Origin: an uncultured Bifidobacteriaceae bacterium | Lineage (GTDB): Bacteria; Verrucomicrobiota; Verrucomicrobiia; Limisphaerales; UBA11358 | Direction: 5' to 3' | DNA length: 64,000 nucleotides | NCBI GenBank assembly: GCA_964655855.1 | Contig: CAZZPE010000004.1 | Coordinates: 18,808-82,807, forward strand | Shown here: piece after piece, positions 1 to 64,000 of the stretch | How the letters are laid out: every line of letters begins with the position of its first letter | Numbering within the stretch: position 1 is the first letter of the stretch | The notes under the pieces: model-generated | Database searches by the model: none | The model's input: only the letters and a program-made list of their open reading frames with translations | Told to the model about the DNA's origin: nothing | Program-made: the position numbers and the translations under genes

Positions 1-18
1 GTTTGAAGTTGTGAATTT

Positions 19-1431
19 ATGAAGCCAGTTGCCATTTTAAGTTTGCTCGCCGCCAGCGTGCTGGTGTTCGCCGGCTGCCGGGGCGTTCCCGCGCCGGGCG
101 AAAAACAGGCGCGCCGGGATTTCGGCGCGGTCGCCGGTCAATACCGGCCCGGCAACCGCCCGCCGGTTTTGCCGGAGCTGACGCCGGATTCCAGCTTGAG
201 CAATTACCTCGCGTTCGCGCTGCTGAATTCGCCGGCGGTCGCGGCGGCGTATTACGACTGGTCGGCGTCGGTCGAAAACATCACCGTCGCGCGCTCGCTG
301 CCGGACCCGCAAATCACCTTTCAATCGGACATTGCCGACATCGTGACGAGCGTGATGCCGGGTTTCCTGCAACAATTTCCCGGCCCCGGCAAGCTCAAGG
401 CGCGCGCCCGATTCGCCGTGACGGAGAGCGGCGGAAAATACTTCGCGTTTGAAAGCGCGGTGCTGCAAGCAGCGTTCAATCTGAAGCACGCCTATTACCG
501 GCTCGGCCTGCTGGACGAACAGCTTTGCCTCAAGCGCGAGACGCTTTCGTTGCTGGAAAATCAGGAGCGCGTCCTTCGTGTCCAAAACGTCGCGGGCACG
601 GCGTCGCTGCCGGAAACGCTGCGCGTCCAGAGCGAGCTGGATCGCGTCCGCAACGAAATGGCCAATCTCGAAGACTCGCGCCGGCCGCTGCTGGAAAATT
701 TCAAGGCCGCGCTGGGCCTGACGCCGCCGCAGCCCGCTCCGCCGGCACCCGCGCATTTTGAAACGAGCGGCGAAAATCCCGATGCCGAGGAGTTGTTTCG
801 TTTTGCGTTCGCCCACAATCCGCAGCTTGCGGCGATGGAAGCCGATGTGCGCGCCGCCGAGGCCGGCATCGCCGTGGCTTACAAGGAGCGCGTGCCGGAT
901 TTCAGCCTCGGCTTGATGGCCGACGCCAAAACCGCGCCGACGCTGTTCCGGCCGCTGGCGGGCATGACCTTTCCGATCTGGCGCGACAAGCTCGCGGCGG
1001 AAGTTGCGCAGGCCCAGGCGAACGAGCTGGCGGAAAAATCGCGGCTGAAGGCCGGACAGATTGACCTCGCCGTGAATTTCGCCGAAAAATCGTTTGCCTG
1101 CCGTGAAACCGGCCGCAACGTCGCGCTGATTGAAAACCAACTCCTGCCGCAGGCGCGCCAGTCATTGGAAACCGTCCGCGCCGGTTATCGCACCGGCGCG
1201 GTGGATTTTTCCGCCATGACCGACGCAGAACGGGAGCTTTTGGATTTGCAGCTTGAAGCGGTTGAAGCCCGGACCGACCGCGAGATTGCGCTGGCGGAAC
1301 TGTCGCTCATGGTCGCCGGTGTGCCGCCGGCGAACGCACCGCTGTTACCTCGTAGCAGCGGACATGAGTCCGCTCCATCTTCCCGAAATGAAAGTCGGAG
1401 CCGACTTACGTCGGCTGCCACAAAGAATTGA
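19..1431 (+). CDS. TolC-family outer membrane efflux lipoprotein (CusC/CzcC-like)
   Basis: Lipoprotein signal (VLVFAGC), two OEP-like helical repeats, first gene of an operon with MFP and RND genes. The C-terminal ~25 aa derive from a REP doublet. Confidence 0.88.
   Translation: MKPVAILSLLAASVLVFAGCRGVPAPGEKQARRDFGAVAGQYRPGNRPPVLPELTPDSSLSNYLAFALLNSPAVAAAYYDWSASVENITVARSLPDPQITFQSDIADIVTSVMPGFLQQFPGPGKLKARARFAVTESGGKYFAFESAVLQAAFNLKHAYYRLGLLDEQLCLKRETLSLLENQERVLRVQNVAGTASLPETLRVQSELDRVRNEMANLEDSRRPLLENFKAALGLTPPQPAPPAPAHFETSGENPDAEELFRFAFAHNPQLAAMEADVRAAEAGIAVAYKERVPDFSLGLMADAKTAPTLFRPLAGMTFPIWRDKLAAEVAQAQANELAEKSRLKAGQIDLAVNFAEKSFACRETGRNVALIENQLLPQARQSLETVRAGYRTGAVDFSAMTDAERELLDLQLEAVEARTDREIALAELSLMVAGVPPANAPLLPRSSGHESAPSSRNESRSRLTSAATKN
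1352..1421. repeat. GTAG-type REP-like doublet (family A) inside the tolC 3' end
   Basis: GTAGCAGCGGACATGAGTCCGCTC (1352-1375) and inverted GAGCCGACTTACGTCGGCTGCCAC (1398-1421); each unit has a 7-bp stem. Related copies at 34629, 42005 and 52114. Confidence 0.85.
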
Positions 1432-1435
1432 ATTT

Positions 1436-3157
1436 ATGAAAACAAAAATGAAATTGATTTTGGCTGGAACGCTGCTCGTCGCGGCGGTTGGCCTCGGCGT
1501 GTTCGCCGCCGACAACTCCAGCAATTTGGACGCGACCAACTCCGTCGCCACTTCCTCCGGCAAAACGCTTTACACCTGCGGCATGCACCCGTGGATCATC
1601 CAGGATCATCCCGGCAACTGCCCGATTTGCGGCATGAAGCTGGAGCCGGTCCACAAAACCGCCGGCGCTGATGCGGCGACTTCGGCTGACCGCAAAATTC
1701 TGTATTACAAGTCCACGATGATGCCGGGCGAGACCGGCACCAAACCGGGCAAAGACAGCATGGGCATGGACATGGTTCCGGTTGATGCCGGGGAGCCTGC
1801 CGCCGCGAATTCTTCCGTCATCTCGATTGATCCGGCGACGATCCAGTTGATGAACCTCCAGACGACGGAAATCGCGCGCGGCCCGCTGCGCCGGAGCATC
1901 CGCACCGTCGGAACGATTGACTACAACGAAACCGCGCTGGCGGACGTGACGACCAAGTTCAGGGGCTGGATTGAAAAACTGGACGTGGACGCCACGGGCG
2001 AACTCGTGCATCGCGGCGAGCCGCTGTTTGGAATTTATTCACCGGAACTTTACAGCGCCGAGGCGGAGTATCTGGCGGTTCTGAATTCCACGAACGATTC
2101 CGACGCATCGCCGCTGCGCGACGCGGCGCTGGAAAAATTGAAATTCTTCGACATTTCGGATGGACAAATCGCCGCGCTTGAAAAATCCGGCAAGCCGTCC
2201 AGGACACTGGAAATGCTCGCGCCGGCGGACGGGTTTGTCATTGAGAAGGACATCGTGCAGGGCCAGATGGTGGACGCGGGCATGAAACTTTACCAGTTGG
2301 CCGACCTCGGCGTCGTCTGGGTCTTCGCGCAGGTTTACGAGCAGGATTTGCCTTGCGTCCAGCTTGGCCAGGAGGCGACGGTCAAATTGTCATCGCTGCC
2401 GGACCGCGAATTCCGCGGGCGCGTCACCTACATTTATCCGAACGTGGACGAAAAAACGCGGACGGCACGCGTGCGGCTGGAGTTTGAAAATCCCGGTTAT
2501 TTTCTCAAGCCCGGCATGTTCGTCTCGGCGCAAATCACGGCGGAATTGGAACCGTCCGCGCTGCTGGTGCCGGATTCGGCGGTGCTGCGCAGCGGCGAAA
2601 AAAATACGGTGTTCGTCGCGCTGCCCGGCGGCAAATTTGACCCGCGCACGGTCGCGCTCGGCCTGGAATCCGAACATAATTTGTATGAAGTCATCAGCGG
2701 TTTGAACGAGGGCGATCGCGTGGTCACATCCGGGCAGTTCATGCTGGATTCGGAAAGCCAGTTGCGCGAGGCCATCCAGAAAATGAGCGAGCAGGTGGCG
2801 GCGACACCGTCGTCGCCTTCTTCGGCCACAAATCTAACCGCGCAAATTTCTGCCACCAGCGCCGAAAAGGAACCGGTGGTCTACGTCTGTCCGATGCCGG
2901 AGCACGTCTCCATCACCTACGACCATCCGGGCAACTGCCCCATTTGCGGCATGGCGCTGGTGCCGGTGACGCCATCCGAACTCAAACAGCTTCAGCCCGG
3001 CGGCAAGGTGCTTTACTACACCTGCCCGATGCCCGAGCACGCCAGCGTTCACGAAGACAAACCGGGGAAATGTCCGATTTGCGGCATGACTCTCATTCCG
3101 GTGATGGCCGCACCAGATGCGTCCACGAATTCAACGCCGCCGGATGCCGCGAATTAA
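1436..3157 (+). CDS. cusB: RND efflux periplasmic adaptor (CusB-like) with multiple heavy-metal-binding modules
   Basis: Signal peptide; YTCGMHP..CPICGM, YYKSTMMP..MGMDMVP and two C-terminal CPMPEH..CPICGM modules; MFP core (TVALG..GLNEGDRVVTSGQF). Start moved to ATG 1436. Confidence 0.88.
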   Translation: MKTKMKLILAGTLLVAAVGLGVFAADNSSNLDATNSVATSSGKTLYTCGMHPWIIQDHPGNCPICGMKLEPVHKTAGADAATSADRKILYYKSTMMPGETGTKPGKDSMGMDMVPVDAGEPAAANSSVISIDPATIQLMNLQTTEIARGPLRRSIRTVGTIDYNETALADVTTKFRGWIEKLDVDATGELVHRGEPLFGIYSPELYSAEAEYLAVLNSTNDSDASPLRDAALEKLKFFDISDGQIAALEKSGKPSRTLEMLAPADGFVIEKDIVQGQMVDAGMKLYQLADLGVVWVFAQVYEQDLPCVQLGQEATVKLSSLPDREFRGRVTYIYPNVDEKTRTARVRLEFENPGYFLKPGMFVSAQITAELEPSALLVPDSAVLRSGEKNTVFVALPGGKFDPRTVALGLESEHNLYEVISGLNEGDRVVTSGQFMLDSESQLREAIQKMSEQVAATPSSPSSATNLTAQISATSAEKEPVVYVCPMPEHVSITYDHPGNCPICGMALVPVTPSELKQLQPGGKVLYYTCPMPEHASVHEDKPGKCPICGMTLIPVMAAPDASTNSTPPDAAN

Positions 3158-3169
3158 GAAGGAATTTCC

Positions 3170-6100
3170 ATGCTCACGCGCATCATAGATTTTTCGCTCC
3201 GGAACAAGTTCATCGTTCTGCTGGTGACGGTGGTGTTGGTGCTCGGCGGCGTTTACGCGGTGCGCAACATCCCGCTCGACGCCATCCCCGACCTTTCCGA
3301 CACGCAGGTCATCATTTACACGCCGTGGGAAGGCCAGGCGCCGAACATCGTCGAAGACCAGGTCACTTATCCCGTTACGACCAAGATGCTTTCCGTCCCG
3401 CGCGCGAAGGTGGTGCGCGGCTATTCGTTCTACGGCTACTCGTTCGTCTATGTGATTTTTGACGACGGCACCGATCCTTACTGGGCGCGCAGCCGGGTGC
3501 TGGAATACTTGAGCAGCATCAGCGGCCAATTGCCCAAGGGCGTCACGCCGTCGCTCGGCCCGGATGCCACCGGCGTCGGCTGGGCGTTCATGTATTCCAT
3601 CAACTCGACGAACCGCAATCTCGCCGACCTGCGCTCGATTCAGGACTGGTATTTGAAGTATCAACTGACCGCCGTGCAGGGCGTGTCGGAAGTCGCGTCC
3701 ATCGGCGGTTTTGTGAAGCAATACCAGGTGACGGTGGATCCGACGAAGCTCCGCGCCTACAACCTATCGTTGAACGAAGTGAGCCAGGCCATCCAGCGGA
3801 GCAACGGCGAGGTCGGCGGGCGTTCGCTCGAATTATCCGAGCGCGAATTCATCCTGCGCGTGAAGGGCTACATTGAAAATCTCGACGACCTGAAAAAGGT
3901 CGCCGTGGGCGTCGGTGAAAACGGCGTGCCGATTTTGCTGCGCGACGTGGCGAACATCCAGTTCGGCCCGGACATGCGGCGCGGCATCGCCGATTTGAAT
4001 GGCGACGGCGAGACCGTCGGCGGCATCGTCGTCGTGCGTTACGGCGCGAACGCCTCCAAGGTAATCCAGGCCGTGAAACAGCGGCTGGACCAGGCGATGA
4101 AAGCGCTGCCGCCGGACGTGAAAGTCACCGTCACCTACGACCGCACGGCGCTGATTGACCGCGCGGTGGCGACGCTGGAAGAAAAGCTCATCGAAGAAAG
4201 CATCGTCGTCGCGCTCGTGTGCCTCGCGTTCCTGCTGCACCTGCGGAGCGCGCTGGTGGCGATCATCATTTTGCCGGTCGCGGTGCTGATTGCATTCCTC
4301 GTCATGTTCGGGCAGGGCATCAGCTCGAACATCATGTCGCTCGGCGGCATCGCCATCGCCATCGGCGCGATGGTGGACGCGGTCATTATCATGATCGAGA
4401 ACGCCCACCAGCATCTGGAACGCGACCAGGGCAAAAAACCGCACTGGGAAATCATCCGCGACGCGGCCGTCGAAGTCGGACCGGCGCTGTTTTATTCGCT
4501 GCTCGTCATCACCGTTTCGTTCCTGCCGGTGTTCTCGTTGCAGGAACAGGAAGGCCGGCTGTTCAAACCGCTGGCGTTCACCAAGACGTATTCGATGGCG
4601 GCGGCGGCGCTGCTGTCCATCACGCTCGCGCCGGTTCTGATGGGCTGGTTCATCCGCGGAAAAATTCCGAGGGAGGAAAAAAATCCCATCAACCATTTCC
4701 TCATCTGGCTCTACAAGCCGGTGGTGGACCTGGCCATCCGGTATCGCTGGCTGGTGGTGATTTGCGGCGGCATTTTGGTCGGCTGGGTTTTCTTTCCGTG
4801 GAACTCGGTCGTAGCGCGGCTGCTGCCGGATGGCCACGTAAAACAAATGGCCTTCTCCGCCGGCAAGTTGTTCCCGTATCAAAACATCGGCTCGGAATTC
4901 ATGCCGCCGCTTTACGAGGGCGACCTGCTTTACATGCCCACGACCTTTCCGGGCATTTCTCCGACCAAGGCGCGCGAGCTGATTCAAATCACCGACCGCA
5001 TCATCAAATCGTTTCCCGAGGTGGAAACCGTTTTTGGCAAGGCCGGCCGCGCCGAGACCGCCACCGACCCCGCGCCGATGGACATGATTGAAACCACCAT
5101 CCGCCTCAAGCCGGAAGCCGACTGGCCTACCGTGGATATCAAGGACGACGACGGAAAAATCATCGCGCACCGACGACGCACGCCGGATGAATTGACCGGG
5201 GCGATGAACGACGCGGTGCAAATCCCCGGCCTGAATAATGCCTGGACCATGCCCATCGCCACGCGCATTGACATGCTTTCCACCGGCATCAAGACGCCCG
5301 TCGGCATCAAGATTGCCGGGCCGGATCTGGCCACGCTCGAACGCATCGGCATCGAGGTCGAGGCCGTCGTCCGACAGGTGCCCGGCACCGCCAGCGCCTT
5401 CGCCGAACGCGTGACCGGCGGACGCTACATCGAGTTTGAAATTGACCGCGACGCCATCGCGCGCTACGGCCTGACCGTTGGCGACGTGCAGGACGTGCTT
5501 TCAGTGGCGCTTGGCGGCATGCCGCTGACGACGACCGTGGAAGGTCTGCAACGCTACACCATCAACCTGCGTTACGACCGCGATTTCCGTTCCGATCTGG
5601 ATTCGCTCAGGCGCGACATTGTCATTCCCACACCCACCGGAGCGCAAATACCGCTCGGCGAACTCGCCAGCATCAAAGTCGTGGACGGCCCGATGTCCAT
5701 CAAGACCGAAGGCGCCGTGCCAAACGACTGGGTTTATGTGGACATCCACGACGTGGACGTTGGCACCTACGTCCAGAACGCCATGCACACCGTGAACGCC
5801 GCCATCGCCGACGGCCGGATCAAGCTGCCGCCCGGCTACAATCTTTTCTGGAGCGGCCAATACGAATACATGCTGCACGCCAGGGCGCGCCTGTTGATGG
5901 TCGTGCCGCTGACGCTGCTCATCATTTCGCTCATCATCTTCCTGAACACGCGCTCGCTGCTCAAGACCGCCATCGTGCTGCTGGCCGTGCCGTTCTCGCT
6001 GGTCGGCGCGTTCTGGACGCTCTACCTGCTGCACTACAATTTGAGCGTGGCCGTCTGGGTCGGCATCATCGCGCTCGCCGGTCTCGACGCCGAGACCGGC

Positions 6101-6418
6101 GTCATCATGCTGTTATACCTGGATCTCGCCTACGACGAGTGGCGGAGAAAAGGTTTGATGCGGAACCTCGGCGATTTGCGCGACGCGATTTATCACGGCG
6201 CGGTGAAACGGCTGCGCCCGAAAATCATGACCGCCAGCGTCATCATCGCAGGTCTCGCGCCGATTTTATGGAGCCACGGCACCGGAGCGGACGTGATGAA
6301 ACGCATCGCCGCGCCGATGGTCGGCGGCATCATCACCTCCACCATTTGCGTGCTGGTGGTTTACCCGGCCATCTTTTATCTGTGGCGCTCGCGAACAATC
6401 AAGGCGGACGGGAAATGA
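3170..6418 (+). CDS. cusA: CusA/CzcA family heavy-metal efflux RND permease
   Basis: 1082 aa; LDAIPDLSDTQVIIYT, GGIAIAIGAMVDA, AVKRLRPKIMT and Met-rich periplasmic motifs typical of CusA/SilA. Confidence 0.93.
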   Translation: MLTRIIDFSLRNKFIVLLVTVVLVLGGVYAVRNIPLDAIPDLSDTQVIIYTPWEGQAPNIVEDQVTYPVTTKMLSVPRAKVVRGYSFYGYSFVYVIFDDGTDPYWARSRVLEYLSSISGQLPKGVTPSLGPDATGVGWAFMYSINSTNRNLADLRSIQDWYLKYQLTAVQGVSEVASIGGFVKQYQVTVDPTKLRAYNLSLNEVSQAIQRSNGEVGGRSLELSEREFILRVKGYIENLDDLKKVAVGVGENGVPILLRDVANIQFGPDMRRGIADLNGDGETVGGIVVVRYGANASKVIQAVKQRLDQAMKALPPDVKVTVTYDRTALIDRAVATLEEKLIEESIVVALVCLAFLLHLRSALVAIIILPVAVLIAFLVMFGQGISSNIMSLGGIAIAIGAMVDAVIIMIENAHQHLERDQGKKPHWEIIRDAAVEVGPALFYSLLVITVSFLPVFSLQEQEGRLFKPLAFTKTYSMAAAALLSITLAPVLMGWFIRGKIPREEKNPINHFLIWLYKPVVDLAIRYRWLVVICGGILVGWVFFPWNSVVARLLPDGHVKQMAFSAGKLFPYQNIGSEFMPPLYEGDLLYMPTTFPGISPTKARELIQITDRIIKSFPEVETVFGKAGRAETATDPAPMDMIETTIRLKPEADWPTVDIKDDDGKIIAHRRRTPDELTGAMNDAVQIPGLNNAWTMPIATRIDMLSTGIKTPVGIKIAGPDLATLERIGIEVEAVVRQVPGTASAFAERVTGGRYIEFEIDRDAIARYGLTVGDVQDVLSVALGGMPLTTTVEGLQRYTINLRYDRDFRSDLDSLRRDIVIPTPTGAQIPLGELASIKVVDGPMSIKTEGAVPNDWVYVDIHDVDVGTYVQNAMHTVNAAIADGRIKLPPGYNLFWSGQYEYMLHARARLLMVVPLTLLIISLIIFLNTRSLLKTAIVLLAVPFSLVGAFWTLYLLHYNLSVAVWVGIIALAGLDAETGVIMLLYLDLAYDEWRRKGLMRNLGDLRDAIYHGAVKRLRPKIMTASVIIAGLAPILWSHGTGADVMKRIAAPMVGGIITSTICVLVVYPAIFYLWRSRTIKADGK

Positions 6419-6471
6419 GACAATGATATCTCTGAAAAACTCAATTCCGGGCAGCAGACTGGTGTGAAAAC

Positions 6472-6873
6472 TTATTGGCCGGTCATGGTGACCAGCAATT
6501 CCCCGCCCTCGTTGACCGACGTTGCGAACACCGGCAAATCGCGGCGGGCCGGCCCGTGGGTCACATGGCCGTCGGCATCAAAGGTCGAGCCGTGGCAGGG
6601 ACAGTGGAAGGAACGGTCCGGCTCAACGTCCAGCTTGCATTTCCGGTGGGTGCAGATCGCTGAAACGGCAAAAAGTCTTTCACCCTGACGGACGACGAAG
6701 AATCCCTGATTGCGAAAGCCGGCATATGCGCCGTCACCGGCATAATTGGCGGCCGCTCCCGCGTTCACCGTCCGTTCTCCGCCACCAGCGGCAGCGCCGC
6801 CGCTTTCAACGGAATTGCAACCAGCGGCAAAACCCGCGGTCAATATCAGGAATTCACGCCGGCTGATTTTCAT
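6472..6873 (-). CDS. Tat-exported Rieske [2Fe-2S] protein
   Basis: SRREFL twin-arginine signal; CTHRKC and CPCHGSTFD Rieske boxes. Confidence 0.9.
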   Translation of the reverse strand: MKISRREFLILTAGFAAGCNSVESGGAAAGGGERTVNAGAAANYAGDGAYAGFRNQGFFVVRQGERLFAVSAICTHRKCKLDVEPDRSFHCPCHGSTFDADGHVTHGPARRDLPVFATSVNEGGELLVTMTGQ

Positions 6874-6894
6874 GCCGCAGGCATTGATGCGGTT

Positions 6895-7785
6895 TCAAAA
6901 TTCAAACACCAGGCTGGTGATGACACCCCAGTGTGTGTCCTGGCGGGCGTTGTTATCCAGCGGGAAGACAAACGCGATGCCCGGTCGCGGCTGGATGCGG
7001 CCGACGGCCTTGAGATTGAGCCGGAATCCGGCATCACCCTGCAGGCCGTTCTGGCCGGGATGATCCTTGTTCAATTCGGTTTCGCCCATCAGCTCAAAGA
7101 CGGGGATGAGTTGTTCGACATCCGGCAGCGGCAGCGTGTTGTGCGGAATTGTATAACCAAAGACGAAACCGTATTCAAAGGTCTGCAAGCCGCCATCATC
7201 GCCGGGGCCGAACAATGTGGAATAACCGAGGATGGCCTGGGTGGTGAAATTGCCGAGCTTCAGGTCGTCAAAAATCTTGGGGACAAGTTCGCCGTTCTTG
7301 CTGACGGCGGATTCGGTGGGGATGCCCGCCTCGAAGCCCGCGCCAAGGGTTGAGTCCACAAGGCCTCCGGCCGAGACGAATTGATAAAACGGATAACGCG
7401 CGCCCACGTCAATGTTGTCGAAACCCTCCGTGGTCTGGCCGTCCGACACATCGCGTTCGTAGGGGATTTCCAATTCCAGCGTCAGCAGGCCGAATCCTTC
7501 TTCCACTTCAGGGTGGATGATGTCGGTCTTGGAACCGCCGGCTTCGGTGTGCAGCCAGTCCAGCCGCGCCTCGCCAGTCTCCAAATCGGAGTCGTCCACC
7601 AGAAACGGTTCAGGAAAGACGCCCAGACCATATCCGCTGCGGCTGTCGAGCCAGTCGAAAAGCCCGTGGCTCGTGCCGGCCTGTGTGGCGGGAGAAACTG
7701 GTGCGGTTTGTTCATTGGTGAACGCGGCATGGCTCGATTCAATGGCCAGCGCACAGAGGCAACCGATTGCGAACATCCTTTTCAT
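6895..7785 (-). CDS. Exported protein, probable outer-membrane beta-barrel (transporter-like)
   Basis: Signal peptide (MKRMFAIG..SSHA), alternating amphipathic segments, C-terminal VITSLVFEF with terminal Phe. Start uncertain (7785 or 7797). Confidence 0.6.
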   Translation of the reverse strand: MKRMFAIGCLCALAIESSHAAFTNEQTAPVSPATQAGTSHGLFDWLDSRSGYGLGVFPEPFLVDDSDLETGEARLDWLHTEAGGSKTDIIHPEVEEGFGLLTLELEIPYERDVSDGQTTEGFDNIDVGARYPFYQFVSAGGLVDSTLGAGFEAGIPTESAVSKNGELVPKIFDDLKLGNFTTQAILGYSTLFGPGDDGGLQTFEYGFVFGYTIPHNTLPLPDVEQLIPVFELMGETELNKDHPGQNGLQGDAGFRLNLKAVGRIQPRPGIAFVFPLDNNARQDTHWGVITSLVFEF

Positions 7786-7949
7786 CGAAGCGAGCATAGC
7801 AGCCCTCCCGAAATCCCGCAACTGTCTGCCCGCCATTTCCCGGCGGTGATTTTCTCCGTGGCCACAAGGTTCGGTCGCAGCCCTTCCAAATCTGCTGGCG
7901 TTTTATAATCGACGGCCTCTGGCGTCATGCATAAATTCTGCACGACCCT

Positions 7950-8186
7950 ATGAGCACAGACCTCCTTTGGCTGTTTTATGCCGGCATCTTCGCGCAGGCA
8001 ATCTTCCTGCTGATGGGCCGGTTTGAACCCGGGGATTTTCCCAAACTTGGCGGCTGCTGTCTGTGCTCGCTCGCCGGACTGATTCCAGGAAAACACGAAA
8101 CCAATTATCATCTCAACCTCCATCTGTTTCTCATTGCGTGCGCCTTCGCCATCGGCTACGCGCTCTGTTTCAATCGTAATTCGTAA
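7950..8186 (+). CDS. Small hydrophobic hypothetical protein, possibly truncated
   Basis: 78-aa ORF with 2-3 hydrophobic segments; its stop (8184-8186) lies inside a hexamer repeat array. Confidence 0.35.
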   Translation: MSTDLLWLFYAGIFAQAIFLLMGRFEPGDFPKLGGCCLCSLAGLIPGKHETNYHLNLHLFLIACAFAIGYALCFNRNS

Positions 8187-8238
8187 TCTTAATCAAAGAA
8201 AACCGGGATTACGATTAAGAGAAGGATTAAGATTAGGA
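8172..8238. repeat. Inverted hexamer-type array (AATCGT/AATCTT ... GATTAC/GATTAA)
   Basis: aatcgtaattcgtaatcttaatc and gattacgattaagagaaggattaagattagga are roughly reverse-complementary arms. Confidence 0.7.
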
Positions 8239-8299
8239 CATTGCCCCCAAATCCCGCGCTGGCCAAATCGTCTGTGGATTGCTAGGTTGACAGGCGACA

Positions 8300-9079
8300 A
8301 TGAATTTTTTGGCGAACAGGCGCGTGAATGACACGCTCGCCGGGCTGGGACAGATCACCCTGCTCGCGCGGGACGCCCTTGCGTCGTTGTGCCACCTCCG
8401 GGCGAAGTGGCGCGACGTGGTGTTCCAGATGTATTTCATCGGGGTGAAGTCGCAACTGGTGGTGCTGGTGACGGGCGCGTTCACGGGCATGGTGCTGGGG
8501 GCGCAGACGTATTTCCAGTTTCACAAGGTGAAGATGGACACGGCGTCGCTGGCGGTGGTGGGGGTTTCCATGTGCAGCGAGCTGGGGCCGGTGCTGACGG
8601 CGCTGATGGTGGCCGGGCGAGTCGGCGGGGCGATGGCCGCCGAAATCGGCACGATGCGGGTGACGGAGCAGATTGACGCGCTGCGGACGCTGGCGACGCA
8701 TCCGGTGGATTATCTGGTCCTGCCGCGGCTGGTGGCATCGCACATCGTGCTGCCGCTGCTCACGGTGGAGGCGGTCGTCATGGGCATCGGCGCGGGCTTT
8801 CTGGTGGGCGTTTATCTGCTGGGGATTGATCCGGCGTATTTGTGGTATAACATGCTGCACTTCACGCACGATGTGGATTTGGTGATCGGGCTGATCAAGG
8901 CGTTCATTTTCGGCGGGATCATTGCGCTCATCGGCTGTCACAAGGGCATGACGTGCGGGCTGGGCGCGCAGGGCGTTGGGCGCGCGACGATGGAAGCGGT
9001 GGTGTATGCGTCCATCAGCATCCTGATCTCGAACTTTTTCCTGACGCTGGTGATGGGCAAACTGGTGGGGCAATTATGA
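8300..9079 (+). CDS. mlaE: MlaE-family ABC transporter permease
   Basis: ELGPVLTALMVAGRVGGAMAAEIGTMRVTEQIDAL motif. Confidence 0.93.
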   Translation: MNFLANRRVNDTLAGLGQITLLARDALASLCHLRAKWRDVVFQMYFIGVKSQLVVLVTGAFTGMVLGAQTYFQFHKVKMDTASLAVVGVSMCSELGPVLTALMVAGRVGGAMAAEIGTMRVTEQIDALRTLATHPVDYLVLPRLVASHIVLPLLTVEAVVMGIGAGFLVGVYLLGIDPAYLWYNMLHFTHDVDLVIGLIKAFIFGGIIALIGCHKGMTCGLGAQGVGRATMEAVVYASISILISNFFLTLVMGKLVGQL

Positions 9080-9816
9080 TTGAGGTCCGCCACCTGCAAA
9101 AAAGTTTCAGCGCGCAGAAAGTGCTGGAAGACATTGATTTTCGGATTGAAACCGGCGAGTCGGTCGTGATCATCGGGCGCAGCGGCGGCGGCAAGAGCGT
9201 TCTGCTCAAGCACCTCATCGGCCTGCTGCGGCCGGACGCGGGGGAGGTGCTGATTGACGGCGAGAACATCGTGCCGATGAACGAGCGGCAGCTGCTGGGC
9301 GTGCGCCGGAAGTTCGGCATGGTGTTTCAGGGCGCGGCGCTGTTTGATTCGATGACGGTGGCGGAGAACGTGGCGTTCGGGCTGCGCCGGCTGGAGCATT
9401 TGACGGAGGCGCAAATCGCCGGGCGGGTGGCCCGGGTGCTGGAGCTGGTGGATTTGTCCGGCACGGAACGGAAGAATTCCGCCGAGCTGTCGGGCGGGAT
9501 GCGCAAGCGGGTGGGGCTGGCGCGGGCCATCATTTACGAACCGCAGATTGTGCTTTATGATGAGCCGACGACGGGGCTGGACCCGATTGTGTCGGACAGC
9601 ATTGACCAGTTGATCCTGCGGGTGCGGGACCGGCTGAAGGTGACGACGGTGGTGGTGACGCATGACATGCGGACGGCGCGGCGCGTGGGCCAGCGGGTGC
9701 TGATGCTGCACGAACGGAAGATTTACGCGACCGGCACGGCGGATGAGATTTTTGCGTCGCAGGACGCGGTGGTGCGGCAATTCATTGACGGCGTGGCGGA
9801 CGCAAAAGAGAATTAG
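9076..9816 (+). CDS. mlaF: MlaF-family ABC transporter ATP-binding protein
   Basis: GRSGGGKS Walker A, LSGGMRKRVGLARA, LYDEPTTGLDP; ATGA overlap with the mlaE stop. Confidence 0.92.
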   Translation: MIEVRHLQKSFSAQKVLEDIDFRIETGESVVIIGRSGGGKSVLLKHLIGLLRPDAGEVLIDGENIVPMNERQLLGVRRKFGMVFQGAALFDSMTVAENVAFGLRRLEHLTEAQIAGRVARVLELVDLSGTERKNSAELSGGMRKRVGLARAIIYEPQIVLYDEPTTGLDPIVSDSIDQLILRVRDRLKVTTVVVTHDMRTARRVGQRVLMLHERKIYATGTADEIFASQDAVVRQFIDGVADAKEN

Positions 9817-9825
9817 ATTTGAGTC

Positions 9826-10818
9826 ATGGAACAAAAACGATTGGAAACCAAAGTCGGCCTGTTTGTGTTCGTGGGGCTGGCGCTGCTGGCCGTGCTGCTG
9901 ATCCAGTTCAGCAAGGGCACGAGCCTGTTCCACGGCACCTACAATTTGCAGCTGCACGCCTCGAACGTCGGCGGCCTTCAGGAGCGCGCCAAGGTCCTGC
10001 TCGCCGGCGTGCAGGTCGGCAGCGTCTCGGACATCAAGCTGTCCGATGACACCAAGAGCGTGACCATCCTGCTGAAGATTTACAACAACTTCAAAATTTA
10101 CGGCGACGCGCGGTTCGTGATCGAGCAATCCGGCTTTCTCGGCGACCAGTATGTGGCGATTGTTCCGACGGACAATCTGGGATCGTATCTGACCAACAAC
10201 GCCCCGGTGAATTGCGAGCCGCCGTTCAATTTGCAGGAGGTCGCGCGCTCGGCCGCCGGGTTCGTCAACCGGATTGACGACACCGCCCAGAAACTGGACG
10301 CGTCCATCACGGACCTGCGCCGCGTGGTGTTGAACGTGAACACGCTCACCAATTTCTCCATCACCATGAACAACATGCGGGCGGTATCCGAACAGGCGAT
10401 GGGCACGATGAACGGCATCAACGCCATCGTCGCCACCAACGGCTCACAGGTCAGCCTCGCCGTGAGCAACCTCCTTTTCTTTTCGCAGGAGCTGACGCGT
10501 CTGGCCGGTTCCGCCGACACCGTGCTGGCGACAAACGCCCCGGAAATCACCGCCTCCGTGAACAACATCAAATCCTCCACCGACACCCTCAAAAAAATCA
10601 TGGATGATTTGCAGTCCGGCCGGGGTCTCGCGGGCACCGTGCTGCAAAACCAGCAGCTGGCCACTAACGTGCAGGCCATCGCGGACAATCTGTCCGTGGC
10701 GTCAAGCAATTTGAACCGGCTCGGCCTGTGGGGTTTTCTCTGGCACAAGGAGGCATTGCCCACCAACGCGCCGCCGCACGCGCTCCAAACACCGCGCCAA
10801 TCGAACGAACTGCCATGA
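9826..10818 (+). CDS. mlaD: MlaD/MCE family protein
   Basis: N-terminal TM (ETKVGLFVFVG), MCE domain (VGGL..AKVLLAGVQVGSV), helical C-terminus. Confidence 0.88.
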   Translation: MEQKRLETKVGLFVFVGLALLAVLLIQFSKGTSLFHGTYNLQLHASNVGGLQERAKVLLAGVQVGSVSDIKLSDDTKSVTILLKIYNNFKIYGDARFVIEQSGFLGDQYVAIVPTDNLGSYLTNNAPVNCEPPFNLQEVARSAAGFVNRIDDTAQKLDASITDLRRVVLNVNTLTNFSITMNNMRAVSEQAMGTMNGINAIVATNGSQVSLAVSNLLFFSQELTRLAGSADTVLATNAPEITASVNNIKSSTDTLKKIMDDLQSGRGLAGTVLQNQQLATNVQAIADNLSVASSNLNRLGLWGFLWHKEALPTNAPPHALQTPRQSNELP

Positions 10819-11867
10819 AACCCATTTGGATCATCCGCATCCTGTTTTTGAGCCTGTGCATCGTGGCAGGCTACGCCATCAGCCAGGTGCGCCCGGAATT
10901 CGTCAACCTTCCCCACGCGGGCTTGTTCGGCATGCTCATCGGATTCGGGTTCGGCGGCCTGCTGATTGCCGTGGACGAAATGCTCAAGGGTTTTTCGCTC
11001 CGCGCTTTTTCCGCCATCACGTTCGGCCTGCTGCTGGGCACGCTGGTTGCGCTGCTCATTGACAATTCCGGACTGTTTGAGTTTGAAAACCCCGATGACC
11101 GGTCCCGCTGGCTCATCCGGCTGGGATTGTTTCTCAGCTTCGGCTACATCGGCATCATCCTCGCCATGCGCAGCAACAAGGAGGATTTTTCGCTCATCAT
11201 CCCCTACGTCCGATTCTCGCCGCAAAACAAGCCGGACAATCTGCTGCTGCTCGACACCAGCGTCATCATTGACGGGCGCATCGCCGACCTGATTGAGACG
11301 CACCTGCTCGAAGGCCTCATCATCGTTCCGCGCTTTGTGCTCCGGGAAATCCAGCAGATCGCCGACTCCGGCGACGCCATCAAGCGCGCCCGCGGACGGC
11401 GCGGCCTTGAAATGCTCAACCGCATCCAGCACAACCACAACATCGAGGTCCGCATCCACGACGGCGATTTTCCCGACGACAAGGAGGTGGATTCCAAGCT
11501 CGTCCGCCTCGCGCGCAATCTCAACGCCCGGCTGTTCACCAACGACTACAACCTCGGCAAGATTGCCGCGCTGCAAAAGGTCACCTGCATCAACCTCCAC
11601 GAAGTCTCCAAGTGTCTCAAGGTCATCTTCCTGCCCGGCGAAATCCTCCAGTTGAAAATCGTCCGCGAAGGCAAGGACAAGGGACAGGGCATCGGCTACA
11701 TGCCGGACGGCACCATGGTCGTCGTCAACAACGGCCAGTCACACGTCGGCCAGCAGGTCGAAGCCGAGGTTCAAACCCTGCTCCAGACCGGCGCGGGCAT
11801 CATCGTCTTCGCGGATGTGCGGAGCGCCACCGGCCCCAGGGCCGAAACCGCATTCGACGCCAAATGA
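10815..11867 (+). CDS. Membrane PIN/TRAM domain protein (YacL-like)
   Basis: N-terminal TMs, LLDTSVIIDGRI PIN motif, RGRRGLEML, GKDKGQGIGYMPDGTMVVV TRAM motif. Confidence 0.9.
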   Translation: MKPIWIIRILFLSLCIVAGYAISQVRPEFVNLPHAGLFGMLIGFGFGGLLIAVDEMLKGFSLRAFSAITFGLLLGTLVALLIDNSGLFEFENPDDRSRWLIRLGLFLSFGYIGIILAMRSNKEDFSLIIPYVRFSPQNKPDNLLLLDTSVIIDGRIADLIETHLLEGLIIVPRFVLREIQQIADSGDAIKRARGRRGLEMLNRIQHNHNIEVRIHDGDFPDDKEVDSKLVRLARNLNARLFTNDYNLGKIAALQKVTCINLHEVSKCLKVIFLPGEILQLKIVREGKDKGQGIGYMPDGTMVVVNNGQSHVGQQVEAEVQTLLQTGAGIIVFADVRSATGPRAETAFDAK

Positions 11868-12010
11868 ACCCGAAAAACCGGATCCCGCGCGCCGGCGCGC
11901 CGACATGAGTCTGGATCGAAGCCTGAACCGCAACAAAACTTGAACATGGACTTCGCCACCGTCTTCACCGCCTTCACTCCCGCCGACGCCAAAGAATTTC
12001 TCAACGCCAA

Positions 12011-13387
12011 ATGACCCCCGCAAAAATCAAAATCCTCCGCCGGCTCAAAAAAACCCAGCCCGGCGAAATTTTTCTCGAACCCGCCACGCTCGAAAAATAC
12101 GCCGGCGACAAATGGTTCGCCGCGCACCAGCCCGACGCCGTCGCCCTGCCCCGCTCCACCGAAAGCGTCGCCGCGATTTTGAGGTTTGCGAATGAGCACC
12201 GGATTCCCGTCACGCCGCGCGGCGCCGGCCACGGCTACGTCGGCGGCTGCGTGCCCGTCCGCGGCGGCATCGTGCTCTCAATGGAGCGCATGAACCGCAT
12301 CCGGGAAATCAACGCCACGGATTTCGCCGCCGTCGTCCAGCCCGGCGTGAACACGAAAAAATTCCAGGAAGCCGTCGAGCGGCGCGGCCTGTTTTACCCG
12401 CCCGACCCCGCCAGCCGCGCGGACAACTTCATCGGCGGCAACATCGCCACCAACGCCGGTGGCCCGCGCTGCCTCAAATACGGCGTCACCCGCGATTACG
12501 TCCTCGGCCTCGAAGTCGTTTTGGCCAATGGCAACATCGTCCGGCTCGGCGGGCGCACGCACAAAAACAAGACCGGCTTTGATTTGCACCGCCTGTTCGT
12601 CGGCTCGGAGGGCTTGCTCGGCGTCATCACCGAGGCGACCTTGAAACTCATTCCGCTTCCGCCGTTCCGCGCCAACCTCGCCGTCGGTTTCAACTCCATG
12701 AACTCCGCCGTCCGCGCGTTGCAATCCATCTTTGCCGCCGGATATCTGCCCTGCGCCGCCGAACTGGCGGACGAATTCACCCTCGCCGCCGCCGCCAAGC
12801 GAACGAAAAGCAAGCGCCTGCTCGGCTGCCGGGCGCATCTCATTTGCGAGCTGGACGGACAGGAAAATTCCGTGCGCCATGAAATCGCCGCCGTGGAAAA
12901 AATTGTCCACACACAAAAGCCGCTGTTCGTCGAGCGCGGTTTTGGTGCCGGGGAATGCGAGGCCGTCTGGCAAATCCGCCGCGAATTTTCCTACGCGCTG
13001 CGCGACACCGGCCTCACGAAATTGAACGAGGACATTGTCGTGCCGCGCGGCAGGCTGGAGGCGCTTTTCAAGTTCGCCGCGGCGCTGCGGAAAAAGCACG
13101 GCATGCCCGTCGCCTGCTTCGGCCATGCCGGCGACGGCAACATCCACACGAACGTCATGGTGGATTACACGCAGCCCGGCGCCAAAGAGCGCGCCGAAAA
13201 ATGCCTCGACGAACTTTTCCGCTGGGTGATTGCCTCCGGCGGCGCCATCACCGGCGAACACGGCATCGGCCTGGCCAAGCAACGCTGGTGGCCGCAGGCG
13301 GTTTCCAAGGAATCGCACGAGCTTCACCGCGTCGTCAAAAAAGCGCTCGACCCCAAGGGCATTTTGAATCCCGGCAAGTTTGTGTAG
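12011..13387 (+). CDS. FAD-linked oxidase, GlcD/D-lactate dehydrogenase family
   Basis: PRGAGHGYVGG, GGNIATNAGG, GSEGLLGVITE, HAGDGNIH, GEHGIG. Confidence 0.9.
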   Translation: MTPAKIKILRRLKKTQPGEIFLEPATLEKYAGDKWFAAHQPDAVALPRSTESVAAILRFANEHRIPVTPRGAGHGYVGGCVPVRGGIVLSMERMNRIREINATDFAAVVQPGVNTKKFQEAVERRGLFYPPDPASRADNFIGGNIATNAGGPRCLKYGVTRDYVLGLEVVLANGNIVRLGGRTHKNKTGFDLHRLFVGSEGLLGVITEATLKLIPLPPFRANLAVGFNSMNSAVRALQSIFAAGYLPCAAELADEFTLAAAAKRTKSKRLLGCRAHLICELDGQENSVRHEIAAVEKIVHTQKPLFVERGFGAGECEAVWQIRREFSYALRDTGLTKLNEDIVVPRGRLEALFKFAAALRKKHGMPVACFGHAGDGNIHTNVMVDYTQPGAKERAEKCLDELFRWVIASGGAITGEHGIGLAKQRWWPQAVSKESHELHRVVKKALDPKGILNPGKFV

Positions 13388-13434
13388 CGTCGAGGCTGTG
13401 CCTCGACCGATTGAGCCGCAGGCTCAACGCTACA
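13383..13434. repeat. GTAG-type REP-like doublet between convergent genes
   Basis: TGTAGCGTCGAGGCTGTGCCTCGAC..TTGAGCCGCAGGCTCAACGCTACA: terminal inverted TGTAGCG/CGCTACA and two internal hairpins. Its TAG is the oxidase stop. Confidence 0.8.
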
Positions 13435-13439
13435 CCAAA

Positions 13440-15767
13440 TTACTTCACCAGTTCAAAATCCGCCGGCTTGCCGGAGGCGGAATCCCCGGCAATCCATAAC
13501 TGGTATTTGCCCGGCTCGACAATCCATCGGCCTTTCGCGTCGTAGCAGCCGAGGTCGTGCGCCGGCAGCGCGAAGTTCACCGTGCGCGACTCGCCCGGCT
13601 GGAGCAGGATTCTCTGAAATCCCTTCAGCTCGCGCACGGGCCGCGGCCCGGCCGAGCACGCGAGATCGCGCAGGTAAAGCTCCGCCACCGCCGGGCCGGC
13701 GCGCGCGCCGGTGTTCCTGATTTCCACGCTTGCGGAAATGCTGCCCTTCAATGAAATTGCATTCGTCGCCAGGCTGACCGGGCTGAATTCAAACGTGGTG
13801 TAAGCCAGTCCGAAGCCGAAGGGATAAAGCGGCGTGGTCGGGCCATCCACATAGTTGCCCTTGTAGTCGCCGACGCCGGGCCGGCCGGTGTTGGCGTGGT
13901 TGTAGTAAATCGGCACCTGCCCGACGCTGTTGGGAAACGTGGTGGTGAGCCTGCCCGCCGGATCAACGTCGCCAAACAGCACGTCGGCCACGCCGTTGCC
14001 GCCCTGCACGCCGGGAAACCAAGCCTCCAGAATTGCCGCGGCCTTTTTCTGGATTTCCGGCAAGGCCAGCGGCCGGCCGTTGAACAAAACGACGATGACC
14101 GGTTTTCCCGTGGCGGCGACGGCGTCGAACAATTCCTGCTGCCGCCCGGACAGTCCGAGGGTGCTGCGGCTGCCGTCCTCGCCGCTCCAGTCGCGCGGCT
14201 CGCCCAGCGCCATCACCACCACGTCCGCCGCGCCCGCCACGGCCACGGCATCGGCAATTTCATTGGCACCGGTGGGCTGCTCCTTGATTTCGCCGGAAGC
14301 ATCAAGCGGGCGGCGGCCCCTGCCGTTTTCGGCGATGGCGCAGCCGCGCGCAACAGTCAATTGAGCGCCGCTGGGAAGTTTGGCGCGGATGCCGGCGGCC
14401 AGAGAAACGATGTCGCGGGTGTGTGCGCGGGAATACCACGGGCCGACAAGTTCTCCGGCGTCCTCCGTGAACGGCCCGATGAGCGCGATTTTTTTTGCCT
14501 CCTTCGAAACCGGCAGCGCGCCATTTTCATTTTTCAACAGCACACAGGATTCGGCGGCGGCCTCGCGCGCCAAAGCGATGGCATCCGGCCGGAGAAATGC
14601 CGTCTGGCAGCGCGCCTCGTCCGTGTAGGGACGATCGAAAAGTCCTTTTTCAAACTTCACCGTCAGCACCCGGCGCACCGCCTCATCCAAAACTTTTTCG
14701 GAAATTTTCCCGGCCTTCACCTGCTGCGCCAGCGTGTCAGGATAAGTCGCGGAAACCATTTCCATGTCCACGCCCGCCGTGATGGCCAGCCGCGCGGCCT
14801 CGGTGTCATCCGCCGCAACGCCGTGGTCCACCAGCTCGCCGACCGCCGCCCAGTCGCTGACGACGTAGCCGGGAAAATGCCACTGGCCGCGCAGAATTTC
14901 CGTGAGTGTGTGGCGGTTGGCGCTGGCCGGCATGCCGGAAAGGTCGTTGAACGCGCTCATCACCGTCAGCGCGCCCGCGTCCACGCCGGCCTTGAACTGC
15001 GGCAGATAGAAATTCCGCAGCGCGAACTCGGAAATTTCCGTCGTGTTGTAATCGCGTCCGCCCTCCGCCGCGCCGTAACCGACATAATGTTTCAGGCAGG
15101 CGACGACGCGATCCGCGTCGGCGACGTTCGTTCCCTGAAATCCGCGCACACTGGCCGCCGCGTCAAGCGCGCCGAGCCAGGGGTCTTCGCCGAATCCCTC
15201 GGCGATGCGGCCCCAGCGCGGGTCGCGCGCCAGGTCCAACATCGGCGCAAACACCCAGTCAATGCCCCCCGCCGCCGCTTCGCGCGCGGCAATCGCCTGC
15301 GTGCGCTGGAACAAATCCGGCTCCCACGCGCACGCCTGCGCGAGCGAAATTGGAAAAATTGTGCGGAAGCCGTGAATGACGTCATGCCCGAAAATCAGCG
15401 GAATGCCGAGGCGGCTTTGCTCGACGGCGATGTGCTGCAGCCTGTTCCGCATCACGGGATTTTCGATCAGCGCCGAGCTGTCGAGAAATGAACCCACTTC
15501 GCCGCGCTTCAATTTGTCGGCGTATCTCCCGTCCGGATTGTCGCCGTAATTCACCTGCCAGAGCTGGCCGATTTTTTCGTCGAGCGTCATCCGCTGGAGC
15601 AAATCGTTCACGCGTTGGACGACCGGCCGTGACGGGTCTTCGTAGGCGTCCTTCTTTCCGTTCTTGTCGAGGTCAATCCAGCCGGCACGATAGATGGAAT
15701 TGGAATCCACCGCCGCCGCAACGAACGCGAACAACAGCAATCCGGCCACGGTTAGAAAAAATTTCAT
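13440..15767 (-). CDS. Periplasmic GH3 beta-glucosidase (BglX-like)
   Basis: Signal peptide; GHDVIHG, WGRIAEGFGEDP, KHYVGYG, VSDW; C-terminal Fn3-like domain. Confidence 0.92.
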   Translation of the reverse strand: MKFFLTVAGLLLFAFVAAAVDSNSIYRAGWIDLDKNGKKDAYEDPSRPVVQRVNDLLQRMTLDEKIGQLWQVNYGDNPDGRYADKLKRGEVGSFLDSSALIENPVMRNRLQHIAVEQSRLGIPLIFGHDVIHGFRTIFPISLAQACAWEPDLFQRTQAIAAREAAAGGIDWVFAPMLDLARDPRWGRIAEGFGEDPWLGALDAAASVRGFQGTNVADADRVVACLKHYVGYGAAEGGRDYNTTEISEFALRNFYLPQFKAGVDAGALTVMSAFNDLSGMPASANRHTLTEILRGQWHFPGYVVSDWAAVGELVDHGVAADDTEAARLAITAGVDMEMVSATYPDTLAQQVKAGKISEKVLDEAVRRVLTVKFEKGLFDRPYTDEARCQTAFLRPDAIALAREAAAESCVLLKNENGALPVSKEAKKIALIGPFTEDAGELVGPWYSRAHTRDIVSLAAGIRAKLPSGAQLTVARGCAIAENGRGRRPLDASGEIKEQPTGANEIADAVAVAGAADVVVMALGEPRDWSGEDGSRSTLGLSGRQQELFDAVAATGKPVIVVLFNGRPLALPEIQKKAAAILEAWFPGVQGGNGVADVLFGDVDPAGRLTTTFPNSVGQVPIYYNHANTGRPGVGDYKGNYVDGPTTPLYPFGFGLAYTTFEFSPVSLATNAISLKGSISASVEIRNTGARAGPAVAELYLRDLACSAGPRPVRELKGFQRILLQPGESRTVNFALPAHDLGCYDAKGRWIVEPGKYQLWIAGDSASGKPADFELVK

Positions 15768-15830
15768 GCGCGCAAAATTTGGAGGGAAACCAAGTTGAAT
15801 TCAAAGACTATTTCGCGCAAAGACGTAAAT

Positions 15831-15903
15831 GGCATGGCGCGTCGCTCCGTGCGCGCCGTCGCTGCAATCGGACGGACGGCGGGCGGAGGACTGCCCGCCT
15901 ACC
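15831..15903. repeat. GTAG-type REP-like doublet (family B)
   Basis: GCATGGCGCGTCGCTCCGTGCGCGCC and GGCGGGCGGAGGACTGCCCGCCTACC; reverse-orientation relative of 41230-41308. Supplies the rsmI TAG. Confidence 0.85.
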
Positions 15904-16600
15904 CTGCTGCGCCGTCAACCAGCACCACGAACTCGCCTTTCAGGCTGCGTTTCCGGGCGATTTCCAGCAGCTCCGCCGGTTTGCCGCGCAGAAATTCCTC
16001 GAACTTCTTCGTCAGCTCGCGCGCCAGAACGACCTGGCGTTCGGGGAACACCTCGTTCAGCTCGCTCAGCAGTTTTTCGATGCGATACGGCGATTCGTAG
16101 AAAACCAGCGTGCCGGAAACGGGCTTGAGCGATTCCAACCGGTTCCGCCGCTGGCCGGATTTGTGCGGCAAAAAACCGATGAAATGAAATTCGTCCGCCG
16201 GCAACCCGCTCGCCGTCAGCCCGGCGACGAGCGCACACGCGCCAGGCACGGCCTCGACGCGAAAACCGGCGGCGATGGCGGCCTTGACGACGCGCTCGCC
16301 CGGATCGCTGATGCCGGGACTGCCGGCGTCGGTGACGAGCGCGATTTTTTCACCGCGCCGGAGACGCTCGATGATTTCCTCGCTGCGCTTGGCTTCGTTG
16401 AACTGGAAATAGCTCAAGAGCGGTTTGGAGATTTCGAAATGCTTGAGCAACTGCCCGGAGCGCCGCGTGTCCTCGGCAGCGACCACGTCGCACTCGCGCA
16501 GGACGCGCAGCGCGCGAAGAGTGATATCCTCCAGGTTGCCAATCGGCGTGGCGACGAGGTAAAGCGTGCTGGCAGTGAGCGGCGGCAGTGCGGCGTCCAT
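15899..16600 (-). CDS. rsmI: 16S rRNA (cytidine1402-2'-O)-methyltransferase
   Basis: LYLVATPIGNLEDITLRA, AAEDTR, VTDAGSPGISDPG, RELTKKFEE. Confidence 0.95.
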   Translation of the reverse strand: MDAALPPLTASTLYLVATPIGNLEDITLRALRVLRECDVVAAEDTRRSGQLLKHFEISKPLLSYFQFNEAKRSEEIIERLRRGEKIALVTDAGSPGISDPGERVVKAAIAAGFRVEAVPGACALVAGLTASGLPADEFHFIGFLPHKSGQRRNRLESLKPVSGTLVFYESPYRIEKLLSELNEVFPERQVVLARELTKKFEEFLRGKPAELLEIARKRSLKGEFVVLVDGAAG

Positions 16601-16848
16601 GTCCCGACTTAAACAGAAATCCGGCGTGAAATAAACCGGATTCGGCGACGAACAGACGCCCGATTGTCCGTGAAGCGCATCACTGCGGCATGGAAGCCCG
16701 ATGGAAAACGGCAGGTTCAGGGGAAATCAAGCCGCACCGCCGGCATCAACCTGTCCGAAAAACCTTGTCAGATTCCACGCGCGGGAGTATTCCGCAGCCC
16801 AGACCATCAAATGGAAAATGCAGCGGAGTTAACATCAACCGAATGATT

Positions 16849-18294
16849 ATGAAAAAACTGATTCCAATCCTCCTGATCGCCGGCTTGCTGTCGTCTGTCA
16901 TTGCCACGGCCCAGCCCGCGCTCACCATCTACAACCAGAACTTTGCCGTCGTGCGCGACTCCGTGCCGCTCGACCTTCAGACCGGCGTGAACACCGTCCG
17001 CTACGCCGGCGCCACGGCGCAGGTCGAGCCGGATTCGGTCATCCTGCGCGACCCAACCGGAGAACATTCGCTGCAAATTCTGGAACAAAATTACCGCAAC
17101 GACCCGGTGTCGCAGGAACTGCTTCTGTCGCTCTTCGAGGGCAAGACGATTGATTTTGAAAATCTGCGGCTGAAGGACAACACGCAGACGCGCGAAGTCA
17201 TTCCCGGCAAAATCATCCGCAGCGGTTACGTTCCCGGCGGCGAGGCGCAGGCGCCCATCATTGAGGTGAACGGCAAGCTGCAGTTCAGCCTGCCGGGCGA
17301 GCCGCGGTTTCCCGACCTCGGCGATGACACGGTGCTCAAACCCGCCTTCAACTGGCTGCTGCAATCCGACAAGCCGGGCAAGTTCGACGCCGAGGTCGGC
17401 TATGTCACCGGCGGCTTCGACTGGAGCGCCAGCTACAATCTCGTCTCGCCGGAAAAAGGCGACAACGTGGATCTCGTCGGCTGGATCACGATGAACAACA
17501 ACAGCGGCAAGACATTTGAAAATGCCAAAATCAAACTGATGGCCGGCGACGTGAACAAAATCCAGCCACAAAACCGTGCATTTGCCATTGGTGGAGCAAT
17601 TCGGACATTGAATGGATTCGCCGAAGCCGCTCCCGCCGTCACCGAAAAAGCCTTTGACGAGTTTCATCTTTACGACATTGCCCGCCCGACGACGCTTCAC
17701 GACCACGAGACGAAGCAGGTTGAATTCGTCCACGCCGAGAAAATGTTTGCCCCGACGATTTACGTTTATGACGGCGCATCCGATTATCGTTTTTACGGCG
17801 GGTTGAATTACGACCAGGGCTGGGGCCAGTCGGGAAACAAAAAGGTCCTCGTCCAGCGCGAGTTCGTGAACGCGGAGACGAACCAGCTCGGCGTCGCGCT
17901 GCCGGCGGGCAAGCTGCGCTTCTATCGCCGCGACAGCGACGGGCAGTTGCAATTCGTCGGCGAGAACACCATTGACCACACCCCGCGCAACGAGACCGTC
18001 CGCGTGACCACCGGCAACGCCTTCGACCTCGTCGGCGAGCGCAAGCAGACCAGTTTCCGCGTGGACACCGGCGACAAATGGATTGACGAGTCGTTCGAAA
18101 TCAAGCTGCGCAACCGCAAGAAGGAGCCGGTGGAAATCCGCGTGGTCGAACACCTCTACCGCTGGAGCAACTGGGACATCACCGCCAAGTCCGACGACTT
18201 CGTGAAGAAGGATTCGCAGACGGTGGAATTCAGCATTCCGGTCAAGCCCGACGAGGAACGCACGGTGACCTATTCCGTGCATTATTCGTGGTGA
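16849..18294 (+). CDS. Secreted DUF4139-family protein
   Basis: Signal peptide, ALTIYNQNFAVVRD N-terminus, C-terminal LPAGKLRFYRRD..TIDHTP and beta-sandwich typical of DUF4139. Confidence 0.75.
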   Translation: MKKLIPILLIAGLLSSVIATAQPALTIYNQNFAVVRDSVPLDLQTGVNTVRYAGATAQVEPDSVILRDPTGEHSLQILEQNYRNDPVSQELLLSLFEGKTIDFENLRLKDNTQTREVIPGKIIRSGYVPGGEAQAPIIEVNGKLQFSLPGEPRFPDLGDDTVLKPAFNWLLQSDKPGKFDAEVGYVTGGFDWSASYNLVSPEKGDNVDLVGWITMNNNSGKTFENAKIKLMAGDVNKIQPQNRAFAIGGAIRTLNGFAEAAPAVTEKAFDEFHLYDIARPTTLHDHETKQVEFVHAEKMFAPTIYVYDGASDYRFYGGLNYDQGWGQSGNKKVLVQREFVNAETNQLGVALPAGKLRFYRRDSDGQLQFVGENTIDHTPRNETVRVTTGNAFDLVGERKQTSFRVDTGDKWIDESFEIKLRNRKKEPVEIRVVEHLYRWSNWDITAKSDDFVKKDSQTVEFSIPVKPDEERTVTYSVHYSW

Positions 18295-18424
18295 ATCCGT
18301 CCGCCAACGCTCCGGAAAATTGATTCGTCATCGGGTTGCCACCAAAGAAGCGCGCCACGCTGAACGAAACAGCGACCGGCGGCTCAACGCGGCGCAGAGG
18401 AATTGAGATTTCCTTGCTGGATTT

Positions 18425-19735
18425 TTATGGCCCGGTGATGGTGATCTGGGCGTTGGTGCTGGAAATTTGGTTCACACCGTCCGGAGTGGTGATTTGGGTG
18501 TCCACCAACCGCACGCCCCGCGCGTTGAAGATACCAAACGGTTTGTCGGCGGTGATGTTGACCCGCTCCAGCAACACGTTGGTGATGTTCATTTCCGGCA
18601 GTCCCCAAATCAATCCCGCCCGTCTTCCGGCTTGCGCCGTGGCGGTGATGTTGCTGAAGGTGATATTGGCATAAATCGGCGTGCGCGACCCGATGGCTGC
18701 GGCCGGATAACCGGCGGCGATGGCGGGCGTGAGGCTGTTCAGCAGGCGATACTCGCGGTTGGTGGCCATGTAGCTGGCGTAAATCAAAATCGGGCATCCC
18801 ACATTGGTCATGCCCAGGTTCAAGTAGGAAAGGTTGTGCACGTAACCGCCACGGTCGCGGTCGGATTTGATGCGGATGCCGCTCTCGGTGTTGTTGAAGG
18901 TGCAGTTGATGACGGTGATGTTCGACACGCCGCCGGCGGTTCCGCTGCCGATGGATACGCCGTGGCCGAAGCCGTAGGTGCAGTTGGTGATGAGCACGTC
19001 CGAGGTGCCGCCGCCGCAGGTGAAGTTGTCGTCGCCCACGCTCACATCGCAATTCTCGATCAAAACATTCCTGCCGCTCACGTCACAGGCATCGGTGTTG
19101 TGCCCGGGATGGAGCGGATCGGTCGAGGGATTGGCGCGGATGGTCACGCCGCGAACGGTGACATTCTCCGAGTGGCCGGAGATGGCGATGTGAAACATCG
19201 GCGAATTGGAAAGCGTGACGCTCTCGATCAGAATGCGGTCGCACGCCGACAGCGCAATCATTCGCGGCCGCCGCGCGCCCTTCACATCCGCATACGGCCA
19301 CCAGGGAATGCCCTGGCCGTCAATCATGCCCGAACCGCTGATGACAACGTCGTGCAGTTGCGCACCGCCGATGAAGTTCGCCGGGGCGTCAGTGCCGCCG
19401 GGATATTTGTCCAGCGGCAGCATCCGCAGCACCGCGCCGGCGTCCAGATGCAAATTGATGCGGCTGGCCAACTGGATGGGACCGCTCAAAAAAATTCCCG
19501 CCGGCACTTCGACCGTTCCGCCGCCGGCAAGGTCTGCGGCGTTGAGGGCGGCTTGAATGGCTGCGGTGTTTGTCGTCACGCCATCCCCGGCCGCGCCGTA
19601 ATTCACGATGTTGAAACTTCCGTCAGGAATGACCGGCAGCGCGGGATTGACGGTTGATTGGGCATTTGCGCCCAAGGAGGCAAATCCAATCAAACCCGCC
19701 AGGACAATCACGAGTGAATTTCGAGAAGTGTGCAT
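18425..19735 (-). CDS. GH28 polygalacturonase-like glycoside hydrolase
   Basis: Signal peptide; NTDACD, GDDN, GHGVSIGS and RIKS motifs of GH28. Confidence 0.9.
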   Translation of the reverse strand: MHTSRNSLVIVLAGLIGFASLGANAQSTVNPALPVIPDGSFNIVNYGAAGDGVTTNTAAIQAALNAADLAGGGTVEVPAGIFLSGPIQLASRINLHLDAGAVLRMLPLDKYPGGTDAPANFIGGAQLHDVVISGSGMIDGQGIPWWPYADVKGARRPRMIALSACDRILIESVTLSNSPMFHIAISGHSENVTVRGVTIRANPSTDPLHPGHNTDACDVSGRNVLIENCDVSVGDDNFTCGGGTSDVLITNCTYGFGHGVSIGSGTAGGVSNITVINCTFNNTESGIRIKSDRDRGGYVHNLSYLNLGMTNVGCPILIYASYMATNREYRLLNSLTPAIAAGYPAAAIGSRTPIYANITFSNITATAQAGRRAGLIWGLPEMNITNVLLERVNITADKPFGIFNARGVRLVDTQITTPDGVNQISSTNAQITITGP

Positions 19736-19787
19736 GAAAGAGTTATTGCAGAATGACGCTTAATTGCAATGCCGCTCTGCCATCGGC

Positions 19788-20594
19788 CTACATTGCCGGC
19801 AGAAATTCCGACACGCGTTGGATTTTAATCGCCCTGCCGCTGGCGGCGTCAATATCGATCATCGCGCCGTGAAGCATCACCCGGTTTTTGGCCACTTCAA
19901 ACCGCTGCGGCATTCCGGTGAGGAATTTTTTCATCACCGGCTCGATTTCGCGGCCCAGGCAGCCGTCGTGCGGGCCGGTGAATCCGGCGTCGGTGAGATA
20001 CGCCGTGCCGCCGGGCAGAATCTGCTCGTCCGCCGTCTGCACATGCGTGTGCGTGCCCACCACCGCGCTCACCTGCCCGTCCAGCAACCGCCCGAACGCA
20101 ATCTTCTCCGAGGTCGCCTCCGCATGAAAATCCACAAAGATGATCTTTGTCCGCTCGCGCAGCCGCTTCACTTCCTCGCCAGCCAGGAGAAACGGATTTT
20201 CAAGCGGCGGCTGCATGAACGTGCGTCCCTGTGCGTTCAGAACACCAACCAAACTTTGGACTTTGGATTTTGGATTTTGGACTTCAAAAATTCCGCTTCC
20301 CTGCCCCGGCGTTCCGACCGGATAATTGAGCGGACGGAGAAAGCGTTTTTCGTTCGCGAGCAGTTCCGTCACTTCCTTCTGGTCCCACAAATGGTCGCCG
20401 CAGGTGATGACGTCCACGCCGGCGTCGAAGATTTCCCCGGCGATCAGAGGGGTTATGCCGGAACCGCCGGCGGAGTTCTCGCCGTTGGCGATGACAAAAT
20501 CGAGCGCGTGCTGTTCGCGGAGCCTGGGCACAAGGGTTTTGACCGCGCGGCGCCCCGGTTTGCCCACGATGTCGCCGATGAAGAGCAGTTTCAC
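19788..20594 (-). CDS. ymdB: YmdB-family metallophosphoesterase (TIGR00282-like)
   Basis: LFIGDIVGKPGR, NGENSAGG, DFHAEATSEK, GTHTHV. Confidence 0.92.
   Translation of the reverse strand: MKLLFIGDIVGKPGRRAVKTLVPRLREQHALDFVIANGENSAGGSGITPLIAGEIFDAGVDVITCGDHLWDQKEVTELLANEKRFLRPLNYPVGTPGQGSGIFEVQNPKSKVQSLVGVLNAQGRTFMQPPLENPFLLAGEEVKRLRERTKIIFVDFHAEATSEKIAFGRLLDGQVSAVVGTHTHVQTADEQILPGGTAYLTDAGFTGPHDGCLGREIEPVMKKFLTGMPQRFEVAKNRVMLHGAMIDIDAASGRAIKIQRVSEFLPAM
20254..20281. repeat. Four-unit heptamer array (YTTTGGA) in frame in ymdB
   Basis: CTTTGGA CTTTGGA TTTTGGA TTTTGGA; encodes VQNPKSKVQS. Confidence 0.85.
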
Positions 20595-20605
20595 GCGGGA
20601 ATTCT

Positions 20606-20630
20606 AACCACGAAGACACAAAGACACGAA
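20606..20630. repeat. Solo arm of octamer-type repeat
   Basis: AACCACGAAGACACAAAGACACGAA; similar to arms at 41043, 43645 and 53052. Confidence 0.5.
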
Positions 20631-20682
20631 AACAATTTTCCGATCTTGTTCGGCTCTCCCGGACGCCCGCCCGCCTGTTTTG

Positions 20683-21657
20683 CTACACAGCGGCCAGGAT
20701 GCCAACCATCACGGCAATCATCCAAAGCAGCAGCACGGCGCGGGTGCGGCTCAAGCCGGCGCGGACGAGCCGGTGCGAAAGATGGTTGGTGTCGCCAATC
20801 CAGAACGGCTTGTGGTGGAGCGTCCGAAAAACGACCACTTGCGCCAGATCAATCAGCGGAATCGCCAGCACCAGCAGCGGCGAGAGCACGGCCAGCGGAT
20901 GCGGATTTTGTTTGTTGTAGAAATGCGGCAGGATGGCCATGACAGCGAGCAGGTAGCCGACCAGATGACTGCCGGCGTCGCCGAGAAAGGCGCGGGCGTT
21001 CGGAAAATTCCACGGCAGAAATCCGATGAGCGCGCCGCACATCAGAAATCCAACCGTCGCCACGAGGTATTCGCCGTTCGCCGCCGCGATGATGCCGAAC
21101 AGCAGCGCGCCGATCACGCCCAGCCCGGCGCAGAGGCCGTTCATATTGTCCATGAAATTGAAGGCGTTGATGACGGTGAGAATCCAGAAAATCGTGATGG
21201 CGTAGCTGAAAACATCGCTGTGAACAAACAGCGTGATGCGCTTGCAGGCCATGGCGACGGCGACGGCGACGAACAACTGGCCGATGAACTTCGGGAGCGG
21301 CTTCAATTCGCGCTTGTCGTCGAGCCAGCCGAGCAGGGTGATCGCAATCGCCCCGAAGGCGATGGTGGCCAGTTCAAACCCGCGCCGCTCCAGACCGTGC
21401 TGGATGGGTTGCGTCTGGCTCAAGACGTGCGCGCCGGTCTTCAGCAGAATCGCGCCGACGGCGAGCGGCAGCAAAATGCCCGTCAGCACGGCAAGCCCGC
21501 CCGCGAGCGGAACGGGATGGTCGTGAATTTTGCGCCGGCCGGGGTCGTCCACGAGTCTGATGCGCAGACACCATCGGCGCCAGAGCGGGAGCGCGAGCAG
21601 CGTCGTCAGAAACGCGCCCGCAAACGCGGCGAGAAAAAAGTTGAATGGAAACGTCAC
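20683..21657 (-). CDS. MraY/WecA-like polyprenyl-phosphate HexNAc-1-phosphate transferase
   Basis: VDDPGRRKIH..PLAGG, LGWLDD, NAFNFMDNMNGL, AFLGDAGS, DTNHLSHRL. GTG start inferred. Confidence 0.9.
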   Translation of the reverse strand: MTFPFNFFLAAFAGAFLTTLLALPLWRRWCLRIRLVDDPGRRKIHDHPVPLAGGLAVLTGILLPLAVGAILLKTGAHVLSQTQPIQHGLERRGFELATIAFGAIAITLLGWLDDKRELKPLPKFIGQLFVAVAVAMACKRITLFVHSDVFSYAITIFWILTVINAFNFMDNMNGLCAGLGVIGALLFGIIAAANGEYLVATVGFLMCGALIGFLPWNFPNARAFLGDAGSHLVGYLLAVMAILPHFYNKQNPHPLAVLSPLLVLAIPLIDLAQVVVFRTLHHKPFWIGDTNHLSHRLVRAGLSRTRAVLLLWMIAVMVGILAAV

Positions 21658-21659
21658 AA

Positions 21660-22844
21660 TTAAGCCGGTGGCGGAGGCACAGCGGCACCCCCACCGTTCA
21701 ACAGCTTCAAATACAAATTGTAGATGGCATCCACCATTTTTTCGACGGCGAAATTTTCGCGGACGAAATTCTGCCCGGACCGGCCGAGCTTTTCCTGCAA
21801 CGCGGCGTCGCCGGCAAGCTGGAGCAGGCGGTTTTTCAACGTGGTCAAATCGCCGGGCCGGACCAGAAATCCGGTTTTGCCGTCGAGGCAGACTTCGCGC
21901 GCGCCATCGCAATCGTAGGCCACAACCGGTTTTCCGGCGGCGAGCGCCTGCGGCAGGGCGCGCGGCAGTCCTTCGCGCAACGACAAATGAACCAGCGCGT
22001 CCATGATGCCAACGCAGCGCGGCACTTCAGCCGGCGGGATGAGGCCGGTGAAAATGAAATTTTTCTCCAGGCCAAGAGTCTTTGCCAGATTTTCAAAACG
22101 ACCGCGCCATTCGCCATCGCCGACGAGCAGAAATTTGATTTTCGGATTCTGGCGGACGAGTTCCGGCGCGACGGTAAACAAATCGTCATGCCCCTTGAGT
22201 CTGAACAGCCGGGCAATTTTGCCGATGACGAAATCATCCGGCACGATTCCCAGTTTTCTCCGCAGTGCCGCGTCATTTTTCGCGGCGAGAAACGGTTCCA
22301 GCGGAAAGCCGCTGAAGATTTTGGCGTATTGCCCCAGCCGGCCAATCCCAGCGGCGAGGTATTGCTCCTTCATCGCGTCGGCGACGACGACGAAATGCGT
22401 CGTGGATCGGGCGGCGTGTTTTTCGGCGGCGCGGAAGATGAAATTGGCGGCGGCGTTTTGGAAATTGCCGAACGACGGACCATGAACCGTGTGGATGATG
22501 ACCGGAACCCCGGCGCGCCTGGCAGCAAGCCGGCCCAGAATGCCCGCCTTGCCGCTGTGGGTGTGGACGATGTCCGGCTTTTGTTCGCGCAGGATTTTCT
22601 CGAGGTGCCGCAGCGCCAGCCAGTCTTTCAACGGATGAACGGGCCGGACCAACCCGGGGACCATTTCAAGCAGTCCGGGGATTTTTGAAACTTCAGGCTC
22701 CAGCGAGCCTTCGGGGCCGGTCGTCGGGCCGGAGATCAAACAGACTTCGACGCCGGGCTTTTGGCGCAGGCCGAGGACGGTGGCGACGGTGTTCTCCTGA
22801 GCGCCGCCGACGACGAGCCGCGTGATGATGTGGGTGACACGCAT
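21660..22844 (-). CDS. GT4-family glycosyltransferase
   Basis: HTHSGKAG, EGLPRALPQALAAGKPVV (EX7E-like with Q), DGKTGFLV. Confidence 0.9.
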   Translation of the reverse strand: MRVTHIITRLVVGGAQENTVATVLGLRQKPGVEVCLISGPTTGPEGSLEPEVSKIPGLLEMVPGLVRPVHPLKDWLALRHLEKILREQKPDIVHTHSGKAGILGRLAARRAGVPVIIHTVHGPSFGNFQNAAANFIFRAAEKHAARSTTHFVVVADAMKEQYLAAGIGRLGQYAKIFSGFPLEPFLAAKNDAALRRKLGIVPDDFVIGKIARLFRLKGHDDLFTVAPELVRQNPKIKFLLVGDGEWRGRFENLAKTLGLEKNFIFTGLIPPAEVPRCVGIMDALVHLSLREGLPRALPQALAAGKPVVAYDCDGAREVCLDGKTGFLVRPGDLTTLKNRLLQLAGDAALQEKLGRSGQNFVRENFAVEKMVDAIYNLYLKLLNGGGAAVPPPPA

Positions 22845-22860
22845 CGCGCGTCAGGATGAT

Positions 22861-25761
22861 TTACTTTTTGAGTTCGCGCAACCGCTGAAGGACGGTCTGG
22901 GCCTCGCCGGTATTGGTATTGGCGTTGGCGAGGTAGATTTGGTAATTGCGGACGGCCTCGTTGGTGTCGTGCTGGCGCCAGGCAGTTTCGCCCAGGCCGT
23001 AGGCGACCTGGAACGCGTTGCTGGAGATTTGCTGCAGCCGCAGGTAGTCGGCGCGCGCGGCGTCGAGCCGGCCGCTGTCGAGATTGGCGATGGCGCGGTT
23101 GAAGAGCGCGTTGTCGTTGTTGGTCTGGACCGCCAGCACACGGCTCAAGGCGGCGATGGCGGCGTCGTAATTTTTGAGCTGGATGGAAATGTAGCCCCGG
23201 CTGTAAAGCCAGGCCGGGTCGTCGGGCGCGGATTTCAATTTGCGGTCAATGACGCCGAGCGCCCTGTCAAACTGCCCGTTCACCATGTAGGCCTGCGCGG
23301 CGGAGGCGAACAAATCATTGTTGTCCGGGTGGAGGGCCATTTCGGCATCGAGCATTTCCGCGCCGCGCGAGAAATTGGTCTCCTGAAAACAGGCGGCGGC
23401 GGCGAGCACATGCAGCTGGGTTTCGTTGGTTTCGGCCAGGGAGAAATTTTCCGGGTGGGCCAGCGGGTCGCTCAACGCGGCCAGCGCGGGTTTGGGCAGG
23501 CGGGCCATCAGGTAAATCTGGCCGAGCCAGAGGCGCGCGGGCAGATAGTCCGGCGCCAGTTCGCGGACGCGGTCAAACGACGCGACGGCCTGGCGGAAAT
23601 AACTGTTGCCCGCCGCCAGATTGACCCCGATTGCAAAACAAAAACTTGGCTCGTCGAACGGGCCGTTGGCATTCATCAGTTCGCCCCATGTCTGGTATTG
23701 ACCGAACTGATCAATGGTGGCCTTGGTCAAATCCATGGACGCCGGGCGGCCCGCCCGGAGGTTTTGGTTGAAACGGAGATTGTTCCGGGCGACGACGTTT
23801 TCTGGGTTCAACTTTTGCGCGGTGTCGAACTGGACGGCGGCCTTTTCCAGCTCGCCGGCGCGCTGGAGTTCCACGCCCCAGAAATCCAAGCTGCGCGAGT
23901 AAAACAGCCCGGCCAGAATGGCCATCCGGTCCGGTTCGCGCGGCACATGGAATTTGTCCAGCCGGCGCTCGCCCCAGCTCTGCGGGGCGTTTGGGTCGGG
24001 CGGCGCGGCGGCGCGTTCGACGGGCGCCAGCGCCGGCATCGCAGTCTGCGTCCAGAACGTTTCATTTTCCGCGATCAGTTTTTTGTCCGGCGTGGGCGGC
24101 ACCAGCGTGTCCGCCGGCAGCATCTTCATTTTGTAAATCAAGCCGTGCGGCTCCAGGTAAAATTGCTCGAAGTAATAACCGAAGCTCGGATGCAGGTAAT
24201 AAAGGTCATTCGTCCGGGACAGCATGCCCAAAATCTGGATCAGCCCGACCGGATTGAGCGTGTTGGTCTGGGTGGCGGAGACAATTTCCGGCCAGCGTTG
24301 CGGAAAGGTCCGGTGCAAATAGCGGTGGTAGGCGGGCACCACCAGCGACTGCGTTTCGAGCGGCACAAAATCCCGCGCGCGCCCGTCCCGCACCAGCGCC
24401 GACCGCACCAGCGCCAGTTGCTGCGGGTCGTCGCTCAACAAATAGCCGCCCGCCGCAGGCAATTTTTCCTCGACGAGCCGGGTGTAACTCCGGAACGTAT
24501 CGCCGTTCGTGCCGCGGATTTGCGGCGCATTCCGGTAAGCCAGCCCCGCCACCGCCACGATGCACAGCAGCCACACGCCCATGAGGACGGGCCGATCCAG
24601 CGATTGCAACAACTCCGGCGTGCGGCCCCGCTGGCGCACGATTTTTTTTCCAAAAACCAGCAGGAAATAGCCGCTGTAATAACCGATGCTCAACGCCATC
24701 AGGTAGTAAATCGTCAGGCCAAACCCCGTGTGCCGCGGGCTGAACGGCGGATCAAAGACCAGCCAGAGGCAGCCCGCCAGAAAAAGGCCGTGAAGCAGGT
24801 GGAAGATGAAACTCGCCAGCGCCACGCCGATCCGGCTGTTGTCGCCAAAGGAGGTTTTCCAGCGGATTGACAGCACGAGCAGCGGCATCAGGTAGGCCAG
24901 CAGCAAGGACAGGGTTTCCAGATATTGCTGCGGGTGCAGGCCGAAGGTGAGATAGGTTTTCAGGACGTCATACTGCGGCGACAGGTTGAACTTCAAATAC
25001 TGCCAGAAGCTGAACGGCATTTTGTGGGCGGTCACCGCCAGCAACGGCAGCAGCAGGTAAAACAACATGCCCGCCAGCCCGCACACCAGCATCCGCCCCA
25101 GAAAGCGCAAATTGAAAAAGCTCAAGCCGCGCAGCCAGACAATCGCCACCATGAACAGCGGGAAAAAGCCCGTCATCCCCCAGTCGTCCGTCGTCCCCGC
25201 GGCATAAACGAACGCCGCCAGATACAAACGCCACTCGCGTTCGTCCAGCCGGTATTCCAGCAACGACCAGACCACGACCGCGAACAGCAGCAGGTCGAAC
25301 ATCTCGCCCGTCCAGTTGGTCGCGCGCTCCCAAAACGTGAGCTGCAAACCGCAGACCAGCACGGCCAGCAGCGGCGACAGCCACGCGCTGCCGGTCGTCA
25401 GAAATGAAAAAACGCTTTCTTCGCGTTTGCGCTGCGCGTCCGTCCGGTCGTGCGGCAGCAGCGCCACCGACCGCGCCAGCAGGCCGAGCGCCAGCGCCGC
25501 GCACACGGCGGAAAATAAATTCAACGCCAGCGGAATCGCCGGCGCGGGCAGCCAGCGGAACGGACCGGTGACCAGAAAGGTGATAGGACTCAACACCTCC
25601 GGCTGCCACGTCCAGCCGGAAATCCGGGCCACGGCGCCAAGATTGAACAGGGACACCCAGCGGTTCAGCGTCAGCCAGTAGAGCAGCAGCATCCCCGCCG
25701 CCAGCAGCCACGGCAGCCAGCGCGGAACGAAGTTTTTCCGCGGATCAGTTTGCGTTTCCAT
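22861..25761 (-). CDS. Multi-TM membrane protein with C-terminal TPRs, DUF2723/TMEM260-like (divergent)
   Basis: About 10 TM segments with Y..TL, LP....LNLFSA..AA and LTFW..A patterns, then a soluble domain and many TPR repeats. Family assignment is from recalled patterns. Confidence 0.6.
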   Translation of the reverse strand: METQTDPRKNFVPRWLPWLLAAGMLLLYWLTLNRWVSLFNLGAVARISGWTWQPEVLSPITFLVTGPFRWLPAPAIPLALNLFSAVCAALALGLLARSVALLPHDRTDAQRKREESVFSFLTTGSAWLSPLLAVLVCGLQLTFWERATNWTGEMFDLLLFAVVVWSLLEYRLDEREWRLYLAAFVYAAGTTDDWGMTGFFPLFMVAIVWLRGLSFFNLRFLGRMLVCGLAGMLFYLLLPLLAVTAHKMPFSFWQYLKFNLSPQYDVLKTYLTFGLHPQQYLETLSLLLAYLMPLLVLSIRWKTSFGDNSRIGVALASFIFHLLHGLFLAGCLWLVFDPPFSPRHTGFGLTIYYLMALSIGYYSGYFLLVFGKKIVRQRGRTPELLQSLDRPVLMGVWLLCIVAVAGLAYRNAPQIRGTNGDTFRSYTRLVEEKLPAAGGYLLSDDPQQLALVRSALVRDGRARDFVPLETQSLVVPAYHRYLHRTFPQRWPEIVSATQTNTLNPVGLIQILGMLSRTNDLYYLHPSFGYYFEQFYLEPHGLIYKMKMLPADTLVPPTPDKKLIAENETFWTQTAMPALAPVERAAAPPDPNAPQSWGERRLDKFHVPREPDRMAILAGLFYSRSLDFWGVELQRAGELEKAAVQFDTAQKLNPENVVARNNLRFNQNLRAGRPASMDLTKATIDQFGQYQTWGELMNANGPFDEPSFCFAIGVNLAAGNSYFRQAVASFDRVRELAPDYLPARLWLGQIYLMARLPKPALAALSDPLAHPENFSLAETNETQLHVLAAAACFQETNFSRGAEMLDAEMALHPDNNDLFASAAQAYMVNGQFDRALGVIDRKLKSAPDDPAWLYSRGYISIQLKNYDAAIAALSRVLAVQTNNDNALFNRAIANLDSGRLDAARADYLRLQQISSNAFQVAYGLGETAWRQHDTNEAVRNYQIYLANANTNTGEAQTVLQRLRELKK

Positions 25762-25792
25762 TGGTGTTGGTTGTGACAGTTGAATCCATATT

Positions 25793-26941
25793 TTACGGTT
25801 TGGCAAGGTTTTGTCCCGCGCGCAAATCCGCCACGCATTCCACGTGCTGCGTCTGCGGGAACATGTCCAGCGGCTGCACACGCGCCAAGTCAAAGACACC
25901 ATCGCCGCACAAAATGTTCAAGTCGCGCGCCATCGTCGCCGGATGGCAGGACACATAAATCACCTGCGCCGGCCTCGTTTCGCGGAGCAGTTGCAGGATT
26001 TCCGGCTGGCAGCCCTTGCGCGGCGGGTCGAGAATCACCGCCGTTTTTCCCGCTGAAAATTTTCCCAGCAAGCCGGGCAAAACGTCCTCGACTTTCGCGG
26101 AAATGAATTCGCCGTTGGCAATTTCCCGCGCCGCCGCGTTTTGCCGCGCCGCCTTGATGGCAAGCTGGTCGTATTCGACGCCGACAAACGACTCCACCGC
26201 GCCCGCCAGCTCAATGCCGAAAAATCCGACGCCGCAATACAAATCAACCAGATGCCGCGCGCCGCTGTTTTGGAGAAATTCGCGAACCGTCGCGACGAGC
26301 TTCGGCAGCAGGAAAAAATTGTTCTGGAAAAACGAATCCGGCGGCACGCTCCAACCTTCCGGCTGCACCCGCAGCACCACCTTGATTCCGCCCTTCGGCG
26401 GCGGATGCGCGCGGACGTGCCGGATTTGCTCGTTCAGCGCCAGCTCGGCGATTTTGCATTCCTCGATGTCCTCGACCAGCCCGCAATCGGCGCGCACGAA
26501 GCCGATGTTCAGCTTCTGCTCCGGCTTGTTCCACTGGCTGCGGATCATGATACGGTTCCGGTAGCCGTAAGGCTGCGGACAGGGAATGACCGGCGCGATC
26601 TTGTCCGCCGGGATTTTCCCGACGCGCTCGAACAAGTCCGAAATCTGTTTGTGCTTCAACTGCAACTGCGCCGGATAGGCGGTGTGCTGATACTGGCAGC
26701 CGCCGCACGCGCCGAAATAACGGCACTCCGGCGCGACGCGCTCCGGCGAGACCGTTTCCACGCGCAGCAGTTTCGCCCGCGCGAAATTCTTTTTGACCTC
26801 CGTGATTTCAGCGGCGACGGCTTCGCCAACCAGCACGAACGGCACGAACACGACAAAATCGTCCACGCGCCCGACGCCTTCGCCGCCGAAGGCGATGTCG
26901 TGAATCGTCAGGGTGATTGGGTCGCCGGTTTTAAGAGCCAT
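25793..26941 (-). CDS. rlmD: 23S rRNA (uracil-5)-methyltransferase RlmD/RumA family
   Basis: TRAM domain, CRYFGACGGCQYQH, DLYCGVG, LDPPRKG, YVSCHPATMARD, DMFPQTQHVE. Confidence 0.88.
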   Translation of the reverse strand: MALKTGDPITLTIHDIAFGGEGVGRVDDFVVFVPFVLVGEAVAAEITEVKKNFARAKLLRVETVSPERVAPECRYFGACGGCQYQHTAYPAQLQLKHKQISDLFERVGKIPADKIAPVIPCPQPYGYRNRIMIRSQWNKPEQKLNIGFVRADCGLVEDIEECKIAELALNEQIRHVRAHPPPKGGIKVVLRVQPEGWSVPPDSFFQNNFFLLPKLVATVREFLQNSGARHLVDLYCGVGFFGIELAGAVESFVGVEYDQLAIKAARQNAAAREIANGEFISAKVEDVLPGLLGKFSAGKTAVILDPPRKGCQPEILQLLRETRPAQVIYVSCHPATMARDLNILCGDGVFDLARVQPLDMFPQTQHVECVADLRAGQNLAKP

Positions 26942-27054
26942 GCGGGAAAGCTAGAACGCCGGGCGCAAACAAAAAAGATTTTTTAAGCAATTAACGCAAA
27001 ACGCATCGCCGGGAAATCAGCCGCTGGCGAAGATGAACTTCGATTGCGAGACCG

Positions 27055-29553
27055 CTATCGCAACAAAATGGAACGGTAAAACTCCGCGCTGCCATTGACT
27101 GTCGGACAGCTGGAGAAATTAATCATGCCGCCCACCGGCCAGTTGGTGCTGATGCTTGTCCAATTCAACAAGTCTGGAGAAGCTTCGATGGCATAAACAT
27201 GTCCGTCAGAACCGGTGAACTGGATGACCGGCCGGCCACTGGCGGATGCAACCGAGCCGACCGAATCCACGCGCAACAAAGGCAGGAACTGGCTGGAAAT
27301 TTCCTCGCAAGCTTCATCGCTGATGCCGTTGGTCCTTTGAACCGCGGAGCTGATATTCAGAAACGGCGACTGTTCCGCCAGTTGGGGAATTGCCAGAATG
27401 TCTCCGATGTCGGCGAAGGATTGTCCCGGCCGGCTCATCCGCGCGGATTCGATGGCACCGGCAATTACCGAGGCTTGATGTGAATTTGAGGAAACCATGA
27501 GTGTTGCAAATTGCGGCGGAAACTGTGGGATACGAATCTGGAGGTCGGTCGAGATATTTGTCAAAACGGTCAGGCCATCGCACAGAACCAGCCATGCATT
27601 TGGATCCGGATTATTCACCGAAACCAATGAGCCGGGGGTGTTTGTGGTCAGGAGAGATGCCAGCAGACTCGCCAGATGCCAGTCCTGCACCGGTGCCATC
27701 GCCGTGGCATCGGCCAGATTTTCGTCTCCCGTCCAATTGACCCATGTGTTGATGCCGTTTTGTCCAATATTGTTGGCCCAATCCAGAATGTTTGTGGACT
27801 TGAGATAAATCGTCTGCCACGGCGTGCCGCGATGCACCCGCCCCAGCCAGTTTGGATTCGAGATTTGCCCGGTGGGAAAATTCCAATTGTCCGAAGCGCG
27901 CACCAACGGGTCTTTGAACGCGAGATTGCAGGGATTCGGATCAACACCAAGTTCATACGTTGGCGGAAACACTCCCCACGGCTGGTAGCGAGATGTAGGC
28001 GTGTATAAATTGACCGAACCCCAGTCAATGACGAATGGATATTCGACCTGCGGCGCCAAATCACTGGCGAGATAATGCACCAGCGGATCGTTCGCCCCCC
28101 AAGTTATATGTTGGATGGCAAATACAATCGGCGTGTAGGGCATTTGCATGGCCGACTGTGTATTCGTGTAAATCACCGCGTTGTAATAATAGATCCCGTC
28201 TTTTGAAAAAAATCCCCTGAAAAAGGACTGTTGTGCCCCCGGGCTGACATCGCCGGTGGGCCCGCCAGGTATCGGTGCCGTGGTCCACGCGCCGGAACCA
28301 GTCGGCGCTTGACCAGTGCTTGTGGTGCCAAATGCTGAAACATAAAATTGATTCTCGACTCCAATCAGATTGCCGATCACATCATAGTTGGTATTCCAAA
28401 AGCTATTGGCATCATTTTCCGCCAGCGCCGAATTCAAAAGCTGGCTGCTGTTCAATCCGTCAAGCTGGACGTAATCCACAATCTGTCCAACGACGGGCCC
28501 GCCCGCATTCAAAGACGAAATATTGGTGGAATAATCAATGATGGCGACCTGCAAGCGGTTCGTCATCAGCAGCCCGAAATGCGGCAGTTCCCGAATGCCG
28601 GCGTCCAGATAATTGCTCGGACTGCCGCCCAAGTAATTGAGAAGTTCTGCCCCATTTGGCGGATTCGGCTCGTTGTAAAAATACATCGCATTGGTCAGCA
28701 TCAGGACGCTGGTGTTCAGCGGAACGAGAAATGAAGCCGACGCCAGCCCGGGCGTGCCGTTCCAGCCAGGCCAGTTTGGGGCGATTTCCATGGCGAACGC
28801 AAAGTTGGTTCCGAAGACATAGGGGAACATGTTGTTGTCATTCGTCAGCGTGATGCTTGAACCGCATCGCACCAGAATGTCCACCGGACCGGGATAATTG
28901 GAGCGGTAGGAATTCCAGCAGGACAGCCCGAAATAATTGGTAATGTTCATCAAATACATCTGGTTGGTCCATGTGATGTCCGGCTGCGTCGTCGCATTGG
29001 TGTCGCGCACCACCTCCAGCTTGCGCACCAATTCAAACGCGGTTTCGATCGAAAACGCGTTGAAGTTCGGGAACCCCTTTTTCGCGCCGATGATCCACGG
29101 CACGCCATAAACGTTGGTCAAAATGTTCTGTCCAACCGGCAGCGCGGTGGCCTCGACTGGCGGATCAAGGATGTCATTGTTCGCACCGGGAACCATCTGG
29201 CTGGCTTGGGTGACAAGGCTGGACTGGTTTGCATAGCCGGTGATGAACACCTTGCCGCCGCCATCCACGGTGAACAGCGGTCGGAAAATGGACGGATAGA
29301 AATTCGTCGTGGTGGCCTCATAGACATTTGCCGCGACTTGCAGCAACCGATGCACTGCGGGCGTATATTGGTTTGTCGGGTAAATCTCAATCCGCGTCAA
29401 ATCAAGGTTCATTTCCGACGACAGCAGGCGGGAGGCGGCGTTCGTGAAAAAGCCAAGCGGACAGGCGGCATCAAGATTTTGCGCGTCAGCTTTTGCAGCC
29501 GTCAACGCGACCAACGCCGTGATGGCACTCAAAAAGTGGATAAAACGTTTCAT
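27055..29553 (-). CDS. Large secreted Asn/Thr-rich hypothetical protein with C-terminal beta-rich tail domain
   Basis: Signal peptide (MKRFIHF..ADA), 832 aa, visibly more AT-rich than flanks, ends Y-AIEASPDLLNW...FYRSILLR. Confidence 0.75.
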   Translation of the reverse strand: MKRFIHFLSAITALVALTAAKADAQNLDAACPLGFFTNAASRLLSSEMNLDLTRIEIYPTNQYTPAVHRLLQVAANVYEATTTNFYPSIFRPLFTVDGGGKVFITGYANQSSLVTQASQMVPGANNDILDPPVEATALPVGQNILTNVYGVPWIIGAKKGFPNFNAFSIETAFELVRKLEVVRDTNATTQPDITWTNQMYLMNITNYFGLSCWNSYRSNYPGPVDILVRCGSSITLTNDNNMFPYVFGTNFAFAMEIAPNWPGWNGTPGLASASFLVPLNTSVLMLTNAMYFYNEPNPPNGAELLNYLGGSPSNYLDAGIRELPHFGLLMTNRLQVAIIDYSTNISSLNAGGPVVGQIVDYVQLDGLNSSQLLNSALAENDANSFWNTNYDVIGNLIGVENQFYVSAFGTTSTGQAPTGSGAWTTAPIPGGPTGDVSPGAQQSFFRGFFSKDGIYYYNAVIYTNTQSAMQMPYTPIVFAIQHITWGANDPLVHYLASDLAPQVEYPFVIDWGSVNLYTPTSRYQPWGVFPPTYELGVDPNPCNLAFKDPLVRASDNWNFPTGQISNPNWLGRVHRGTPWQTIYLKSTNILDWANNIGQNGINTWVNWTGDENLADATAMAPVQDWHLASLLASLLTTNTPGSLVSVNNPDPNAWLVLCDGLTVLTNISTDLQIRIPQFPPQFATLMVSSNSHQASVIAGAIESARMSRPGQSFADIGDILAIPQLAEQSPFLNISSAVQRTNGISDEACEEISSQFLPLLRVDSVGSVASASGRPVIQFTGSDGHVYAIEASPDLLNWTSISTNWPVGGMINFSSCPTVNGSAEFYRSILLR

Positions 29554-29699
29554 CGTATGCCTTCCCGCGCTTTCCCCGCCACTCAACAAAGAGGGCGTGA
29601 TTGCTCACGCACCGGAACCAGCTTGGGTTCGTTCTACAACTGACGGTTGTTTTCTACCCCCGGCGGATTTCACTGACAAGAAGTATTGTCAGAGATTTT

Positions 29700-31529
29700 T
29701 CACCGCAACGGGTCGCTTTTTTCGGCGATGGCCTCGGAGAAAATATTGAGCAGCTCGGCGCGCGACACGGAGCCGACGAGTTTATTTTCGCTGGAATTGT
29801 TCACAACGGGCACGTTGCGCAATTCGCAATCCAGCACGAGCGGCAGCGCGTCGAGCAGCCGCTGGCCCGGCGTAAGGCATTTGGGCGGTGGCCGCATCAC
29901 GTCGCCAGCGATGACTCCCTCCAAGGCCTGCGCGTTGTTTAGAAACTCCTTCAAGTCCTGCAACGCCACCACGCCGAGCAGCCGTTGCCGCGCGTCCACG
30001 ACCGGGACGAAATTGTTCGGGCTGGACAGGAACCGGCTGGCGATTTCCCGGAGCGGCGTGGTTTCCAAGATGGGAACGATGGGCACATGCATGAAATCGC
30101 CGACGGTTTGCTCCATCACCGCGCCAGGCCGGTTTGTCTCCTGCCCCAGCGCAAGCCCCTTGACGCGCAAGTGCTCGGTATAGACCGATTCGCCGTGCAA
30201 CTGCCGCGCCACGAGGATGGAAACCACGCAAGCGAGCATCAGCGGCGGCACGAGCGAATAATCCAGCGACAGTTCAAAAATCAAAATCATCGCCAGCAGC
30301 GGCGAGCGCGTCGTGGCCGCCAGCGTCGCGCCCATCCCGACGAGGGCCAGCGCCCCCGCCGGCACGCCGGGCGCGGCGCCGAGTTGATGCAGCACGCCGC
30401 CGAACAGCGCGCCCGCGGCCGCGCCGAGAAACAGCGTGGGCGTGAACACGCCGCCGACGGTGCCCGCGCCGACCGTCGCCGAAGTCGCCAGCATTTTGGC
30501 CAGGAACAATCCGGCCAGCCAGAGGAGCGCCCAGGCCGCGGGCGGAATTTGCGGCCAGGCGGCGGGCGGAAATTTATCGTGGAGAATGTCGTTGGTCACC
30601 GAATATCCGTTGCCGCAGACGCCGGGAAACCCGATGGCGATGATGCCCACGACAAATCCGGCCAGCGTGAGCCGGACATAAACCGGCCAGTTCAGCCTGC
30701 GGAACTGCTCCTTGCCGGCGCGCAGCAGTTTCAGAAAACACGCGCCGACCGCGCCGCAAATCACGCCCAGCAGCACGAACCACGGCAGTTGCGGCAGCGT
30801 GGCCGGCGGAAACGGCGGGATTTGATACCAGGGCGCGATGCCAAAAAAACTGCGCGAAACCATCGCCGCGATGACCGATGAAAAAACCAGCGGCGCGAAG
30901 AGGTTCATCGAAAAATTGCCGAGCACGACGAGCGCGGAGAAAACCGCGCCGGCAATCGGCGCGTTGTAGGCCGCCGCGATGCCCGACGCCGCGCCGCAGC
31001 CGACCAGCAGCCGCAGCCGATACGGCGGCCATTTCGCAAGCTGGCCGAGCTTGGACGAGAGCGTCGCCGCCAGTTGCGTGATGCCGCCTTCGCGCCCGAT
31101 GGACGCGCCGGTGGCGATGCTCACGATGGCGGAAATGGTTTTGACGAATTCGGTGCGGAACGGCAGCCGCCCGTCGCCGGCCACGACGACTTCGAGCAGA
31201 TTGGTCGAGCCTTGCGGTCCGACCATGCGCAATCCCCAGTGCAGCACCAGTCCTGCCGCCAGCCCGCCGAGCGTGGTCACCGAAACGCGCTCCCAGTCCG
31301 AAAACCGCTCCGCGACTTCCACCGGATCGCCCGGCTGCAGGAGGTGGACGGCCCAGTAAAAAAACAAATTCACCACACCGCCGATGACCCCGACGAAGCC
31401 GGCAAGCACAAGATGAAACGCCTCCTCCTTGAGGACCAGCTTTTCGCGCCAGCGCAGCGCGCGCCGCCAGTGCCGGCGGAGAAACTCACGCGCCCGGGCC
31501 ATCAGGCCGTTGTCCAACCACGGTTGCAC
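29700..31529 (-). CDS. ClC-family chloride channel/antiporter with two CBS domains
   Basis: GREGG and GGVFTP signature motifs, about 11 TMs, C-terminal CBS pair. Confidence 0.92.
   Translation of the reverse strand: MQPWLDNGLMARAREFLRRHWRRALRWREKLVLKEEAFHLVLAGFVGVIGGVVNLFFYWAVHLLQPGDPVEVAERFSDWERVSVTTLGGLAAGLVLHWGLRMVGPQGSTNLLEVVVAGDGRLPFRTEFVKTISAIVSIATGASIGREGGITQLAATLSSKLGQLAKWPPYRLRLLVGCGAASGIAAAYNAPIAGAVFSALVVLGNFSMNLFAPLVFSSVIAAMVSRSFFGIAPWYQIPPFPPATLPQLPWFVLLGVICGAVGACFLKLLRAGKEQFRRLNWPVYVRLTLAGFVVGIIAIGFPGVCGNGYSVTNDILHDKFPPAAWPQIPPAAWALLWLAGLFLAKMLATSATVGAGTVGGVFTPTLFLGAAAGALFGGVLHQLGAAPGVPAGALALVGMGATLAATTRSPLLAMILIFELSLDYSLVPPLMLACVVSILVARQLHGESVYTEHLRVKGLALGQETNRPGAVMEQTVGDFMHVPIVPILETTPLREIASRFLSSPNNFVPVVDARQRLLGVVALQDLKEFLNNAQALEGVIAGDVMRPPPKCLTPGQRLLDALPLVLDCELRNVPVVNNSSENKLVGSVSRAELLNIFSEAIAEKSDPLR
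30531..30575. repeat. 24-nt in-frame tandem duplication in the ClC gene
   Basis: CCAGGCCGCGGGCGGAATTTGCGG followed by CCAGGCGGCGGGCGGAAATTT; protein FPPAAWPQIPPAAW. Confidence 0.7.
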
Positions 31530-31579
31530 GCGGCGAATTTAATTCCGAACAGCCTGTTTGACGAGAGATGATTTCCGGC

Positions 31580-32110
31580 TCACCCCTTTTTCAGCCCGGC
31601 GATGGCGTCCTTCATCTCGTTGAAATGGATGTCGGGATTGCCCGCATCGGTGACGTGGACAATTTTCCCGTCCAGCCCGATGAGAAAGCTCACGCGCCTG
31701 TCCATGCTCTTGCCGTCCATCTTCACGCCGTAAATGTCTGCAATTTTTCCGTCCGTATCTGCAAGCAGCGTAAAATTCAAATGATACTTGGCGATGAACT
31801 GCTTGTGGCTGTCGGCGGAATCGAAGCTGACGCCGATGACGGCGACGTTGTTCGTCTGCAAATCGCCCATGCGATCGCGGAAACCGCAGGCTTCCTTGGT
31901 GCAGCCGGGCGTGTTGTCCTTGGGATAAAAATACAACAGCACAATTTTCCGGCCAGTCAGGTCGGCGAGTTTGACGGCGTTGCCGTCCTGATCCCGCCCT
32001 TCAAATGACGGCGCGGCGTCTCCCGCCTGCGGCATGGCGGCAAAAGCCGCCGCGGCGGAAAAGAGGATTGAACCTGCGATTAACAGAGTGGTGAACCGGT
32101 TTGTTTTCAT
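31580..32110 (-). CDS. bcp: Peroxiredoxin, BCP/PrxQ family, with signal peptide
   Basis: FYPKDNTPGCTKEAC motif; N-terminal MKTNRF..AAAFA signal peptide. Confidence 0.88.
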   Translation of the reverse strand: MKTNRFTTLLIAGSILFSAAAAFAAMPQAGDAAPSFEGRDQDGNAVKLADLTGRKIVLLYFYPKDNTPGCTKEACGFRDRMGDLQTNNVAVIGVSFDSADSHKQFIAKYHLNFTLLADTDGKIADIYGVKMDGKSMDRRVSFLIGLDGKIVHVTDAGNPDIHFNEMKDAIAGLKKG

Positions 32111-32158
32111 GGTGAACATCCTTTCGTTCTGGATTGGACGCACCGGCGGACAAATTGT

Positions 32159-32890
32159 TCACGCCTTTTTGCGCGGCCGGCGGCGGAGGCCGTTTTGCAG
32201 CCACAGCCACCAGACCATCCACAACGCTTCAACGACAATACCGCGCGACAGTTTGGAATGCCCTTCGACGCGCTCGGTGAAGGTGATCGGCACTTCGGCA
32301 ATGTTGAATCCGTCGCGCCAGAGCCGGTGGGTCAACTCGATCTGAAAGCTGTAGCCGTTCGAGTGGATCTGTTCGAGATTGACGGCCTGCAGCGCCCGGC
32401 GGCGGAAACATTTGAAGCCGCCCGTCGGGTCGGTGAGCGGCATCCCGGTGACGAGCCAGACGTAAATGCCGGCGCAGCGGCTCAACAACAGCCGCTTGAG
32501 CGGCCAGTTCACGACGCGCACACCGCCGGAGTAGCGCGAGCCGAGAACGAGGTCGGCATTTTGAGCTGCCTTGAGAAAATTGGGAATTTCATCCGGATCG
32601 TGCGAAAAATCGCAGTCCATCTCGAAGATGAATTCATAATTTTTTCCCAGCGCCCATTTGAAGCCGGCGGTATAGGCGCGGCCCAGCCCGTTTTTTTTCT
32701 GCTCGTGCAGGACGTGAATCTGCGGATGTTTCGCAGCGAGCTCATCGGCGATTTTCCCCGTGCCGTCTGATGAATTGCCGTCCACCACGAGCAAATCCAC
32801 CGGCACCGGCAGCGACAAAAGCTTTTGCGCCATGCGCGGGAGATTTTCCCGCTCATTGACGGTCGGCACGATGATGAGCGTCTGATTCAT
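32159..32890 (-). CDS. Polyprenol monophosphomannose synthase (GT2, DPM1-like)
   Basis: IIVPTVNERENL, VDGNSSDGTG, EMDCDFSHDP, TDPTGGFKCFRR, GYSFQIE. Confidence 0.9.
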   Translation of the reverse strand: MNQTLIIVPTVNERENLPRMAQKLLSLPVPVDLLVVDGNSSDGTGKIADELAAKHPQIHVLHEQKKNGLGRAYTAGFKWALGKNYEFIFEMDCDFSHDPDEIPNFLKAAQNADLVLGSRYSGGVRVVNWPLKRLLLSRCAGIYVWLVTGMPLTDPTGGFKCFRRRALQAVNLEQIHSNGYSFQIELTHRLWRDGFNIAEVPITFTERVEGHSKLSRGIVVEALWMVWWLWLQNGLRRRPRKKA

Positions 32891-32944
32891 GCTGGCGATG
32901 GCAGAAATTAGCCGGAAATGCGGCAAAGACAAGTTTGTTAATCC

Positions 32945-32985
32945 GTTGAATCGCGGAATCGGCTGGCTGCCCTTGACGATTCAAC
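32945..32985. repeat. Degenerate octamer inverted array (GTTGAATC ... GATTCAAC)
   Basis: GTTGAATC GCGGAATC ... GATTCAAC; overlaps the stop of the endonuclease III-like gene. Same family as 47199-47272. Confidence 0.55.
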
Positions 32986-33691
32986 GTGGCGGTAGCAGCG
33001 GCTTCAGCGGGCATTCATCGCAGCGCGGCGCGCGCGTCCGGCAATAATGCTTCCCCACCATCACCAGTTGCGCGTGATAATCCCGCCAGTAATCCAGCCG
33101 CGCCGCGCCGGTCTTTTGATCCAGCGCCGACTCGCAAAGCGATTTCAACTCGTCGTAGCCGCGAGCCAACTTTGAACCCCGAACCTTGAAACTTGAATCC
33201 GGCTTCCATCCGTGCCTTTCAAAAATCCGCTTCGTGTAAGCGTCAATCACAAAGCTGCAATGGCCGCCGGCATAAAGCGCCATGCTGTCCGCCGTCTCCG
33301 GCCCGATGCCGTTGACGGCCAGCAACCTTTCGCGCACGGCGGAAGTTTCGCCCGCGAAAAGCCTCTTCAAACCGCCGTCAAATTGCTCAACCAGCACCCG
33401 CAGAAACGACCGCAGCCGCCGCGCCTTGACGTTGAAATAACCGGCGGGCCGGATCAACTCCGCCAGCTTCACCTCCGGCAACACGAACATTTTTTCCGGT
33501 TCCAGCGCGCGCGCGGTTTTGAGATTGGCGATGGCGCGCTCGACGTTCGACCACGCGGTGTTTTGCGTCAGAATCGCGCCGACGCAGACTTCAAACGGCG
33601 TTTCGCCCGGCCACCAATGCTGGTGTCCAAACCGCGCGCGCATGAGTTCGTAGGCGCGACGCAGGTCGGCTTTGGTTCTCTTGGCAATCAT
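32981..33691 (-). CDS. Endonuclease III-related HhH-GPD protein with C-terminal Fe-S motif
   Basis: VGAILTQNTAWSNVERAI, GIGPETADS, HAQLV.VGK.YC..RAPRC.ECPL. Confidence 0.88.
   Translation of the reverse strand: MIAKRTKADLRRAYELMRARFGHQHWWPGETPFEVCVGAILTQNTAWSNVERAIANLKTARALEPEKMFVLPEVKLAELIRPAGYFNVKARRLRSFLRVLVEQFDGGLKRLFAGETSAVRERLLAVNGIGPETADSMALYAGGHCSFVIDAYTKRIFERHGWKPDSSFKVRGSKLARGYDELKSLCESALDQKTGAARLDYWRDYHAQLVMVGKHYCRTRAPRCDECPLKPLLPPR
33170..33197. repeat. Four-unit heptamer array (NYTTGAA) in frame in the endonuclease III-like gene
   Basis: CTTTGAA CCCCGAA CCTTGAA ACTTGAA; encodes SSFKVRGSKL. Confidence 0.75.
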
Positions 33692-33701
33692 CGCCGGAGG
33701 T

Positions 33702-33852
33702 TTTTAACGCAAAGACACGCCTGCCGCAACGAAGATGGAAGATGGAGAATGGAAGATCGCCGGAAAAAATGCGCGCCGGGTTTTGCCATTCTCCACCTTC
33801 CATCCTCTATTTTCGCTTGCTGGATTGCAGCGCGGGCGTCTTTGCGTTAAAA
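33702..33852. mobile_element. MITE-like nested element: 15-bp terminal inverted repeats enclosing an inverted heptamer doublet
   Basis: TTTTAACGCAAAGAC (33702-33716) and GTCTTTGCGTTAAAA (33838-33852) are perfect reverse complements. Internal GATGGAR-like array (33734-33760) and CCATCCT-like array (33786-33813). Confidence 0.6.
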
Positions 33853-34632
33853 ATGTGCGTCATGTTCGCCTCGCTGATTTTTGATTTGCTGAACGTCGGT
33901 TACCTGATCCACAACATCTGGCTGTGGCCAGTTGTCGCGTTTCTGGTCTGGATGTTCGTTGACGCGATCCGGCGGCGGGAATGGCTTTGGGCGATTTTTA
34001 TTTTGATCGGCTGGGGCATCTCGGCGATTTTGTATTTCTTCTTCGTCTATCGCGCCAGCGCGCCGTCGGTCACGCGCGGCTTCGAGCTGCCCGGCGCGCA
34101 GAGCCGCAAACGCATCAAGGAACTTCAGGCGCAAATCCATCACCTCGACAACGCCTATCACCATTTCCAGCTCGGCGACGTTTACTTCCAGCGCGGCAAA
34201 CTGGCCGAGGCCGAACAATGCTACCGCGCCGCGCTTCAGCGCGATGCCACCGACATTGACACCCGCGCGCATCTGGGCCAATGCCTCGTCCGCCTGAACC
34301 GTCCCGCCGAGGCGCGGCCGCTCCTCGAAAGCGTCATGAACGAGAAGCCCGAACACGATTACGGCCACACCATGATGGCGCTGGCCGAAACGCTCACCGC
34401 GCTCGGCGAGACCGACAACGCGATTCAATACTGGCAGCACATCACGCAAAACCATTCCTACCCGCGCGCCAAGGTTCAACTCGCCGAGCTTTACCTCGCC
34501 AAAAAACAGCCGGAACTGGCGCGGGCGGAATTGAAGGACATCGTCAGCGACGACCAGCACGCGCCCGCCTTCCAGCGCAAGCGCGACCGCGTCTGGGTCC
34601 GCCGCGCAAAAAGCCTGATGTCGCGGCTGTAG
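33853..34632 (+). CDS. Membrane-anchored TPR protein (N-terminal PLDc_N-like TM hairpin)
   Basis: WMFVDAIRRREWLWAIFIL TM motif, then TPRs (LGDVYFQRGKLAEAEQCYRAAL). Start 33853 or 33862. Confidence 0.8.
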   Translation: MCVMFASLIFDLLNVGYLIHNIWLWPVVAFLVWMFVDAIRRREWLWAIFILIGWGISAILYFFFVYRASAPSVTRGFELPGAQSRKRIKELQAQIHHLDNAYHHFQLGDVYFQRGKLAEAEQCYRAALQRDATDIDTRAHLGQCLVRLNRPAEARPLLESVMNEKPEHDYGHTMMALAETLTALGETDNAIQYWQHITQNHSYPRAKVQLAELYLAKKQPELARAELKDIVSDDQHAPAFQRKRDRVWVRRAKSLMSRL

Positions 34633-34682
34633 CAGCGCACGTGAGTTCGCTCCAATTTGAGCCGACTCACGTCGGCTGCTAC
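34629..34682. repeat. GTAG-type REP-like doublet (family A)
   Basis: GTAGCAGCGCACGTGAGTTCGCTC and GAGCCGACTCACGTCGGCTGCTAC; its TAG is the TPR gene stop. Confidence 0.88.
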
Positions 34683-34729
34683 AATTCATTTTGATTCGCG
34701 TTCCCGGCAAAATTCCCTATCCTTTGAGC

Positions 34730-36322
34730 GTGCCAAATCTCATCGCCATCGTCGGACGACCGAATGTCGGCAAGTCCGCATTGTTCAACCGCATCATCAA
34801 GAAGCGGATTGCAATTGTGCATGACCAGCCGGGCGTCACGCGCGACCGCGTCACCGCCGAGGCTGAGTGGGGCGGAAAATCCTTCACGCTGGTGGACACC
34901 GGCGGCATCGGCCTGTTGCGCCGCGAAAAATCCGACGACATCATCATCAAGGCCGCGCTCGAACAGGTGGAAATGGCGATTGAAGCCGCCAGCGCCATCA
35001 TCCTGGTCGTCAATGTGCAGGAAGGCGTCGTGCCGCTGGACCGCGAGGTGGCGCAACATCTCCACAAGAGCGGCAAGCCAATCCTGGTGGCGGTCAACAA
35101 GGTGGACACCGAACGCGCGGAAAAAGGCGCGGACGAATTTGCCGCGCTCGGCTTCGACAAGATTTTCCCCGTCAGCGCCATTCACGGCGAAGGCATCCAG
35201 AATCTGATGAACGCAGCGGTGGCCCTGTTGCCAGTCCAAAGTTCAAAGTCCGAAGTTCAAAGTCAAGAAGCTGCCGGCGATGACTCGGCTGATTCCGCAA
35301 TCCGCAATCCGCAATCCGCAATTTTGAAGCTGGCCATCGTCGGCCGGCCGAACGTCGGCAAGTCGTCCATCATCAACGCGCTCACGCAATCCAAGCGCGT
35401 CATCGTCTCGCCGATTCCCGGCACGACGCGCGACGCGATTGACGTGCCGTTCGAGGTCGAGGCCGACGGCATCCGGCAGAAATACATCCTGATTGACACC
35501 GCCGGGATGCGGAAGACGCGGCGCGTGGACGATTCGATCGAGTATTTCAGCGTGAAACGCGCCGAGGATTCCATCGAGCGCAGCGACATCACGGTGCTGG
35601 TGATTGACGCCGAGGCCGGCATCACCGAGCAGGACAAAAAGATCGCCGACGTGATCGTCGAAAGCCGCAAGGCGTGCATCATCGTCGTCAACAAATGGGA
35701 TTTGTTCGAGGCGGAGGTTCTCAAGGCGCGCGAGGATGAAATCGGGCGGCGCAACCGGAAGGAGCGCACCGAGGGCCAGGCAAAGCAACTGACCACGCTC
35801 GGCGAGTTCGCCGAGTGGGTGCAGCGGAAACTGTTTTTCCTCGATTACGCGCCGGTGATTTTCACGTCCGCCAAGTCCGGCTTTCATCTGGAGCGGTTGC
35901 TGGAGGCCATCCGCTATGTCGCCGCGCAGTTGCAGCAGAAAATCCCGACGGCGATTTTGAACCGCACCATCAACGACGCCGTCGAGCGCCGCCAGCCGAT
36001 CAGCGCGATGGGCCACCGGCTGAAATTTTTCTACGCGACGCAGGTGCGGCAGGCGCCGCCGACCTTTCTGCTGTTCGTCAACCGCGACGAATTGTTTTCC
36101 GACCAATACAAAAAGCATCTGGCGGGCGAGCTGCGCACGGCGTTCGGCTTCGAAGGCTGCCCGATCGTGCTGGTGCCAAAGGCGCGCCCGAAGACGATTG
36201 AGCCGGTGCGGAAATTCAAGCCGGAGCACAAAAAACAAACGGGAAAAGCGGGAAGGATTGAGGCCCATCGGAAGGCGCAGCACGAAAGATATTCCCGCGT
36301 TCGCGGAAAGAAATCGCAATGA
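34730..36322 (+). CDS. der: Ribosome biogenesis GTPase Der/EngA
   Basis: Two GRPNVGKS G1 motifs, DTGG/DTAG, NKVD/NKWD, KH-like C-terminal domain. GTG start inferred. Confidence 0.96.
   Translation: MPNLIAIVGRPNVGKSALFNRIIKKRIAIVHDQPGVTRDRVTAEAEWGGKSFTLVDTGGIGLLRREKSDDIIIKAALEQVEMAIEAASAIILVVNVQEGVVPLDREVAQHLHKSGKPILVAVNKVDTERAEKGADEFAALGFDKIFPVSAIHGEGIQNLMNAAVALLPVQSSKSEVQSQEAAGDDSADSAIRNPQSAILKLAIVGRPNVGKSSIINALTQSKRVIVSPIPGTTRDAIDVPFEVEADGIRQKYILIDTAGMRKTRRVDDSIEYFSVKRAEDSIERSDITVLVIDAEAGITEQDKKIADVIVESRKACIIVVNKWDLFEAEVLKAREDEIGRRNRKERTEGQAKQLTTLGEFAEWVQRKLFFLDYAPVIFTSAKSGFHLERLLEAIRYVAAQLQQKIPTAILNRTINDAVERRQPISAMGHRLKFFYATQVRQAPPTFLLFVNRDELFSDQYKKHLAGELRTAFGFEGCPIVLVPKARPKTIEPVRKFKPEHKKQTGKAGRIEAHRKAQHERYSRVRGKKSQ
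35234..35321. repeat. Two four-unit heptamer arrays in the Der GD1-GD2 linker
   Basis: GTCCAAA GTTCAAA GTCCGAA GTTCAAA (35234-35261) and TCCGCAA x4 (35294-35321). Confidence 0.9.
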
Positions 36323-36437
36323 AAACTTGTTCACCGCGGCGAATAAGTGGCTGCCGCGCCAATCTCGGCGCGAAGATTCCGTTGATTTTGTTTGGGAATA
36401 ACTCATTTGTAACTTTTTTGAAAAATTTTCTTGAATT

Positions 36438-36485
36438 CCACAACAGGTGGTAGCAAGATATGACCCGTTCCCCAACTAATTGGGG
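36438..36485 (+). promoter_or_regulatory. Putative tandem NrdR boxes
   Basis: CCACAACAGGTGGTAG (36438) and CCCCAACTAATTGGGG (36470), 32 bp apart, upstream of nrdJ; partial match to acaCwAtATaTwGtgt. Confidence 0.5.
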
Positions 36486-36613
36486 ATTCAAATATCGGCA
36501 AAAAGTCCGTTTCAGCGGTTAATTAACAATATTTTAAGCCAGACCGGGTTCCGCTTTGTCTGAAACTGCGGGGGGGAGCATTGGCGTTGGAACATTTTAA
36601 CGAGGAGACAATC

Positions 36614-39600
36614 ATGATTGACGCACGCGAGGAAATTTTAGCCCCAGTTCCGCACACCGGCCACCGCCGCACCGCAAAAGTCAGCGCGTCGCGGGAATCA
36701 AAGGGCGGCAGAAGCGCCGGGAAAAAATCCCTGGCCATTGAGCGCATTTTCAGCGATCCGAAGACCAAGCCATTCGACCAGATTGAATGGGAGAAGCGCA
36801 CCGCCGAAATCACCGACGACGCAGGCAAGGTGATTTTCAGACAGGAAAACGTCGAGGTGCCGAAGTCTTGGTCGCAGCTCGCGACGAAGGTGGTCGTCTC
36901 GAAATATTTTTACGGCGAGCAGCACACCGCCGAGCGCGAAACTTCCGTGCGCCAGCTCATCCACCGCATCTGCCGGACGATTGCCGACTGGGGCGTGGCG
37001 GACGGCTATTTCAGCAAGGCCGACGGCGAGATTTTTTACGAGGAGCTTTGCTGGCTGTGCGTGAACCAGTGCGGCGCGTTCAACTCGCCGGTCTGGTTCA
37101 ACGTTGGGCTGTTCCACCAATACGGCATCGGCAAGAAATCCGGCAAGGGCAACTGGTTTTTCAACCGCAAGACCGGCGAAGCCGAGCGCGCGGCCACGCA
37201 ATACGAATATCCCCAGGGCAGCGCGTGCTTCATCCAGTCCGTCCAGGACAACATGGAGGACATCATGCGGCTCGCATCCAGCGAGGCGATGCTCTTCAAA
37301 TACGGCTCCGGCACCGGCACGGATCTCTCGCCGCTGCGGTCCAGCAAGGAAAAACTTTCCGGTGGCGGTCGCCCCAGCGGACCAATGAGCTTCCTGAAGG
37401 TTTATGATCAGGTCGCCAACGTCGTGAAGTCCGGCGGCAAAACGCGCCGCGCGGCCAAGATGAACACGCTGCGCGACTGGCACGGCGACATCGAGGAATT
37501 CATTGACGCCAAGCAAAAGGAAGAGAAGAAGGCATGGGCGCTGATTGAACAAGGTTATGACGGCTCCTACAATGGCGACGCCTACGGCAGCGTGATGTAT
37601 CAGAACGAAAATCTTTCCGTGCGCGCCAGCGACGAATTCATGACCGCCGCGATTGGCGGCAAGGAATGGTGGACACGCGCCATCACCACCAACAAGCCGC
37701 TCGAAAAGAAAGACGCGGCGAAACTGCTTTTCAAAATCGCCGAAGGCACCTGGATCTGTGGCGACCCCGGGATGCAATACGACGGCGCGATCCAGAAATG
37801 GCACACCTGCAAGGGCACCGAGCCGATTCACTCGACCAACCCGTGCAGCGAATACGTTTTCATCAACAACACCGCCTGCAATCTCGCGTCGCTAAACCTG
37901 ATGAAGTTCAAAAACGCGGACGGCAAATTTGAAGTGGACCGGTTCAAGGCCGCCGTCCGCATTTTTATCACCGCGCAGGAAATCCTGGTGGACAACGCCA
38001 GCTATCCGACGAAGGACATCGCCGAAAACTCCCACATTTACCGCACGCTCGGCCTCGGCTTCGCGAACCTCGGCTCGCTTTGCATGAGCTACGGCCTGCC
38101 TTACGACAGCAACGAAGGCCGCGCGCTGGCCGGCGCCATCACGGCCATCATGACCGGTCACGCTTACGAGCAGAGCACGGAAATCGCCGCGAATATCGGC
38201 GCGTTTCCGGGCTATCGCGACGCCCGTTGCGCGCATGTTTCCACGCCGCTGGCGAAAGACAACGTGGATTCCATGCTCGGCGTTATCAAATTGCATCGCG
38301 ACGCCGTCGAAACCATCCAGCCCAGCCGGGAATTTAATTATTTGAAGGACGAAGCGCGCAAAACCTGGGACGGCGCGCTCGCTAGGGGCCGGCAGCACGG
38401 CTACCGCAACGCGCAGGTCACCGTGCTCGCGCCGACCGGCACCATCGCCTTTTCGATGGACTGCGATACGACGGGCATCGAACCCGACATCGCGCTGGTG
38501 AAATACAAACTCCTCGCCGGCGGCGGCATGTTAAAAATCGTCAACCGCGGCGTGCCGGATGCGCTGCGCCGCCTCGGTTATGGCGAGGCTGAAAACAAAA
38601 ACATCATCGCCCACATCGAAAAATTCGACACGATTGAAGACGTCGAGGAAAACGGCGCGGTCGTGAAAAGCGGTTTGAAGCCGGAGCATTTGCCGATTTT
38701 TGACTGCGCGTTCAAGCCTGCGCGCGGCAAGCGCAGCATCCATTATCTGGCGCATTTGAAGATGATGTCCGCCGCGCAGCCGTTCATCAGCGGCGCGATT
38801 TCCAAGACCGTCAACATGCCGAACGAATGCACCGTCGAGGAAATTCGCGACACCTACGTTCAGGCCTGGAAGCTGGGACTCAAGTGCGTGGCGATCTACC
38901 GTGACGGCTCGAAGCGTTCGCAGCCGCTCAACACGAAAAAAACCAATGAGGGCGGCGGCAAAACCTCACCGGGCAATTCCGCGTTGGAGGGCAAAATCGC
39001 GGAACTCGAAGCCGAGATCGCCCGGCTGCGGATTGATTCCGGCAAACCGCTGCGCCGCCGGCTGTCCGACACGCGCACGGCGGTCACGCACAAATTCGAC
39101 ATCGCCGGACACGAAGGCTACCTCACAGTCGGCCTGTTCAAAAACAACCAGCCCGGCGAGCTGTTCATCACGATGGCCAAGGAAGGCTCGACCATCGGCG
39201 GCTTGATGGACGCCATCGGCACGCTCACCAGCATGGCGCTGCAATACGGCGTGCCGCTGGAGGCTCTCGTCAAAAAATTCGCCCACCAGCGTTTTGAACC
39301 GAGCGGCTTCACCAAAAACCCGGACATCCGCAACGCCTCCTCCATCACGGACTATGTGTTCCGATGGATGGCCCTGCAATTCATCCCCGGCTACCGGGAA
39401 AGCCTCCCGTCCACGCGCAACCAGCCCGAACTCGCCATGCCCGGCCTGATTGACGAGCTGAAAAAAAAGATAAACCGTCCGGTGCCTGAACTGCCCATCG
39501 CCGAGGAAAACGACGCGCTCGAAGTATCAAACGGCAACGGCCATCACGCCGACGACGGACACGCCGTGAGATCATTGAACGATTCCGTCGCGCATTTCCA

Positions 39601-39700
39601 GCAGGACGCGCCGACCTGCCCGAACTGCGGCCACGTCGCCGTGCGCAACGGCGCGTGCTACAAATGCCTGAATTGCGGCGAGAGTCTCGGCTGCTCCTGA
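36614..39700 (+). CDS. nrdJ: Class II (B12-dependent) ribonucleotide reductase
   Basis: FNSPVWFN, SACFI, TNPCSE, LGLGFANLG, VLAPTGTI, SGAISKTVN, C-terminal TSCPD-like domain and CPNC..C..C Zn ribbon; GAGGAG RBS before ATG 36614. Confidence 0.95.
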   Translation: MIDAREEILAPVPHTGHRRTAKVSASRESKGGRSAGKKSLAIERIFSDPKTKPFDQIEWEKRTAEITDDAGKVIFRQENVEVPKSWSQLATKVVVSKYFYGEQHTAERETSVRQLIHRICRTIADWGVADGYFSKADGEIFYEELCWLCVNQCGAFNSPVWFNVGLFHQYGIGKKSGKGNWFFNRKTGEAERAATQYEYPQGSACFIQSVQDNMEDIMRLASSEAMLFKYGSGTGTDLSPLRSSKEKLSGGGRPSGPMSFLKVYDQVANVVKSGGKTRRAAKMNTLRDWHGDIEEFIDAKQKEEKKAWALIEQGYDGSYNGDAYGSVMYQNENLSVRASDEFMTAAIGGKEWWTRAITTNKPLEKKDAAKLLFKIAEGTWICGDPGMQYDGAIQKWHTCKGTEPIHSTNPCSEYVFINNTACNLASLNLMKFKNADGKFEVDRFKAAVRIFITAQEILVDNASYPTKDIAENSHIYRTLGLGFANLGSLCMSYGLPYDSNEGRALAGAITAIMTGHAYEQSTEIAANIGAFPGYRDARCAHVSTPLAKDNVDSMLGVIKLHRDAVETIQPSREFNYLKDEARKTWDGALARGRQHGYRNAQVTVLAPTGTIAFSMDCDTTGIEPDIALVKYKLLAGGGMLKIVNRGVPDALRRLGYGEAENKNIIAHIEKFDTIEDVEENGAVVKSGLKPEHLPIFDCAFKPARGKRSIHYLAHLKMMSAAQPFISGAISKTVNMPNECTVEEIRDTYVQAWKLGLKCVAIYRDGSKRSQPLNTKKTNEGGGKTSPGNSALEGKIAELEAEIARLRIDSGKPLRRRLSDTRTAVTHKFDIAGHEGYLTVGLFKNNQPGELFITMAKEGSTIGGLMDAIGTLTSMALQYGVPLEALVKKFAHQRFEPSGFTKNPDIRNASSITDYVFRWMALQFIPGYRESLPSTRNQPELAMPGLIDELKKKINRPVPELPIAEENDALEVSNGNGHHADDGHAVRSLNDSVAHFQQDAPTCPNCGHVAVRNGACYKCLNCGESLGCS

Positions 39701-39718
39701 AAATTGTCCAGCGACACG

Positions 39719-39755
39719 GGCCGGGGAATTTCGATTCCCCGGCCTGTTTTGTTTT
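39719..39755 (+). terminator. Rho-independent terminator after nrdJ
   Basis: GGCCGGGGAAT-TTCG-ATTCCCCGGCC 11-bp stem followed by TGTTTTGTTTT. Confidence 0.85.
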
Positions 39756-39798
39756 CCGCGCGCTTGTCTCCGCCCGCAGCCGGGATTAAGCTCCGGCC

Positions 39799-40479
39799 AT
39801 GAGCGACACAACCTTTCTCATGCGCGAGGATCCCTGGCGCATCTTCCGCATCATGTCCGAATTTGTGGAGTCGTTCCACACGATGTCGGAAATCGGACCG
39901 GCGGTGAGCATCTTCGGCTCCGCCCGCATGAAGCCGAACGACAAATATTACCGCGCCGCCACCGCCATCGCCAAGGGACTCGCTCGGCACAACCTCGCCG
40001 TCGTCACCGGCGGCGGCCCCGGCATCATGGAGGCGGCCAACAAGGGCGCGGCGCAGGCGGGCGGCAAATCCGTCGGCCTCAACATCGAGCTGCCGCGCGA
40101 GCAAACTGGCAACCGCTACGCCAACATCCCGCTTCACTTCCACTATTTTTTCGCGCGCAAAGTCTGCTTTGCCAAATACAGCCTCGGCTTCATTTACATG
40201 CCCGGCGGCTTCGGCACGCTCGACGAATTGTTTGAGATCATCACCCTCGTCCAGACCGAGCGCATCCCGCAGTTCCCGCTCGTGCTCTTCGGGCGCGACC
40301 ACTGGACCGGCCTGCTGCAATGGATGAAAAAGGAACTGGTGCAAAAAAACAAATTCATCAAGCCCGCCGACCTTGAGCTAGTAAAAGTCACCGACGATGT
40401 TGAGGAAGTTGTCGCCATCATCCGCGACTACGAACGCCATGTCGGCACGCCGCCCGCCCCGCCCAAGGCGTTTGCGTGA
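39799..40479 (+). CDS. LOG-family nucleotide phosphoribohydrolase (TIGR00730-like)
   Basis: GGGPGIMEAAN, FFARK, PGGFGTLDE. Confidence 0.92.
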   Translation: MSDTTFLMREDPWRIFRIMSEFVESFHTMSEIGPAVSIFGSARMKPNDKYYRAATAIAKGLARHNLAVVTGGGPGIMEAANKGAAQAGGKSVGLNIELPREQTGNRYANIPLHFHYFFARKVCFAKYSLGFIYMPGGFGTLDELFEIITLVQTERIPQFPLVLFGRDHWTGLLQWMKKELVQKNKFIKPADLELVKVTDDVEEVVAIIRDYERHVGTPPAPPKAFA

Positions 40480-40485
40480 CGAAAA

Positions 40486-42063
40486 ATGCGCCCGCTGATT
40501 CACGAAATCTCCACCGCGCACACGCCCGAATCGCTCGTCGGGCAATTGCGGATTGCGGGTTGTGGATTGCGGAATGTCGTTTTGCTTCGCACGTCGCAAT
40601 TTGATTCACCTTCGGCGCGCTACTCGTTTGTCGCTGCAAATCCATTCCTGACGTTCCGCTCCTTCGGCTCGCGTTGCGAGATAACTCCGCACTCCGCATT
40701 CCGCGCTCCGCACTTCGGAAATCCGTGGCATCTTCTCGGCAGCCTGATGTCGCGCTATGAGCTGCTGGACGAAATTGACCTGCCCTTTCCGCTCGGCGGC
40801 TGCTTTGGTTTCTGGGGCTACGACCTGAAAAACTTCACCGAACCGAAACTCCCGCGCCGCGCCGTCAACGATTTGGAATTGCCAGACTGCCACGCCGGTT
40901 TTTATGACAGTCTGGTCGTCTTCGACCATCAGCTCGGAAAAGTTTTCATCGTCTCAACCGGCTTGAACGCCGACGGCTCGCGCAGCGAAAAGCGGGCGAA
41001 CGAGCAAATGGAATTTTGGAACCTGTTGATTTCAGGAAAATTGCCACCGAGACACAGAGTCGCGAAGAAACATTCCCCGCTTCCGCGCCTCTGCGGCTCC
41101 GTGGCCCAGATCATCTCAAATCTGTCACGCGACGAATTTATTTCCAAGGTTCAGCGCGCCCAGCGATACATCCGCGCCGGCGACATTTACCAGGTCAACC
41201 TGTCGCAGCGGCTGACGGTGGATTTTTGTGGTAGGGCGGGCAGTCCCCTGCCCGCCGCCGGACGAACGCAGGCCCACGAACGGCGCGCACGGAGTGACGC
41301 GCCCTACCTTCTGGCAAATTCGGACGGCTGGGAATTGTTCCAAAAATTAACCGCCGTTTCCCCAGCTCCGTTTTCGGCATTTCTCGACTGCGGCGATTTT
41401 CAGATTGCATCGTCCTCGCCGGAACAATTTTTACGCATGAGTGGTTCGCAAATCGTCACACGTCCGATCAAGGGCACGCGCCCGCGCGACCCCGACCCGA
41501 CACGCGACGCGCAGCTCGCCTACGAACTCCAGACCAGCACGAAGGAACTCGCCGAGCTGGTGATGATCACCGATCTGCTGCGAAATGATTTGGGCAAGGG
41601 CTGCGAATTCGGCTCCGTGCAAACACCGGAAATCGCCAAGCTGGAAAAATTCGCGCAGGTGCAGCACCTCGTTTCCACCGTCGAGGGTCGCCTGCGGAAC
41701 GACGTGACGCATTTCACCTCGTTCGCGGCAGCTTTTCCCGGCGGCAGCATCACCGGCGCGCCGAAATACCGCGCGATGGAAATCATTGACGAACTGGAGC
41801 CGGTTTCGCGCGGACCTTACTGCGGCGCGATCGGCTTCCTCGGCTTCAACCGCGAGAGCCAGTTGAGCATCACCATCCGCGCAGCGATCTGCCAAGACGG
41901 CCTCGCGCATTTCAACGTTGGCGCGGGCATCGTGGCGGATTCCAATCCCGAGTCGGAATACGAGGAAACGCTGGCGAAGGCCGCCGGCTTTCTGGCGGCA
42001 TTGAGTAGCAGCCGACGTGAGGAGGCTCCGACTAAAATTCCATCGAGCGATTTTGAAGTTTGA
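40486..42063 (+). CDS. pabB: Aminodeoxychorismate synthase component I (PabB/TrpE family) with several repeat-derived inserts
   Basis: GDIYQVNLSQ, SSPEQFL, PIKGTRPR, FPGGSITGAPK, VGAGIVADS; pabC-like gene nearby. Confidence 0.85.
   Translation: MRPLIHEISTAHTPESLVGQLRIAGCGLRNVVLLRTSQFDSPSARYSFVAANPFLTFRSFGSRCEITPHSAFRAPHFGNPWHLLGSLMSRYELLDEIDLPFPLGGCFGFWGYDLKNFTEPKLPRRAVNDLELPDCHAGFYDSLVVFDHQLGKVFIVSTGLNADGSRSEKRANEQMEFWNLLISGKLPPRHRVAKKHSPLPRLCGSVAQIISNLSRDEFISKVQRAQRYIRAGDIYQVNLSQRLTVDFCGRAGSPLPAAGRTQAHERRARSDAPYLLANSDGWELFQKLTAVSPAPFSAFLDCGDFQIASSSPEQFLRMSGSQIVTRPIKGTRPRDPDPTRDAQLAYELQTSTKELAELVMITDLLRNDLGKGCEFGSVQTPEIAKLEKFAQVQHLVSTVEGRLRNDVTHFTSFAAAFPGGSITGAPKYRAMEIIDELEPVSRGPYCGAIGFLGFNRESQLSITIRAAICQDGLAHFNVGAGIVADSNPESEYEETLAKAAGFLAALSSSRREEAPTKIPSSDFEV
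40546..40573. repeat. Four-unit heptamer array (TTGCGGA) in pabB
   Basis: TTGCGGA TTGCGGG TTGTGGA TTGCGGA; reverse complement of the der TCCGCAA array. Confidence 0.85.
40685..40712. repeat. Four-unit heptamer array (YTCCGCA) in pabB
   Basis: CTCCGCA CTCCGCA TTCCGCG CTCCGCA; encodes TPHSAFRAPH. Confidence 0.85.
41043..41105. repeat. Octamer-type inverted repeat in pabB
   Basis: GCCACCGAGACACAGAG ... CTCTGCGGCTCCGTGGC, imperfect inverted arms. Confidence 0.7.
41230..41308. repeat. GTAG-type REP-like doublet (family B) in pabB
   Basis: GGTAGGGCGGGCAGTCCCCTGCCCGCC and GGCGCGCACGGAGTGACGCGCCCTACC. Confidence 0.9.
42005..42028. repeat. Single family-A REP-like unit in the pabB 3' end
   Basis: GTAGCAGCCGACGTGAGGAGGCTC. 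Confidence 0.75.
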
Positions 42064-42085
42064 GCCTCGTTACAAATCGAATAGC

Positions 42086-43588
42086 CTATTTCACCTTTTC
42101 CACCACCAGCATTTCAATAGGCATGTTGGTCGGAACAAGTTCCAGCCCCAATTGTTTATGCAAAGCGTCTCCGAAGGCTTGTCTCATGGCATTAATGTTT
42201 GTGTTCCAAGATGGATTCAATTCCGGACGATGAAAGGAATAATCGTATTGGTTCGTGAGCCCGGTCTCATCAATAATTGGCAAATTCAAGGTATCTTCCA
42301 ATGAATTCTGCCATATCAAATCGCCTATGGTCCGATTGAAGTGAGCGTCTCCATCATCATGGCCGGCAGCCGCATTGGCGCTGGGTTTGAATGCAGGAGC
42401 CTCCAGGTTTGAAAGTTTGAGCAAAAGAACATTCCTTTGCCTCAATTCCTTTTTCCCCACAAAGCCGAATTTTCGCTTTATTTCTTGTGCCAGTGCTTCA
42501 GACGAACCTTTTGTAAGGCTGACGATGTAATCGTAGTTTTCCTGTGGCAATTTGGGAAGAATGGCCCGGGTCGGTTTGGAATCATAAGCATCGAAAATCA
42601 TTTGTTCGACTGACGTGTCGAATTCCAGCCTCTTGACATTTTGGATTCGTCCTTGGCCGTTGTTTTGGAAATAGGTTGCCACGGTGCTGCGACGCTGAGA
42701 AAATATCGTCGGTCGAATTTCCACCATTGGCGGCGCCGCTTCAAGCACTTTGGCCATGTTATCCGTTTGAACCTGCCATTGATAAGCGTAATGTTTCGTT
42801 AATTCCTTGATGGTTATTGTCGCTGTCCCCACAGCAATCAACGCGGCTAACCCGATAACAGTCGTCGTTCTTGCCTTTGTCCACGCCATAATTTTCAATG
42901 TTCCTTTGATGAGGGTTAAGATTGAAGCCGAGGCCGCCGCGCCTTTGGCCAGCGCCACGGCGGTCACGGTTTTTGCCAGCGCCGGGGGCGCAGCTTGAAT
43001 GGAATTGACGGAAATCTTTTCCGCAATGGTTGCCGCCGTCGAACTCACGCCGCGTTTGGCAAAATAACGGCTCAACTTCTCCAAAGCGCGGCTCACGCGC
43101 TTGCGCGCGGGGTCTTCGCCCATTCCGAGAAAGCTTCCGACTTCCGCCAGGCTTTTGTTTTCAAAGAAGCGCAGCAGCACGGCCTGCCGGTCTTTCTCGC
43201 CGAGCGTCGCCAGCGCCTCGTCCAGCACCGGCGACATTTGGTTCCAGACTTCATCAGCCGCCGGGGTTTGAAATTCAGATTGCATTTGCACCTCCAGTTC
43301 GCGGCGCCACCGCTTCGCCCGCTCGCGGATTTGCGCCAGCGCGGCAAACCGCGTCGTCCGGAAAAGCCAGCCGGTCAAAATGGTTTTGTCCGAAATCCGC
43401 CCGGCCTTTTGTGCAAGAATGATGAACACCGCCTGTGTGATTTCCTCCGCCAGATGCGGGTCGCGCACCTGCCGCAGCGCCGCCGCATAGACAAAACCGA
43501 TCCGCCGCGAAACCAGTTCCGCAAACGCCGTTTCGGAGTTGTTCGCCACGTAGTCGCGCAATAGCGCCATGTCGTCCACTGCCTGCAT
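42086..43588 (-). CDS. ECF sigma-70 factor fused to a TM helix and a C-terminal TIGR03435-like domain
   Basis: Sigma regions 2 and 4 (AEEITQAVFIIL, LLRFFENKSLAEVG), TM (VIGLAALIAVGTATI), C-terminal IIDETGL..YD..LGLELVPT.MPIEMLVVEK pattern. Confidence 0.82.
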   Translation of the reverse strand: MQAVDDMALLRDYVANNSETAFAELVSRRIGFVYAAALRQVRDPHLAEEITQAVFIILAQKAGRISDKTILTGWLFRTTRFAALAQIRERAKRWRRELEVQMQSEFQTPAADEVWNQMSPVLDEALATLGEKDRQAVLLRFFENKSLAEVGSFLGMGEDPARKRVSRALEKLSRYFAKRGVSSTAATIAEKISVNSIQAAPPALAKTVTAVALAKGAAASASILTLIKGTLKIMAWTKARTTTVIGLAALIAVGTATITIKELTKHYAYQWQVQTDNMAKVLEAAPPMVEIRPTIFSQRRSTVATYFQNNGQGRIQNVKRLEFDTSVEQMIFDAYDSKPTRAILPKLPQENYDYIVSLTKGSSEALAQEIKRKFGFVGKKELRQRNVLLLKLSNLEAPAFKPSANAAAGHDDGDAHFNRTIGDLIWQNSLEDTLNLPIIDETGLTNQYDYSFHRPELNPSWNTNINAMRQAFGDALHKQLGLELVPTNMPIEMLVVEKVK

Positions 43589-43644
43589 TCACCTATAAAT
43601 GCCGGTTTTTGGCGAAACCGGACAATCTTTTTGCAAAATAATTC

Positions 43645-43722
43645 AACGCAAAGACGCAAAGGCGCAAAGCCGAAGAGGTAAAAACATGACATTGCGCCTT
43701 TGCGTCTTTGTGTCTTTGCGTT
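43645..43722. repeat. Octamer inverted array (CGCAAAGA ... TCTTTGCG)
   Basis: AACGCAAAGACGCAAAGGCGCAAAG ... CTTTGCGTCTTTGTGTCTTTGCGTT; same termini as 33702-33852. Confidence 0.85.
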
Positions 43723-43732
43723 AAAAAAAGGC

Positions 43733-44572
43733 GTGCAGGTTTTTCTTAATGGAAATTTTGTTCCCGAGAAACAGGCGGTCGTTCCCGCAAGCGACCGCGG
43801 GTTTCTGCTGGGCGACGGATTGTTTGAAACGATGCGCGTCGCCGGTGGAACGCCATTCCGCTTCGCGCAGCATCTGGAACGGCTGGCGCGCGGCGCGGAA
43901 TTTCTGAAAATCATTTGCCCGTTCACGCCGGGTGAACTGGAAAAATTCGCCGGGCAGCTCATCGGGCGGAATCAAATGCCCGAAGCCATCCTTCGCCTGA
44001 CGCTGACGCGCGGGCCGGGCGGACGCGGCTACACGCCGAACGGCAAAGGCAGTCCGACGGTCGTGATGACCTTGCATCCCGCGCCATCGTCGGACAATTC
44101 CGTCAAATGGAGCCTGGTCACATCATCGTTTCGGATTCCAGCCGCCGATCCGCTGGCTTCGTTCAAAACCACGAGCAAGATTTTGCACGTCATGGCGCGC
44201 GCCGAGGCCGCGGAACGGGGCGCGGACGAGGCGCTGCTCCCCAACACAAACGGCGAAGTGGCCGAGACCGCCGGCGGCAATTTGTTCTGGGTCCATGACG
44301 ACACCATTTGCACCCCGCCGGCCGGGAGCGGCGCGCTACCGGGCGTCACACGGGCGGTCGTCCTCGAAATCTGCCGGACGCTCGGACTGAAAACGGACGT
44401 GCGCGCCACCAAGCCGGAGGCGTTGCGGAATTCAGGCGGCCTTTTCATCACGCAAAGCGCGCTGGGCATCGTGGCGGTGACGGCGTTCGACGGCGCGCCG
44501 GTCGCGCCGTCGCCACTCGTGGACCGGATCGCGCGTGCTTACCATCAAATGCTGGTCCGGCCAGTGGTTTAG
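43733..44572 (+). CDS. pabC: Class IV aminotransferase, 4-amino-4-deoxychorismate lyase-like
   Basis: DRGFLLGDGLFETMR, GEVAETAGGNLF, LPGVTR; near pabB. GTG start inferred. Confidence 0.75.
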   Translation: MQVFLNGNFVPEKQAVVPASDRGFLLGDGLFETMRVAGGTPFRFAQHLERLARGAEFLKIICPFTPGELEKFAGQLIGRNQMPEAILRLTLTRGPGGRGYTPNGKGSPTVVMTLHPAPSSDNSVKWSLVTSSFRIPAADPLASFKTTSKILHVMARAEAAERGADEALLPNTNGEVAETAGGNLFWVHDDTICTPPAGSGALPGVTRAVVLEICRTLGLKTDVRATKPEALRNSGGLFITQSALGIVAVTAFDGAPVAPSPLVDRIARAYHQMLVRPVV

Positions 44573-44674
44573 TTTTAATAATTGTTTTAATTAGAATCAA
44601 TCAAATCATCCCATGCGCCCTTGAAAACGGCCCTTCCGGGGCATAGTTTGCCTTGGAAAACGGCGGAGGTGATT

Positions 44675-45376
44675 ATGACGAACATTGGCGTTGAACATTG
44701 CGCGTCCTTTGTCAGCAGCCAGTTCCAATCGGGCGGAACGGCTGAAGCCGGGGCGGAGACCGGCGTCCGACAGGCGGTGACTATTTCCAGGCAGGCCGGC
44801 TGCGGCGCGCTGGCGGTCGCCGAAAAACTCTCCCACTATTTGCAGGAACATTCGCCTCAACACGCCGTCGCGTGGAAGGTTTTCGACCGCAATCTCATGG
44901 AAAAAGTGCTGGAAGACCACGATCTTCCGGCCCGCCTGGCCCGGTTCCTGCCGGAGGATCGCGTTTCCTATCTCGAAGACATCCTGGCCGATCTTTTTCA
45001 GGCCTATCCGCCGTCGCAAACGGTGGTCCGCCAGACGGCCGAAACCATCCTCAAACTAGCCAGCCTCGGCAACGCCATCCTCATCGGACGTGGCGGCAAC
45101 GTCATCACGGCCCGGCTGCCGAACATGCTTCATGTCCGTCTGGTAGCCCCGCTGGAGGACCGCATTGCGCATTCCCACGATGCCTATGGCATGACCAAAA
45201 TCGAGGCCCGCAAATTCTGTTTGCACGAGGATTTGGGCCGAGAACGTTACCTGAAAAAATATTTTCACGCCGACGTCAACGACCCGCTGCTTTATCACAT
45301 GGTCATCAACACCGGGCTGGTCGGCTATGACAACGCCGCGAAAATCATCGGCGACGCGGTGCTGAACCAGCGCTGA
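44675..45376 (+). CDS. Cytidylate kinase-like family protein
   Basis: VTISRQAGCG, IGRGG, RYLKKYF..D.NDP..YHMVINTG; GGAGGT RBS. Confidence 0.85.
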   Translation: MTNIGVEHCASFVSSQFQSGGTAEAGAETGVRQAVTISRQAGCGALAVAEKLSHYLQEHSPQHAVAWKVFDRNLMEKVLEDHDLPARLARFLPEDRVSYLEDILADLFQAYPPSQTVVRQTAETILKLASLGNAILIGRGGNVITARLPNMLHVRLVAPLEDRIAHSHDAYGMTKIEARKFCLHEDLGRERYLKKYFHADVNDPLLYHMVINTGLVGYDNAAKIIGDAVLNQR

Positions 45377-45430
45377 TTCCGCCGCGACTTCAAACTTGGG
45401 TTGGCGGCGGGTCTGTGGCTTAATCCCATC

Positions 45431-46507
45431 ATGCCTCGCCGCTCCAGATCAAAATACCGGATGCCGGGCGCTCGCCGCAAATGGCGCGGCGGCTTTGGCT
45501 GGCTGGTCGTGCTGGTGCTTGTTGTTGGCGCGATCTGGTTCTGGCGTGAGCACAAACGCCCGAAAACAACTGCCCGCGCGCACCCAGCGGCAACCACAAC
45601 GACGGCGGTCAGGCCGCAAACCCGGCCACTGACAATTCCACGCCAGTCACCGGCAGATTTTCCGCGCCCGGTTCACGACGTTTTGGAGGCGCAAATCGCG
45701 CTGGCCCGGCGCGGCATTTCGCCAGGTTCGATTGATGCCGCGCTCGGTTCGCAGACGCGCGCGGCTATTTCGGTTTTTCAGGAATCGGAAAATCTGCCGC
45801 AGACCGGAACGCTCGACGCCGACACGCGCGCGCGGCTGACGCTTGACGCGCCGCTTTTGACAAATTACATCGTGACGGCGGACGACCTAGCGCGGCTGCA
45901 GCCGCTCGGCAAATCGTGGCTGGCCAAGTCGCAGCAGACCGCGCTGGATTACGAGACCGAGCTGGAGCTGGTCGCGGAGAAAAGCCACTCGCATCCGCTG
46001 TTGATTGAAAAACTGAATCCGGCCGTGAACTGGACGAACCTCGCGGCAGGAGCCGTTTTGCAAGTTCCGGACGTGAATTATCCCGACCCGGCGGACAAGG
46101 CGGCCTTCGTGGTCATCCACCTGTCGGACAAATTTCTGGAGGCGTTCGACACGGAGACAAATCTGCTGGCACATTTCCCGTGCAGCATCGCGGCGAAGGT
46201 CGAAAAGCGGCCGGTCGGCGAACTGCACGTCGCCGTGGTCGCGCCAAATCCGAATTACACATTTGACCCGGAACTTTTTCCAGAATCCGGCGAGACGCAA
46301 AAGCTGGTTTTGCCTCCCGGCCCGAACAATCCGGTGGGCGTGGCGTGGATCGGCCTGGACAAGCCGGGTTATGGCATCCACGGCACGCCCGCGCCGGAGC
46401 AGATCGGGCGGACGGAATCGCATGGCTGCTTCCGGCTGGCGAACTGGGACGCGGAATATTTGCTAAAGCTGGCGTGGGTCGGCATGCCGGTGCTGGTCGA
46501 ACCGTGA
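45431..46507 (+). CDS. L,D-transpeptidase (YkuD family) with peptidoglycan-binding domain
   Basis: N-terminal TM, PG-binding motif (DAALGSQTRAAISVFQ), GIHGT..SHGCFRL. Confidence 0.9.
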   Translation: MPRRSRSKYRMPGARRKWRGGFGWLVVLVLVVGAIWFWREHKRPKTTARAHPAATTTTAVRPQTRPLTIPRQSPADFPRPVHDVLEAQIALARRGISPGSIDAALGSQTRAAISVFQESENLPQTGTLDADTRARLTLDAPLLTNYIVTADDLARLQPLGKSWLAKSQQTALDYETELELVAEKSHSHPLLIEKLNPAVNWTNLAAGAVLQVPDVNYPDPADKAAFVVIHLSDKFLEAFDTETNLLAHFPCSIAAKVEKRPVGELHVAVVAPNPNYTFDPELFPESGETQKLVLPPGPNNPVGVAWIGLDKPGYGIHGTPAPEQIGRTESHGCFRLANWDAEYLLKLAWVGMPVLVEP

Positions 46508-46592
46508 GCGACTACAAAAATCGCGCCAAATTATCATTGCCCGCCGGCGTGCTTTGCTTTAGCTGTTAAGCAAACTTAACCAAAGGAAATTT

Positions 46593-47195
46593 ATGGCCAT
46601 TGGATTGATTGTTGCGATTGTGGTGCTCGTCGTTGTCATCGGCGTCATCGGTTTCATCGTCGGCGTCTATAACAAGCTCGTCACGATGCGGAACCGCTAC
46701 AAAAACGCCTACGCGCAGATTGACGTGCAGCTCAAGCGCCGCTACGACCTGATTCCGAATCTCGTTGAGACGGCGAAGGGTTACATCAAGCACGAGCGCG
46801 AAACGCTCGAAGCGGTCACTGCGGCGCGCAACATCGCCTACGCCGCGTCCAAGGCCGCCGCCGCCAACCCCGGCGACGCCACCGCGATGAAGAGCCTGGC
46901 CTCGGCGGAAACCGGCCTCGGCGGCACGTTGAGCCGGCTGATGATGGTTTCCGAGGCGTATCCCGATTTGAAGGCGAACCAGAACATGATGCAGCTCACC
47001 GAGGAGCTGACCTCGACGGAAAATAAAATCTCCTTCGCCCGGCAGGCTTATAACGACTCGGTGATGACCTACAACACCGACCGCGAAGTGTTTCCGAGCA
47101 ACCTCATCGCCAACACGTTCAACTTCGGCCCGGCGGAACTGTTCGTCGTGGACAAGCCGGAGCAGAAGGACGCGCCAAAGGTTTCGTTTTCGTGA
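46593..47195 (+). CDS. lemA: LemA family protein
   Basis: YNKLV, QIDVQLKRRYDLIPNLV, EAYPDLKAN, ARQAYND. Confidence 0.95.
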   Translation: MAIGLIVAIVVLVVVIGVIGFIVGVYNKLVTMRNRYKNAYAQIDVQLKRRYDLIPNLVETAKGYIKHERETLEAVTAARNIAYAASKAAAANPGDATAMKSLASAETGLGGTLSRLMMVSEAYPDLKANQNMMQLTEELTSTENKISFARQAYNDSVMTYNTDREVFPSNLIANTFNFGPAELFVVDKPEQKDAPKVSFS

Positions 47196-47198
47196 GCC

Positions 47199-47272
47199 GT
47201 TGAATTGTTGAATCGTTAAATCGGCCAACGTGCTCATTCCGATGCAACGATTCACGATTTAACAATTCACGA
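47199..47272. repeat. Octamer inverted array (GTTGAATC ... GATTYAAC)
   Basis: GTTGAATT GTTGAATC GTTAAATC ... GATGCAAC GATTCAC GATTTAAC AATTCAC; fills the lemA-M48 gap. Confidence 0.8.
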
Positions 47273-47280
47273 GCAACGCC

Positions 47281-49254
47281 ATGGATTTTTTCCAGCAACA
47301 GGATAAGGCGCGCAAAAAGACCAGGCTCCTCGTTTTCTATTTCGCCATCGCCGTGGCGGCGCTCATCGTTGCCGTTTATTTTGCCTCGCTGGTCATTTTT
47401 TCCGGCGTCCAGTCGCAACAACATCATAATTTCGGCGAGCAGCCGCAGTTCGAGCTTTGGAATCCGCAACTGTTCCTCGGCGTCGCCCTCGGCGTGCTGG
47501 CCGTCGTTCTCATTGGCAGCACCTACAAAACCCTGGCGCTCGCCCAGGGCGGCAGCGTGGTTTCCGAAATGATGGGCGGACGGCCCATCGCCCCGAACTC
47601 GAACGACCCCGACGAGCGCAAGCTGCTGAACGTTGTCGAGGAAATGGCCATCGCCTCCGGCGTGCCCATGCCGCAGGTCTATGTCATGGACGAGGAGGAC
47701 GGCATCAACGCCTTCGCCGCCGGCCACAAGCCCGGCGATGCCACCATCACCGTCACGCGCGGCTGCATGAAAATTCTGTCGCGCGACGAATTGCAGGGCG
47801 TCATCGGCCACGAATTCAGCCACATTTTGAACGGCGACATGCGGATGAATCTCCGGCTCATGGGAATCATTTTTGGGATTCTCTGCCTGGCCATCATCGG
47901 CCGCGTTCTCCTGCAAACGGGGCGCGGCGGTGGGCGCGGGCGCGGCCAAAATCCGCTGCCAATACTCGGCCTCGTGCTGCTGATTGTCGGCTACATCGGC
48001 GTTTTTTTTGGGCGGCTCATCCAAGCCGCCGTCAGCCGCCAGCGCGAATTTCTCGCCGATGCCTCGTCCGTCCAGTTCACGCGCAATCCCGGCGGCATCA
48101 CCGGGGCGCTGAAAAAAATCGGCGGCTTGGGCGAAACCGGCTCGCGGATCAGCCACGCGCACGCCGAGGAGTTGTCGCATATGTTTTTTGGCAACGGCGT
48201 CAGCGAACCGTTCATCGGCCTGCTCGAAACTCATCCGCCGCTCCCGGAACGCATCCGCGTCTTCGATCCGAATTTTGACGGGCAATTTCCTCCGGTTCGT
48301 TACGACGAATTCGACCGGTCGTCTAAAGAAGTTTCCAAACCCAGACGGCAGCAGATGCCGAACATTTTCGGCGGCGTGCTTGGCGGCGCCATTCTCACAT
48401 CGGGTGACGGGACACAACCTCCGGTCATCCGCTCGCATTCCGTCCTGCCGAATCTGGGCAAACCCACGCCGCTGCATCTCGAATACGCCGAGCAAATGCG
48501 AAATTCACTGCCCGACAGCGTGAAGGCCGCCGCGCGCGAGCCGCTCGACGCCGTCGCGCTGATTTACGCGATGCTGTTGAGCAACGACGAAACCGGGCGC
48601 GCCACCCAGCTTGCCGGACTCGCCCAGCGCGCCGATCCGGCGATTGCGAAAAAAACCGCCGCGCTGTTCCCGGATGTTTCCCAGGCCGCCGCGCACGCAC
48701 ATCTGCCGATGGTCAATCTCGCGCTCGGAACGCTCCGGCATTTGACGGCGGAGCAGTTCAACCAGTTTTCGCAGACGCTGGAATGGCTCATTGGCAGCGA
48801 CGGCAAGATTGAATTGTTTGAATTTGTCCTCCAAAAAATCATCCTGCACCACCTCGCGCCACAATTCGGCCAGGCGTCGCGCACGACGGTGCAGTATTAT
48901 TCCATCAAACCGCTGGTGCCGGATTGCACGGTTTTGATTTCGGCGCTGGCAAACGTCAGCAGCGCCGACGCCGGCGAAATCCAAAAGGCATTTGAAGCCG
49001 GCGCACCGTATTTGCGCGCGCCGGACGATGGCGGATTGAATTTGTCCCCGCGCGACCAATGCGGCGTGGACCAGATTGACGCCGCGCTCAACCGGCTGGC
49101 GCAGGCCGCTCCGCAAATCAAGAAAAATCTGCTCGAAGCCTGCATCCACACCGTCGGCGCGGACGGCGTGATTTTGGAAGCGGAGGCCGAACTGCTGCGC
49201 GCCATCGCCGACACGCTGGACTGCCCGATGCCGCCGTTCATCCAGACGGAATAG
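47281..49254 (+). CDS. M48 (HtpX-like) membrane metallopeptidase with C-terminal extension
   Basis: INAFAAG, HEFSHILNGD (HExxH), SRQREFLADA, THPPL.ERI; follows lemA. Confidence 0.9.
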   Translation: MDFFQQQDKARKKTRLLVFYFAIAVAALIVAVYFASLVIFSGVQSQQHHNFGEQPQFELWNPQLFLGVALGVLAVVLIGSTYKTLALAQGGSVVSEMMGGRPIAPNSNDPDERKLLNVVEEMAIASGVPMPQVYVMDEEDGINAFAAGHKPGDATITVTRGCMKILSRDELQGVIGHEFSHILNGDMRMNLRLMGIIFGILCLAIIGRVLLQTGRGGGRGRGQNPLPILGLVLLIVGYIGVFFGRLIQAAVSRQREFLADASSVQFTRNPGGITGALKKIGGLGETGSRISHAHAEELSHMFFGNGVSEPFIGLLETHPPLPERIRVFDPNFDGQFPPVRYDEFDRSSKEVSKPRRQQMPNIFGGVLGGAILTSGDGTQPPVIRSHSVLPNLGKPTPLHLEYAEQMRNSLPDSVKAAAREPLDAVALIYAMLLSNDETGRATQLAGLAQRADPAIAKKTAALFPDVSQAAAHAHLPMVNLALGTLRHLTAEQFNQFSQTLEWLIGSDGKIELFEFVLQKIILHHLAPQFGQASRTTVQYYSIKPLVPDCTVLISALANVSSADAGEIQKAFEAGAPYLRAPDDGGLNLSPRDQCGVDQIDAALNRLAQAAPQIKKNLLEACIHTVGADGVILEAEAELLRAIADTLDCPMPPFIQTE

Positions 49255-49277
49255 GAAACGCGGGTTGCGGGAACAAA

Positions 49278-50552
49278 TCACTCAAACCGCACGGGCTGCC
49301 CGGTGGTGGCCAGCGCCGCGTGCCAGAGCGGGCCGTCCGGATCCACGCGCTTCTGCCGTTTTGTCAGCATTCTGACCGGCACATGGATGAACTGGTCGTG
49401 GAGCAGCCCGATCATCAGGCCGGTTTTTCCGGCCATCGCGGCATGGACGGCGTTGCGGGCGTATTGGTCGCACAGGATGGCATCCTCCGAATCGGCGCGG
49501 ACGCTCCGGATGATGTAGCTTGGCTCCAGATAACGCATCACCATGGGAATCTTTTCCGCGCGGAAATAAGACTCGATTTTTTCACGGAGAAACGGCCCGA
49601 TGTCCTTGAGCCTGACGTTTCCCGAGGCGTCGCGTTCCTCGCCGTTGTTCTCCAGCAGATCCTGCCCGGCGCCTTCCGCCACCACGATGACCGCGTGCGC
49701 CCGCTTCAACGTGCGCTTCTTCAGCGCGTTAAGAAATCCGCCGGGGCCTTCCAGCTTGAACGGGATTTCCGGAATCAGGCAGAAATTCACCTCCTGGCTG
49801 GACACCGTGGCTTCCGTGGCGATGAATCCGGCATGCCGGCCCATCAGCTTGACCAGGGCGATGCCGTTCCGGACGCTGTGGACTTCCGTGTGGGCGCAGA
49901 CAATGACCCGGGCCGCTTCCTGCACCGCGGTCTGGTAGCCGAAAGTGCGCGAAACGTAAAGCACATCGTTGTCCACGGTCTTGGGAATGCCCACGACTGC
50001 CAGGGCGTGTCCGCGTCTTTGCGCCTCGCGGAAAAGTTCATAGCCGCCGCGCTGCGTGCCGTCGCCGCCGACGACCAGCAGGATGCTGACGCCGCGTTTG
50101 ATGAGATTATCCACCGCGACCCGGATGTCCACCGGACCGCGCGAAGTGCCCAGCACCGTGCCGCCTTCCTGGTGAATGTCGTCCACAAAATCGGCCGTGA
50201 GCTGGAGCGGTTCCAGTCCGTGCGAGGGGTCAAGCCCCTGATAGCCGTCGCGGAAGCCCAGCACCTGTTTCACGCCGTAAGTGTGGTGCAGTTCCAGAAA
50301 GGCGGAGCGGATGACGGTGTTCAGGCCGGGACAAAGCCCGCCGCAGGTCACGATGCCAACCCGGGTTTTTCTGGAATCAAAAAAAAGTTTCGCGCGCGGT
50401 CCGGCTAGCTCGAATAGAAAATCCTCCGGCGGCCGGACGCCGGGTTTCCGGATGATGTTCAGCGGCAGCCGCGCGTCATCGCCGACATGGTGCGGAATCG
50501 GCGACGCGAAGCGGGCCTTGCCAAGCCGGGTGATGTTTGCGGCATTATTCAC
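49278..50552 (-). CDS. pfkA: ATP-dependent 6-phosphofructokinase (group II type)
   Basis: TCGGLCPGLN, GGTVLGTSRG, GGDGT (Gly indicates ATP), PKTVDND, MGRHAG. Confidence 0.9.
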   Translation of the reverse strand: MNNAANITRLGKARFASPIPHHVGDDARLPLNIIRKPGVRPPEDFLFELAGPRAKLFFDSRKTRVGIVTCGGLCPGLNTVIRSAFLELHHTYGVKQVLGFRDGYQGLDPSHGLEPLQLTADFVDDIHQEGGTVLGTSRGPVDIRVAVDNLIKRGVSILLVVGGDGTQRGGYELFREAQRRGHALAVVGIPKTVDNDVLYVSRTFGYQTAVQEAARVIVCAHTEVHSVRNGIALVKLMGRHAGFIATEATVSSQEVNFCLIPEIPFKLEGPGGFLNALKKRTLKRAHAVIVVAEGAGQDLLENNGEERDASGNVRLKDIGPFLREKIESYFRAEKIPMVMRYLEPSYIIRSVRADSEDAILCDQYARNAVHAAMAGKTGLMIGLLHDQFIHVPVRMLTKRQKRVDPDGPLWHAALATTGQPVRFE

Positions 50553-53034
50553 GCACGACCGCTTTCAACTGGGCCTTGAACGCCTCCACAATTTTCCCGT
50601 GCACCGCGCCCACTTCGGCGTCGGTCAGTGTTTTTTCCGGCGAGCGGTAGGTGAACGCGTAAGCCAGGCTCTTCTGCCCTTCCGGCACGTGCTTGCCGTG
50701 AAACACGTCAAACAGCTCCACTGCCTCAAGATTCGCGGGCCTGGTTTTTTTGACGGCCTGCAAAACCGCCTCGTGCGTCGTCGCCTCCGGCACCAGCATC
50801 GCCACGTCGCGGCGGATGGACGGGAATTGCGGCAGCGGCTTGAACGACCGGGCCGGATTGCGCCGCGCGAGCAGTTGATCCAGATTCAGCTCGGCGAGAA
50901 AAACCGCGCCGCGCAAATCATATTTTTTCACCAGCGCGGGTGAAAGCCGGCCCATTTCGCCGAGCGGCAATTTGCCCCCCAGCGCAACCGTCGCGGATTC
51001 CAGAAACATCGCCGTGCTTTCGGCCCGCCGGGCGAACGCCACTCCGCGAACACCGAAATGTTCGAGAAATTCCTCGACCACCCCTTTCAGGTCAAACGCG
51101 TCAAACGTGGCGTTGCGCTCCTCGCCGCTCCAGAAGGGCAAGGCGCGCTGGCCGGTGATGGCGACGGCCACGCGGCGTTCTTCCTTCACCGCGCCGTTTT
51201 GCAAACTGAACACGCGCCCGATTTCGAACAGCGCCACGTCGCCATTTTTCCGGCTGACATTGTGCCGCAGCGAATGAATCAATCCCGGCAGCAAACTCGG
51301 CCGGAGCACGTCCATGTCGCTGCTCAACGGATTGGCCAACATCACGGATTCCGCATTCCGCATTCCGAACTCCGCGCTGGAAATGAGCGTCTGCCCCTGC
51401 GCCTCGTTCAAGCCGAGTCCGGTGAGGATGCGGCGCGCCTCGGCAATCTGGTCATAAACTGAATCAAAGGCGTTCGAGCCGATCGCGCCGCGCGGCGGCG
51501 TGGCGGGGATTTTCTCCACGCCGTAAAGCCGTTCGACATCCTCGATCAAATCCACCGCGCGCTTCAAATCCACCCGCCACGACGGAATCTTGAACGTGCA
51601 GACGCCGGGCGACTGCTCGGTCACCGCCAGCCCCAGCTTGGTGAGAAACGAAACCTGATCCGAATGTGAAATGCCGACGCCCAGCAAATCCTTCGACTTT
51701 GAAAAATGCAGGGTGATCTGCTTCGGCTCGGCGGGCTTCGGATAAACGTCCACCACGCCTTCGGCCAGCCGGCCACCGGCGGTTTCCAAAATCAACTGCG
51801 CCGCGCGCCGGCTCGCCCAGTCGCAAATATTCACGTCCGCACCGCGCTCGTAGCGGTAGCTGGCGTCGGTGCGCAGGCCCAGCAGCTTGCTCGTGCGGCG
51901 GATGTTCGTCGGCTTGAAATACGCGCTCTCGATGAGCACGTCCACGGTCGAGTTGTTGATCTCCGTGTTCGCGCCGCCCATGACGCCGGCAAGGGCGATG
52001 CCTTTGGTTTCGTCCGCGATCAAAAGCATTTCGCTCGTGAGCGTGCGCTCCTGATTGTCGAGCGTCTTGAATTTTTCCCAGGCGGCGGCGCGACGGACGA
52101 CGATCGTTGGAATGTGGTAGCCGACGTCAGTCGGCTCTGATTTGATTTGAGCGGACTCACGTCCGCTGCCACGAGAGATCAAATGATAATCAAACGCGTG
52201 GAGCGGCTGGCCGATTTCCAGCATGACGTAATTCGTCACGTCCACGACGTTGCTGATGCTGCGGATGCCGACTTTTTCCAGCGCCGAGCGCAGCCAGTCG
52301 GGGCTTGGCCCGATTTTCACGCCTTTGATGACGCGCGCGGTGTAACGCGGACAAAGCTCCGAGTCTTCAATTTTTACCGAAACCAAGTCAGTCGTTTTTC
52401 CGCCGATGGAAACGAGTTTGATTTCTGGAACTTTCAATGCATTCCCGGTGACCGCCGCGATTTCACGCGCGATGCCGATGACGCTGTTCAAATCCGGCCG
52501 GTTCGGCGTGACTTCCAAATCATAGACCACGTCGCCGCCGCTGCGGCCGAGATATTCGCCAAACGGCTGACCGACCTTCGCGTCTTCGCGCAAAATGAGC
52601 AGACCATCTTCCTTTTTGTGGCCGATCGCTTCGGGATCAATGAGCAATTCTTCATGCGAGCACATCATGCCGTGCGATTCCACGCCGCGGATTTTGCCGA
52701 CCTTGATGGTGAACGGTTCCTTGTCGCCGGCCTTCAACGGCAGCGACGCGCCGGGCAGGATGAGCGGCACTTTGTCGCCGGCCTTGAAATTCTGCGCGCC
52801 GCAGACGATCTGCCGTTCGCCCGTGCCGTCGTTGACGCGGCAGACGGAGAGTTTGTCGGCGTTGGGGTGCTTGTCGCGCGTGACGACCTGCGCCACGACG
52901 ATGCCGTCGAACGCGGCGGCGATCTTCTGCACGCCCTCGACTTCGAGGCCGAGCATAGTGAGCCGCTCGGTCAACTCCTCGGGCGACCAGTTGAAATCAA
53001 CGTATTGTTTGAGCCAGTTGAGAGTTACTTTCAT
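50545..53034 (-). CDS. pheT: Phenylalanine-tRNA ligase beta subunit
   Basis: MKVTLNWL, HPNADKL, TPNRPD, GQPLHAFD, DLIEDVERL, FDX-ACB C-terminus. Confidence 0.97.
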   Translation of the reverse strand: MKVTLNWLKQYVDFNWSPEELTERLTMLGLEVEGVQKIAAAFDGIVVAQVVTRDKHPNADKLSVCRVNDGTGERQIVCGAQNFKAGDKVPLILPGASLPLKAGDKEPFTIKVGKIRGVESHGMMCSHEELLIDPEAIGHKKEDGLLILREDAKVGQPFGEYLGRSGGDVVYDLEVTPNRPDLNSVIGIAREIAAVTGNALKVPEIKLVSIGGKTTDLVSVKIEDSELCPRYTARVIKGVKIGPSPDWLRSALEKVGIRSISNVVDVTNYVMLEIGQPLHAFDYHLISRGSGRESAQIKSEPTDVGYHIPTIVVRRAAAWEKFKTLDNQERTLTSEMLLIADETKGIALAGVMGGANTEINNSTVDVLIESAYFKPTNIRRTSKLLGLRTDASYRYERGADVNICDWASRRAAQLILETAGGRLAEGVVDVYPKPAEPKQITLHFSKSKDLLGVGISHSDQVSFLTKLGLAVTEQSPGVCTFKIPSWRVDLKRAVDLIEDVERLYGVEKIPATPPRGAIGSNAFDSVYDQIAEARRILTGLGLNEAQGQTLISSAEFGMRNAESVMLANPLSSDMDVLRPSLLPGLIHSLRHNVSRKNGDVALFEIGRVFSLQNGAVKEERRVAVAITGQRALPFWSGEERNATFDAFDLKGVVEEFLEHFGVRGVAFARRAESTAMFLESATVALGGKLPLGEMGRLSPALVKKYDLRGAVFLAELNLDQLLARRNPARSFKPLPQFPSIRRDVAMLVPEATTHEAVLQAVKKTRPANLEAVELFDVFHGKHVPEGQKSLAYAFTYRSPEKTLTDAEVGAVHGKIVEAFKAQLKAVVRE
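51349..51376. repeat. Four-unit heptamer array (YTCCGCA) in pheT
   Basis: TTCCGCA TTCCGCA TTCCGAA CTCCGCG; encodes AEFGMRNAE. Confidence 0.85.
52114..52172. repeat. Family-A REP-like doublet in pheT
   Basis: GTGGTAGCCGACGTCAGTCGGCTC and GAGCGGACTCACGTCCGCTGCCAC. Confidence 0.9.
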
Positions 53035-53051
53035 TTGCCGGAATGGTTTTA

Positions 53052-53070
53052 GCCACAGATGGACACAGAT
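53052..53070. repeat. Solo repeat arm between pheS and pheT
   Basis: GCCACAGATGGACACAGAT; resembles the arm at 41043. Confidence 0.5.
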
Positions 53071-53076
53071 GTCGGA

Positions 53077-54129
53077 TTAAAATTGTTTCAAGAACCGCAC
53101 GTCGTTTTCGTAAAAGAGGCGGATGTCGTTGATGCCGTAGCGGAGCATGGCGATGCGTTCGATGCCGAAGCCGAACGCCCAGCCGGTCCACACTTCGGGA
53201 TCGTAGCCGACGGTCTCGAACACCTGCGGATGCACCATGCCGCAGCCGGCGATCTCCAGCCAGTCCTTGCCCATTTTCTTGACCATCGCGTTGGTGAAAT
53301 CAATCTCGTAGCTCGGCTCGGTGTAGCTGAAATAATGCGGTCGGAAACGGATCTTCACGTCGTCGCCCATGAGTTCGCGGAAGACGAATTCCACCGTGCC
53401 CTTGAGGTCGCCCACGGTGACGTTCTGGTCCACGTAAAGCCCCTCGATCTGGTGGAACGTGGGATTGTGCGTGGCATCGGCGTTATCGCGGCGATAGACG
53501 CGGCCTGGCACGATAATGCGCACGGGCGGCGCTTGTTTTTCCATCACGCGGATTTGGACGGACGAGGTGTGCGTGCGGAGCAAAAATTGTGGGACAGGCA
53601 TCTTGCCTGTCTCCGATTTGTTTTCTGACAGGCTGGAAGCCTGTCCCACTAAATAAAATGTGTCCTGCGAATCGCGCGCCGGGTGATCTGCCGGCGTGTT
53701 CAGCGCGTCGAAACAATGATACTCGTCCTCGATTTCCGGGCCGTCCGCGACGGCAAAGCCAATTTTTCTAAATGCACGAACAATGTCGTCCGTCACCTGC
53801 GTGAGCGGATGCAATTTGCCGAGCGCGCGGCGGCGTCCGGGCAGCGTGAAATCCGTCGGCTCTTTCGGCAGCGCGGCTTTGAGTTCCAATTCTTCGCGGC
53901 GCGCGGCGAGCGCAGCTTCGAGTTCCACCTTGGCGGCGTTGATGAGTTTGCCGGCGGCGGGCTTTTCCTCTTTCGAGAGCGTGCCGAGCTGTTTCATCAG
54001 CGCGGTGAACTTGCCGTTCGGGCCGGTCCACGCGCCCTTGATTTGTTCCAGCGCGGCGAGGTCGGACGCATTTTTCAACTCGGTCAGCGCGGCCTGTTTC
54101 AGCGGCTCTATGTCATTCAGGAGTCCCAT
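53077..54129 (-). CDS. pheS: Phenylalanine-tRNA ligase alpha subunit
   Basis: HPLTQ, FDALN.P.DHPAR..QDTFY, LRTHTS, FRPHYFSYTEPS, GWAFGFGIER. Confidence 0.97.
   Translation of the reverse strand: MGLLNDIEPLKQAALTELKNASDLAALEQIKGAWTGPNGKFTALMKQLGTLSKEEKPAAGKLINAAKVELEAALAARREELELKAALPKEPTDFTLPGRRRALGKLHPLTQVTDDIVRAFRKIGFAVADGPEIEDEYHCFDALNTPADHPARDSQDTFYLVGQASSLSENKSETGKMPVPQFLLRTHTSSVQIRVMEKQAPPVRIIVPGRVYRRDNADATHNPTFHQIEGLYVDQNVTVGDLKGTVEFVFRELMGDDVKIRFRPHYFSYTEPSYEIDFTNAMVKKMGKDWLEIAGCGMVHPQVFETVGYDPEVWTGWAFGFGIERIAMLRYGINDIRLFYENDVRFLKQF
53589..53649. repeat. GTGG-type REP-like doublet (family C) in pheS
   Basis: GTGGGACAGGCATCTTGCCTGTC and GACAGGCTGGAAGCCTGTCCCAC; each has an 8-bp stem and the termini are inverted. 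Confidence 0.9.
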
Positions 54130-54240
54130 AAAATATGGATGGAGGATAAACGATGGCGGACGGAAGAAAAGAAAAACGGGCGGACCGTTGCCGGCCGCCC
54201 GTCAGTTGAACTTCAAATTAAAGCTGAAGGTTTGAAATTT

Positions 54241-54624
54241 TCAGGCCTTGGCCAGTGTGGCACCGGGCTTGGCTTTCAGCGCGGTTTTGGCGAGCGTCAC
54301 CAGTTCGGCAAACGCGGCGGCGTCGGTGGCGGCGAGGTCGGCGACGACCTTGCGGTCGAGCGCGCATTTGGCGGCTTTCAAGCCTTCCATGAACCGGCTG
54401 TAGGTGATGCCGGCGGCGCGGGCGGCCGCATTGATGCGGATCTGCCAGAGATAGCGGTAATTGCGCTTCTTGGTGCGGCGGTCGCGGTAGGCATAAACCC
54501 GGCCGTGATCCACGGCATCGGAGGCGTAGCGATAAAGTTTGGAGCGCTTGAGGCGGTAGCCCTTGGCGGCGGTGAGCATTCTCCCGCGGCGTTTGCGGGA
54601 AGCTGGGGAATTGGTGACTCGCAT
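54241..54624 (-). CDS. rplT: 50S ribosomal protein L20
   Basis: AKGY, YAYRDRR.KKR..R.LW..RINAAAR, LDRKV.ADLA. Confidence 0.97.
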   Translation of the reverse strand: MRVTNSPASRKRRGRMLTAAKGYRLKRSKLYRYASDAVDHGRVYAYRDRRTKKRNYRYLWQIRINAAARAAGITYSRFMEGLKAAKCALDRKVVADLAATDAAAFAELVTLAKTALKAKPGATLAKA

Positions 54625-54654
54625 AAGATTTTAGAGCGTTGGATTTTGTGGCAA

Positions 54655-54870
54655 TCAACCGCGATGGCTGAAGGGCAGGCTTTGCGTGATGCGGTAGACA
54701 TCCGTCTTGTCCACCACGGCGACCTTGCCGAGACGGCGGAGGCGTTTGGCGTTTTTGGATTGAGCCAGATGGCGGCGGCCGGCGCGATGGCGCAGGACCT
54801 TGCCGGTGGCGGTGATCTTAAACCGCTTGGATGCGGATTTATTCGTTTTGATGCCTTTGGGACGTCGCAT
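54655..54870 (-). CDS. rpmI: 50S ribosomal protein L35
   Basis: IKTNKSASKRFKITATGKV..RRH..K.AKR.RRL; upstream of rplT. Confidence 0.95.
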   Translation of the reverse strand: MRRPKGIKTNKSASKRFKITATGKVLRHRAGRRHLAQSKNAKRLRRLGKVAVVDKTDVYRITQSLPFSHRG

Positions 54871-54967
54871 AAATTCAATTCAATTGCAAAAGAGCGTGGA
54901 ATCTATGTCATTCCACGCTTCAAGGCAAGCGTGATTTTTCCAGTTGTGGCTCGCGCCTTTGAAACCG

Positions 54968-55636
54968 CTACGGAGCGTTGGTGTTCGACAGCGATGGCAC
55001 GGGCAAAATCGCCGGTGCCGAACCGGTGGGCGTCATGTCAATCGGCGCACCGGCGTTGAGTTGCTGAAGCACGGTCGCGGTCAAATCAATCTCGCTGGCG
55101 CTGTAAATGACGGCGGAAGGCACGCTGATGCTGGCCGAGCCGAGGTTGATGCCCTGGGCGGCGGTGTTGAGAACGACGGTGTAACCGCCGGCCTTGGCGG
55201 CGGCATTGACGTGCTCCTGGATGTCGGCCATGATCTTTTCACTCATCCGCTGGTGCTTCTCCTTCAGCGTGGCCTGCGCCTGACGCTCATACTGGTCAAT
55301 GGCCGAACGACGCTCATCCAGCTGCTTTAATTTGTCGGCGGCGGCCTGTTTGCGCCGGTCGCGCTCGTCGGCGGAAATGGTCTGATCATTCGCCTGCGTC
55401 AGGAGCTGCTGATACTCGTCGCTGGCCTTCTTCAAATCATCCTTCATGCTCTTGTCGTCCTTGTCGAGCTGGGCGACGTTGTCCTGAATGGCCACCTGGG
55501 CCTGCTTGGTCTTCCAGTAATTATCGAAAAGCTTCCCCACGTCCACGGTGGCGATCTTGGTTTGCGCGAGGGCGGAGCCGCTCAAAAAAGTCAGCAGCAG
55601 GACCGCCGGAAACATGGTTCGTAAAATACGCTTCAT
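54968..55636 (-). CDS. skp: OmpH/Skp periplasmic chaperone
   Basis: Signal peptide, KIATVDV..LF, coiled coil, YTVVL..DLT..VL..LN. Confidence 0.88.
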   Translation of the reverse strand: MKRILRTMFPAVLLLTFLSGSALAQTKIATVDVGKLFDNYWKTKQAQVAIQDNVAQLDKDDKSMKDDLKKASDEYQQLLTQANDQTISADERDRRKQAAADKLKQLDERRSAIDQYERQAQATLKEKHQRMSEKIMADIQEHVNAAAKAGGYTVVLNTAAQGINLGSASISVPSAVIYSASEIDLTATVLQQLNAGAPIDMTPTGSAPAILPVPSLSNTNAP

Positions 55637-55691
55637 CAGAAAATGAAAGCAGAATTTGCCCGCCAAGCCAAATCAAAACTCGCGCGCGGCG

Positions 55692-58166
55692 TCAAAATCT
55701 TTGCAGCCGGAAAAACAAATCGCCGCTGGTCAGGGGCAGCGTGATGATCTGCAGCCCGTTGGTGAGAACGGGCGGCGGCGGCAGCGTCACCAGCGTCCAG
55801 CTGTTGGTGGACAGCAGGTTGGTGTTGGATTCAAGGCGGTATTCGGGCAGATAGGCCGGCTGGGTCAGAGTCACGTTCGTCTTGCCCGGACCTGAAACAA
55901 TGGTCAATGCCGGCGGGACTTCCAGCAGCAGGATTTTGGCGAGGAAGGCGTCGCTGGTCCCGTTGAGCGCGGCGTGCAGCGCGTTGTTCGTCGGAAAATT
56001 GGACGAGAGCGTCTGGCCGACCACGTAGGCATCGCCGGCCGGATCCAGCGCCAGACCGTAGCCGAAATCGTCGTTCGCACCGCCGAGACAGACCGAATAG
56101 AGCAGCGCCGAGGCATCGGAGTTGAATGCCGTGACAAAAACGTCGTTGCCACCGGAATTGGTCCCGGCCAGATAGGTTGCCGTGTTTGTCGTCGGGAAAT
56201 CGGTCGAGGTGGCGGCTCCGACGACAAATGCCTCACCCGCCGGATCCACCGCCACGCCGTAGCCGACATCACCGGCAAGCCCGCCGAAAACCACGGCGTA
56301 AACGATGTTGGTTCCTGTCGGTCCGAGCTTCACCAGAAAGGCGTTGGTCGTGAGAATCGAGCCGCTTAAATTGTTGGTCACCCCGCTGAACAAGCCGGGG
56401 ACATTCGTTGTGGTGTCCGGAAAATTCGGCGAAATCGCCCCGCCGGTCACGTAGGCATTGCCCGCGGAATCCGCCGCGACAGCGTAGCCGAGGTCATCGT
56501 CCATCCCGCCCAGATAAGTGGAATAAACCAGCGCAAGGTTCGTGGCGGAGGGCTGCGCGAATTTTGCAACGAAAACATTGTAGCTGAGGGTCACGTTGGT
56601 GATGCCGCCCAAAACACCCTGCCACGCGTTGGTCGTCGGGAAATTGGTCGAGTCGGTGAAACCGGTCAGATAAACGGCACCGGAACCATCCACGGCAATG
56701 CCCTCGGCCGCATCCACGTTGGTGCCGCCGAAGTAGGTTGAATACAACAAATTCGTGCCACCCGGCCCGATCTTGGTCAAAAATCCGTTAAAGAATCCTG
56801 CCAGCCGGTTCAACAAGACATTGGTCGTGCCCGCGAGTTTGTAAGCCAGCGGATGGACGGCAGGAAAATTGGTGGAACTGGTGTAACCGGTGACATACGC
56901 ATCACCCGCCGAATCCAGCGCGATGCCTAAGCCTTCATCTCCGGTGCCTGCAATTCCAACAGTGCCGCTGCCGCCAAGGTAGGTCGAATAAACCAAGTTC
57001 GATCCGCTGGAATTCAACTCTGTGACAAAAGCGTTGCCGCTGTAGTAAGCATAGCCATGATAAGTATAATAGGCATGTCCGAGAATCTTGGGATAAAGCG
57101 CATTGGTTGTCGGAAAATCCGGAGAAGTCGTGTAACCGGTCAGAAAGACATCGCCCGCTTTGTCAACGGCCAGACCGGAAGCCAGATCATCCTGACTGCC
57201 ACCGAGATAGGTGTAATAAACCAAATTGGAACCGTTATTGCTGAATTTTGCAACAAATGCGTCGCCGTTAATGGAACCGCCAGCGAAGTTCGTCTGAAAC
57301 GCACCAACCGTCGCCAGTTTTGCCGAGAGTGTCTCGCCCACGACATAAATAAAACCGTTTGTGTCCACAGCCACCGCCGCAGCCCCATCATCAGCGCTTC
57401 CACCAAAATAAGTCGAATAACTCAAAATCGGGTCAATCACCAGCGGCAGGCTGTGGTCATACTCACCAACGGTGAACGCGGCGGTGTGCGCATCCAAAAT
57501 TCTGTAGCCGCCGCTGATTTCCCGGCGCGCGCCATTGGCTGTCTGGTAAATGACCGGCTTCGGCTGGCGGATTTCACTGTCGCCCAGGTTCAAAACCAGT
57601 TCGCCGGCATGACCGACGGAAACATTGTCCGCGCCGTCAAAACGGATGGCGATGACGCTGGGATCCGCTCCGGGCGCGACGGTGAAATCATATTCAAGCT
57701 GCCGCTGGTTGCCATAATAGGTCAGATTGACGCCGGGATAAAGCCGGCCGACATCCACCCGAGCAAAGGTTGCCACGCCGGTCTGCCAGTGCGCCGGTTG
57801 ATTGCCGATGAGGTAGTTGATTTTGCCGGACAACTCCTCCGCACCGGAAATTTGGGCGCGGTCGTTTGCGCCCGCAAATTCCATCCGCACCGATCGCATG
57901 GAAAAAGCGCCCGGCGCGGTTGTCTTGCGAAGAACGAATTGCGCCGCGCCGGGCGAGATCAGAAATTCAGAATCGCGTCCGCGCGCGATGAATTGCGCCG
58001 GGGAATCCACCTGCCCCTGGTTGGTCTCAAAATAGAGCGGCAGACCGGCCGGCACCACCGCCGTTTGTGCCACGGCAACGGCGGCAAACAGTCCCAGCCA
58101 GCCCGCACCGCAGAGACCCGTGAGGACTGGCTTCACAAACCGGATTTTTTTCATCCAAGTCGTCAT
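55692..58166 (-). CDS. Secreted SBBP-repeat (beta-propeller) surface protein with C-terminal tail domain
   Basis: Signal peptide, LPLYFETNQGQ..QLEYDF N-terminal domain, about seven YSTYLGGS.DD.G..IAVD..G..YVTG.T.S..FP repeats, ends YRLESNTNLL..W...FFRLQRF. Confidence 0.85.
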   Translation of the reverse strand: MTTWMKKIRFVKPVLTGLCGAGWLGLFAAVAVAQTAVVPAGLPLYFETNQGQVDSPAQFIARGRDSEFLISPGAAQFVLRKTTAPGAFSMRSVRMEFAGANDRAQISGAEELSGKINYLIGNQPAHWQTGVATFARVDVGRLYPGVNLTYYGNQRQLEYDFTVAPGADPSVIAIRFDGADNVSVGHAGELVLNLGDSEIRQPKPVIYQTANGARREISGGYRILDAHTAAFTVGEYDHSLPLVIDPILSYSTYFGGSADDGAAAVAVDTNGFIYVVGETLSAKLATVGAFQTNFAGGSINGDAFVAKFSNNGSNLVYYTYLGGSQDDLASGLAVDKAGDVFLTGYTTSPDFPTTNALYPKILGHAYYTYHGYAYYSGNAFVTELNSSGSNLVYSTYLGGSGTVGIAGTGDEGLGIALDSAGDAYVTGYTSSTNFPAVHPLAYKLAGTTNVLLNRLAGFFNGFLTKIGPGGTNLLYSTYFGGTNVDAAEGIAVDGSGAVYLTGFTDSTNFPTTNAWQGVLGGITNVTLSYNVFVAKFAQPSATNLALVYSTYLGGMDDDLGYAVAADSAGNAYVTGGAISPNFPDTTTNVPGLFSGVTNNLSGSILTTNAFLVKLGPTGTNIVYAVVFGGLAGDVGYGVAVDPAGEAFVVGAATSTDFPTTNTATYLAGTNSGGNDVFVTAFNSDASALLYSVCLGGANDDFGYGLALDPAGDAYVVGQTLSSNFPTNNALHAALNGTSDAFLAKILLLEVPPALTIVSGPGKTNVTLTQPAYLPEYRLESNTNLLSTNSWTLVTLPPPPVLTNGLQIITLPLTSGDLFFRLQRF

Positions 58167-58167
58167 C

Positions 58168-60696
58168 TTAAAATTGTCGTGTGTAGCCGACGCCGAACTG
58201 GAACTTTCCGGAAGAGCCATTGTATTGATCATGCGTAATGGGAATGCCGTAGTCCAGCCGCAACGGGCCGAGGTGCGGAATATCCAGCCGCAAGCCGATG
58301 CCAGCGTCGTCGTCAAAATAGCCGGAGAAGGAATACGATCCCGCGCCCACCGCGCCGGCGTCATAGAACAGTGCAAAACGCACGCTGGGGCCGTTTTCCT
58401 TTTCGAGAATCGGAATGCTGTATTCCAGCGAACCATACCAGAAACTGTCGCCGCCAATCGGCTCGTTGGGCATCGCCGGATTGTCGCCAAACGCAGGGTC
58501 GCGCGGCGCGATGTTCCGGTATTTGAAGCCGCGCAGCGAGTAAAGTCCGCCAAGATATTCGCGGTCATAAAATGGCACGTCGTCGGAACCCAGCCCGCTG
58601 TCTAAACCGGCGCGTCCGTCCGCCTCCAGCACATGACCCTTGAACAAGCCGGGGAAATACCACGCGGTCTTGGCCTCCAGTTTGTAATAAATCGTGTCAC
58701 CCACGCTCAATTCAGGATCCAGTTCCGTCCGCTGGCCGTGATTCGGCAGTTTATTATTGTTCCGCGTGTCGTAGGCAAGCGAAGCACCGAAACGCTGAAA
58801 CAAATGGTCGCCGGTTTGTTCAAAAATGGCCCCGGGCACATTCGATTGATAGGGGGTTCCCGGTGCCGTGATGCCACCACGACTAAATGGCGGCGGCACG
58901 CCCGGTTGAGGTTGAGCGTCATGCCACCCGCCATTCAGATCAATGCCAACATCCTCGACGGTATAGCTGACGCTGCCGATGAGGAAATCGCTCCCCAGGG
59001 CGCGGGTCAGGCTCAAGCGCGTGCCGGTGCGGGTCTCGTTGTAAATGTTGTTGGGGCTTTCATAATCCATCTCGTGCCGGTAAAGGTCCACGCCCAGCGA
59101 CAGCTTGCGATTCAAAAACCACGGCTCGATGAACGAGAGTTCGTAGTCCTGCCGCTGGGTGCCCAACTGGATGAACAGGCGCAATTTCTGCCCGCCGCCG
59201 GTGAAGTAGGGCGGATGGAACAGGTCGAAATTTCCCTGCGAGATTTCGGCAAACCCGACGAGCGCGTCCACCGAGCTGAAGCCCGCGCCGAGCGTGAACT
59301 TGCCGGTGTCCTTCTCCTCCACGTTCACGTCCAGGTTTTTGCGCCCGGCAATCGGCGGGTCGGTCGGCTCCGGCTGCAAATCCACCTTGTCAAAATAGTC
59401 CAGCCCTTCGAGGCGCTGCTTGCTGGTTTTCACGCGCACCATGTCAAAGACCTCGCCGGGCGCGATGGCCAGCTCCCGGCGGATGACCTTGTCCTTGGTC
59501 TTGATGTTGCCACGGATGTTGATCTGTTCCACATGGGCCTTCTGCCCCTCGTCCACGTGGAATCCCAAATCCATCGTCCCCGTGTCCACGTTCGGAACGC
59601 GGACGGTGTTCAGCGACTGCCCGCGCTGCACGTCAATGTAACCCTGGCTGCCGTAGAAATCCTCGATGGCCGTCATGTCCTTGTTCAAACCGTCGGGCGT
59701 GAAGGTGCTGCCCGTTTTCATCTTGAAATCCGCGTTCAATTTTTTGCTTCTCAACCACGCGGCATCCGCCGGACTACCCTTGGGCTTCGGCTCCGGCCCC
59801 GGTTTGAAGGCGGGGCTGACCGCGTTGGTGGGCAGCAAGGTCGTGCCGCTGAACGTGACCGCCCCCATCTTGTATTGTTTTCCTTCATAAACGAAAAACC
59901 GGAGCAGCAGCATGTTCGGGAACGGATACTCGAACGTCACATCCTTGATGTCAAAATCCAGATAGCCGTGGTTGCGGTAATATTCCGTCAGCGCGTCCTT
60001 GTCGTCGTCAAACTCATCCTTCTTGAACACGCCGCTGCCCGTCAGCCACGAAAACATCCAGTGCGCCCGCGTCTTGATCTGCTTGGCCAACTCCTTCTGC
60101 GGAAACGCCGACGCGCCGATGAACTCGACCCGCAGAATCTTGATCTTCTGGCTTTCGACAACCTGAAACGTGACCGAGGCGCGGCCCGCGGCCTCGTCAA
60201 ACGTGTCAAAAACGTATTTCACCTGCGTGTCGGGATAGCCGTATTTCTCGTAGAGCTTTTTCATCTCCTGCACGTCGGTGAACAATTTCTGCTCGTCCAG
60301 CGGTTCGCCGGTCTTCACCGTGATTTTCTTCTTCAGCTTTGAACTGCTCAAGTCTTTGTTACCCGTGATCTTGATGTCCGTGATCCGCAATCGCGCCTGC
60401 ACGGTGTAGGTCACCACCAGGCCACCGTCGTCCTGCGGATCCACGGAAACACGGATGTTGTTGAACTGGCCGGTGCCGTAAAGCGAATGGATGTCGTCCT
60501 CGGTCAGATTCGGATGGTAGATGTCGCCGGCCTTGAGACGGATGTTGGCACGGACAAACTGCTCGCTGACCGACGCGGGCCCGACATATTTGATGTCCAC
60601 GCGCTCCACTTTCGGCCCGGTGTCCTGCGCCCACGCGAGCTGCGCGCAGCCAAACAGGAGCCATATCCCAAAAAGGCGGGTAAGTAATTTCATCAC
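58168..60696 (-). CDS. bamA: Outer membrane protein assembly factor BamA
   Basis: Signal peptide, POTRA repeats, GNIKTKDKVIRREL, YLGG..SLRGFKYR, C-terminal FQFGVGYTRQF. Confidence 0.95.
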   Translation of the reverse strand: MMKLLTRLFGIWLLFGCAQLAWAQDTGPKVERVDIKYVGPASVSEQFVRANIRLKAGDIYHPNLTEDDIHSLYGTGQFNNIRVSVDPQDDGGLVVTYTVQARLRITDIKITGNKDLSSSKLKKKITVKTGEPLDEQKLFTDVQEMKKLYEKYGYPDTQVKYVFDTFDEAAGRASVTFQVVESQKIKILRVEFIGASAFPQKELAKQIKTRAHWMFSWLTGSGVFKKDEFDDDKDALTEYYRNHGYLDFDIKDVTFEYPFPNMLLLRFFVYEGKQYKMGAVTFSGTTLLPTNAVSPAFKPGPEPKPKGSPADAAWLRSKKLNADFKMKTGSTFTPDGLNKDMTAIEDFYGSQGYIDVQRGQSLNTVRVPNVDTGTMDLGFHVDEGQKAHVEQINIRGNIKTKDKVIRRELAIAPGEVFDMVRVKTSKQRLEGLDYFDKVDLQPEPTDPPIAGRKNLDVNVEEKDTGKFTLGAGFSSVDALVGFAEISQGNFDLFHPPYFTGGGQKLRLFIQLGTQRQDYELSFIEPWFLNRKLSLGVDLYRHEMDYESPNNIYNETRTGTRLSLTRALGSDFLIGSVSYTVEDVGIDLNGGWHDAQPQPGVPPPFSRGGITAPGTPYQSNVPGAIFEQTGDHLFQRFGASLAYDTRNNNKLPNHGQRTELDPELSVGDTIYYKLEAKTAWYFPGLFKGHVLEADGRAGLDSGLGSDDVPFYDREYLGGLYSLRGFKYRNIAPRDPAFGDNPAMPNEPIGGDSFWYGSLEYSIPILEKENGPSVRFALFYDAGAVGAGSYSFSGYFDDDAGIGLRLDIPHLGPLRLDYGIPITHDQYNGSSGKFQFGVGYTRQF

Positions 60697-62166
60697 CTAT
60701 CGCTCCATTGGCACGTCTTCATCGCTGACTTTGGCTGCGCTTTCAAATCGCGTGTAAGATTTCAAGAATGTCAAGTTCACGTCGCCCGTCGGGCCGTTGC
60801 GCTGTTTCGCAATCAGCAGGTTGACCGGCATGCCGTCCGCTTCTTCCATGTTTCCGTCGTCGTCCTCGCCCGCGCTCGGCTTATACAGCAGTCCCACCAG
60901 GTCGGCGTCCTGTTCAATCGCGCCGGACTCGCGCAGGTCGCTCAACCGCGGCTTGCGGCTCTTGTCCCGCTCCAGCTCGCGGTTCAACTGCGAAAGCACC
61001 AGCACCGGCACCTTCAATTCCTTCGCCAGCGCCTTGAGGCCGCTGGAAATATCCGAGATTTCCTGCTGCCGGTTTTCCTGCGAACGCCGCGCAGTAGAAT
61101 GCAGCAACTGCAAATAGTCAACCACGAAAAGCTTCACGCCGTGCATCTGGTGCAGCCGCCGCGCCCGCGCCCGCAACTGCAAAATCGAAAGCCCCGCCGA
61201 ATCGTCAATGAACAGTTTCGAGTTCGCCAGCCTCCCCGCCGCGTTCGTTAACTTCGGAAAATCCGCCTCGCTCATGAAGCCCTCGCGGATGCTCCGCAGG
61301 TTCACCCGCGCGATCGAGCACATCATGCGCATCACCAGCGCCTCCGCGCTCATTTCCAGGCTGAACACCGCCGCCGGCAATTTTTGCTCCAGCACGACAT
61401 TCTCCACGATGTTCATCGCCAGCGACGTTTTTCCCATCGAGGGCCGCGCCGCGATGACGACCATTTCGCTGCCGTGCAAACCGTCCGTCATCCGGTCCAG
61501 GTCCGCATAGCCCGTTCCCAACCCCGTGAGCGCGCCCTTGCGGCTGAAAAAATTCTCGATCGTCCCGATGGCCTTGCCGACCAGCTCCTTGGTCGTCAGC
61601 GAATCGCTTTGCGCGCGCGACTCGCTGATCCGCAGCACGTCGCGCTCCACCTCGTCCATCAGCGCGTCCACATCGCCCTCGTAATCATAAACCCGCCCCA
61701 CCACCTCCGTGCAGGTCTGGATCATTTTCCGCAGCAGGAACTTCTCCTTCACGATGTCGAGGTAATAGCTCAGGTTCGCCGCACTCGGCACCGCGTCCTG
61801 AAGCTGCGACAGATAAGCGATGCCGCCGACCTGATCCAGAAGCTGCTTGTCCTTGAGCCGCTGCTGGACGGTGATGACGTCAATCGCCTCGCGCGTGTTG
61901 AACATCGCGGCCAGCGTCTCGTAAATCGTCTGATGCCGCAGGTCGTAGAAAACCTCCTGACCGTTGTCCTTCAATTTCTCGATGCACTCGCCCAGGCATT
62001 CGTTCGGCGAGAGCAGCGCGCAGCCGAGCACCCCCTGCTCCGCCTCCGGCGAATGCGGCGGCAGCCGGTCCAGTTTGACGGGGTCGGATGCGGAAACATT
62101 TTTGCGGCGGCGCGCCTTCTTCAAATCCGCCGCGGCACCGGCGGCTTCGGAAACGGAATCAATCAT
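60697..62166 (-). CDS. dnaB: Replicative DNA helicase
   Basis: PPHSPEAEQGVLG, AARPSMGKT, DYLQL, PRLSDLRESGAIEQDAD; 489 aa. Confidence 0.97.
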   Translation of the reverse strand: MIDSVSEAAGAAADLKKARRRKNVSASDPVKLDRLPPHSPEAEQGVLGCALLSPNECLGECIEKLKDNGQEVFYDLRHQTIYETLAAMFNTREAIDVITVQQRLKDKQLLDQVGGIAYLSQLQDAVPSAANLSYYLDIVKEKFLLRKMIQTCTEVVGRVYDYEGDVDALMDEVERDVLRISESRAQSDSLTTKELVGKAIGTIENFFSRKGALTGLGTGYADLDRMTDGLHGSEMVVIAARPSMGKTSLAMNIVENVVLEQKLPAAVFSLEMSAEALVMRMMCSIARVNLRSIREGFMSEADFPKLTNAAGRLANSKLFIDDSAGLSILQLRARARRLHQMHGVKLFVVDYLQLLHSTARRSQENRQQEISDISSGLKALAKELKVPVLVLSQLNRELERDKSRKPRLSDLRESGAIEQDADLVGLLYKPSAGEDDDGNMEEADGMPVNLLIAKQRNGPTGDVNLTFLKSYTRFESAAKVSDEDVPMER

Positions 62167-62251
62167 ACGAATAGAATCGCCGCTGGCATTTCGGCGGCAA
62201 GACAAAGTTGTTTTTCTTGTTACCAAATTATTCGCCGCGCGATTTCAGGCT

Positions 62252-62317
62252 TCATCCGTCCCACTCGCCGGTCTGGAGATACGGCTTGAGCTTTTCCTTG
62301 AGCGTTTCGCGACCGCG
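62252..62317 (-). repeat. Duplicated 3' end of the ECF sigma gene (distal direct repeat)
   Basis: 62261-62311 is identical to 62900-62950 (51 bp), extending to 57 bp with one mismatch; reads RGRETLKEKLKPYLQTGEWDG-stop. Confidence 0.92.
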
Positions 62318-62321
62318 CTTT

Positions 62322-62615
62322 CTAAACGCGGCTTTTCCAATAACCCGGACGCCGTTTCATGTGCATCACCGCCAAAATCCAGATGCGGTCTGGCTGCTCG
62401 ACGTAAACCACCGCATACGGAAAGACGGTTGAGAAATGCCGTTGCGCAGGCGGGTCAAAATGGCGGAAGCGTTTCGGATTGCGGCGGACATCTTGAACGA
62501 GCCGCTCCATCTCGTCGTAAAAACGTCCGCCGAGTTCGAGAGAAACATGCGCGTAGTAATTTGCGGTGTCCGCATATTCCGCCGCCGCTTCGGGATGGAA
62601 GGCGTGCGGTTTCAC
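62322..62615 (-). CDS. RelE/ParE-family type II toxin
   Basis: FHPEAAAEY..YY..LG.RF..E, FPYAVVY..IWILAVMH.KRRPGYW; overlaps the antitoxin stop. Confidence 0.88.
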   Translation of the reverse strand: MKPHAFHPEAAAEYADTANYYAHVSLELGGRFYDEMERLVQDVRRNPKRFRHFDPPAQRHFSTVFPYAVVYVEQPDRIWILAVMHMKRRPGYWKSRV

Positions 62616-62845
62616 CGCCCGACGATTTTGCGGATGCGGCTGCTGACAACTTCACCGGGGACGGCTTGCACCTTGCCGCTTTCCAATTCGGCCAGACGGC
62701 GACGCGTTTCCTGTTTCCAAGCGAATTCAATTTCCGGCTCAACATCGGCGTGCAATCCAGAGGTGAGGCGATCCACAACCTCCGCCACCTGCTCGCGCGG
62801 CAATTGGCTCGCTTCTTCGACGATTTGATCCAACGTCATCGGCAT
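62612..62845 (-). CDS. Addiction-module antitoxin (TIGR02574-like)
   Basis: 77 aa; L.LP.E....V..L, AW..E..RR..E..SG.V..VPGE pattern; directly upstream of the toxin. Confidence 0.85.
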   Translation of the reverse strand: MPMTLDQIVEEASQLPREQVAEVVDRLTSGLHADVEPEIEFAWKQETRRRLAELESGKVQAVPGEVVSSRIRKIVGR

Positions 62846-62890
62846 GGTTTGAAACTACGCCCTGTTATTGTCCGGCGCAATCGGGAAATT

Positions 62891-63493
62891 TCATTCCGTC
62901 CACTCGCCGGTCTGGAGATACGGCTTGAGCTTTTCCTTGAGCGTTTCGCGGCCGCGATGGATGAGCGATTTGGTGGCGGAGAGCGAGCAGTCCAAAACCC
63001 CGGCAATTTCCTCGTAGCTCAATTCGTCCTGCCGGCAGAGCAAAATGGCGGCGCGCTGGTTTTCCGGCAGCCCGGCGAGCGCCTCCTCGATTTTCCGCGC
63101 CAGCTCGCCTTGCAGCAGTTGTTCCGGCGGGGCCATCTGCGATTTGTCCTCGTATTGCCGGTGCGGCTGGTCCTCGTGTTCGGCGTGCTCTTCCTCGATG
63201 GACTCGGCAGGATGGCGCGAACGGCGGCGGATTTCGTTCAGGCACAGATTCCGCGCGATGGTGAAAAGCCAGGTGGAAAACTTCGCGGTCTGCCGGTAGC
63301 GGCCGCGCGATTTCCAGGCCTGGAGAAAAACATTTTGCGCCAGGTCCTCGGACTCCGCCTCGTCGCGCAGCGAGCGGTGGATGAAGTTCATCACGGGCTG
63401 CTTGTATTTGTCCACCAGCCCGGCAAAAGCCGCGCGGTCGCCGCGCCGGGCGCGGAGCATCAGCGCGGCATCGGGATCGGTTTGGGCTGGCAT
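62891..63493 (-). CDS. ECF RNA polymerase sigma factor (SigW/RpoE-like)
   Basis: D..LMLRA..GD..AF..LV, EDLAQNVFL, FSTWLFTIARN, LSYEEIA..L..S..ATKSLIHRGR. Confidence 0.93.
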   Translation of the reverse strand: MPAQTDPDAALMLRARRGDRAAFAGLVDKYKQPVMNFIHRSLRDEAESEDLAQNVFLQAWKSRGRYRQTAKFSTWLFTIARNLCLNEIRRRSRHPAESIEEEHAEHEDQPHRQYEDKSQMAPPEQLLQGELARKIEEALAGLPENQRAAILLCRQDELSYEEIAGVLDCSLSATKSLIHRGRETLKEKLKPYLQTGEWTE

Positions 63494-63620
63494 CGCGCGC
63501 AGAGTGTATCAAACCCGCCGCGCACGGAAAGATTTCGATGCGCCCATCGTCCTCGAATTCAACAAGGAGCGTCGCGGCATTGCTTGCTTTGGAGCCGTTT
63601 TGCCCGCAATTTATGCGCCC

Positions 63621-64000
63621 GTGCAGGATTTGCAGAAAAAAATCGAAGCCGCCGCCAGGGAGCGTTTGACGCTGCCGGCGGACAGCACCGCCGTCGAAAA
63701 GCTCGCCTCCTACAAGGGATTTCTCAAGATCCAGACGCACCGGCTCAAGCTGCTGCACCGCGCGGGCGCGGGCGGGCGCGAAATCTGCCTGGGCCGGGCG
63801 GCGATTCTGGACGCGCTGTTGCGGCATTTGTGGACATCGGCCAAAAGCAGCCTCTCCGCGCAGGCGCAGGAGGAATTCCCGCCGCTGGCGCTGGTGGCCA
63901 TCGGCGGCTACGGCCGCGCGGAGCTGAATCCGCACAGCGACATTGACTTCATGTTTCTGCACGACGGCCAGATCGCGGCGAACAAGCCGCTGCCGCATTT
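63621..64000 (+). CDS. glnD: [Protein-PII] uridylyltransferase, 5' part (runs off window)
   Basis: Read manually from GTG 63621: ...LALVAIGGYGRAELNPHSDIDFMFLH nucleotidyltransferase motif. Confidence 0.85.
   Translation, partial: MQDLQKKIEAAARERLTLPADSTAVEKLASYKGFLKIQTHRLKLLHRAGAGGREICLGRAAILDALLRHLWTSAKSSLSAQAQEEFPPLALVAIGGYGRAELNPHSDIDFMFLHDGQIAANKPLPH

Follow-up and report, generated by a model that had tools for sequence, protein, structure and literature searches.

The 64-kb window, i.e. the whole stretch of DNA analysed here, originates from an uncultured soil/peat Verrucomicrobiota lineage in whose genome short dispersed repeats probably occur about once per 3 kb; the loci were aligned with solved structures and with ~250 close relatives. 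The repeats are real: all those named in a first-pass annotation of this DNA were found where it had placed them, in numbers far above chance (in 64 kb, 7 matches to the family A REP unit vs 0.00 expected for a 24-mer with at most 3 mismatches, 10 matches to TCCGCAN x3 vs 0.2 expected, and 10 period-7/8 arrays detected by TRF). They fall into two classes, doublets of GTAG/GTGG-headed palindromes (class 1) and heptamer or octamer cassettes (class 2), whose positions are given in Table 1. Thirteen repeats lie within ORFs without breaking the frame, 11 internally and two as C-terminal tails, and identification of the genes bore out the claim that these are genuine housekeeping genes. Internal in-frame copies are found in pheT (A4, h7), pheS (C), pabB (B2, h5, h6), the linker of der (h3, h4), ymdB (h1) and an HhH-GPD/EndoIII-like gene (h2). 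Two of the copies named earlier, A2 and B1, are extragenic, and the word "inserted" does not literally apply to every heptamer array.

Table 1. Repeat elements of the 64-kb window, with host genes and folding z-scores
Element	Positions	Strand	z	Description
A1	1352..1423		-4.0	two inverted GTAG/GTGG-headed REP units, REPIN-like
x1	13381..13437		-6.9	REPIN-like doublet, GTGTAGCG...CGCTACAC, intergenic; not listed earlier
B1	15831..15905		-0.6	family B doublet, intergenic; fold not significant
h1	20253..20284	-		heptamer cassette, (TCCAAAR)x4 on sense strand of ymdB (19788..20594)
h2	33170..33200	-		decayed heptamer cassette, HhH-GPD/EndoIII-like gene (32981..33691)
x3	33702..33851		-4.7, -6.2	intergenic nested hairpin
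A2	34628..34684		-5.7	family A doublet, intergenic between TPR gene and der
h3	35233..35264	+		heptamer cassette, (TYCRAAG)x4, GD1-GD2 linker of der (34691..36322)
h4	35292..35323	+		heptamer cassette, perfect (TCCGCAA)x4, der linker
h5	40545..40575	-		heptamer cassette, (TCCGCAA)x4 antisense, near N-terminus of pabB (40486..42063)
h6	40684..40715	+		heptamer cassette, (TCCGCAN)x4 sense, pabB
pabB hairpin	41045..41103		-3.1	imperfect in-frame hairpin, PPRHRVAKKHSPLPRLCGS
B2	41230..41310		-2.7	family B doublet inside pabB
A3	42005..42075		-1.4	decayed family A doublet, C-terminal tail of pabB, read through to next stop
x2	43646..43721		-6.4	intergenic hairpin, arms are ACGCAAAG octamer arrays
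x4	47198..47269		-4.2	intergenic hairpin, arms are TTGAATCG-type arrays
h7	51348..51378	+		heptamer cassette, (TCCGCAN)x4, antisense to pheT (50545..53034)
A4	52114..52174		-4.4	family A doublet inside pheT
C	53589..53649		-7.8	family C doublet, GTGG-headed, in pheS (53077..54129)

The class 1 elements are 57–85 bp long and have the REP/REPIN architecture: an inverted two-unit doublet with a spacer is present at all eight loci, and the units bear GTAG, GTGG or GTRG heads (GTAGCAGC/GTGGCAGC in family A, GGTAGGGCG in B, GTGGGACAGGC in C and GTGTAGCG in x1). As expected of REPs, which are imperfect palindromes of 20–40 bp, stem-loops are predicted for A1, A2, A4, C and x1 (z from -4.0 to -7.8). 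The z-score of A3, a decayed copy, is not significant, and B1 cannot be told from its GC-rich background by folding energy, even though its sequence matches B2. Copies of families A, B and C occur in the relatives, and none was found in 857 kb from other phyla. A1 supplies the last 26 codons of an OEP/TolC-like ORF (19..1431), which is read through to the next stop; the TAG in the GTAG head of A2 terminates the TPR gene (33742..34632), x1 provides the TAG stop codon of an FAD-oxidase ORF (12011..13387), and B1 overlaps only the last codons of a methylase ORF (15899..16600).

In PheS, the family C doublet lies between the DTFY and LLRT motifs and is missing from the sister genome, from L166, L010, L023 and L038, and from the solved PheS structures (PDB homologs). 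Among 120 homologs with 87–99% identity the length of this turn varies between 15 and 44 aa, with many unrelated types of inserts, and 13 of them contain no insert; L167 has a REPIN nested within a REPIN, and in L168 the left arm of C is fused to a foreign hairpin. In PheT, A4 adds 15 aa relative to L004, L010 and L011, all of which lack it, and other elements occupy its site in L005 and L006. In PabB, B2 corresponds to a 28-aa insertion relative to the E. coli protein and to a clean 90-nt indel relative to the sister genome L164, and is also missing from most relatives; like C, neither A4 nor B2 is present in the solved structures; the right arm of A3 has a 12-nt deletion relative to L164. 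We also found in pabB an additional in-frame element that had been overlooked earlier, the imperfect hairpin of Table 1, and the region around it varies strongly in length among relatives.

Thus, lineage-specific indels of 3n length, as previously proposed, are found for the doublets in pheS, pheT and pabB, and do not describe some of the heptamer arrays, which take the place of sequence of equal length (e.g. h7, see below). The other relatives have at the same codon either no element or a different repeat family, and nesting is seen. Both B2 and C are missing from the syntenic sister sequence with 91–92% nucleotide identity, and such turnover speaks for repeat spreading that was active until recently, in line with the first-pass annotation. 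The C and B2 sites have lost the ancestral codons of the loop and show no sign of a target duplication, which suggests either several steps or a mechanism other than simple insertion. MITEs are 70–300 bp long, with terminal inverted repeats and a target-site duplication; we rejected this identity for our elements, which measure 28–85 bp and show no target duplication at the B2 or C junctions. AF2 gave a model with a pLDDT of 53, onto which the inserts could not be mapped.

The class 2 elements are cassettes of fixed size, built of four heptamer or about three octamer units; some stand alone, and others are paired in inverted orientation and fold into long hairpins. The heptamer arrays, which the first-pass annotation included among the families inserted in frame, are neither REP-like nor simple insertions. 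In 642 kb of related loci there are 111 period-7 arrays of at least 3 copies, compared with 22 in 857 kb from other phyla; their lengths peak at 29–33 nt, and exactly four whole units are present in 61 of 99 distinct arrays. Seven of the eight period-7 array loci of the window are within identified genes (h1–h7), the exception being x3, in which the inner arms consist of GAAGATG x4 and the complementary array, and the outer arms of ACGCAAAG-family octamers; the unit of x4 includes TGA. TCCGCAN occupies four loci in three genes, with all four arrays in one phase, A-N-(TCCGCAN)4-T, and TCCAAAG-type units occupy three loci; recurrence of one unit at unlinked loci is also seen in L010 and L086. 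The h1 cassette codes for EVQNPKSKVQS and adds 6 aa relative to B. subtilis YmdB, and h5 adds 4 aa relative to most relatives, whereas h7 causes zero net length change relative to orthologs, and in L005 the same codons contain a perfect (GCCGAAT)x4.6. The h6 site is occupied in relatives by other units, by REPINs, or by a short form without an array. In the sister genome, h2 is a cleaner (TCCAAAG)x4 and h4 is replaced by CCTGAAC-type units without any indel, while h4 of the window is identical over 32 nt to h5 in pabB of L164; the arrays in both der and pabB have switched unit with the frame kept. Array units are only modestly more similar within a locus (14–21%) than between loci (12%). Judging from these alignments, the heptamer unit turns over among close relatives, and the register and the frame stay. 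We know of no mechanism that accounts for such turnover.

Rickettsia palindromic elements, which the first-pass annotation regarded as the best-known precedent, reportedly reside in frame in functional genes as surface loops. They share with our elements the presence of palindromes in frame within genes, a resemblance that is functional only, since the sequences are unrelated (RPE-4/6 are of the CGTC class, whereas those of the window are GTAG-headed), RPE-1 is longer, and they occur in an obligate intracellular alphaproteobacterium whose genome is reduced. A closer precedent exists, because intragenic GTAG REP dimers have been documented within Verrucomicrobia, in Opitutus terrae, which had more of them than any other genome in the survey (Di Nocera, De Gregorio & Rocco 2013, BMC Genomics 14:522, PMC3733652). 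Its in-ORF dimers encode 20–30 aa, sometimes two per gene, including genes for RNA/tRNA enzymes, and the likeness extends to the phylum, the GTAG head with a GTGG variant, 6–9-bp stems, inverted dimers with short spacers and several families per genome (PMC3733652). The insert peptides are also alike in style (VGPALAAGREQRARLPAAGERPPY in O. terrae, GRAGSPLPAAGRTQAHERRARSDAPY in the window). Our lineage is a different, uncultured one, and the two sets of REPs were compared in architecture and peptide style. Beyond what was described for O. terrae, the orthologs compared here provide evidence that elements are gained, lost, replaced and nested at fixed codons, and the REPs of the window coexist with in-frame heptamer cassettes. 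In general, two inverted REPs and a spacer that form one long hairpin are termed a REPIN (Bertels & Rainey 2011, PMC3116915; Nunvar 2010). Our doublets resemble REPIN-RAYT systems in their hairpins, multiple families and vertical inheritance within a clade. Classical REPINs, however, lie outside genes, and every family has its own single-copy RAYT gene that is flanked by REPs, whereas five of the eight doublets of the window are within ORFs (A4, B2 and C internally, A1 and A3 as tails) and no RAYT gene is seen there.

As for class 2, heptamer arrays known as STRR are said to occur in cyanobacteria, and very short, mobile-looking repeats (SDR), nested and associated with tandem heptamers, have reportedly been noted in Nostoc/Anabaena. 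By description the latter are similar to the repeats of the window in all three respects, although the phylum and the sequences differ. GGGAATC/GGGGAYT arrays have been described in Xanthomonas and Nostoc (Rehm 2015, PMC4692102) and TAACTGA arrays in Beggiatoaceae (MacGregor 2015, PMC4679880). The STRR, Xanthomonas/Nostoc and Beggiatoaceae arrays share with those of the window a 7-nt unit in tandem, about four per array here, the presence of one unit at many loci, inverted pairs, and differences in sequence and length between close relatives. However, the known dispersed arrays lie between genes and are scarcer than expected in coding DNA, and their four-unit bias was ascribed to G-quadruplex formation, while the heptamers of the window have no G-runs, are in frame within coding sequence, and are exchanged for other units at one and the same site.

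We consider it probable that both repeat classes spread through the genome, that purifying selection removes the harmful copies, and that the intragenic ones are in-frame survivors at permissive sites. These survivors have in common a net change of 3n bases, the lack of a stop codon in the frame that is read, and a location in a tight turn, in a linker between domains or at the C-terminus; from these properties we infer that translation turns them into passenger loops or tails that the protein tolerates. Existing hairpins appear to draw further insertions and permissive sites are few, which would explain why different families are found at the same codon, sometimes nested. By analogy to REPIN-RAYT systems, the motor of class 1 would likely be an HUH tyrosine transposase (RAYT) whose gene lies outside the window. 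Against this, none of the 40 ORFs of the window contains a Y1/RAYT domain (PF01797), in keeping with the first pass, and a crude and weak motif screen found no RAYT/Y1 transposase in ~1.5 Mb of fetched loci. For class 2, the data favour copying or conversion of a whole 28-nt cassette over slippage of one unit at a time.

The alternative that survives best, to which we nevertheless give clearly less than an even chance, is that the heptamer arrays are ordinary microsatellites born by slippage in mutation-tolerant loops and homogenised by slippage or conversion within the array, without being mobile. According to two papers that summarise Mrazek 2007, long simple repeats are in many prokaryotes most often heptanucleotides, and polymerase slippage was proposed as their origin (PMC4679880, PMC4692102). 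The intergenic array x2 differs by an indel of one unit between the window and L164, and units at the same site often differ by 1–2 bases between relatives (e.g. the TCAACYY series); both observations agree with this. However, array lengths peak at four units without decay, unit, phase and length are alike at unlinked loci, and single-unit slippage would shift the frame of essential genes, yet the arrays in der and pabB have kept it through a change of unit.

It is unlikely that the varied elements at one codon arose mainly by homologous recombination of diverged alleles, leaving mosaic genes. The distribution of h6 units indeed does not track relatedness: L164, at 91% nucleotide identity, has CCAGACG, as in the distant L097 and L141, while ACTCCGC of the window is also found in L087, L093 and L108 (73–76% aa identity). 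Recombination, though, only redistributes variants and does not create many unrelated families or nested structures, and the sequence on either side of B2 or C has no obvious foreign character. It is still less probable that the intragenic repeats were selected for function, as mRNA hairpins (for translation pausing or mRNA stability between domains) or as adaptive peptide loops. Several do lie at domain boundaries (the der GD1-GD2 linker, pheT domain junctions), and the hairpin potential of A2, A4 and x2 is preserved in both the window and the sister genome; yet the orthologs work without repeats, relatives have an unrelated sequence at each site, either orientation occurs, and the same families are intergenic elsewhere. 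Finally, an artefact of assembly, pseudogenes or removal at the RNA or protein level is close to refuted, with nothing in its favour except frameshifted pheT or pheS in some long-read MAG relatives (L007, L012, L015), because the same PheS, insert included, is found on 11 contigs of independent assemblies (ENA, JGI), each gene is an intact single copy, essential and in syntenic position, features of inteins or introns are absent, and all indels are 3n.

It is conceivable, if rather doubtful, that four-unit cassettes stem not from microsatellites but from a dedicated process that writes or converts ~28 nt per event off a short template. Such a process could overwrite a coding loop with length and register unchanged, and would explain the retention of frame in essential genes, the simultaneous difference of all four units between sister genomes, and the four-unit rule across phyla regardless of unit sequence. 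The intragenic hairpin repeats have a precedent in a cultured relative, while 7-base arrays within genes had not been described before.

All repeats of the first-pass annotation were recovered at their positions in the window. The REP unit of doublet family A (GTRGCAGCSGACGTGAGTCSGCTC) occurs seven times where none is expected by chance, as three full doublets and the left unit of A3, a decayed copy. TCCGCAN triplets number ten versus 0.2 expected, and TRF detected ten arrays of period 7 or 8 in this sequence of 60% GC. When folded as single-stranded DNA and compared with shuffled sequences by energy, the inverted doublets scored far better than the shuffles (z-scores: A1 -4.0, A2 -5.7, A4 -4.4, C -7.8, B2 -2.7), as did an additional GTAG-headed doublet, x1, and intergenic hairpins with array arms (see the table). 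The hairpin energy of B1 has no significance over the GC-rich background; B1 matches B2 by sequence. The GAAGATG-array hairpin sits within a perfect 16-nt inverted repeat (33702-33717 / 33836-33851) that belongs to the ACGCAAAG octamer family. This family has left remnants at 15813-15828 and 20609-20627, the second of which, a candidate array, does not fold.

Table. Repeat-bearing genes, additional doublet and array-armed hairpins of the window
Feature	Position (nt)	Strand	Description	Support
OEP/TolC-like gene	19..1431		cusCBA-like operon	Pfam/PDB
ymdB	19788..20594	minus		Pfam/PDB
HhH-GPD/EndoIII-like gene	32981..33691	minus		Pfam/PDB
der	34691..36322			Pfam/PDB
pabB	40486..42063			Pfam/PDB
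pheT	50545..53034	minus		Pfam/PDB
pheS	53077..54129	minus		Pfam/PDB
x1	13381-13437		additional doublet	fold z -6.9
Intergenic array-armed hairpins	33702-33851, 43646-43721, 47198-47269		arms are heptamer/octamer arrays	fold z -4.2 to -6.4

Comparisons with Pfam and the PDB uphold the gene names proposed earlier. An identical PheS is encoded on 11 contigs of ENA and JGI metagenomes that were assembled independently, and among species representatives the nearest are Verrucomicrobiia/Verrucomicrobiota MAGs. Positions 19-6418 hold a cusC/cusB/cusA-like heavy-metal RND efflux operon; its CusB-like protein (1436..3157) carries three HMBD metal-binding repeats, with DNA repeats at 1564-1652, 2881-2969 and 3016-3104. 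The lowest-GC region of the window (0.55-0.575) contains an 844-aa ORF (27055-29589, minus strand) with no Pfam match, whose counterpart in the syntenic sister genome (L164) is an 832-aa gene, likewise without Pfam hits. Three 117-nt direct repeats at 55992-56534 are SBBP beta-propeller repeats of a DUF7948 protein (55692..58568). A 67-nt direct repeat (93% identical, spaced 639 nt) is found at 62251-62317, past an antitoxin/ParE-like pair and adjoining dnaB, and at 62890-62956, where it forms the 3' end of a minus-strand ORF (62891..63493) whose counterpart in syntenic L166 is a sigma-70-like gene. This region looks like the insertion of a toxin-antitoxin cassette with duplication of the end of the host gene.

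Translation with the repeats marked bears out the proposal that many copies lie in reading frames without breaking them: 11 are internal and two, A1 and A3, form C-terminal tails. Ten of the internal copies were already listed (doublets A4, B2 and C, and the heptamer cassettes h1 in ymdB, h2 in the EndoIII-like gene, h3 and h4 in der, h5 and h6 in pabB and h7 in pheT). The eleventh, previously missed, is the fifth in-frame repeat of pabB (41045-41103), an imperfect hairpin encoding PPRHRVAKKHSPLPRLCGS; the length of this stretch differs widely among relatives (QRHRDTEE...LRLCASVA-type peptides). Doublets A2 and B1 lie between genes. In A2, the TAG within the GTAG head (34630-34632) is the stop codon of the upstream TPR protein gene (33742..34632), and in x1 the corresponding TAG (13385-13387) is the stop codon of the upstream FAD-linked oxidase gene (12011..13387).

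Comparison with orthologs and solved structures confirmed that the doublets are lineage-specific indels, the inserts of PheS, PheT and PabB being missing in several homologs. PheS has 18 extra residues in the DTFY-LLRT interval relative to solved structures, PheT about 21 following HAFDYHLI, and PabB 28 at a place where E. coli PabB is uninterrupted. Placement of the inserts rests on sequence alignments to solved structures; an AF2 model of PheS, built with 52 homologs (all at least 87% identical), was unusable (mean pLDDT 53). The alignment of the EndoIII-like protein to PDB entries ends just ahead of h2. A4 is absent from three PheT orthologs (L004, L010, L011), and its site is occupied by another REPIN and a heptamer array in two others (L005, L006). 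Similarly, three relatives have no PheS insert (L010, L023, L038) and four each carry a different element (L005, L006, L007, L012). The B2 site is empty in most of 37 PabB relatives; family B is shared by four, and others have one of at least four further families there. The syntenic sister genome (L164/L166; 42 kb aligned, nucleotide identity 91-92%) retains A2, A3, A4, h5, h7 and x2 (one of the array-armed hairpins) and lacks both C and B2, the latter as a clean 90-nt indel. Among 120 PheS homologs (87-99% identity) the DTFY-LLRT turn holds many unrelated peptides and measures between 15 aa, in 13 proteins without an insert, and 44 aa. These differences between close relatives at the insert sites argue for recent activity, as the proposal of an active repeat-spreading system would have it.

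In one related locus (L167) the spacer of a family C-like REPIN contains a second, nested REPIN, and in another (L168) the left arm of C is fused to a foreign array hairpin; hence insertions appear to land preferentially in pre-existing hairpins. Both loci also have a VapB/PIN toxin-antitoxin pair directly 3' of pheS (L167 1421-1689, L168 1436-1686), where the window has pheT. At the C site an ancestral 18 nt (NTADKR) were lost, at the B2 site the flanking codons differ, and neither site shows a target duplication; the doublet events are not clean cut-and-paste insertions.

Period-7 arrays of at least three copies number 111 in 642 kb of related loci versus 22 in 857 kb from other phyla. Their lengths peak at 29-33 nt, with exactly four whole units in 61 of 99 distinct arrays, unlike the decaying length distribution expected of slippage microsatellites. 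The four TCCGCAN arrays of the window share the phase A-N-(TCCGCAN)4-T, three TCCAAAG-type arrays each comprise four units followed by T, and h4 in der is identical over 32 nt, on the opposite strand, to h5 in pabB of L164. We saw no signal of stop-codon avoidance by the units (34 of 49 stop-free on both strands, versus a rough estimate of ~63% from base composition), and within loci similar units were only modestly in excess, a comparison confounded by orthologous arrays between loci. Seven four- to five-unit arrays lie within 9.8 kb near pheT of a deltaproteobacterial MAG (L066), and similar ones near pheT in a Kiritimatiellae MAG, a Caldithrix MAG and others (L032, L033, L016, L067), so the four-unit cassette is not restricted to this clade. 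Some arrays of other phyla form inverted pairs.

The in-gene doublets would add peptide loops or tails, in line with the first-pass suggestion; some heptamer arrays do not lengthen the protein. The pheT codons occupied by h7, and by a perfect (GCCGAAT)x4.6 array in L005, correspond to non-repetitive sequence of equal length in L004, L006 and L011, and in pheT of L010 two additional arrays alter the length by one residue net. The Der linker contains many kinds of 7-aa-periodic peptides among proteins 75-100% identical, and the h6 site of pabB shows at least six unit families across relatives, while four relatives have a short form without an array. In L164 the (TCCGCAA)4 of the window's h4 is replaced, in the same register and without any indel, by CCTGAAC-type units, and h6 is replaced by CCAGACG units. 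Four units span 28 nt and are not divisible by 3, so an inserted cassette, or one unit more or less, would put essential genes out of frame. The in-gene arrays fit better with a stretch being converted or overwritten than with simple insertion, although this would be a process with no known mechanism.

Pfam detected no Y1 transposase domain in 40 ORFs of the window, in agreement with the earlier statement that it contains no gene for RAYT, the Y1 HUH tyrosine transposase tied to REPs. A PNHxH...YIxxNP pattern, too weak a screen to establish absence, had no match in any fetched locus.

Di Nocera et al. (2013) divided REPs into GTAG and CGTC superfamilies, and reported strong GTAG REP enrichment in Opitutus terrae, a Verrucomicrobium (families GTAG-17 to -20, GTAG-20 having GTGG heads) (PMC3733652). 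More than half of the intragenic REPs of O. terrae, which has ~70 mentions in the supplementary table, are dimers that encode 20-30 aa, with some genes hit twice (PMC3733652). Thus, the hairpin half of our finding is of a known kind, and these elements are a closer precedent than the Rickettsia palindromic elements invoked in the first-pass annotation. The heptamer arrays resemble those of Xanthomonas and Nostoc, which are dispersed, prefer four units and form inverted pairs; the latter, however, are intergenic and their bias was ascribed to G-quadruplexes (PMC4692102), whereas cassettes h1 to h7 of the window lie within coding DNA and the units here lack G-runs, so this explanation is not general. 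In the literature searched we found no report of heptamer arrays that lie in coding DNA or come from Verrucomicrobia.

Most probably, two classes of short repeats have proliferated heavily and recently and still do so, with selection sparing in-frame, stop-free copies at the few permissive turns, linkers and termini. By analogy with known RAYT-REP pairs, the doublets are probably mobilised by an unseen RAYT, and the heptamer cassettes would spread by a copy or conversion process. The original interpretation is partly supported: it stands as to recent spreading and in-frame doublet indels, but not as to added length at some heptamer arrays.

The clade amounts to a dense insertion scan of essential enzymes performed by nature: judging from the aligned homologs, dozens of unrelated peptides of 5-30 aa appear to be tolerated at the same turn in PheS, PabB, PheT or Der proteins otherwise 87-99% identical, which can be used to derive rules for protein engineering. 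The clade also permits testing of REPIN targeting to existing hairpins. Inserts of this kind make the protein diversity of metagenomic catalogues look greater than it is. The preference of bacterial heptamer arrays for four units is independent of G-quadruplex potential and the arrays can reside in coding DNA, which reopens the question of their origin and spread, standing since STRRs were reportedly described in 1990.

Follow-up and report, generated by a model that had tools for sequence, protein, structure and literature searches.

STRRs, the heptanucleotide repeats of heterocystous cyanobacteria, were reportedly described by Mazel and colleagues in 1990 and are said, following Vioque in 1997, to occur within the RNase P RNA gene as well. 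Rickettsia palindromic elements (RPEs), attributed to Ogata and colleagues in 2000, are reportedly in-frame selfish DNA residing in protein-coding genes. The contingency simple-sequence repeats (SSRs) of Haemophilus and Neisseria, made of tetra- or heptanucleotide units, form long tracts of hypervariable copy number that switch genes on and off by frameshifting. To our knowledge, the excess of heptamers in bacteria has been recognised since the STRRs (1990) and an SSR survey of 2007, with no explanation so far for either the period of seven or the typical count of four.

More recently, arrays of the heptamers GGGAATC and GGGGAYT in Xanthomonas and Nostoc were found to be intergenic and G-rich and were read as G-quadruplex formers (Rehm et al., 2015, PMC4692102), the intergenic GGGAATC arrays of Xanthomonas peaking at four units (PMC4692102). 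The same paper also covers the over-representation of heptamer SSRs and the idea of slippage over a polymerase footprint (PMC4692102, citing Mrazek 2007). A literature search found no papers on heptamer arrays of Verrucomicrobia, nor any on such arrays read in frame.

The window considered here, meaning the whole stretch of 64,000 nucleotides that was analysed, has a GC content of 59.7%, and its closest relatives are Limisphaerales/Pedosphaerales MAGs (Verrucomicrobiota), which together rule out a cyanobacterial origin. We favour, with some reserve, the reading that its arrays belong to an STRR-like heptanucleotide simple-sequence family that is tolerated in protein loops and grown locally, and that they are not binding sites.

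Arrays and palindromic elements of the window

A first-pass annotation had reported seven intragenic period-7 arrays in the window, and all seven were confirmed by TRF and direct reading, the HhH-GPD array being too degenerate for a TRF call:

20253–20284, minus strand: ymdB heptamer array (TRF, ACTTTGG, 4.6 copies, 92% matches); gene 19788–20594, minus strand
33170–33197, minus strand: degenerate array of the HhH-GPD (endonuclease III-like, nth) gene, read directly as four CTTTGAA-like units; gene 32981–33691
35233–35264, plus strand: der array 1 (TRF, AGTCCAA/AGTTCAA, 4.6 copies), in the linker between two GTPase domains; gene about 34691–36322
35294–35322, plus strand: der array 2 (TRF, perfect TCCGCAA, 4.1 copies, 100%), encoding SAIRNPQSAI just before G1 of GTPase domain 2
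40545–40573, plus strand: pabB-like array site 1 (TRF, TTGCGGA-like, 4.1 copies), with TYC antisense, encoding LRIAGCGLR; gene 40486–42063
40684–40714, plus strand: pabB-like array site 2 (TRF, CTCCGCA, 4.4 copies), a near-complement of the site-1 array 110 nt upstream
51348–51375, minus strand: pheT array (TRF, 4.0 copies; TTCCGCA, 4.0 copies, on the plus strand); gene 50545–53034, minus strand

TRF copy numbers of these arrays range from 4.0 to 4.6, with 76–100% matches over array lengths of 28–32 nt; the earlier statement that every array has four units therefore fails as an exact count. In a Markov-1 simulation a single array of at least 3.9 units arose in 200 windows (~0.005 per window), and the observed arrays are therefore not due to chance. 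No comparable arrays of periods 5 to 11 other than 7 occur in the window, and Rfam families gave zero matches across its whole length.

The host ORFs of the seven arrays have strong Pfam matches and encode a YmdB-family phosphoesterase (2.7e-103), an HhH-GPD glycosylase (6e-14), Der (two MMR_HSR1 domains and KH_dom-like), a PabB-like protein (Chorismate_bind, 2.2e-83) and PheT (PheT domains), and translation crosses all seven arrays without stop codons. TYC occurs once per unit on a single strand in 7/7 arrays, which upholds the shared TYC core claimed earlier as far as these seven go; this strand is coding in 5/7 and antisense in 2/7 (pabB site 1 and pheT), and array orientation relative to the host gene is mixed. 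GGG runs are absent from the units on both strands, except in single degenerate units.

On the coding strand, the ymdB array reads (TCCAAAR) ×4.6 and encodes EVQNPKSKVQS in a β-hairpin loop, aligning to the gap between two strands of PDB 4B2O, while the HhH-GPD array reads TTCAAGT TTCAAGG TTCGGGG TTCAAAG. The peptide encoded by the pheT array, AEFGMRNAES, falls in a variable loop of the catalytic-like module. In der, the second array is followed by KLAIVGRPNVGKS, the G1 motif of GTPase domain 2, and therefore both arrays lie in the interdomain linker; a position upstream of the true start was accordingly rejected. The metagenome word depth is ~15-fold higher in the bin that holds der array 2.

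Two palindromic elements lie between genes:

33701–33853, no strand: nested palindromic intergenic element (TRF, inverted repeats), with outer arms TTTTTAACGCAAAGAC.../...GTCTTTGCGTTAAAAA
43642–43725, no strand: intergenic hairpin of octamer arrays (TRF, inverted repeats), with arms (ACGCAAAG)3 and (CTTTGCGT)3

The inner arms of the first consist of a GAAGATG ×3.9 array (33731–33757), which the first-pass annotation had overlooked and which brings the total to eight heptamer arrays per 64 kb window, and of its complement (33786–33807); the element contains inverted repeats I2 (83% complementary) and I5 (91%), and its DNA fold has −46.9 kcal/mol (z = −5.7). The second contains inverted repeats I1 and I3 (87–95% complementary), folds at −42.7 kcal/mol and has a counterpart with the same unit in L029. 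A terminal motif is common to both elements and confined to these four arm positions.

Copy number, units and length steps across genomes

Across 2.53 Mb of relatives, 179 period-7 arrays were found (71 per Mb), making seven by far the commonest tandem period, well ahead of period 8 (56 arrays) and period 6 (27). The period-7 arrays divide into 132 coding, 7 gene-edge and 40 intergenic cases, and those of period 8 into 21, 8 and 27. Unselected outgroups from other phyla carry 16 arrays per Mb, and genomes picked for one TCCGCAA array carry ~155 non-TCCGCAA arrays per Mb.

The copy-number histogram of coding arrays bears out the predicted peak at four. In Limisphaerales, 2, 3, 4, 5, 6 and 7 units are found in 6, 21, 88, 19, 0 and 1 coding arrays, and in coding arrays pooled from several phyla (n = 300), 3, 4, 5, 6 and 7 units in 56, 188, 39, 4 and 3, so that 3.x units make up 19% and 5.x units 13%. 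Four is likewise the commonest count among arrays that lie in no long ORF (16, 28, 4, 0 and 4 with 3, 4, 5, 6 and 7 units; n = 54), a small sample that may contain unrecognised short genes. The coding peak is sharper in the relatives, where three-unit arrays make up 16% of coding versus 39% of intergenic arrays, and strict period-7 segmentation gives a ratio of 4–5-unit to 2.4–2.9-unit tracts of ~1.1 in genes and ~0.4 between genes; genic and intergenic lengths alike show a dip at 21–24 nt and a mode near 31 nt. The separation of coding from non-coding arrays was repeated with an ORF-span criterion, since a codon-usage gene caller mislabels at least one coding array (pabB of L118) as intergenic, and copy numbers were taken from scored segments and TRF; perfect-run histograms are uninformative because one mismatch splits an array.

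Beyond the window the TYC core is modest, being present in 58% of coding arrays versus 40% expected by chance, and it was rejected as a family-defining motif. TCC is enriched in coding arrays only (45%, versus 15% of non-coding arrays and 23% at random), which fits selection on the Ser and Pro codons of the array peptides. In line with this, these peptides hold Ser at 3.2×, Pro at 2.0× and Gln at 2.0× the proteome frequency, and 21% versus 34% hydrophobic residues. The 179 arrays fall into 79 unit classes, and identical units are about four times as frequent within a locus as between loci (6.2% vs 1.5%). Over 120 genomes, spread across many phyla, contain the exact (TCCGCAA)4, which in viral contigs is ~15 times commoner than two stop-free permutations of the same composition (30 vs 2 and 2); perfect TCCGCAA arrays are 29–34 nt long in 105/125 cases, lie on the coding strand in 78 genic cases and on the opposite strand in 19, and prefer the start and end phase (C)AATCCGC...GCAAT(C).

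Orthologue comparison shows how the arrays differ from empty sites. Array-free orthologues hold a 9–12-nt proto-repeat at the site, i.e., a heptamer plus 2–5 repeated bases (1.3–1.7 units), and arrayed orthologues are longer by 21 nt (three units, seven codons), reaching 4.3–4.7 units; a second +21 step leads to 7.7 units, and one site is longer by 42 nt. Net length differences at orthologous sites are +21, +42, +15 or 0 nt, all multiples of 3 nt and mostly 21. At ymdB, the segment measures 60 nt when array-free and 81 nt when arrayed, the seed RTCCGCAAT is found in L019, L022 and L023, and all arrays share a phase that begins after GAA. At nth, orthologues L134 and L148 have AGTCCAAAGTC at the site (1.6 units, 96-nt segment), and L003, L092, L143 and L144, with 4.6 units and 117 nt, exceed this seed-bearing segment by 21 nt. 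Array-free orthologues have CAATTGCGCGG at pabB site 1, where L144 has 285 nt and L111 306 nt (+21), with a TCCGCAA array in the opposite orientation; pabB site 2 forms a series of 12 nt and 1.7 units (L088), 33 nt and 4.7 units (~20 loci) and 53 nt and 7.7 units (L118). A further step, from L133 to L140, leads from 16 to 37 nt. The pheT arrays involve zero net insertion: at this site L162 (perfect CGAATGC ×4.6), L164 and L169 carry arrays of other units, and L167 and L168 have unchanged length and lack clear periodicity.

Units are uniform within an array and differ between species at one site, as in L001, L002, L004 and L014, each of which has a perfect ymdB array of different units; these units are derivable stepwise from the native seed (TCCGCAA to TCCGAAA to TCCGAAG to TCCAAAG), and mixed arrays exist, e.g., in L007. 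At ymdB, nth and pabB the array is wholly missing in many close relatives. These data do not support two proposals of the first-pass annotation: a fixed inserted module of ~28 bp disagrees with the +21 nt of orthologues (0 at pheT) and with the proto-unit already present at empty sites, and a protein-bound module disagrees with units that differ between species at the same site and conserve no motif. Its expectation of multiples of three under frame selection also falls away, because selection acts on the added units, and three plus the native one make four.

An inverted partner lies within 200 nt of 37% of arrays versus 2% of controls; the lone arrays of ymdB, nth and pheT lack one. In 36/81 der orthologues the linker holds a complementary inverted array pair whose arm sequence co-varies between species. 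In the window, der array 1 sits at the left-arm position of this pair and der array 2, a perfect TCCGCAA tract, takes the place that the complementary hairpin arm has in the closest relatives; the two are not complementary to each other (best 12/21). The pabB inverted pair was considered as a conserved hairpin and rejected, as complementary units at both sites are not kept in orthologues.

No array indels were found at nth, pabB or ymdB in contigs of strains ~3–6% diverged, a comparison in which Logan contigs can miss rare variants. Logan contigs were also seen to break at heptamer arrays, including those of der.

Origin of the arrays

On the favoured reading of local growth, tracts would arise at a seed, through reiterated slippage or template switching primed by microhomology. 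Only stop-free units coding for hydrophilic, Ser/Pro/Gln-rich peptides in tolerant loops would persist, and this persistence could produce the apparent TCC/TYC core. As 7 and 3 have no common factor, translation of an array passes through all three reading frames within 21 nt; in genes, survival would be limited to three-unit changes, which may be what fixes the count at 1+3. Units would be homogenised by repeated contraction and re-expansion or by conversion within the array, and inverted pairs may stay complementary via template switching between the arms. The arrays would thus be tolerated by-products of mutation. Difficulties attach to this account: ordinary slippage can hardly add three units at once to a seed of 1.5 units, the observed 19% of 3.x and 13% of 5.x units are looser than expected under a strict 1+3 rule, units are not random, as the excess of (TCCGCAA)4 over its permutations and the recurrence of identical units within a locus show, the pheT arrays come with no net insertion, and frame selection cannot be the sole cause of four, given that non-coding arrays and the intergenic arrays of Xanthomonas peak there too.

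A templated or burst-like origin, close to the earlier idea of templated insertion, keeps a limited probability because arrays outside genes also peak at four; array size would then be set by the mechanism. Spelled out, this rather unlikely alternative posits that repair or replication writes, at a microhomology seed, a burst of heptamer-periodic DNA ~21 nt long, for which iterated snap-back, primer realignment by a repair polymerase or copying of a same-unit array from elsewhere in the genome could be responsible; such a burst happens to be seven codons, so that its products would be frame-neutral and could accumulate in genes. It agrees with a non-coding distribution that peaks at four, lacks six-unit arrays and has a small group at seven, with a dip and mode of array length that are the same inside and outside genes, and with the recurrence of the four-unit mode in unrelated phyla and Xanthomonas. 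The strong preference for TCCGCAA over its permutations and for one tract phase, the sharing of units within a genome, the clustering of arrays by genome (~155 vs 16 per Mb) and the perfect der array 2 in place of the relatives' hairpin arm point the same way. However, direct sequence comparison of the window arrays revealed no donor–recipient pair with a common internal variant pattern, the units at a site can be traced back step by step to the native seed (the ymdB series and mixed L007), unit diversity is high, the non-coding sample is small and perhaps includes short genes, and no candidate enzyme was identified. If size is set in this way, it would point to an undescribed mutational process. 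It is doubtful, though conceivable, that a sequence-preferring DNA-synthesis or repair activity, found in many soil and freshwater phyla and in their phages, writes ~21-nt heptamer tracts at microhomology seeds, favours units such as TCCGCAA and often mirrors the tracts onto the opposite hairpin arm; if true, its seven-codon product would give proteins an inherent supply of in-frame loop insertions of 7 residues and would explain the long-noted bacterial heptamer excess.

The persistence of arrays at the same site across many species, their repeated re-homogenisation, the excess of inverted partners, the co-varying der pairs and the recurrence of an array-armed intergenic hairpin with the same unit in another species could instead indicate selected functional modules, acting as periodic sites for DNA- or RNA-binding proteins or as hairpins in mRNA (processing, pausing) or DNA (cruciform, REP-like). 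This is improbable, since orthologous units differ (79 classes) and share no conserved motif, orientation relative to the gene is mixed, close relatives often lack the array at ymdB, nth and pabB, the window's der pair is non-complementary and the pabB pair is not kept in orthologues; moreover, arm co-variation is equally expected from quasi-palindrome template switching, and peptide composition points to protein-level filtering. Heptanucleotide contingency repeats do exist in some pathogens, but it is hardly credible that the present arrays are phase-variable repeats, chance matches or assembly artefacts: the host genes are essential, have housekeeping roles and are read in frame, related strains do not vary in array length, simulated windows almost never contain such an array, and arrays were found repeatedly in independent MAGs and sequencing runs.

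Relation to described repeat systems

REP and REPIN sequences are extragenic palindromes of 20–40 nt, present in many copies and associated with a RAYT transposase; the window has two motif-sharing intergenic palindromes, one with a homologue in L029. Like RPEs, the arrays are short repeated DNA lying in frame in housekeeping genes and encoding tolerated surface-loop peptides, and some are palindromic (cf. the der-linker pairs of orthologues); unlike RPEs, which are 100–150 bp long, have a conserved consensus and are inserted as units, they measure 28–32 nt, lack a shared consensus and probably grow from local sequence. Their units differ by site and species and only 37% are paired, which sets them apart from an RPE-like or MITE class. 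With contingency SSRs they share tandem short units in or near genes and presumed slippage, but they are short, constant among strains and always in frame in essential genes, and their lengths at nth, pabB and ymdB are equal across strains ~3–6% diverged.

The arrays described by Rehm and colleagues resemble the present ones in that period 7 is over-represented, most have four units and convergent inverted pairs are frequent, and in that length and sequence differ among related species at syntenic sites (PMC4692102). The present units differ in being without G-runs and mostly genic, yet they peak at four; no window array has the at least four G3+ tracts that define a G-quadruplex class. As a general explanation of the four-unit mode, a need for G-quadruplexes therefore fails, a new point that argues against this account for Xanthomonas. 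Also new are the make-up of the genic count of four, to which the native unit contributes one and added units three (21 nt), and the repeated homogenisation of one orthologous site to different units in different species. Arrays of this kind repeatedly give rise to 7-residue loop insertions and to breaks in MAG alignment and assembly.

With their tandem 7-nt units, dispersed copies and period-7 excess, the arrays fall within the broad heptanucleotide SSR/STRR-like class. Their likeness to STRRs extends to short arrays in many dispersed copies, to few dominant unit families per genome, and to the occupation of permissive sites of conserved genes by different units in different strains. They are not STRRs sensu stricto: the host is a 60% GC verrucomicrobium and no heterocystous cyanobacterium, and the units, TCCGCAA and TCCAAAG among them, bear no relation to STRR1–3, whose consensus, which we take to be CCCCAGT, TTGGTCA and CAACAGT, is matched by none of the window units. 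We know of no description of a +21-nt step from native seeds for STRRs. A further difference, and a new finding, is that most arrays here lie in protein-coding sequence and are translated, essential genes included. On balance, they probably constitute a verrucomicrobial counterpart of the cyanobacterial STRRs and of heptamer-rich long SSRs, embedded in frame in the loops and linkers of housekeeping proteins.

Heptamer arrays within conserved genes

The period-7 arrays of the window, which has a G+C content of 59.7%, are located as follows, the last one being absent from the first-pass annotation.

Period-7 arrays of the window
20253-20284, array in ymdB, called by TRF
33170-33197, minus strand, array in nth, four TTCRRGN units, more degenerate and identified by direct reading
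35233-35264, array in der, called by TRF
35294-35322, array in der, a perfect TCCGCAA tract, called by TRF
40545-40573, array in pabB, site 1, called by TRF
40684-40714, array in pabB, site 2, called by TRF
51348-51375, array in pheT, called by TRF
33731-33757, additional array, called by TRF

ORFs with strong Pfam support enclose all seven arrays noted initially and encode a YmdB-family metallophosphoesterase, an HhH-GPD glycosylase, Der, a chorismate-binding PabB/TrpE-like enzyme and PheT. The arrays are read through, giving peptides such as EVQNPKSKVQS and SAIRNPQSAI, and both der arrays lie in the linker joining the two MMR_HSR1 GTPase domains of Der, which also contains a KH-like domain. 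The strand carrying TYC is the coding strand in five arrays and the antisense strand in two. Only one such array arose in 200 simulated windows, i.e., essentially none, and the heptamer arrays are a real and statistically overwhelming feature. The first-pass annotation had assigned four units to every array; all seven are present, but the count is not exactly four, since TRF gives 4.0-4.6 copies for each of the six that it calls.

The best orthologues of YmdB, Der and PheT belong to MAGs of Verrucomicrobiota subdivision 3 (Limisphaerales/Pedosphaerales), with up to 87-88% amino-acid identity, and near-identical DNA occurs in wetland and peat metagenomes. Since the host is not a cyanobacterium, the term STRR (short tandemly repeated repetitive sequence) can be used only as an analogy. 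Among the loci of other genomes compared with the window, L001, L013, L018, L031, L038, L012, L044 and others have genes 65-87% identical to its own under titles such as Bifidobacteriaceae, Akkermansia muciniphila, Acidiferrales and Methylomirabilota; probably, these MAG records were given a wrong label or wrongly binned. Additionally, word depth in the wetland and peat runs reaches 10-15 times that of neighbouring bins at 35172-35505, which contains the perfect TCCGCAA array and the conserved Der G1 motif, and at 41184-41517, inside pabB, so that many other loci or organisms in these samples must share those words.

Orthologous sites with and without arrays

In ymdB, distant and some close orthologues lack the array and carry a 60-nt segment (GAA/CAA RTC CGC AAT CTG CCG) that amounts to one TCCGCAA copy plus two repeated bases, whereas twelve arrayed orthologues have 81 nt (+21) and others 75 or 69 nt, with all arrays beginning in one phase, after GAA. 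Similarly, nth has 1.6 units in a 96-nt segment in L134 and L148 (TGG AGT CCA AAG TCA) and 4.6 units in 117 nt (+21) in L003, L092, L143 and L144. The same +21 difference separates L144 (ACGCAATCCGG) from L111 at pabB site 1, and L133 from L140 at a further site (exactly 21 nt; 2.3 versus 5.3 units), while pabB site 2 forms a series of 12 nt (L088, 1.7 units), 33 nt (about twenty loci, 4.7 units) and 53 nt (L118, 7.7 units). Within genes, four units are one native unit plus three added, 3 x 7 = 21 nt being seven codons. The argument that frame selection would favour totals in multiples of three was therefore misplaced, as the rule bears on the units added. At pabB site 2, L133 and L140 lack a heptamer array and have instead, in a 54-nt segment, a +42-nt insert of two short GC-rich hairpins (GCCGCGAATGTGAATTCGCGGAC and CCGCCGTTGGACAGCGGCGG), another sort of in-frame insert at the same hotspot.

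The pheT site has equal length in arrayed (window, L162, L164, L169) and non-arrayed (L167, L168) orthologues. The non-arrayed sequences match a perfect array at 18 of 27 bases, codon for codon, and look like decayed arrays. Matches to pheT in L162, L164 and L169 are much longer than the 2490 nt of the window (2622, 3643 and 2901 nt), pointing to large insertions in the gene of these relatives.

Units are uniform inside each array and differ between species: GTCCAAA, ATTCAAC, GTTCGGA, ATCCGAA, ATCCGCA and ATTCGGA in ymdB; CGAATGC, CGAAGTC and GAAGCCA in pheT; and CTCCGCA, CTCCCAA, CCAGACG, CACTCGA, GTCACTC and CACGCAT at pabB site 2. Several ymdB arrays are 100% perfect in orthologues whose YmdB is 13-30% diverged, and mixed arrays provide stepwise intermediates (e.g., TCCGAAA x3, TCCGAAG, TCCAAAG in ymdB of L007). 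The arrays are not hypervariable: strain contigs about 3% and 6% diverged show no change in array length at nth, pabB or ymdB, and differ only by one unit variant, at 20275. Thus, homogenisation must outpace speciation but lag behind the divergence of strains. It could proceed by cycling between short and long in-frame states, both of which occur among relatives, or by conversion within the array. Contingency repeats were ruled out by the lack of length polymorphism, the invariable in-frame state of the arrays and their location in essential genes.

Copy number and coding constraint

TRF was run on the window and 160 related loci (2.53 Mb), with genes called by a codon-usage model trained on those loci. 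Period 7 is overwhelmingly dominant.

Arrays of at least 2.8 copies by period (TRF, 2.53 Mb)
Period 6: 16 in genes, 0 at gene edges, 11 intergenic
Period 7: 132 in genes, 7 at gene edges, 40 intergenic
Period 8: 21 in genes, 8 at gene edges, 27 intergenic
Period 9: 14 in genes, 0 at gene edges, 16 intergenic

Coding heptamer arrays of these loci with 2, 3, 4, 5, 6 and 7 copies number 6, 21, 88, 19, 0 and 1. When loci from other phyla and viral contigs were added, a stricter ORF-span criterion was applied and the arrays by which loci had been picked were excluded, the 300 pooled coding arrays again peaked at four (56, 188, 39, 4 and 3 with three to seven copies), bearing out the preferred length proposed initially. 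Array lengths have a mode near 31 nt and a dip at 21-24 nt. Far longer TCCGCAA arrays, of 8 to 16 or more units, also occur (L283 7737-7820; L312 3-60; one 112-nt tract among L241-L360), and some of them are located where a contig stops. Assemblies may break at such arrays, and the short-array mode could then be slightly inflated.

The 54 arrays not spanned by a long ORF have their mode at four as well (16, 28, 4, 0 and 4 with three to seven copies), and in the work of Rehm and colleagues on heptamer-rich long SSRs, intergenic GGGAATC arrays of Xanthomonas likewise peak at four units (PMC4692102). Therefore, frame selection alone cannot create the four-unit mode, although the peak is sharper in coding arrays than outside genes.

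Since translation of a heptamer array passes through all three frames, none of them may contain a stop codon. Array peptides are enriched over the proteome in Ser (3.2x), Pro (2.0x) and Gln (2.0x), depleted in Leu, Ala, Gly, Met, Tyr and Trp, and contain 21% hydrophobic residues versus 34% overall. Aligned to the B. subtilis YmdB structure (4B2O), the ymdB array falls in a gap between two strands, and the Der linker housing the arrays is hypervariable across 84 orthologues. The TYC core, common to all seven window arrays, weakens family-wide to 58% of coding arrays versus 40% of random genomic heptamers. Enrichment of TCC is confined to coding arrays (45% versus 15% intergenic and 23% random), as expected if Ser (TCC) and Pro (CCN) codons are selected for, and exact TCCGCAA arrays favour the coding over the other strand (78 versus 19). 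From these base and strand counts, we conclude that the core would be a by-product of coding constraints and not the binding motif of a protein-binding unit.

Inverted pairs, unit preference and relation to known repeats

A reverse-complementary partner lies within 200 nt of 37% of arrays versus 2% of controls. In the der linker, 36 of 81 orthologues have a complementary pair whose arm sequences co-vary between species (AGTCCAC, GTCGAGA, AGTCAGT, GAGTGAC and others); the window's pair is non-complementary, its second arm being the perfect TCCGCAA tract.

Two intergenic palindromic elements of the window (33701-33853 and 43642-43725) share a terminal motif, TTAACGCAAAGAC / GTCTTTGCGTTAA. The inner arms of one are a heptamer array and its complement, the arms of the other are octamer arrays (ACGCAAAG)3, and an almost identical octamer-array hairpin lies 3' of ymdB in a different species (L029 10793-10880). 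These elements look like members of a small REP-like family with symmetrical expansion of the arms. The longest-ORF start (33742) of a TPR-repeat ORF (33742-34632) falls inside the first element, and the true start is probably downstream of 33853. Elsewhere, TRF finds a 12-nt tandem duplication (CTTGAGCGTTTC) x2 at 62285-62308 and again, 639 nt apart, at 62924-62947, which suggests a duplicated segment or paralogous genes.

Array units are not random. Exact (TCCGCAA)4 occurs in at least 120 genome contigs from Acidobacteriota, Planctomycetota, Gemmatimonadota, Chloroflexota, Bacteroidota, Verrucomicrobiota and other phyla; 105 of 125 TCCGCAA tracts measure 29-34 nt, 78% are enclosed by ORFs of 750 nt or more, and the favoured phase is (C)AATCCGC...GCAAT(C). 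In viral contigs, the (TCCGCAA)4 28-mer is found in 30 stretches and (TCCAAAG)4 in 7, versus 2 each for two stop-free permutations of equal composition. Genomes picked for one TCCGCAA array hold about 155 other heptamer arrays per Mb versus 16 per Mb in unselected phyla, and the same unit is about four times as likely to recur within a locus as between loci.

The four-unit mode outside genes, the unit preference, the array-rich genomes and the inverted pairs keep alive two alternatives to arrays that simply grow by three units from a native one and are filtered by the protein. The length might be fixed by the mechanism itself, some 21 nt being synthesised in a burst-like manner or on an ectopic template; paired arrays with a structural role constitute a weaker rival. 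A fixed 28-bp module is not supported, the net step being +21 nt from a native seed with no length change in pheT; of the first-pass interpretation, the preferred length stands, whereas the module or binding site and the frame reasoning do not. Growth from a native seed with filtering by the protein does not account for the four-unit mode outside genes or for the cross-phylum preference for particular units.

Like Rickettsia palindromic elements, the arrays are "extra" DNA that housekeeping proteins tolerate in frame, but they have no element consensus and are probably of local origin. Among known repeats, they come nearest to cyanobacterial STRRs and to heptamer-rich long SSRs, the latter described by Rehm and colleagues and, reportedly, by Mrazek. 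The period, short arrays, modal four units, inverted pairs and between-species variation are common to all, whereas the present arrays have another host, other unit sequences and no G-tracts. The main difference is that most of them lie inside genes and are translated, and that a +21-nt step leading from native seeds can be demonstrated.

Follow-up and report, generated by a model that had tools for sequence, protein, structure and literature searches.

What allows the pabB gene of this bacterium to carry five repeat features and still be read as one open frame? A first-pass annotation of the 64,000-nucleotide stretch of DNA analysed here (the window) had noted two heptamer arrays, an octamer palindrome, a family-B doublet and a family-A unit inside the gene, and had counted them as five insertions from four families. 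All five features were found in place and far above chance, in a gene with a likely partner nearby:

40486–42063, + strand: pabB (aminodeoxychorismate synthase component I), intact ORF, 525 aa
40545–40573, + strand: site-1 heptamer array, ATTGCGG x4.1 (Tandem Repeats Finder, 81% matches)
40684–40714, + strand: site-2 heptamer array, ACTCCGC x4.4 (Tandem Repeats Finder, 83% matches)
41043–41105, + strand: imperfect palindrome with octamer-built arms in the linker that joins the N-terminal domain to the catalytic one, read as LPPRHRVAKKHSPLPRLCGSV
41230–41308, + strand: family-B GTAG REP doublet (site 3), two hairpins closed by GGTAGGGCG/CGCCCTACC
42005–42033, + strand: degenerate family-A GTAG REP unit, starting the C-terminal tail SSSRREEAPTKIPSSDFEV; the tail runs to the stop codon (42061–42063)
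43700–44572, + strand: pabC-like gene (Aminotran_4, class IV aminotransferase fold), 1.6 kb downstream of pabB

The repeats are translated in frame at loops, the inter-domain linker and the C-terminal tail, and pabB has the highest load among the window genes examined. Four families is a fair count, with the reservation that what unites the heptamer "family" is its period and copy number and not a shared sequence. The word insertion fits the B doublet, which is a clean indel, and the site-1 array and linker palindrome, which are clade-specific gains, but it applies only partly to the site-2 array and the A unit. A search of the whole window found no Rfam families above threshold.

Identity of pabB and selection on its core

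The pabB product matches Pfam Chorismate_bind (PF00425, 2.2e-83, in two stretches) and Anth_synt_I_N (PF04715, 3e-24), and its closest solved structure is E. coli PabB (1k0e, 1.5e-81). The SPE, PIKGT, HLVST, GGSITGAPK and E..E motifs are all present, in line with the intact chorismate-binding motifs of the first-pass annotation. They are invariant across 78 orthologs, and the same invariance holds for E313, K329, H394, E491 and E494. Lys329 is the lysine of PIKGT, within TRPIKGT at residues 325–331, and corresponds to E. coli K274, which we take to tell PabB from TrpE. Both domains, this lysine with the catalytic motifs, and a pabC partner are thus present, as expected of a PabB; in the relative L084, pabC directly adjoins pabB.

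Alignment with eleven orthologs (dS 0.3–0.97) gave a dN/dS of 0.12–0.18 for the core, versus roughly 0.5–1 for the repeat-derived codons, supporting the first-pass suggestion that the enzyme core is kept by purifying selection despite the repeats. One intact frame was found at 165 of 165 orthologous pabB loci examined. Metatranscriptome contigs match the pabB region at 99% identity or more (40200–40714, 41280–41850 and smaller pieces), though they are shallow and could reflect DNA carry-over. Taken together, the core dN/dS, invariant motifs, intact loci, nearby pabC and RNA contigs argue that pabB is functional and not decaying. The frame does stay open through its repeats, but this is less striking than it sounds, because the elements are stop-free in 4–6 of their six reading frames.

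The family-B doublet at site 3

With its flanks, the B doublet forms a clean insertion of 90 nt (30 aa), which cuts the Chorismate_bind domain in two. E. coli and the close relatives L082 and L084 lack it, and the root state at this site is empty. The doublet itself encodes 26–30 aa. Its arms (41230–41257 and 41281–41308) are an inverted repeat, both arms fold, and the whole has a predicted energy of −44.2 kcal/mol (z = −2.5). The GTAG tag lies in GGTAGGG at 41230, with the complement at 41308, and a search of the flanks gave no convincing target-site duplication. The doublet is also repetitive well beyond pabB: it reaches 10–30 times the baseline depth in metagenome runs, and one B arm recurs among the genomes of Verrucomicrobiota and Kiritimatiellae, in at least 119 stretches. 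A second full copy lies elsewhere in the window, as do relatives of the A unit and of the linker palindrome:

1352–1421, no strand assigned: family-A head-to-head doublet that makes up the C-terminal tail encoded by an outer-membrane efflux (OEP) gene
15831–15903, − strand: second full family-B doublet, intergenic and in inverse orientation, flanked by a GH3 gene and a methylase gene
33701–33853: perfect relative of the linker palindrome
34629–34682: sister family-A doublet, intergenic
43642–43725, no strand assigned: near-perfect intergenic octamer palindrome, (ACGCAAAG)x3 ... (CTTTGCGT)x3.8, with TTCAAC/GTTAAA ends
52114–52172: sister family-A doublet inside pheT

Site 3 is empty in E. coli and in 106 of the 143 scored orthologs, and elsewhere it holds at least seven unrelated families; collapsed doublet remnants are seen in L030, L032 and L034. 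Parsimony gives at least 30 changes at this site, a figure that leans upward because pabB is a recombination mosaic, so that the seven or more unrelated families are the safe lower bound.

Heptamer arrays at sites 1 and 2

The site-1 array, read as QLRIAGCGLR, lies in the loop before the LLRT strand. Most orthologs have an array-free EQLRGESGIVL here, which is the ancestral state, and the array replaces this loop with a net gain of 12 nt. L082 and L084 carry a perfect x4 copy of the array, and the window copy is 94% complementary to another array at 35292–35323.

Site 2, read as TPHSAFRAPH, falls in an N-terminal-domain loop that is variable and has a counterpart in E. coli PabB. The loop is 11 aa long in the window and roughly 10 aa, and non-repetitive, in outgroup orthologs. 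A period-7 signal runs through it across 163 orthologs with dozens of differing units, so that L082 and L084, for example, have a CCAGACG array in place of the ACTCCGC array; site-2 arrays have 10% G on the coding strand. Site 2 is an ancestral loop occupied by ever-changing heptamer arrays across the clade, without net gain in length. The first-pass annotation had named alignment to ancestral sequence as evidence against insertion, and that objection holds for where the site-2 loop lies, but not for the B site with its empty counterparts in relatives.

Heptamer arrays of at least three copies number six in the window and none in 50 Markov shuffles. Across loci there are 98 in 253 kb of pabB versus 18 in 744 kb of flanks, which makes them about 16 times denser in the gene (98 of 116 lie inside pabB). 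Their copy number is narrowly distributed (median 4.4; 10th to 90th percentile 3.7–4.95). The unit is not a multiple of three, and a one-unit slip would therefore shift the frame; the contigs of four runs, which hide rare variants, show no array indels, and the frame is kept at all 165 loci. Between L046 and L053 the length changes by exactly 21 nt, which is three heptamer units and leaves the frame intact. This one clean case, together with array length modes at 7 and 14 aa, makes the 21-nt step a route of length change and not the rule: the idea that arrays change mostly by such steps failed, as length differences between nearest neighbours fall smoothly through 3, 6 and 9 nt. We also rejected a reading in which the arrays of sites 1 and 2 co-evolve as the two arms of a single element, since permuted pairings score equally (P = 0.9 and 0.43). 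The two arrays are perfectly complementary in three lineages (L001, L003 and L148), and the only link left between them is at the level of family (GCGGANT vs ANTCCGC).

The linker palindrome and the C-terminal tail

The linker element folds as an imperfect hairpin of 63 nt, with an 8-nt period in its arms (CCGAGACA CAGAGTCG ...), and it is common to the window, L082 and L084. Its predicted fold (−28.3 kcal/mol, z = −4.45) was equalled by none of 200 shuffles, and the intergenic palindrome at 43642–43725 is of the same class (−42.3 kcal/mol, z = −7.7). The 1k0e alignment breaks at this element, and the linker is 38 aa long in the window versus 28–31 aa in the least loaded orthologs. Many element families occupy the linker across orthologs, and nearly every ortholog has a structured element there (median z −3.5, versus −0.26 in controls), with 67% of linkers folding at z < −2 versus 4% of control segments. 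The hairpin is kept with co-varying arms in 15 orthologs; double-sided changes number 15, versus 7.2 in shuffles, and none of 500 shuffles reaches 15.

At the other end of the gene, 42005–42028 differs from the family-A consensus GTRGCAGCSGACRTNAGTCSGCTC by two mismatches, with GTAG at 42005–42008. The family-A pattern has seven matches in the window, including three dimers, where none is expected. The pabB unit has lost its hairpin (z −1.3) and has a broken 3´ arm, in contrast to other A copies, which form perfect hairpins. Of 122 orthologs, 15 carry this unit, with the broken arm identical each time, and the A tail is missing in L084 and in the L081/L085 haplotype. The pabB A unit is an old, inherited fossil that supplies the C-terminal tail. 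Families A and B both have a GTAG end, a G+C-rich stem-loop, and dispersed copies and dimers. A candidate common insertion target, AATT, proved uninformative, being frequent throughout the gene (14 sites, about 9.5 per kb).

Where pabB and its neighbors accept repeats

Among 152 distinct orthologs, insertions of at least 5 aa occur only after residues 22–29, 69, 188–204, 246 and 302–304 of the window PabB (WIN) and at the C-terminus, and none occurs within residues 305–505. At least seven different element families are found at these same few permissive sites. The first-pass idea that the gene is a natural test of tolerance is sound, and the orthologs already supply the map. The five sites are probably surface exposed, judging from breaks in the 1k0e alignment and from the indel map. 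An AlphaFold2 model from a 78-sequence alignment places all inserts in coil, but with a mean pLDDT of 44.5 it is unusable and carries no weight; the available homologues are too alike.

In this respect pabB does not stand alone in the window, as in-frame repeats are found in pheT, der, ymdB and the OEP gene too. Heptamer arrays also occur in the der linker, pheT and ymdB, and the inter-domain linker of der has the same pattern as that of pabB.

Independent assemblies and mosaicism

The sequence and its repeat junctions were reproduced by the independent assemblies L081 (ENA) and L085 (JGI) and by contigs of the DNA runs X1 and X4. L081 and L085 have the same sequence as the window through sites 1–3, and their haplotype differs from it only in the last 300 nt; every repeat junction is spanned by overlapping unitigs from two DNA runs. 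Given this agreement, the repeats are not an assembly artefact. The gene is also a mosaic, the window PabB (WIN) being nearest P0004 over residues 78–185 and nearest P0002 over residues 278–400.

Discussion

We propose, with a probability of about 80%, that a functional pabB sits in a repeat-loaded genome, and that its repeats reflect survival at permissive sites, near-neutral drift, turnover and recombination. The host would be a wetland Verrucomicrobia subdivision-3 (Limisphaerales-like) bacterium whose genome carries GTAG-tagged REP hairpins and doublets, palindromes with tandem octamers or heptamers as arms, and free-standing arrays of some four heptamers. Such repeats would land or arise at many places. 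In pabB, only frame-keeping, stop-free events in structurally permissive places would survive, namely in two N-terminal loops, the inter-domain linker, one catalytic-domain loop and the C-terminus. Once fixed, they would be translated as added or substituted loop residues and drift near-neutrally. Arrays could turn over by slippage and homogenisation, including frame-keeping steps of three units (21 nt), doublets could decay via internal deletion, and homologous recombination among related lineages could shuffle the loaded segments. What we observe directly is that the elements are present, that the gene is intact with its core under selection, and that there are hot spots, polymorphism and mosaicism; movement of the GTAG REPs, in this model, would be by RAYT-type transposition. 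Two results count against neutrality, the 16-fold array density in pabB and the covariation of the linker arms, and to account for them we assume persistence at permissive sites and correction between arms.

Several other explanations can be weighed against this one. A repeat-driven chimeric contig, with an in-frame arrangement that is unreal, might be suspected from the way public-run unitigs break and depth spikes at the repeats. We give this practically no credence: overlapping unitigs of two DNA runs cross every junction, L081 and L085 are identical to the window through sites 1–3, and orthologs from about 160 other assemblies have the same kind of architecture. The relaxed selection that the first-pass annotation offered as an alternative, under which a decaying or redundant pabB would accumulate repeats, draws on the five features that give the gene its top load. 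It is contradicted by the low core dN/dS, the invariant catalytic residues, the 165 intact loci and the detected transcripts (from the same shallow contigs, with possible DNA carry-over), and housekeeping genes such as pheT and der bear repeats as well, making decay extremely unlikely. Could the segments instead be ancestral protein sequence that merely resembles repeats, with nothing inserted? Sites 1, 2 and the linker match loops present in E. coli PabB, the site-2 loop is no longer than those of outgroups, and the A tail and linker palindrome are inherited across many orthologs. On the other hand, the B doublet is a 90-nt indel with an empty root state, the same DNA families occur between genes and in other genes, site 1 is array-free in most orthologs, and about zero matches are expected by chance. 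The empty sites and extragenic copies refute ancestry as the whole explanation, which is very unlikely; all that survives of it concerns where the site-2 loop lies, and not what its sequence is.

Co-option is unlikely, if less so. Here selection would keep the hairpins and arrays in loops and at domain boundaries, for instance as pauses in translation that aid co-translational folding, as structural signals in mRNA or DNA, or as switches of pabB expression that are prone to slippage. The structured linker in nearly every ortholog, the arm covariation, the persistence of site-2 heptamer arrays across the clade while the unit changes, the array enrichment in pabB over its flanks and the similar der linker all point this way. 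Yet unrelated families occupy each site with presence/absence polymorphism (site 3 is mostly empty), and outgroups manage with minimal linkers and loops that hold no element. Hairpins also decay, as the imperfect window palindrome and broken A unit illustrate, and all loci are in frame with no length variants in contigs. The arm covariation, in turn, could come from template-switch correction or from separate insertions of different subfamilies. A broader proposal, which we hold tentatively and consider rather improbable, is that heptamer and octamer arrays, often as hairpins, are, in this verrucomicrobial order, a maintained feature of loops and inter-domain linkers in housekeeping genes (pabB site 2 and linker, der linker, pheT, ymdB), through a dedicated copying or correction mechanism or through RNA- or DNA-level selection such as inter-domain translational pausing. 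The unit would then be free to change, while period, about four copies, frame and palindrome-arm complementarity would be kept.

The elements can be compared with known systems. Intragenic GTAG REPs are mostly dimers encoding 20–30 aa, and the verrucomicrobium Opitutus terrae has the largest number of them; they also occur at ORF ends, and one study found same-site insertion only for Xanthomonas recB (Di Nocera et al., 2013, PMC3733652, which also mentions the Rickettsia palindromic elements). Families A and B resemble them in starting with GTAG, in being short G+C-rich stem-loops with head-to-head dimers and many copies, in being translated (the 26–30 aa of the B doublet compare with the published 20–30 aa), and, for the pabB A tail, in lying at an ORF end. 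This likeness is one of features; the published consensuses are GTAG-17 to GTAG-20. In contrast to that paper, several element classes occur here in one gene, and many families at the same sites in orthologs.

RPE-1 and other palindromic elements of Rickettsia, as reportedly described by Ogata and colleagues in 2000, lie in frame in housekeeping genes where the fold and function of the protein can accommodate them, and these genes are said still to yield their products. The pabB elements share the in-frame palindromic insertion into a housekeeping gene, a likeness in behaviour only. The sequences are probably unrelated, the hosts are free-living wetland Verrucomicrobia versus obligate intracellular Alphaproteobacteria, and the pabB elements are 30–90 bp and include tandem-array types, against a reported 100–150 bp for RPE-1.

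For the arrays, the nearest parallels are the heptameric GGGNATC SSRs of Xanthomonas and Nostoc (Rehm et al., 2015, PMC4692102) and the cyanobacterial STRR heptamers. In common with these are the 7-nt unit, the preference for about four units, some inverted array pairs, genome-wide scatter and strong over-representation. Unlike GGGNATC SSRs, the units here show extreme diversity, most lack G-tracts (ACTCCGC, ATTGCGG and CCAGACG have none), and many are translated inside essential genes. A G-quadruplex-type SSR would share the unit length and number, but the G3–4 tract and mostly intergenic location of that type are not seen. Bacterial MITEs also enter coding regions, as for Coxiella QMITEs (PMC5896051; reviewed in PMC10969869), and are likewise small, non-autonomous and palindromic with the ability to add peptide segments; for the present elements, however, we identified no IS terminal inverted repeats, target-site duplication or parent IS, and the arms are tandem octamers or heptamers. 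Finally, tandem units that are not a multiple of three inside an ORF recall phase-variable contingency loci, from which these tracts differ in being short and impure, in lying in a housekeeping gene, in being in frame at all 165 loci and in showing no length variants in contigs, where rare variants would be hidden.

In-frame selfish repeats are already known from Rickettsia and Opitutus terrae, and are visible here in unusual detail; the in-frame persistence of translated heptamer arrays is the fresher part of the finding. The pabB orthologs form a natural insertion-tolerance map of a chorismate-utilising enzyme, in which more than 150 lineages have independently tried peptides of 5 to 58 residues. 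Only about six positions accept inserts, none of them in the catalytic C-terminal 200 residues, and such a map could be useful in enzyme engineering, for example in choosing sites for loop-grafting or tagging. The results also bear on how proteins evolve together with selfish DNA. Colonisation of genes by in-frame REPs, known in Rickettsia and Opitutus, is extended to wetland and soil Verrucomicrobia that are abundant and uncultured, and a poorly studied class, translated heptamer arrays of about four units, is brought to view. In practice, the elements inflate variation in protein length, and their copies fragment metagenome assemblies. Annotation and domain calls made by homology can also go astray because of them, as in the split Pfam Chorismate_bind match of this pabB.

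pabB probably remains a functional gene

The features of pabB and its immediate surroundings are as follows.

40486-42063, + strand: pabB, ORF with a 525-aa product
40545-40573: heptamer array of the site-1 loop, ATTGCGG x4.1 (Tandem Repeats Finder)
40684-40714: heptamer array of the site-2 loop, ACTCCGC x4.4 (Tandem Repeats Finder)
41043-41105: octamer palindrome whose arms, periodic at 8 nt, form an imperfect hairpin (-28.3 kcal/mol, z -4.45)
41230-41308: family-B doublet (site 3), two G+C-rich hairpins closed by GGTAGGGCG/CGCCCTACC, fold -44.2 kcal/mol
42005-42028: family-A unit, family-A consensus with two mismatches
42086-43588, strand opposite to pabB: ECF-sigma/DUF3738 fusion gene, between pabB and the pabC-like gene
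43700-44572, + strand: pabC-like gene, near pabB

The five repeats that the first-pass annotation placed in pabB are real, as documented by Tandem Repeats Finder, folds, consensus matches, shuffles and independent assemblies. Heptamer arrays of at least three copies number six in the window and zero in fifty shuffles, and the family-A consensus has seven matches in the window against none expected. The 3´ arm of the pabB unit is broken (z -1.3). Intergenic relatives of the octamer palindrome, near-perfect in form, lie at 43642-43725 and inside 33701-33853, and a further family-B doublet is intergenic (15831-15903). Families A and B both bear the GTAG tag, which marks one of two REP super-families (Di Nocera et al., 2013; PMC3733652). 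All repeat junctions of pabB were recovered in independent assemblies and in unitigs from two DNA runs.

The encoded protein has a TrpE/PabB N-terminal domain (Pfam, 3e-24) and a chorismate-binding domain (2.2e-83) whose match is split into two stretches. Among solved structures, the best match is E. coli PabB (1k0e, 1.5e-81), with the alignment interrupted precisely at residues 162-211 and 249-278 of the window protein. The PabB-type PIKGT lysine (K329) is present together with the SPE, HLVST, GGSITGAPK and E..E motifs, all without variation across 78 orthologs. Core codons have a dN/dS of 0.12-0.18 against eleven orthologs (dS 0.3-0.97), compared with roughly 0.5-1 for repeat-derived codons, where the alignment often pairs non-homologous elements, and a single unbroken frame was found in 165 of the 165 orthologous loci fetched. 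The ortholog comparison that had been proposed as a check thus supports purifying selection maintained despite the repeats, and refutes the relaxed selection offered as its alternative. Two wetland metatranscriptomes contain contigs at least 99% identical over 40200-40714, 41280-41850 and smaller pieces, the first stretch crossing the junction with the preceding gene and both heptamer arrays; this support is shallow and could include DNA carry-over. To all appearances, the window pabB is a working gene.

A LOG-like gene precedes pabB with a gap of 7 nt, and a strong terminator-like hairpin upstream (39716-39747) suggests that the two form a single transcription unit. Uncultured Verrucomicrobia subdivision 3 (Limisphaerales) of peat, wetland and soil are the source of the homologues and related loci. 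In one of these loci, L084, the sigma gene is missing and pabB and pabC adjoin; L082 has a longer sigma gene at this place and L081 a different minus-strand gene. The pabB C-terminal tail varies in step with the intervening gene across these three loci.

Inserted and ancestral segments

The first-pass interpretation is partly supported, in that 'insertion' applies to three of its five features. At site 3, the B doublet is a clean 90-nt indel, which neither the close relatives (L082, L084) nor E. coli have. The site is empty in 106 of 143 scored orthologs, with an empty root state inferred, and where occupied holds at least seven unrelated families at one spot, among them the B doublet, a GGTGGGGCGAG...CTCGCCCCACC doublet with its collapsed remnants, an octamer palindrome of the ACCAAGAC type and a GGAGTTCA...TGAACTCC element. 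At site 1, most orthologs have an EQLRGESGIVL loop without an array; GCGGANT-type arrays, in both orientations, were gained by a subclade, and three orthologs carry a REP instead. The linker between the N-terminal and catalytic domains measures 28-31 aa in the orthologs with the lightest load and reaches 85 aa at most. Its contents include heptamer and octamer palindromes (the latter of several subfamilies), B doublets, single arrays and long LTPALS...GEGRGEG elements. Folds with z < -2 are seen in two thirds of the linkers; among control segments taken from the catalytic half, the share is 4%.

The remaining two features are of a different kind. The site-2 loop is about 10 aa and non-periodic in outgroup orthologs, and in a large in-group almost always contains a heptamer array (period-7 identity 0.45 versus about 0.25 at other periods), built from dozens of distinct units with a strongly C-rich, G-poor coding strand. 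Length modes are 14 and 7 aa, and the 11-aa window version amounts to no net insertion. The family-A C-terminal tail is an old inherited copy, since the 15 of 122 orthologs that have it share the identical broken arm.

Turnover and recombination

The site-2 arrays of the window and L082 are unlike, though their flanks are about 92% identical; between two other loci, L046 and L053, the difference is exactly three units, or 21 nt, and in L125 and L140 units are homogenised inside each array. Nearest-neighbour length differences are for the most part small multiples of 3, and doublets degrade to halves or single hairpins with the frame kept. The linker-palindrome arms co-vary in 15 orthologs, with 93% of cells paired and 15 double-sided changes compared with 7.2 +/- 1.9 in shuffles (0 of 500 reach 15). 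This fits inter-arm correction, separate subfamily insertions or selection on the hairpin.

By sequence comparison, pabB is also a recombination mosaic. The ortholog closest to the window is P0004 over residues 78-185 and P0002, which has the B doublet in common, over residues 278-400. One recombinant haplotype, recovered independently in L081 and in L085, matches the window exactly over about 1,200 nt, parts from it only beyond about position 41700 and ends in a different tail. Because of this mosaic structure, the parsimony count of at least 30 gains at site 3 is inflated, and the safe lower bound is the number of unrelated families.

Where pabB accepts insertions

Among 152 distinct orthologs, insertions of at least 5 aa occur only after window residues 22-29, 69, 188-204, 246 and 302-304 and at the C-terminus, with none within residues 305-505. 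The window fills all major hot spots apart from 302-304. This sixth, unfilled spot is in the catalytic domain, where L082 and L083 carry an 18-nt mini-hairpin insertion, GGGACGCGGCACTGCCGC (GTRHCR), at the place matching window position 41397; similar inserts of 5-6 aa are found in 18 orthologs. Given that the repeat elements are free of stops in 4-6 of six frames, insertion is filtered mainly by position and by the need for a length divisible by 3. The best explanation is that selfish or neutral repeats are filtered by frame and by the structurally permissive sites of pabB. The orthologs provide a natural insertion tolerance map.

Relation to known repeats

The Rickettsia RPEs are the classic case of in-frame palindromic repeats. 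Intragenic GTAG REPs are most numerous in the verrucomicrobium Opitutus terrae, mostly as dimers encoding 20-30 aa (PMC3733652). With both of these already described, the A and B elements of pabB are of known type, namely intragenic GTAG REPs. The heptameric SSRs of Xanthomonas and Nostoc prefer four units, occasionally form inverted pairs, are built on one common G-tract unit and stay out of coding regions; the authors of that study remark that heptamer repeats have otherwise hardly been studied (PMC4692102). In contrast to these repeats, the pabB-type arrays are translated and have diverse units. In a limited literature search, we found no description of translated arrays of diverse units kept at fixed loops of housekeeping genes.

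Repeats elsewhere in the window

Other genes with in-gene repeats are:

19-1431: OEP (outer-membrane efflux protein) gene, family-A head-to-head doublet at its end (1352-1421)
19788-20594, - strand: YmdB-like phosphoesterase gene, one heptamer array
34691-36322: der (engA), two heptamer arrays
50545-53034, - strand: pheT, two repeats

pabB is the extreme case rather than the only one, with a heptamer-array density about 16 times that of flanking DNA across 164 loci. In pheT, a family-A doublet (52114-52172) lies in frame in the B3_4 domain, which is 193 aa against a 174-position profile; this phenylalanyl-tRNA synthetase beta-subunit gene also has an ATTCCGC x4 array at 51348-51375, in a catalytic-like domain. 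The der arrays, (AGTCCAA/AGTTCAA) at 35233-35264 and a perfect (TCCGCAA)x4.1 at 35294-35322, are in frame in the linker between the GTPase domains, which holds 37 arrays in 81 orthologs, period 7 throughout and often as inverted pairs. The YmdB-like coding region contains ACTTTGG x4.6 (92% matches, 20253-20284). In the OEP gene, the doublet forms the final ~26 codons ahead of the stop, a REP serving as C-terminal tail as in pabB.

A 150-nt composite palindrome (33701-33853; -70.5 kcal/mol, z -7.1), flanked by an HhH-GPD gene and a TPR gene, has octamer-type outer arms (TTTTTAACGCAAAGAC...) and inner arms of (GAAGATG)x4 and its complement, which shows that one element can combine octamer ends and heptamer arrays.

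The family-B arm is present in at least 119 stretches from other Verrucomicrobiota and Kiritimatiellae genomes. Its exact form, GTAGGGCGGGCAG-N4-CTGCCCGCC, occurs in many Verrucomicrobiota orders (subdivision 3, Udaeobacter/Chthoniobacterales) as well as rumen Kiritimatiellae (L245-L324), which makes this REP family either ancient or horizontally spread. Over the B doublet, metagenome depth increases 10-30 fold; unitig depth at 41194-41335 climbs to 855 in run X1 and to 4432 in run X4, starting from about 27 and about 267, respectively. The pabB repeats break up short-read metagenome assemblies, and breakpoints in the two runs fall at 40714, 41230/41258 and 41280/41308.

Two longer repeats were also observed. 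A 67-nt direct repeat (62251-62317 and 62890-62956; 93% identical, copies 639 nt apart) includes a 12-nt tandem, CTTGAGCGTTTC, in each copy. Three 117-nt direct repeats in 55992-56534 (62-72% identity, spacing 201 and 225 nt) sit inside a long minus-strand ORF, 55692-58568, and probably code for repeated protein domains.
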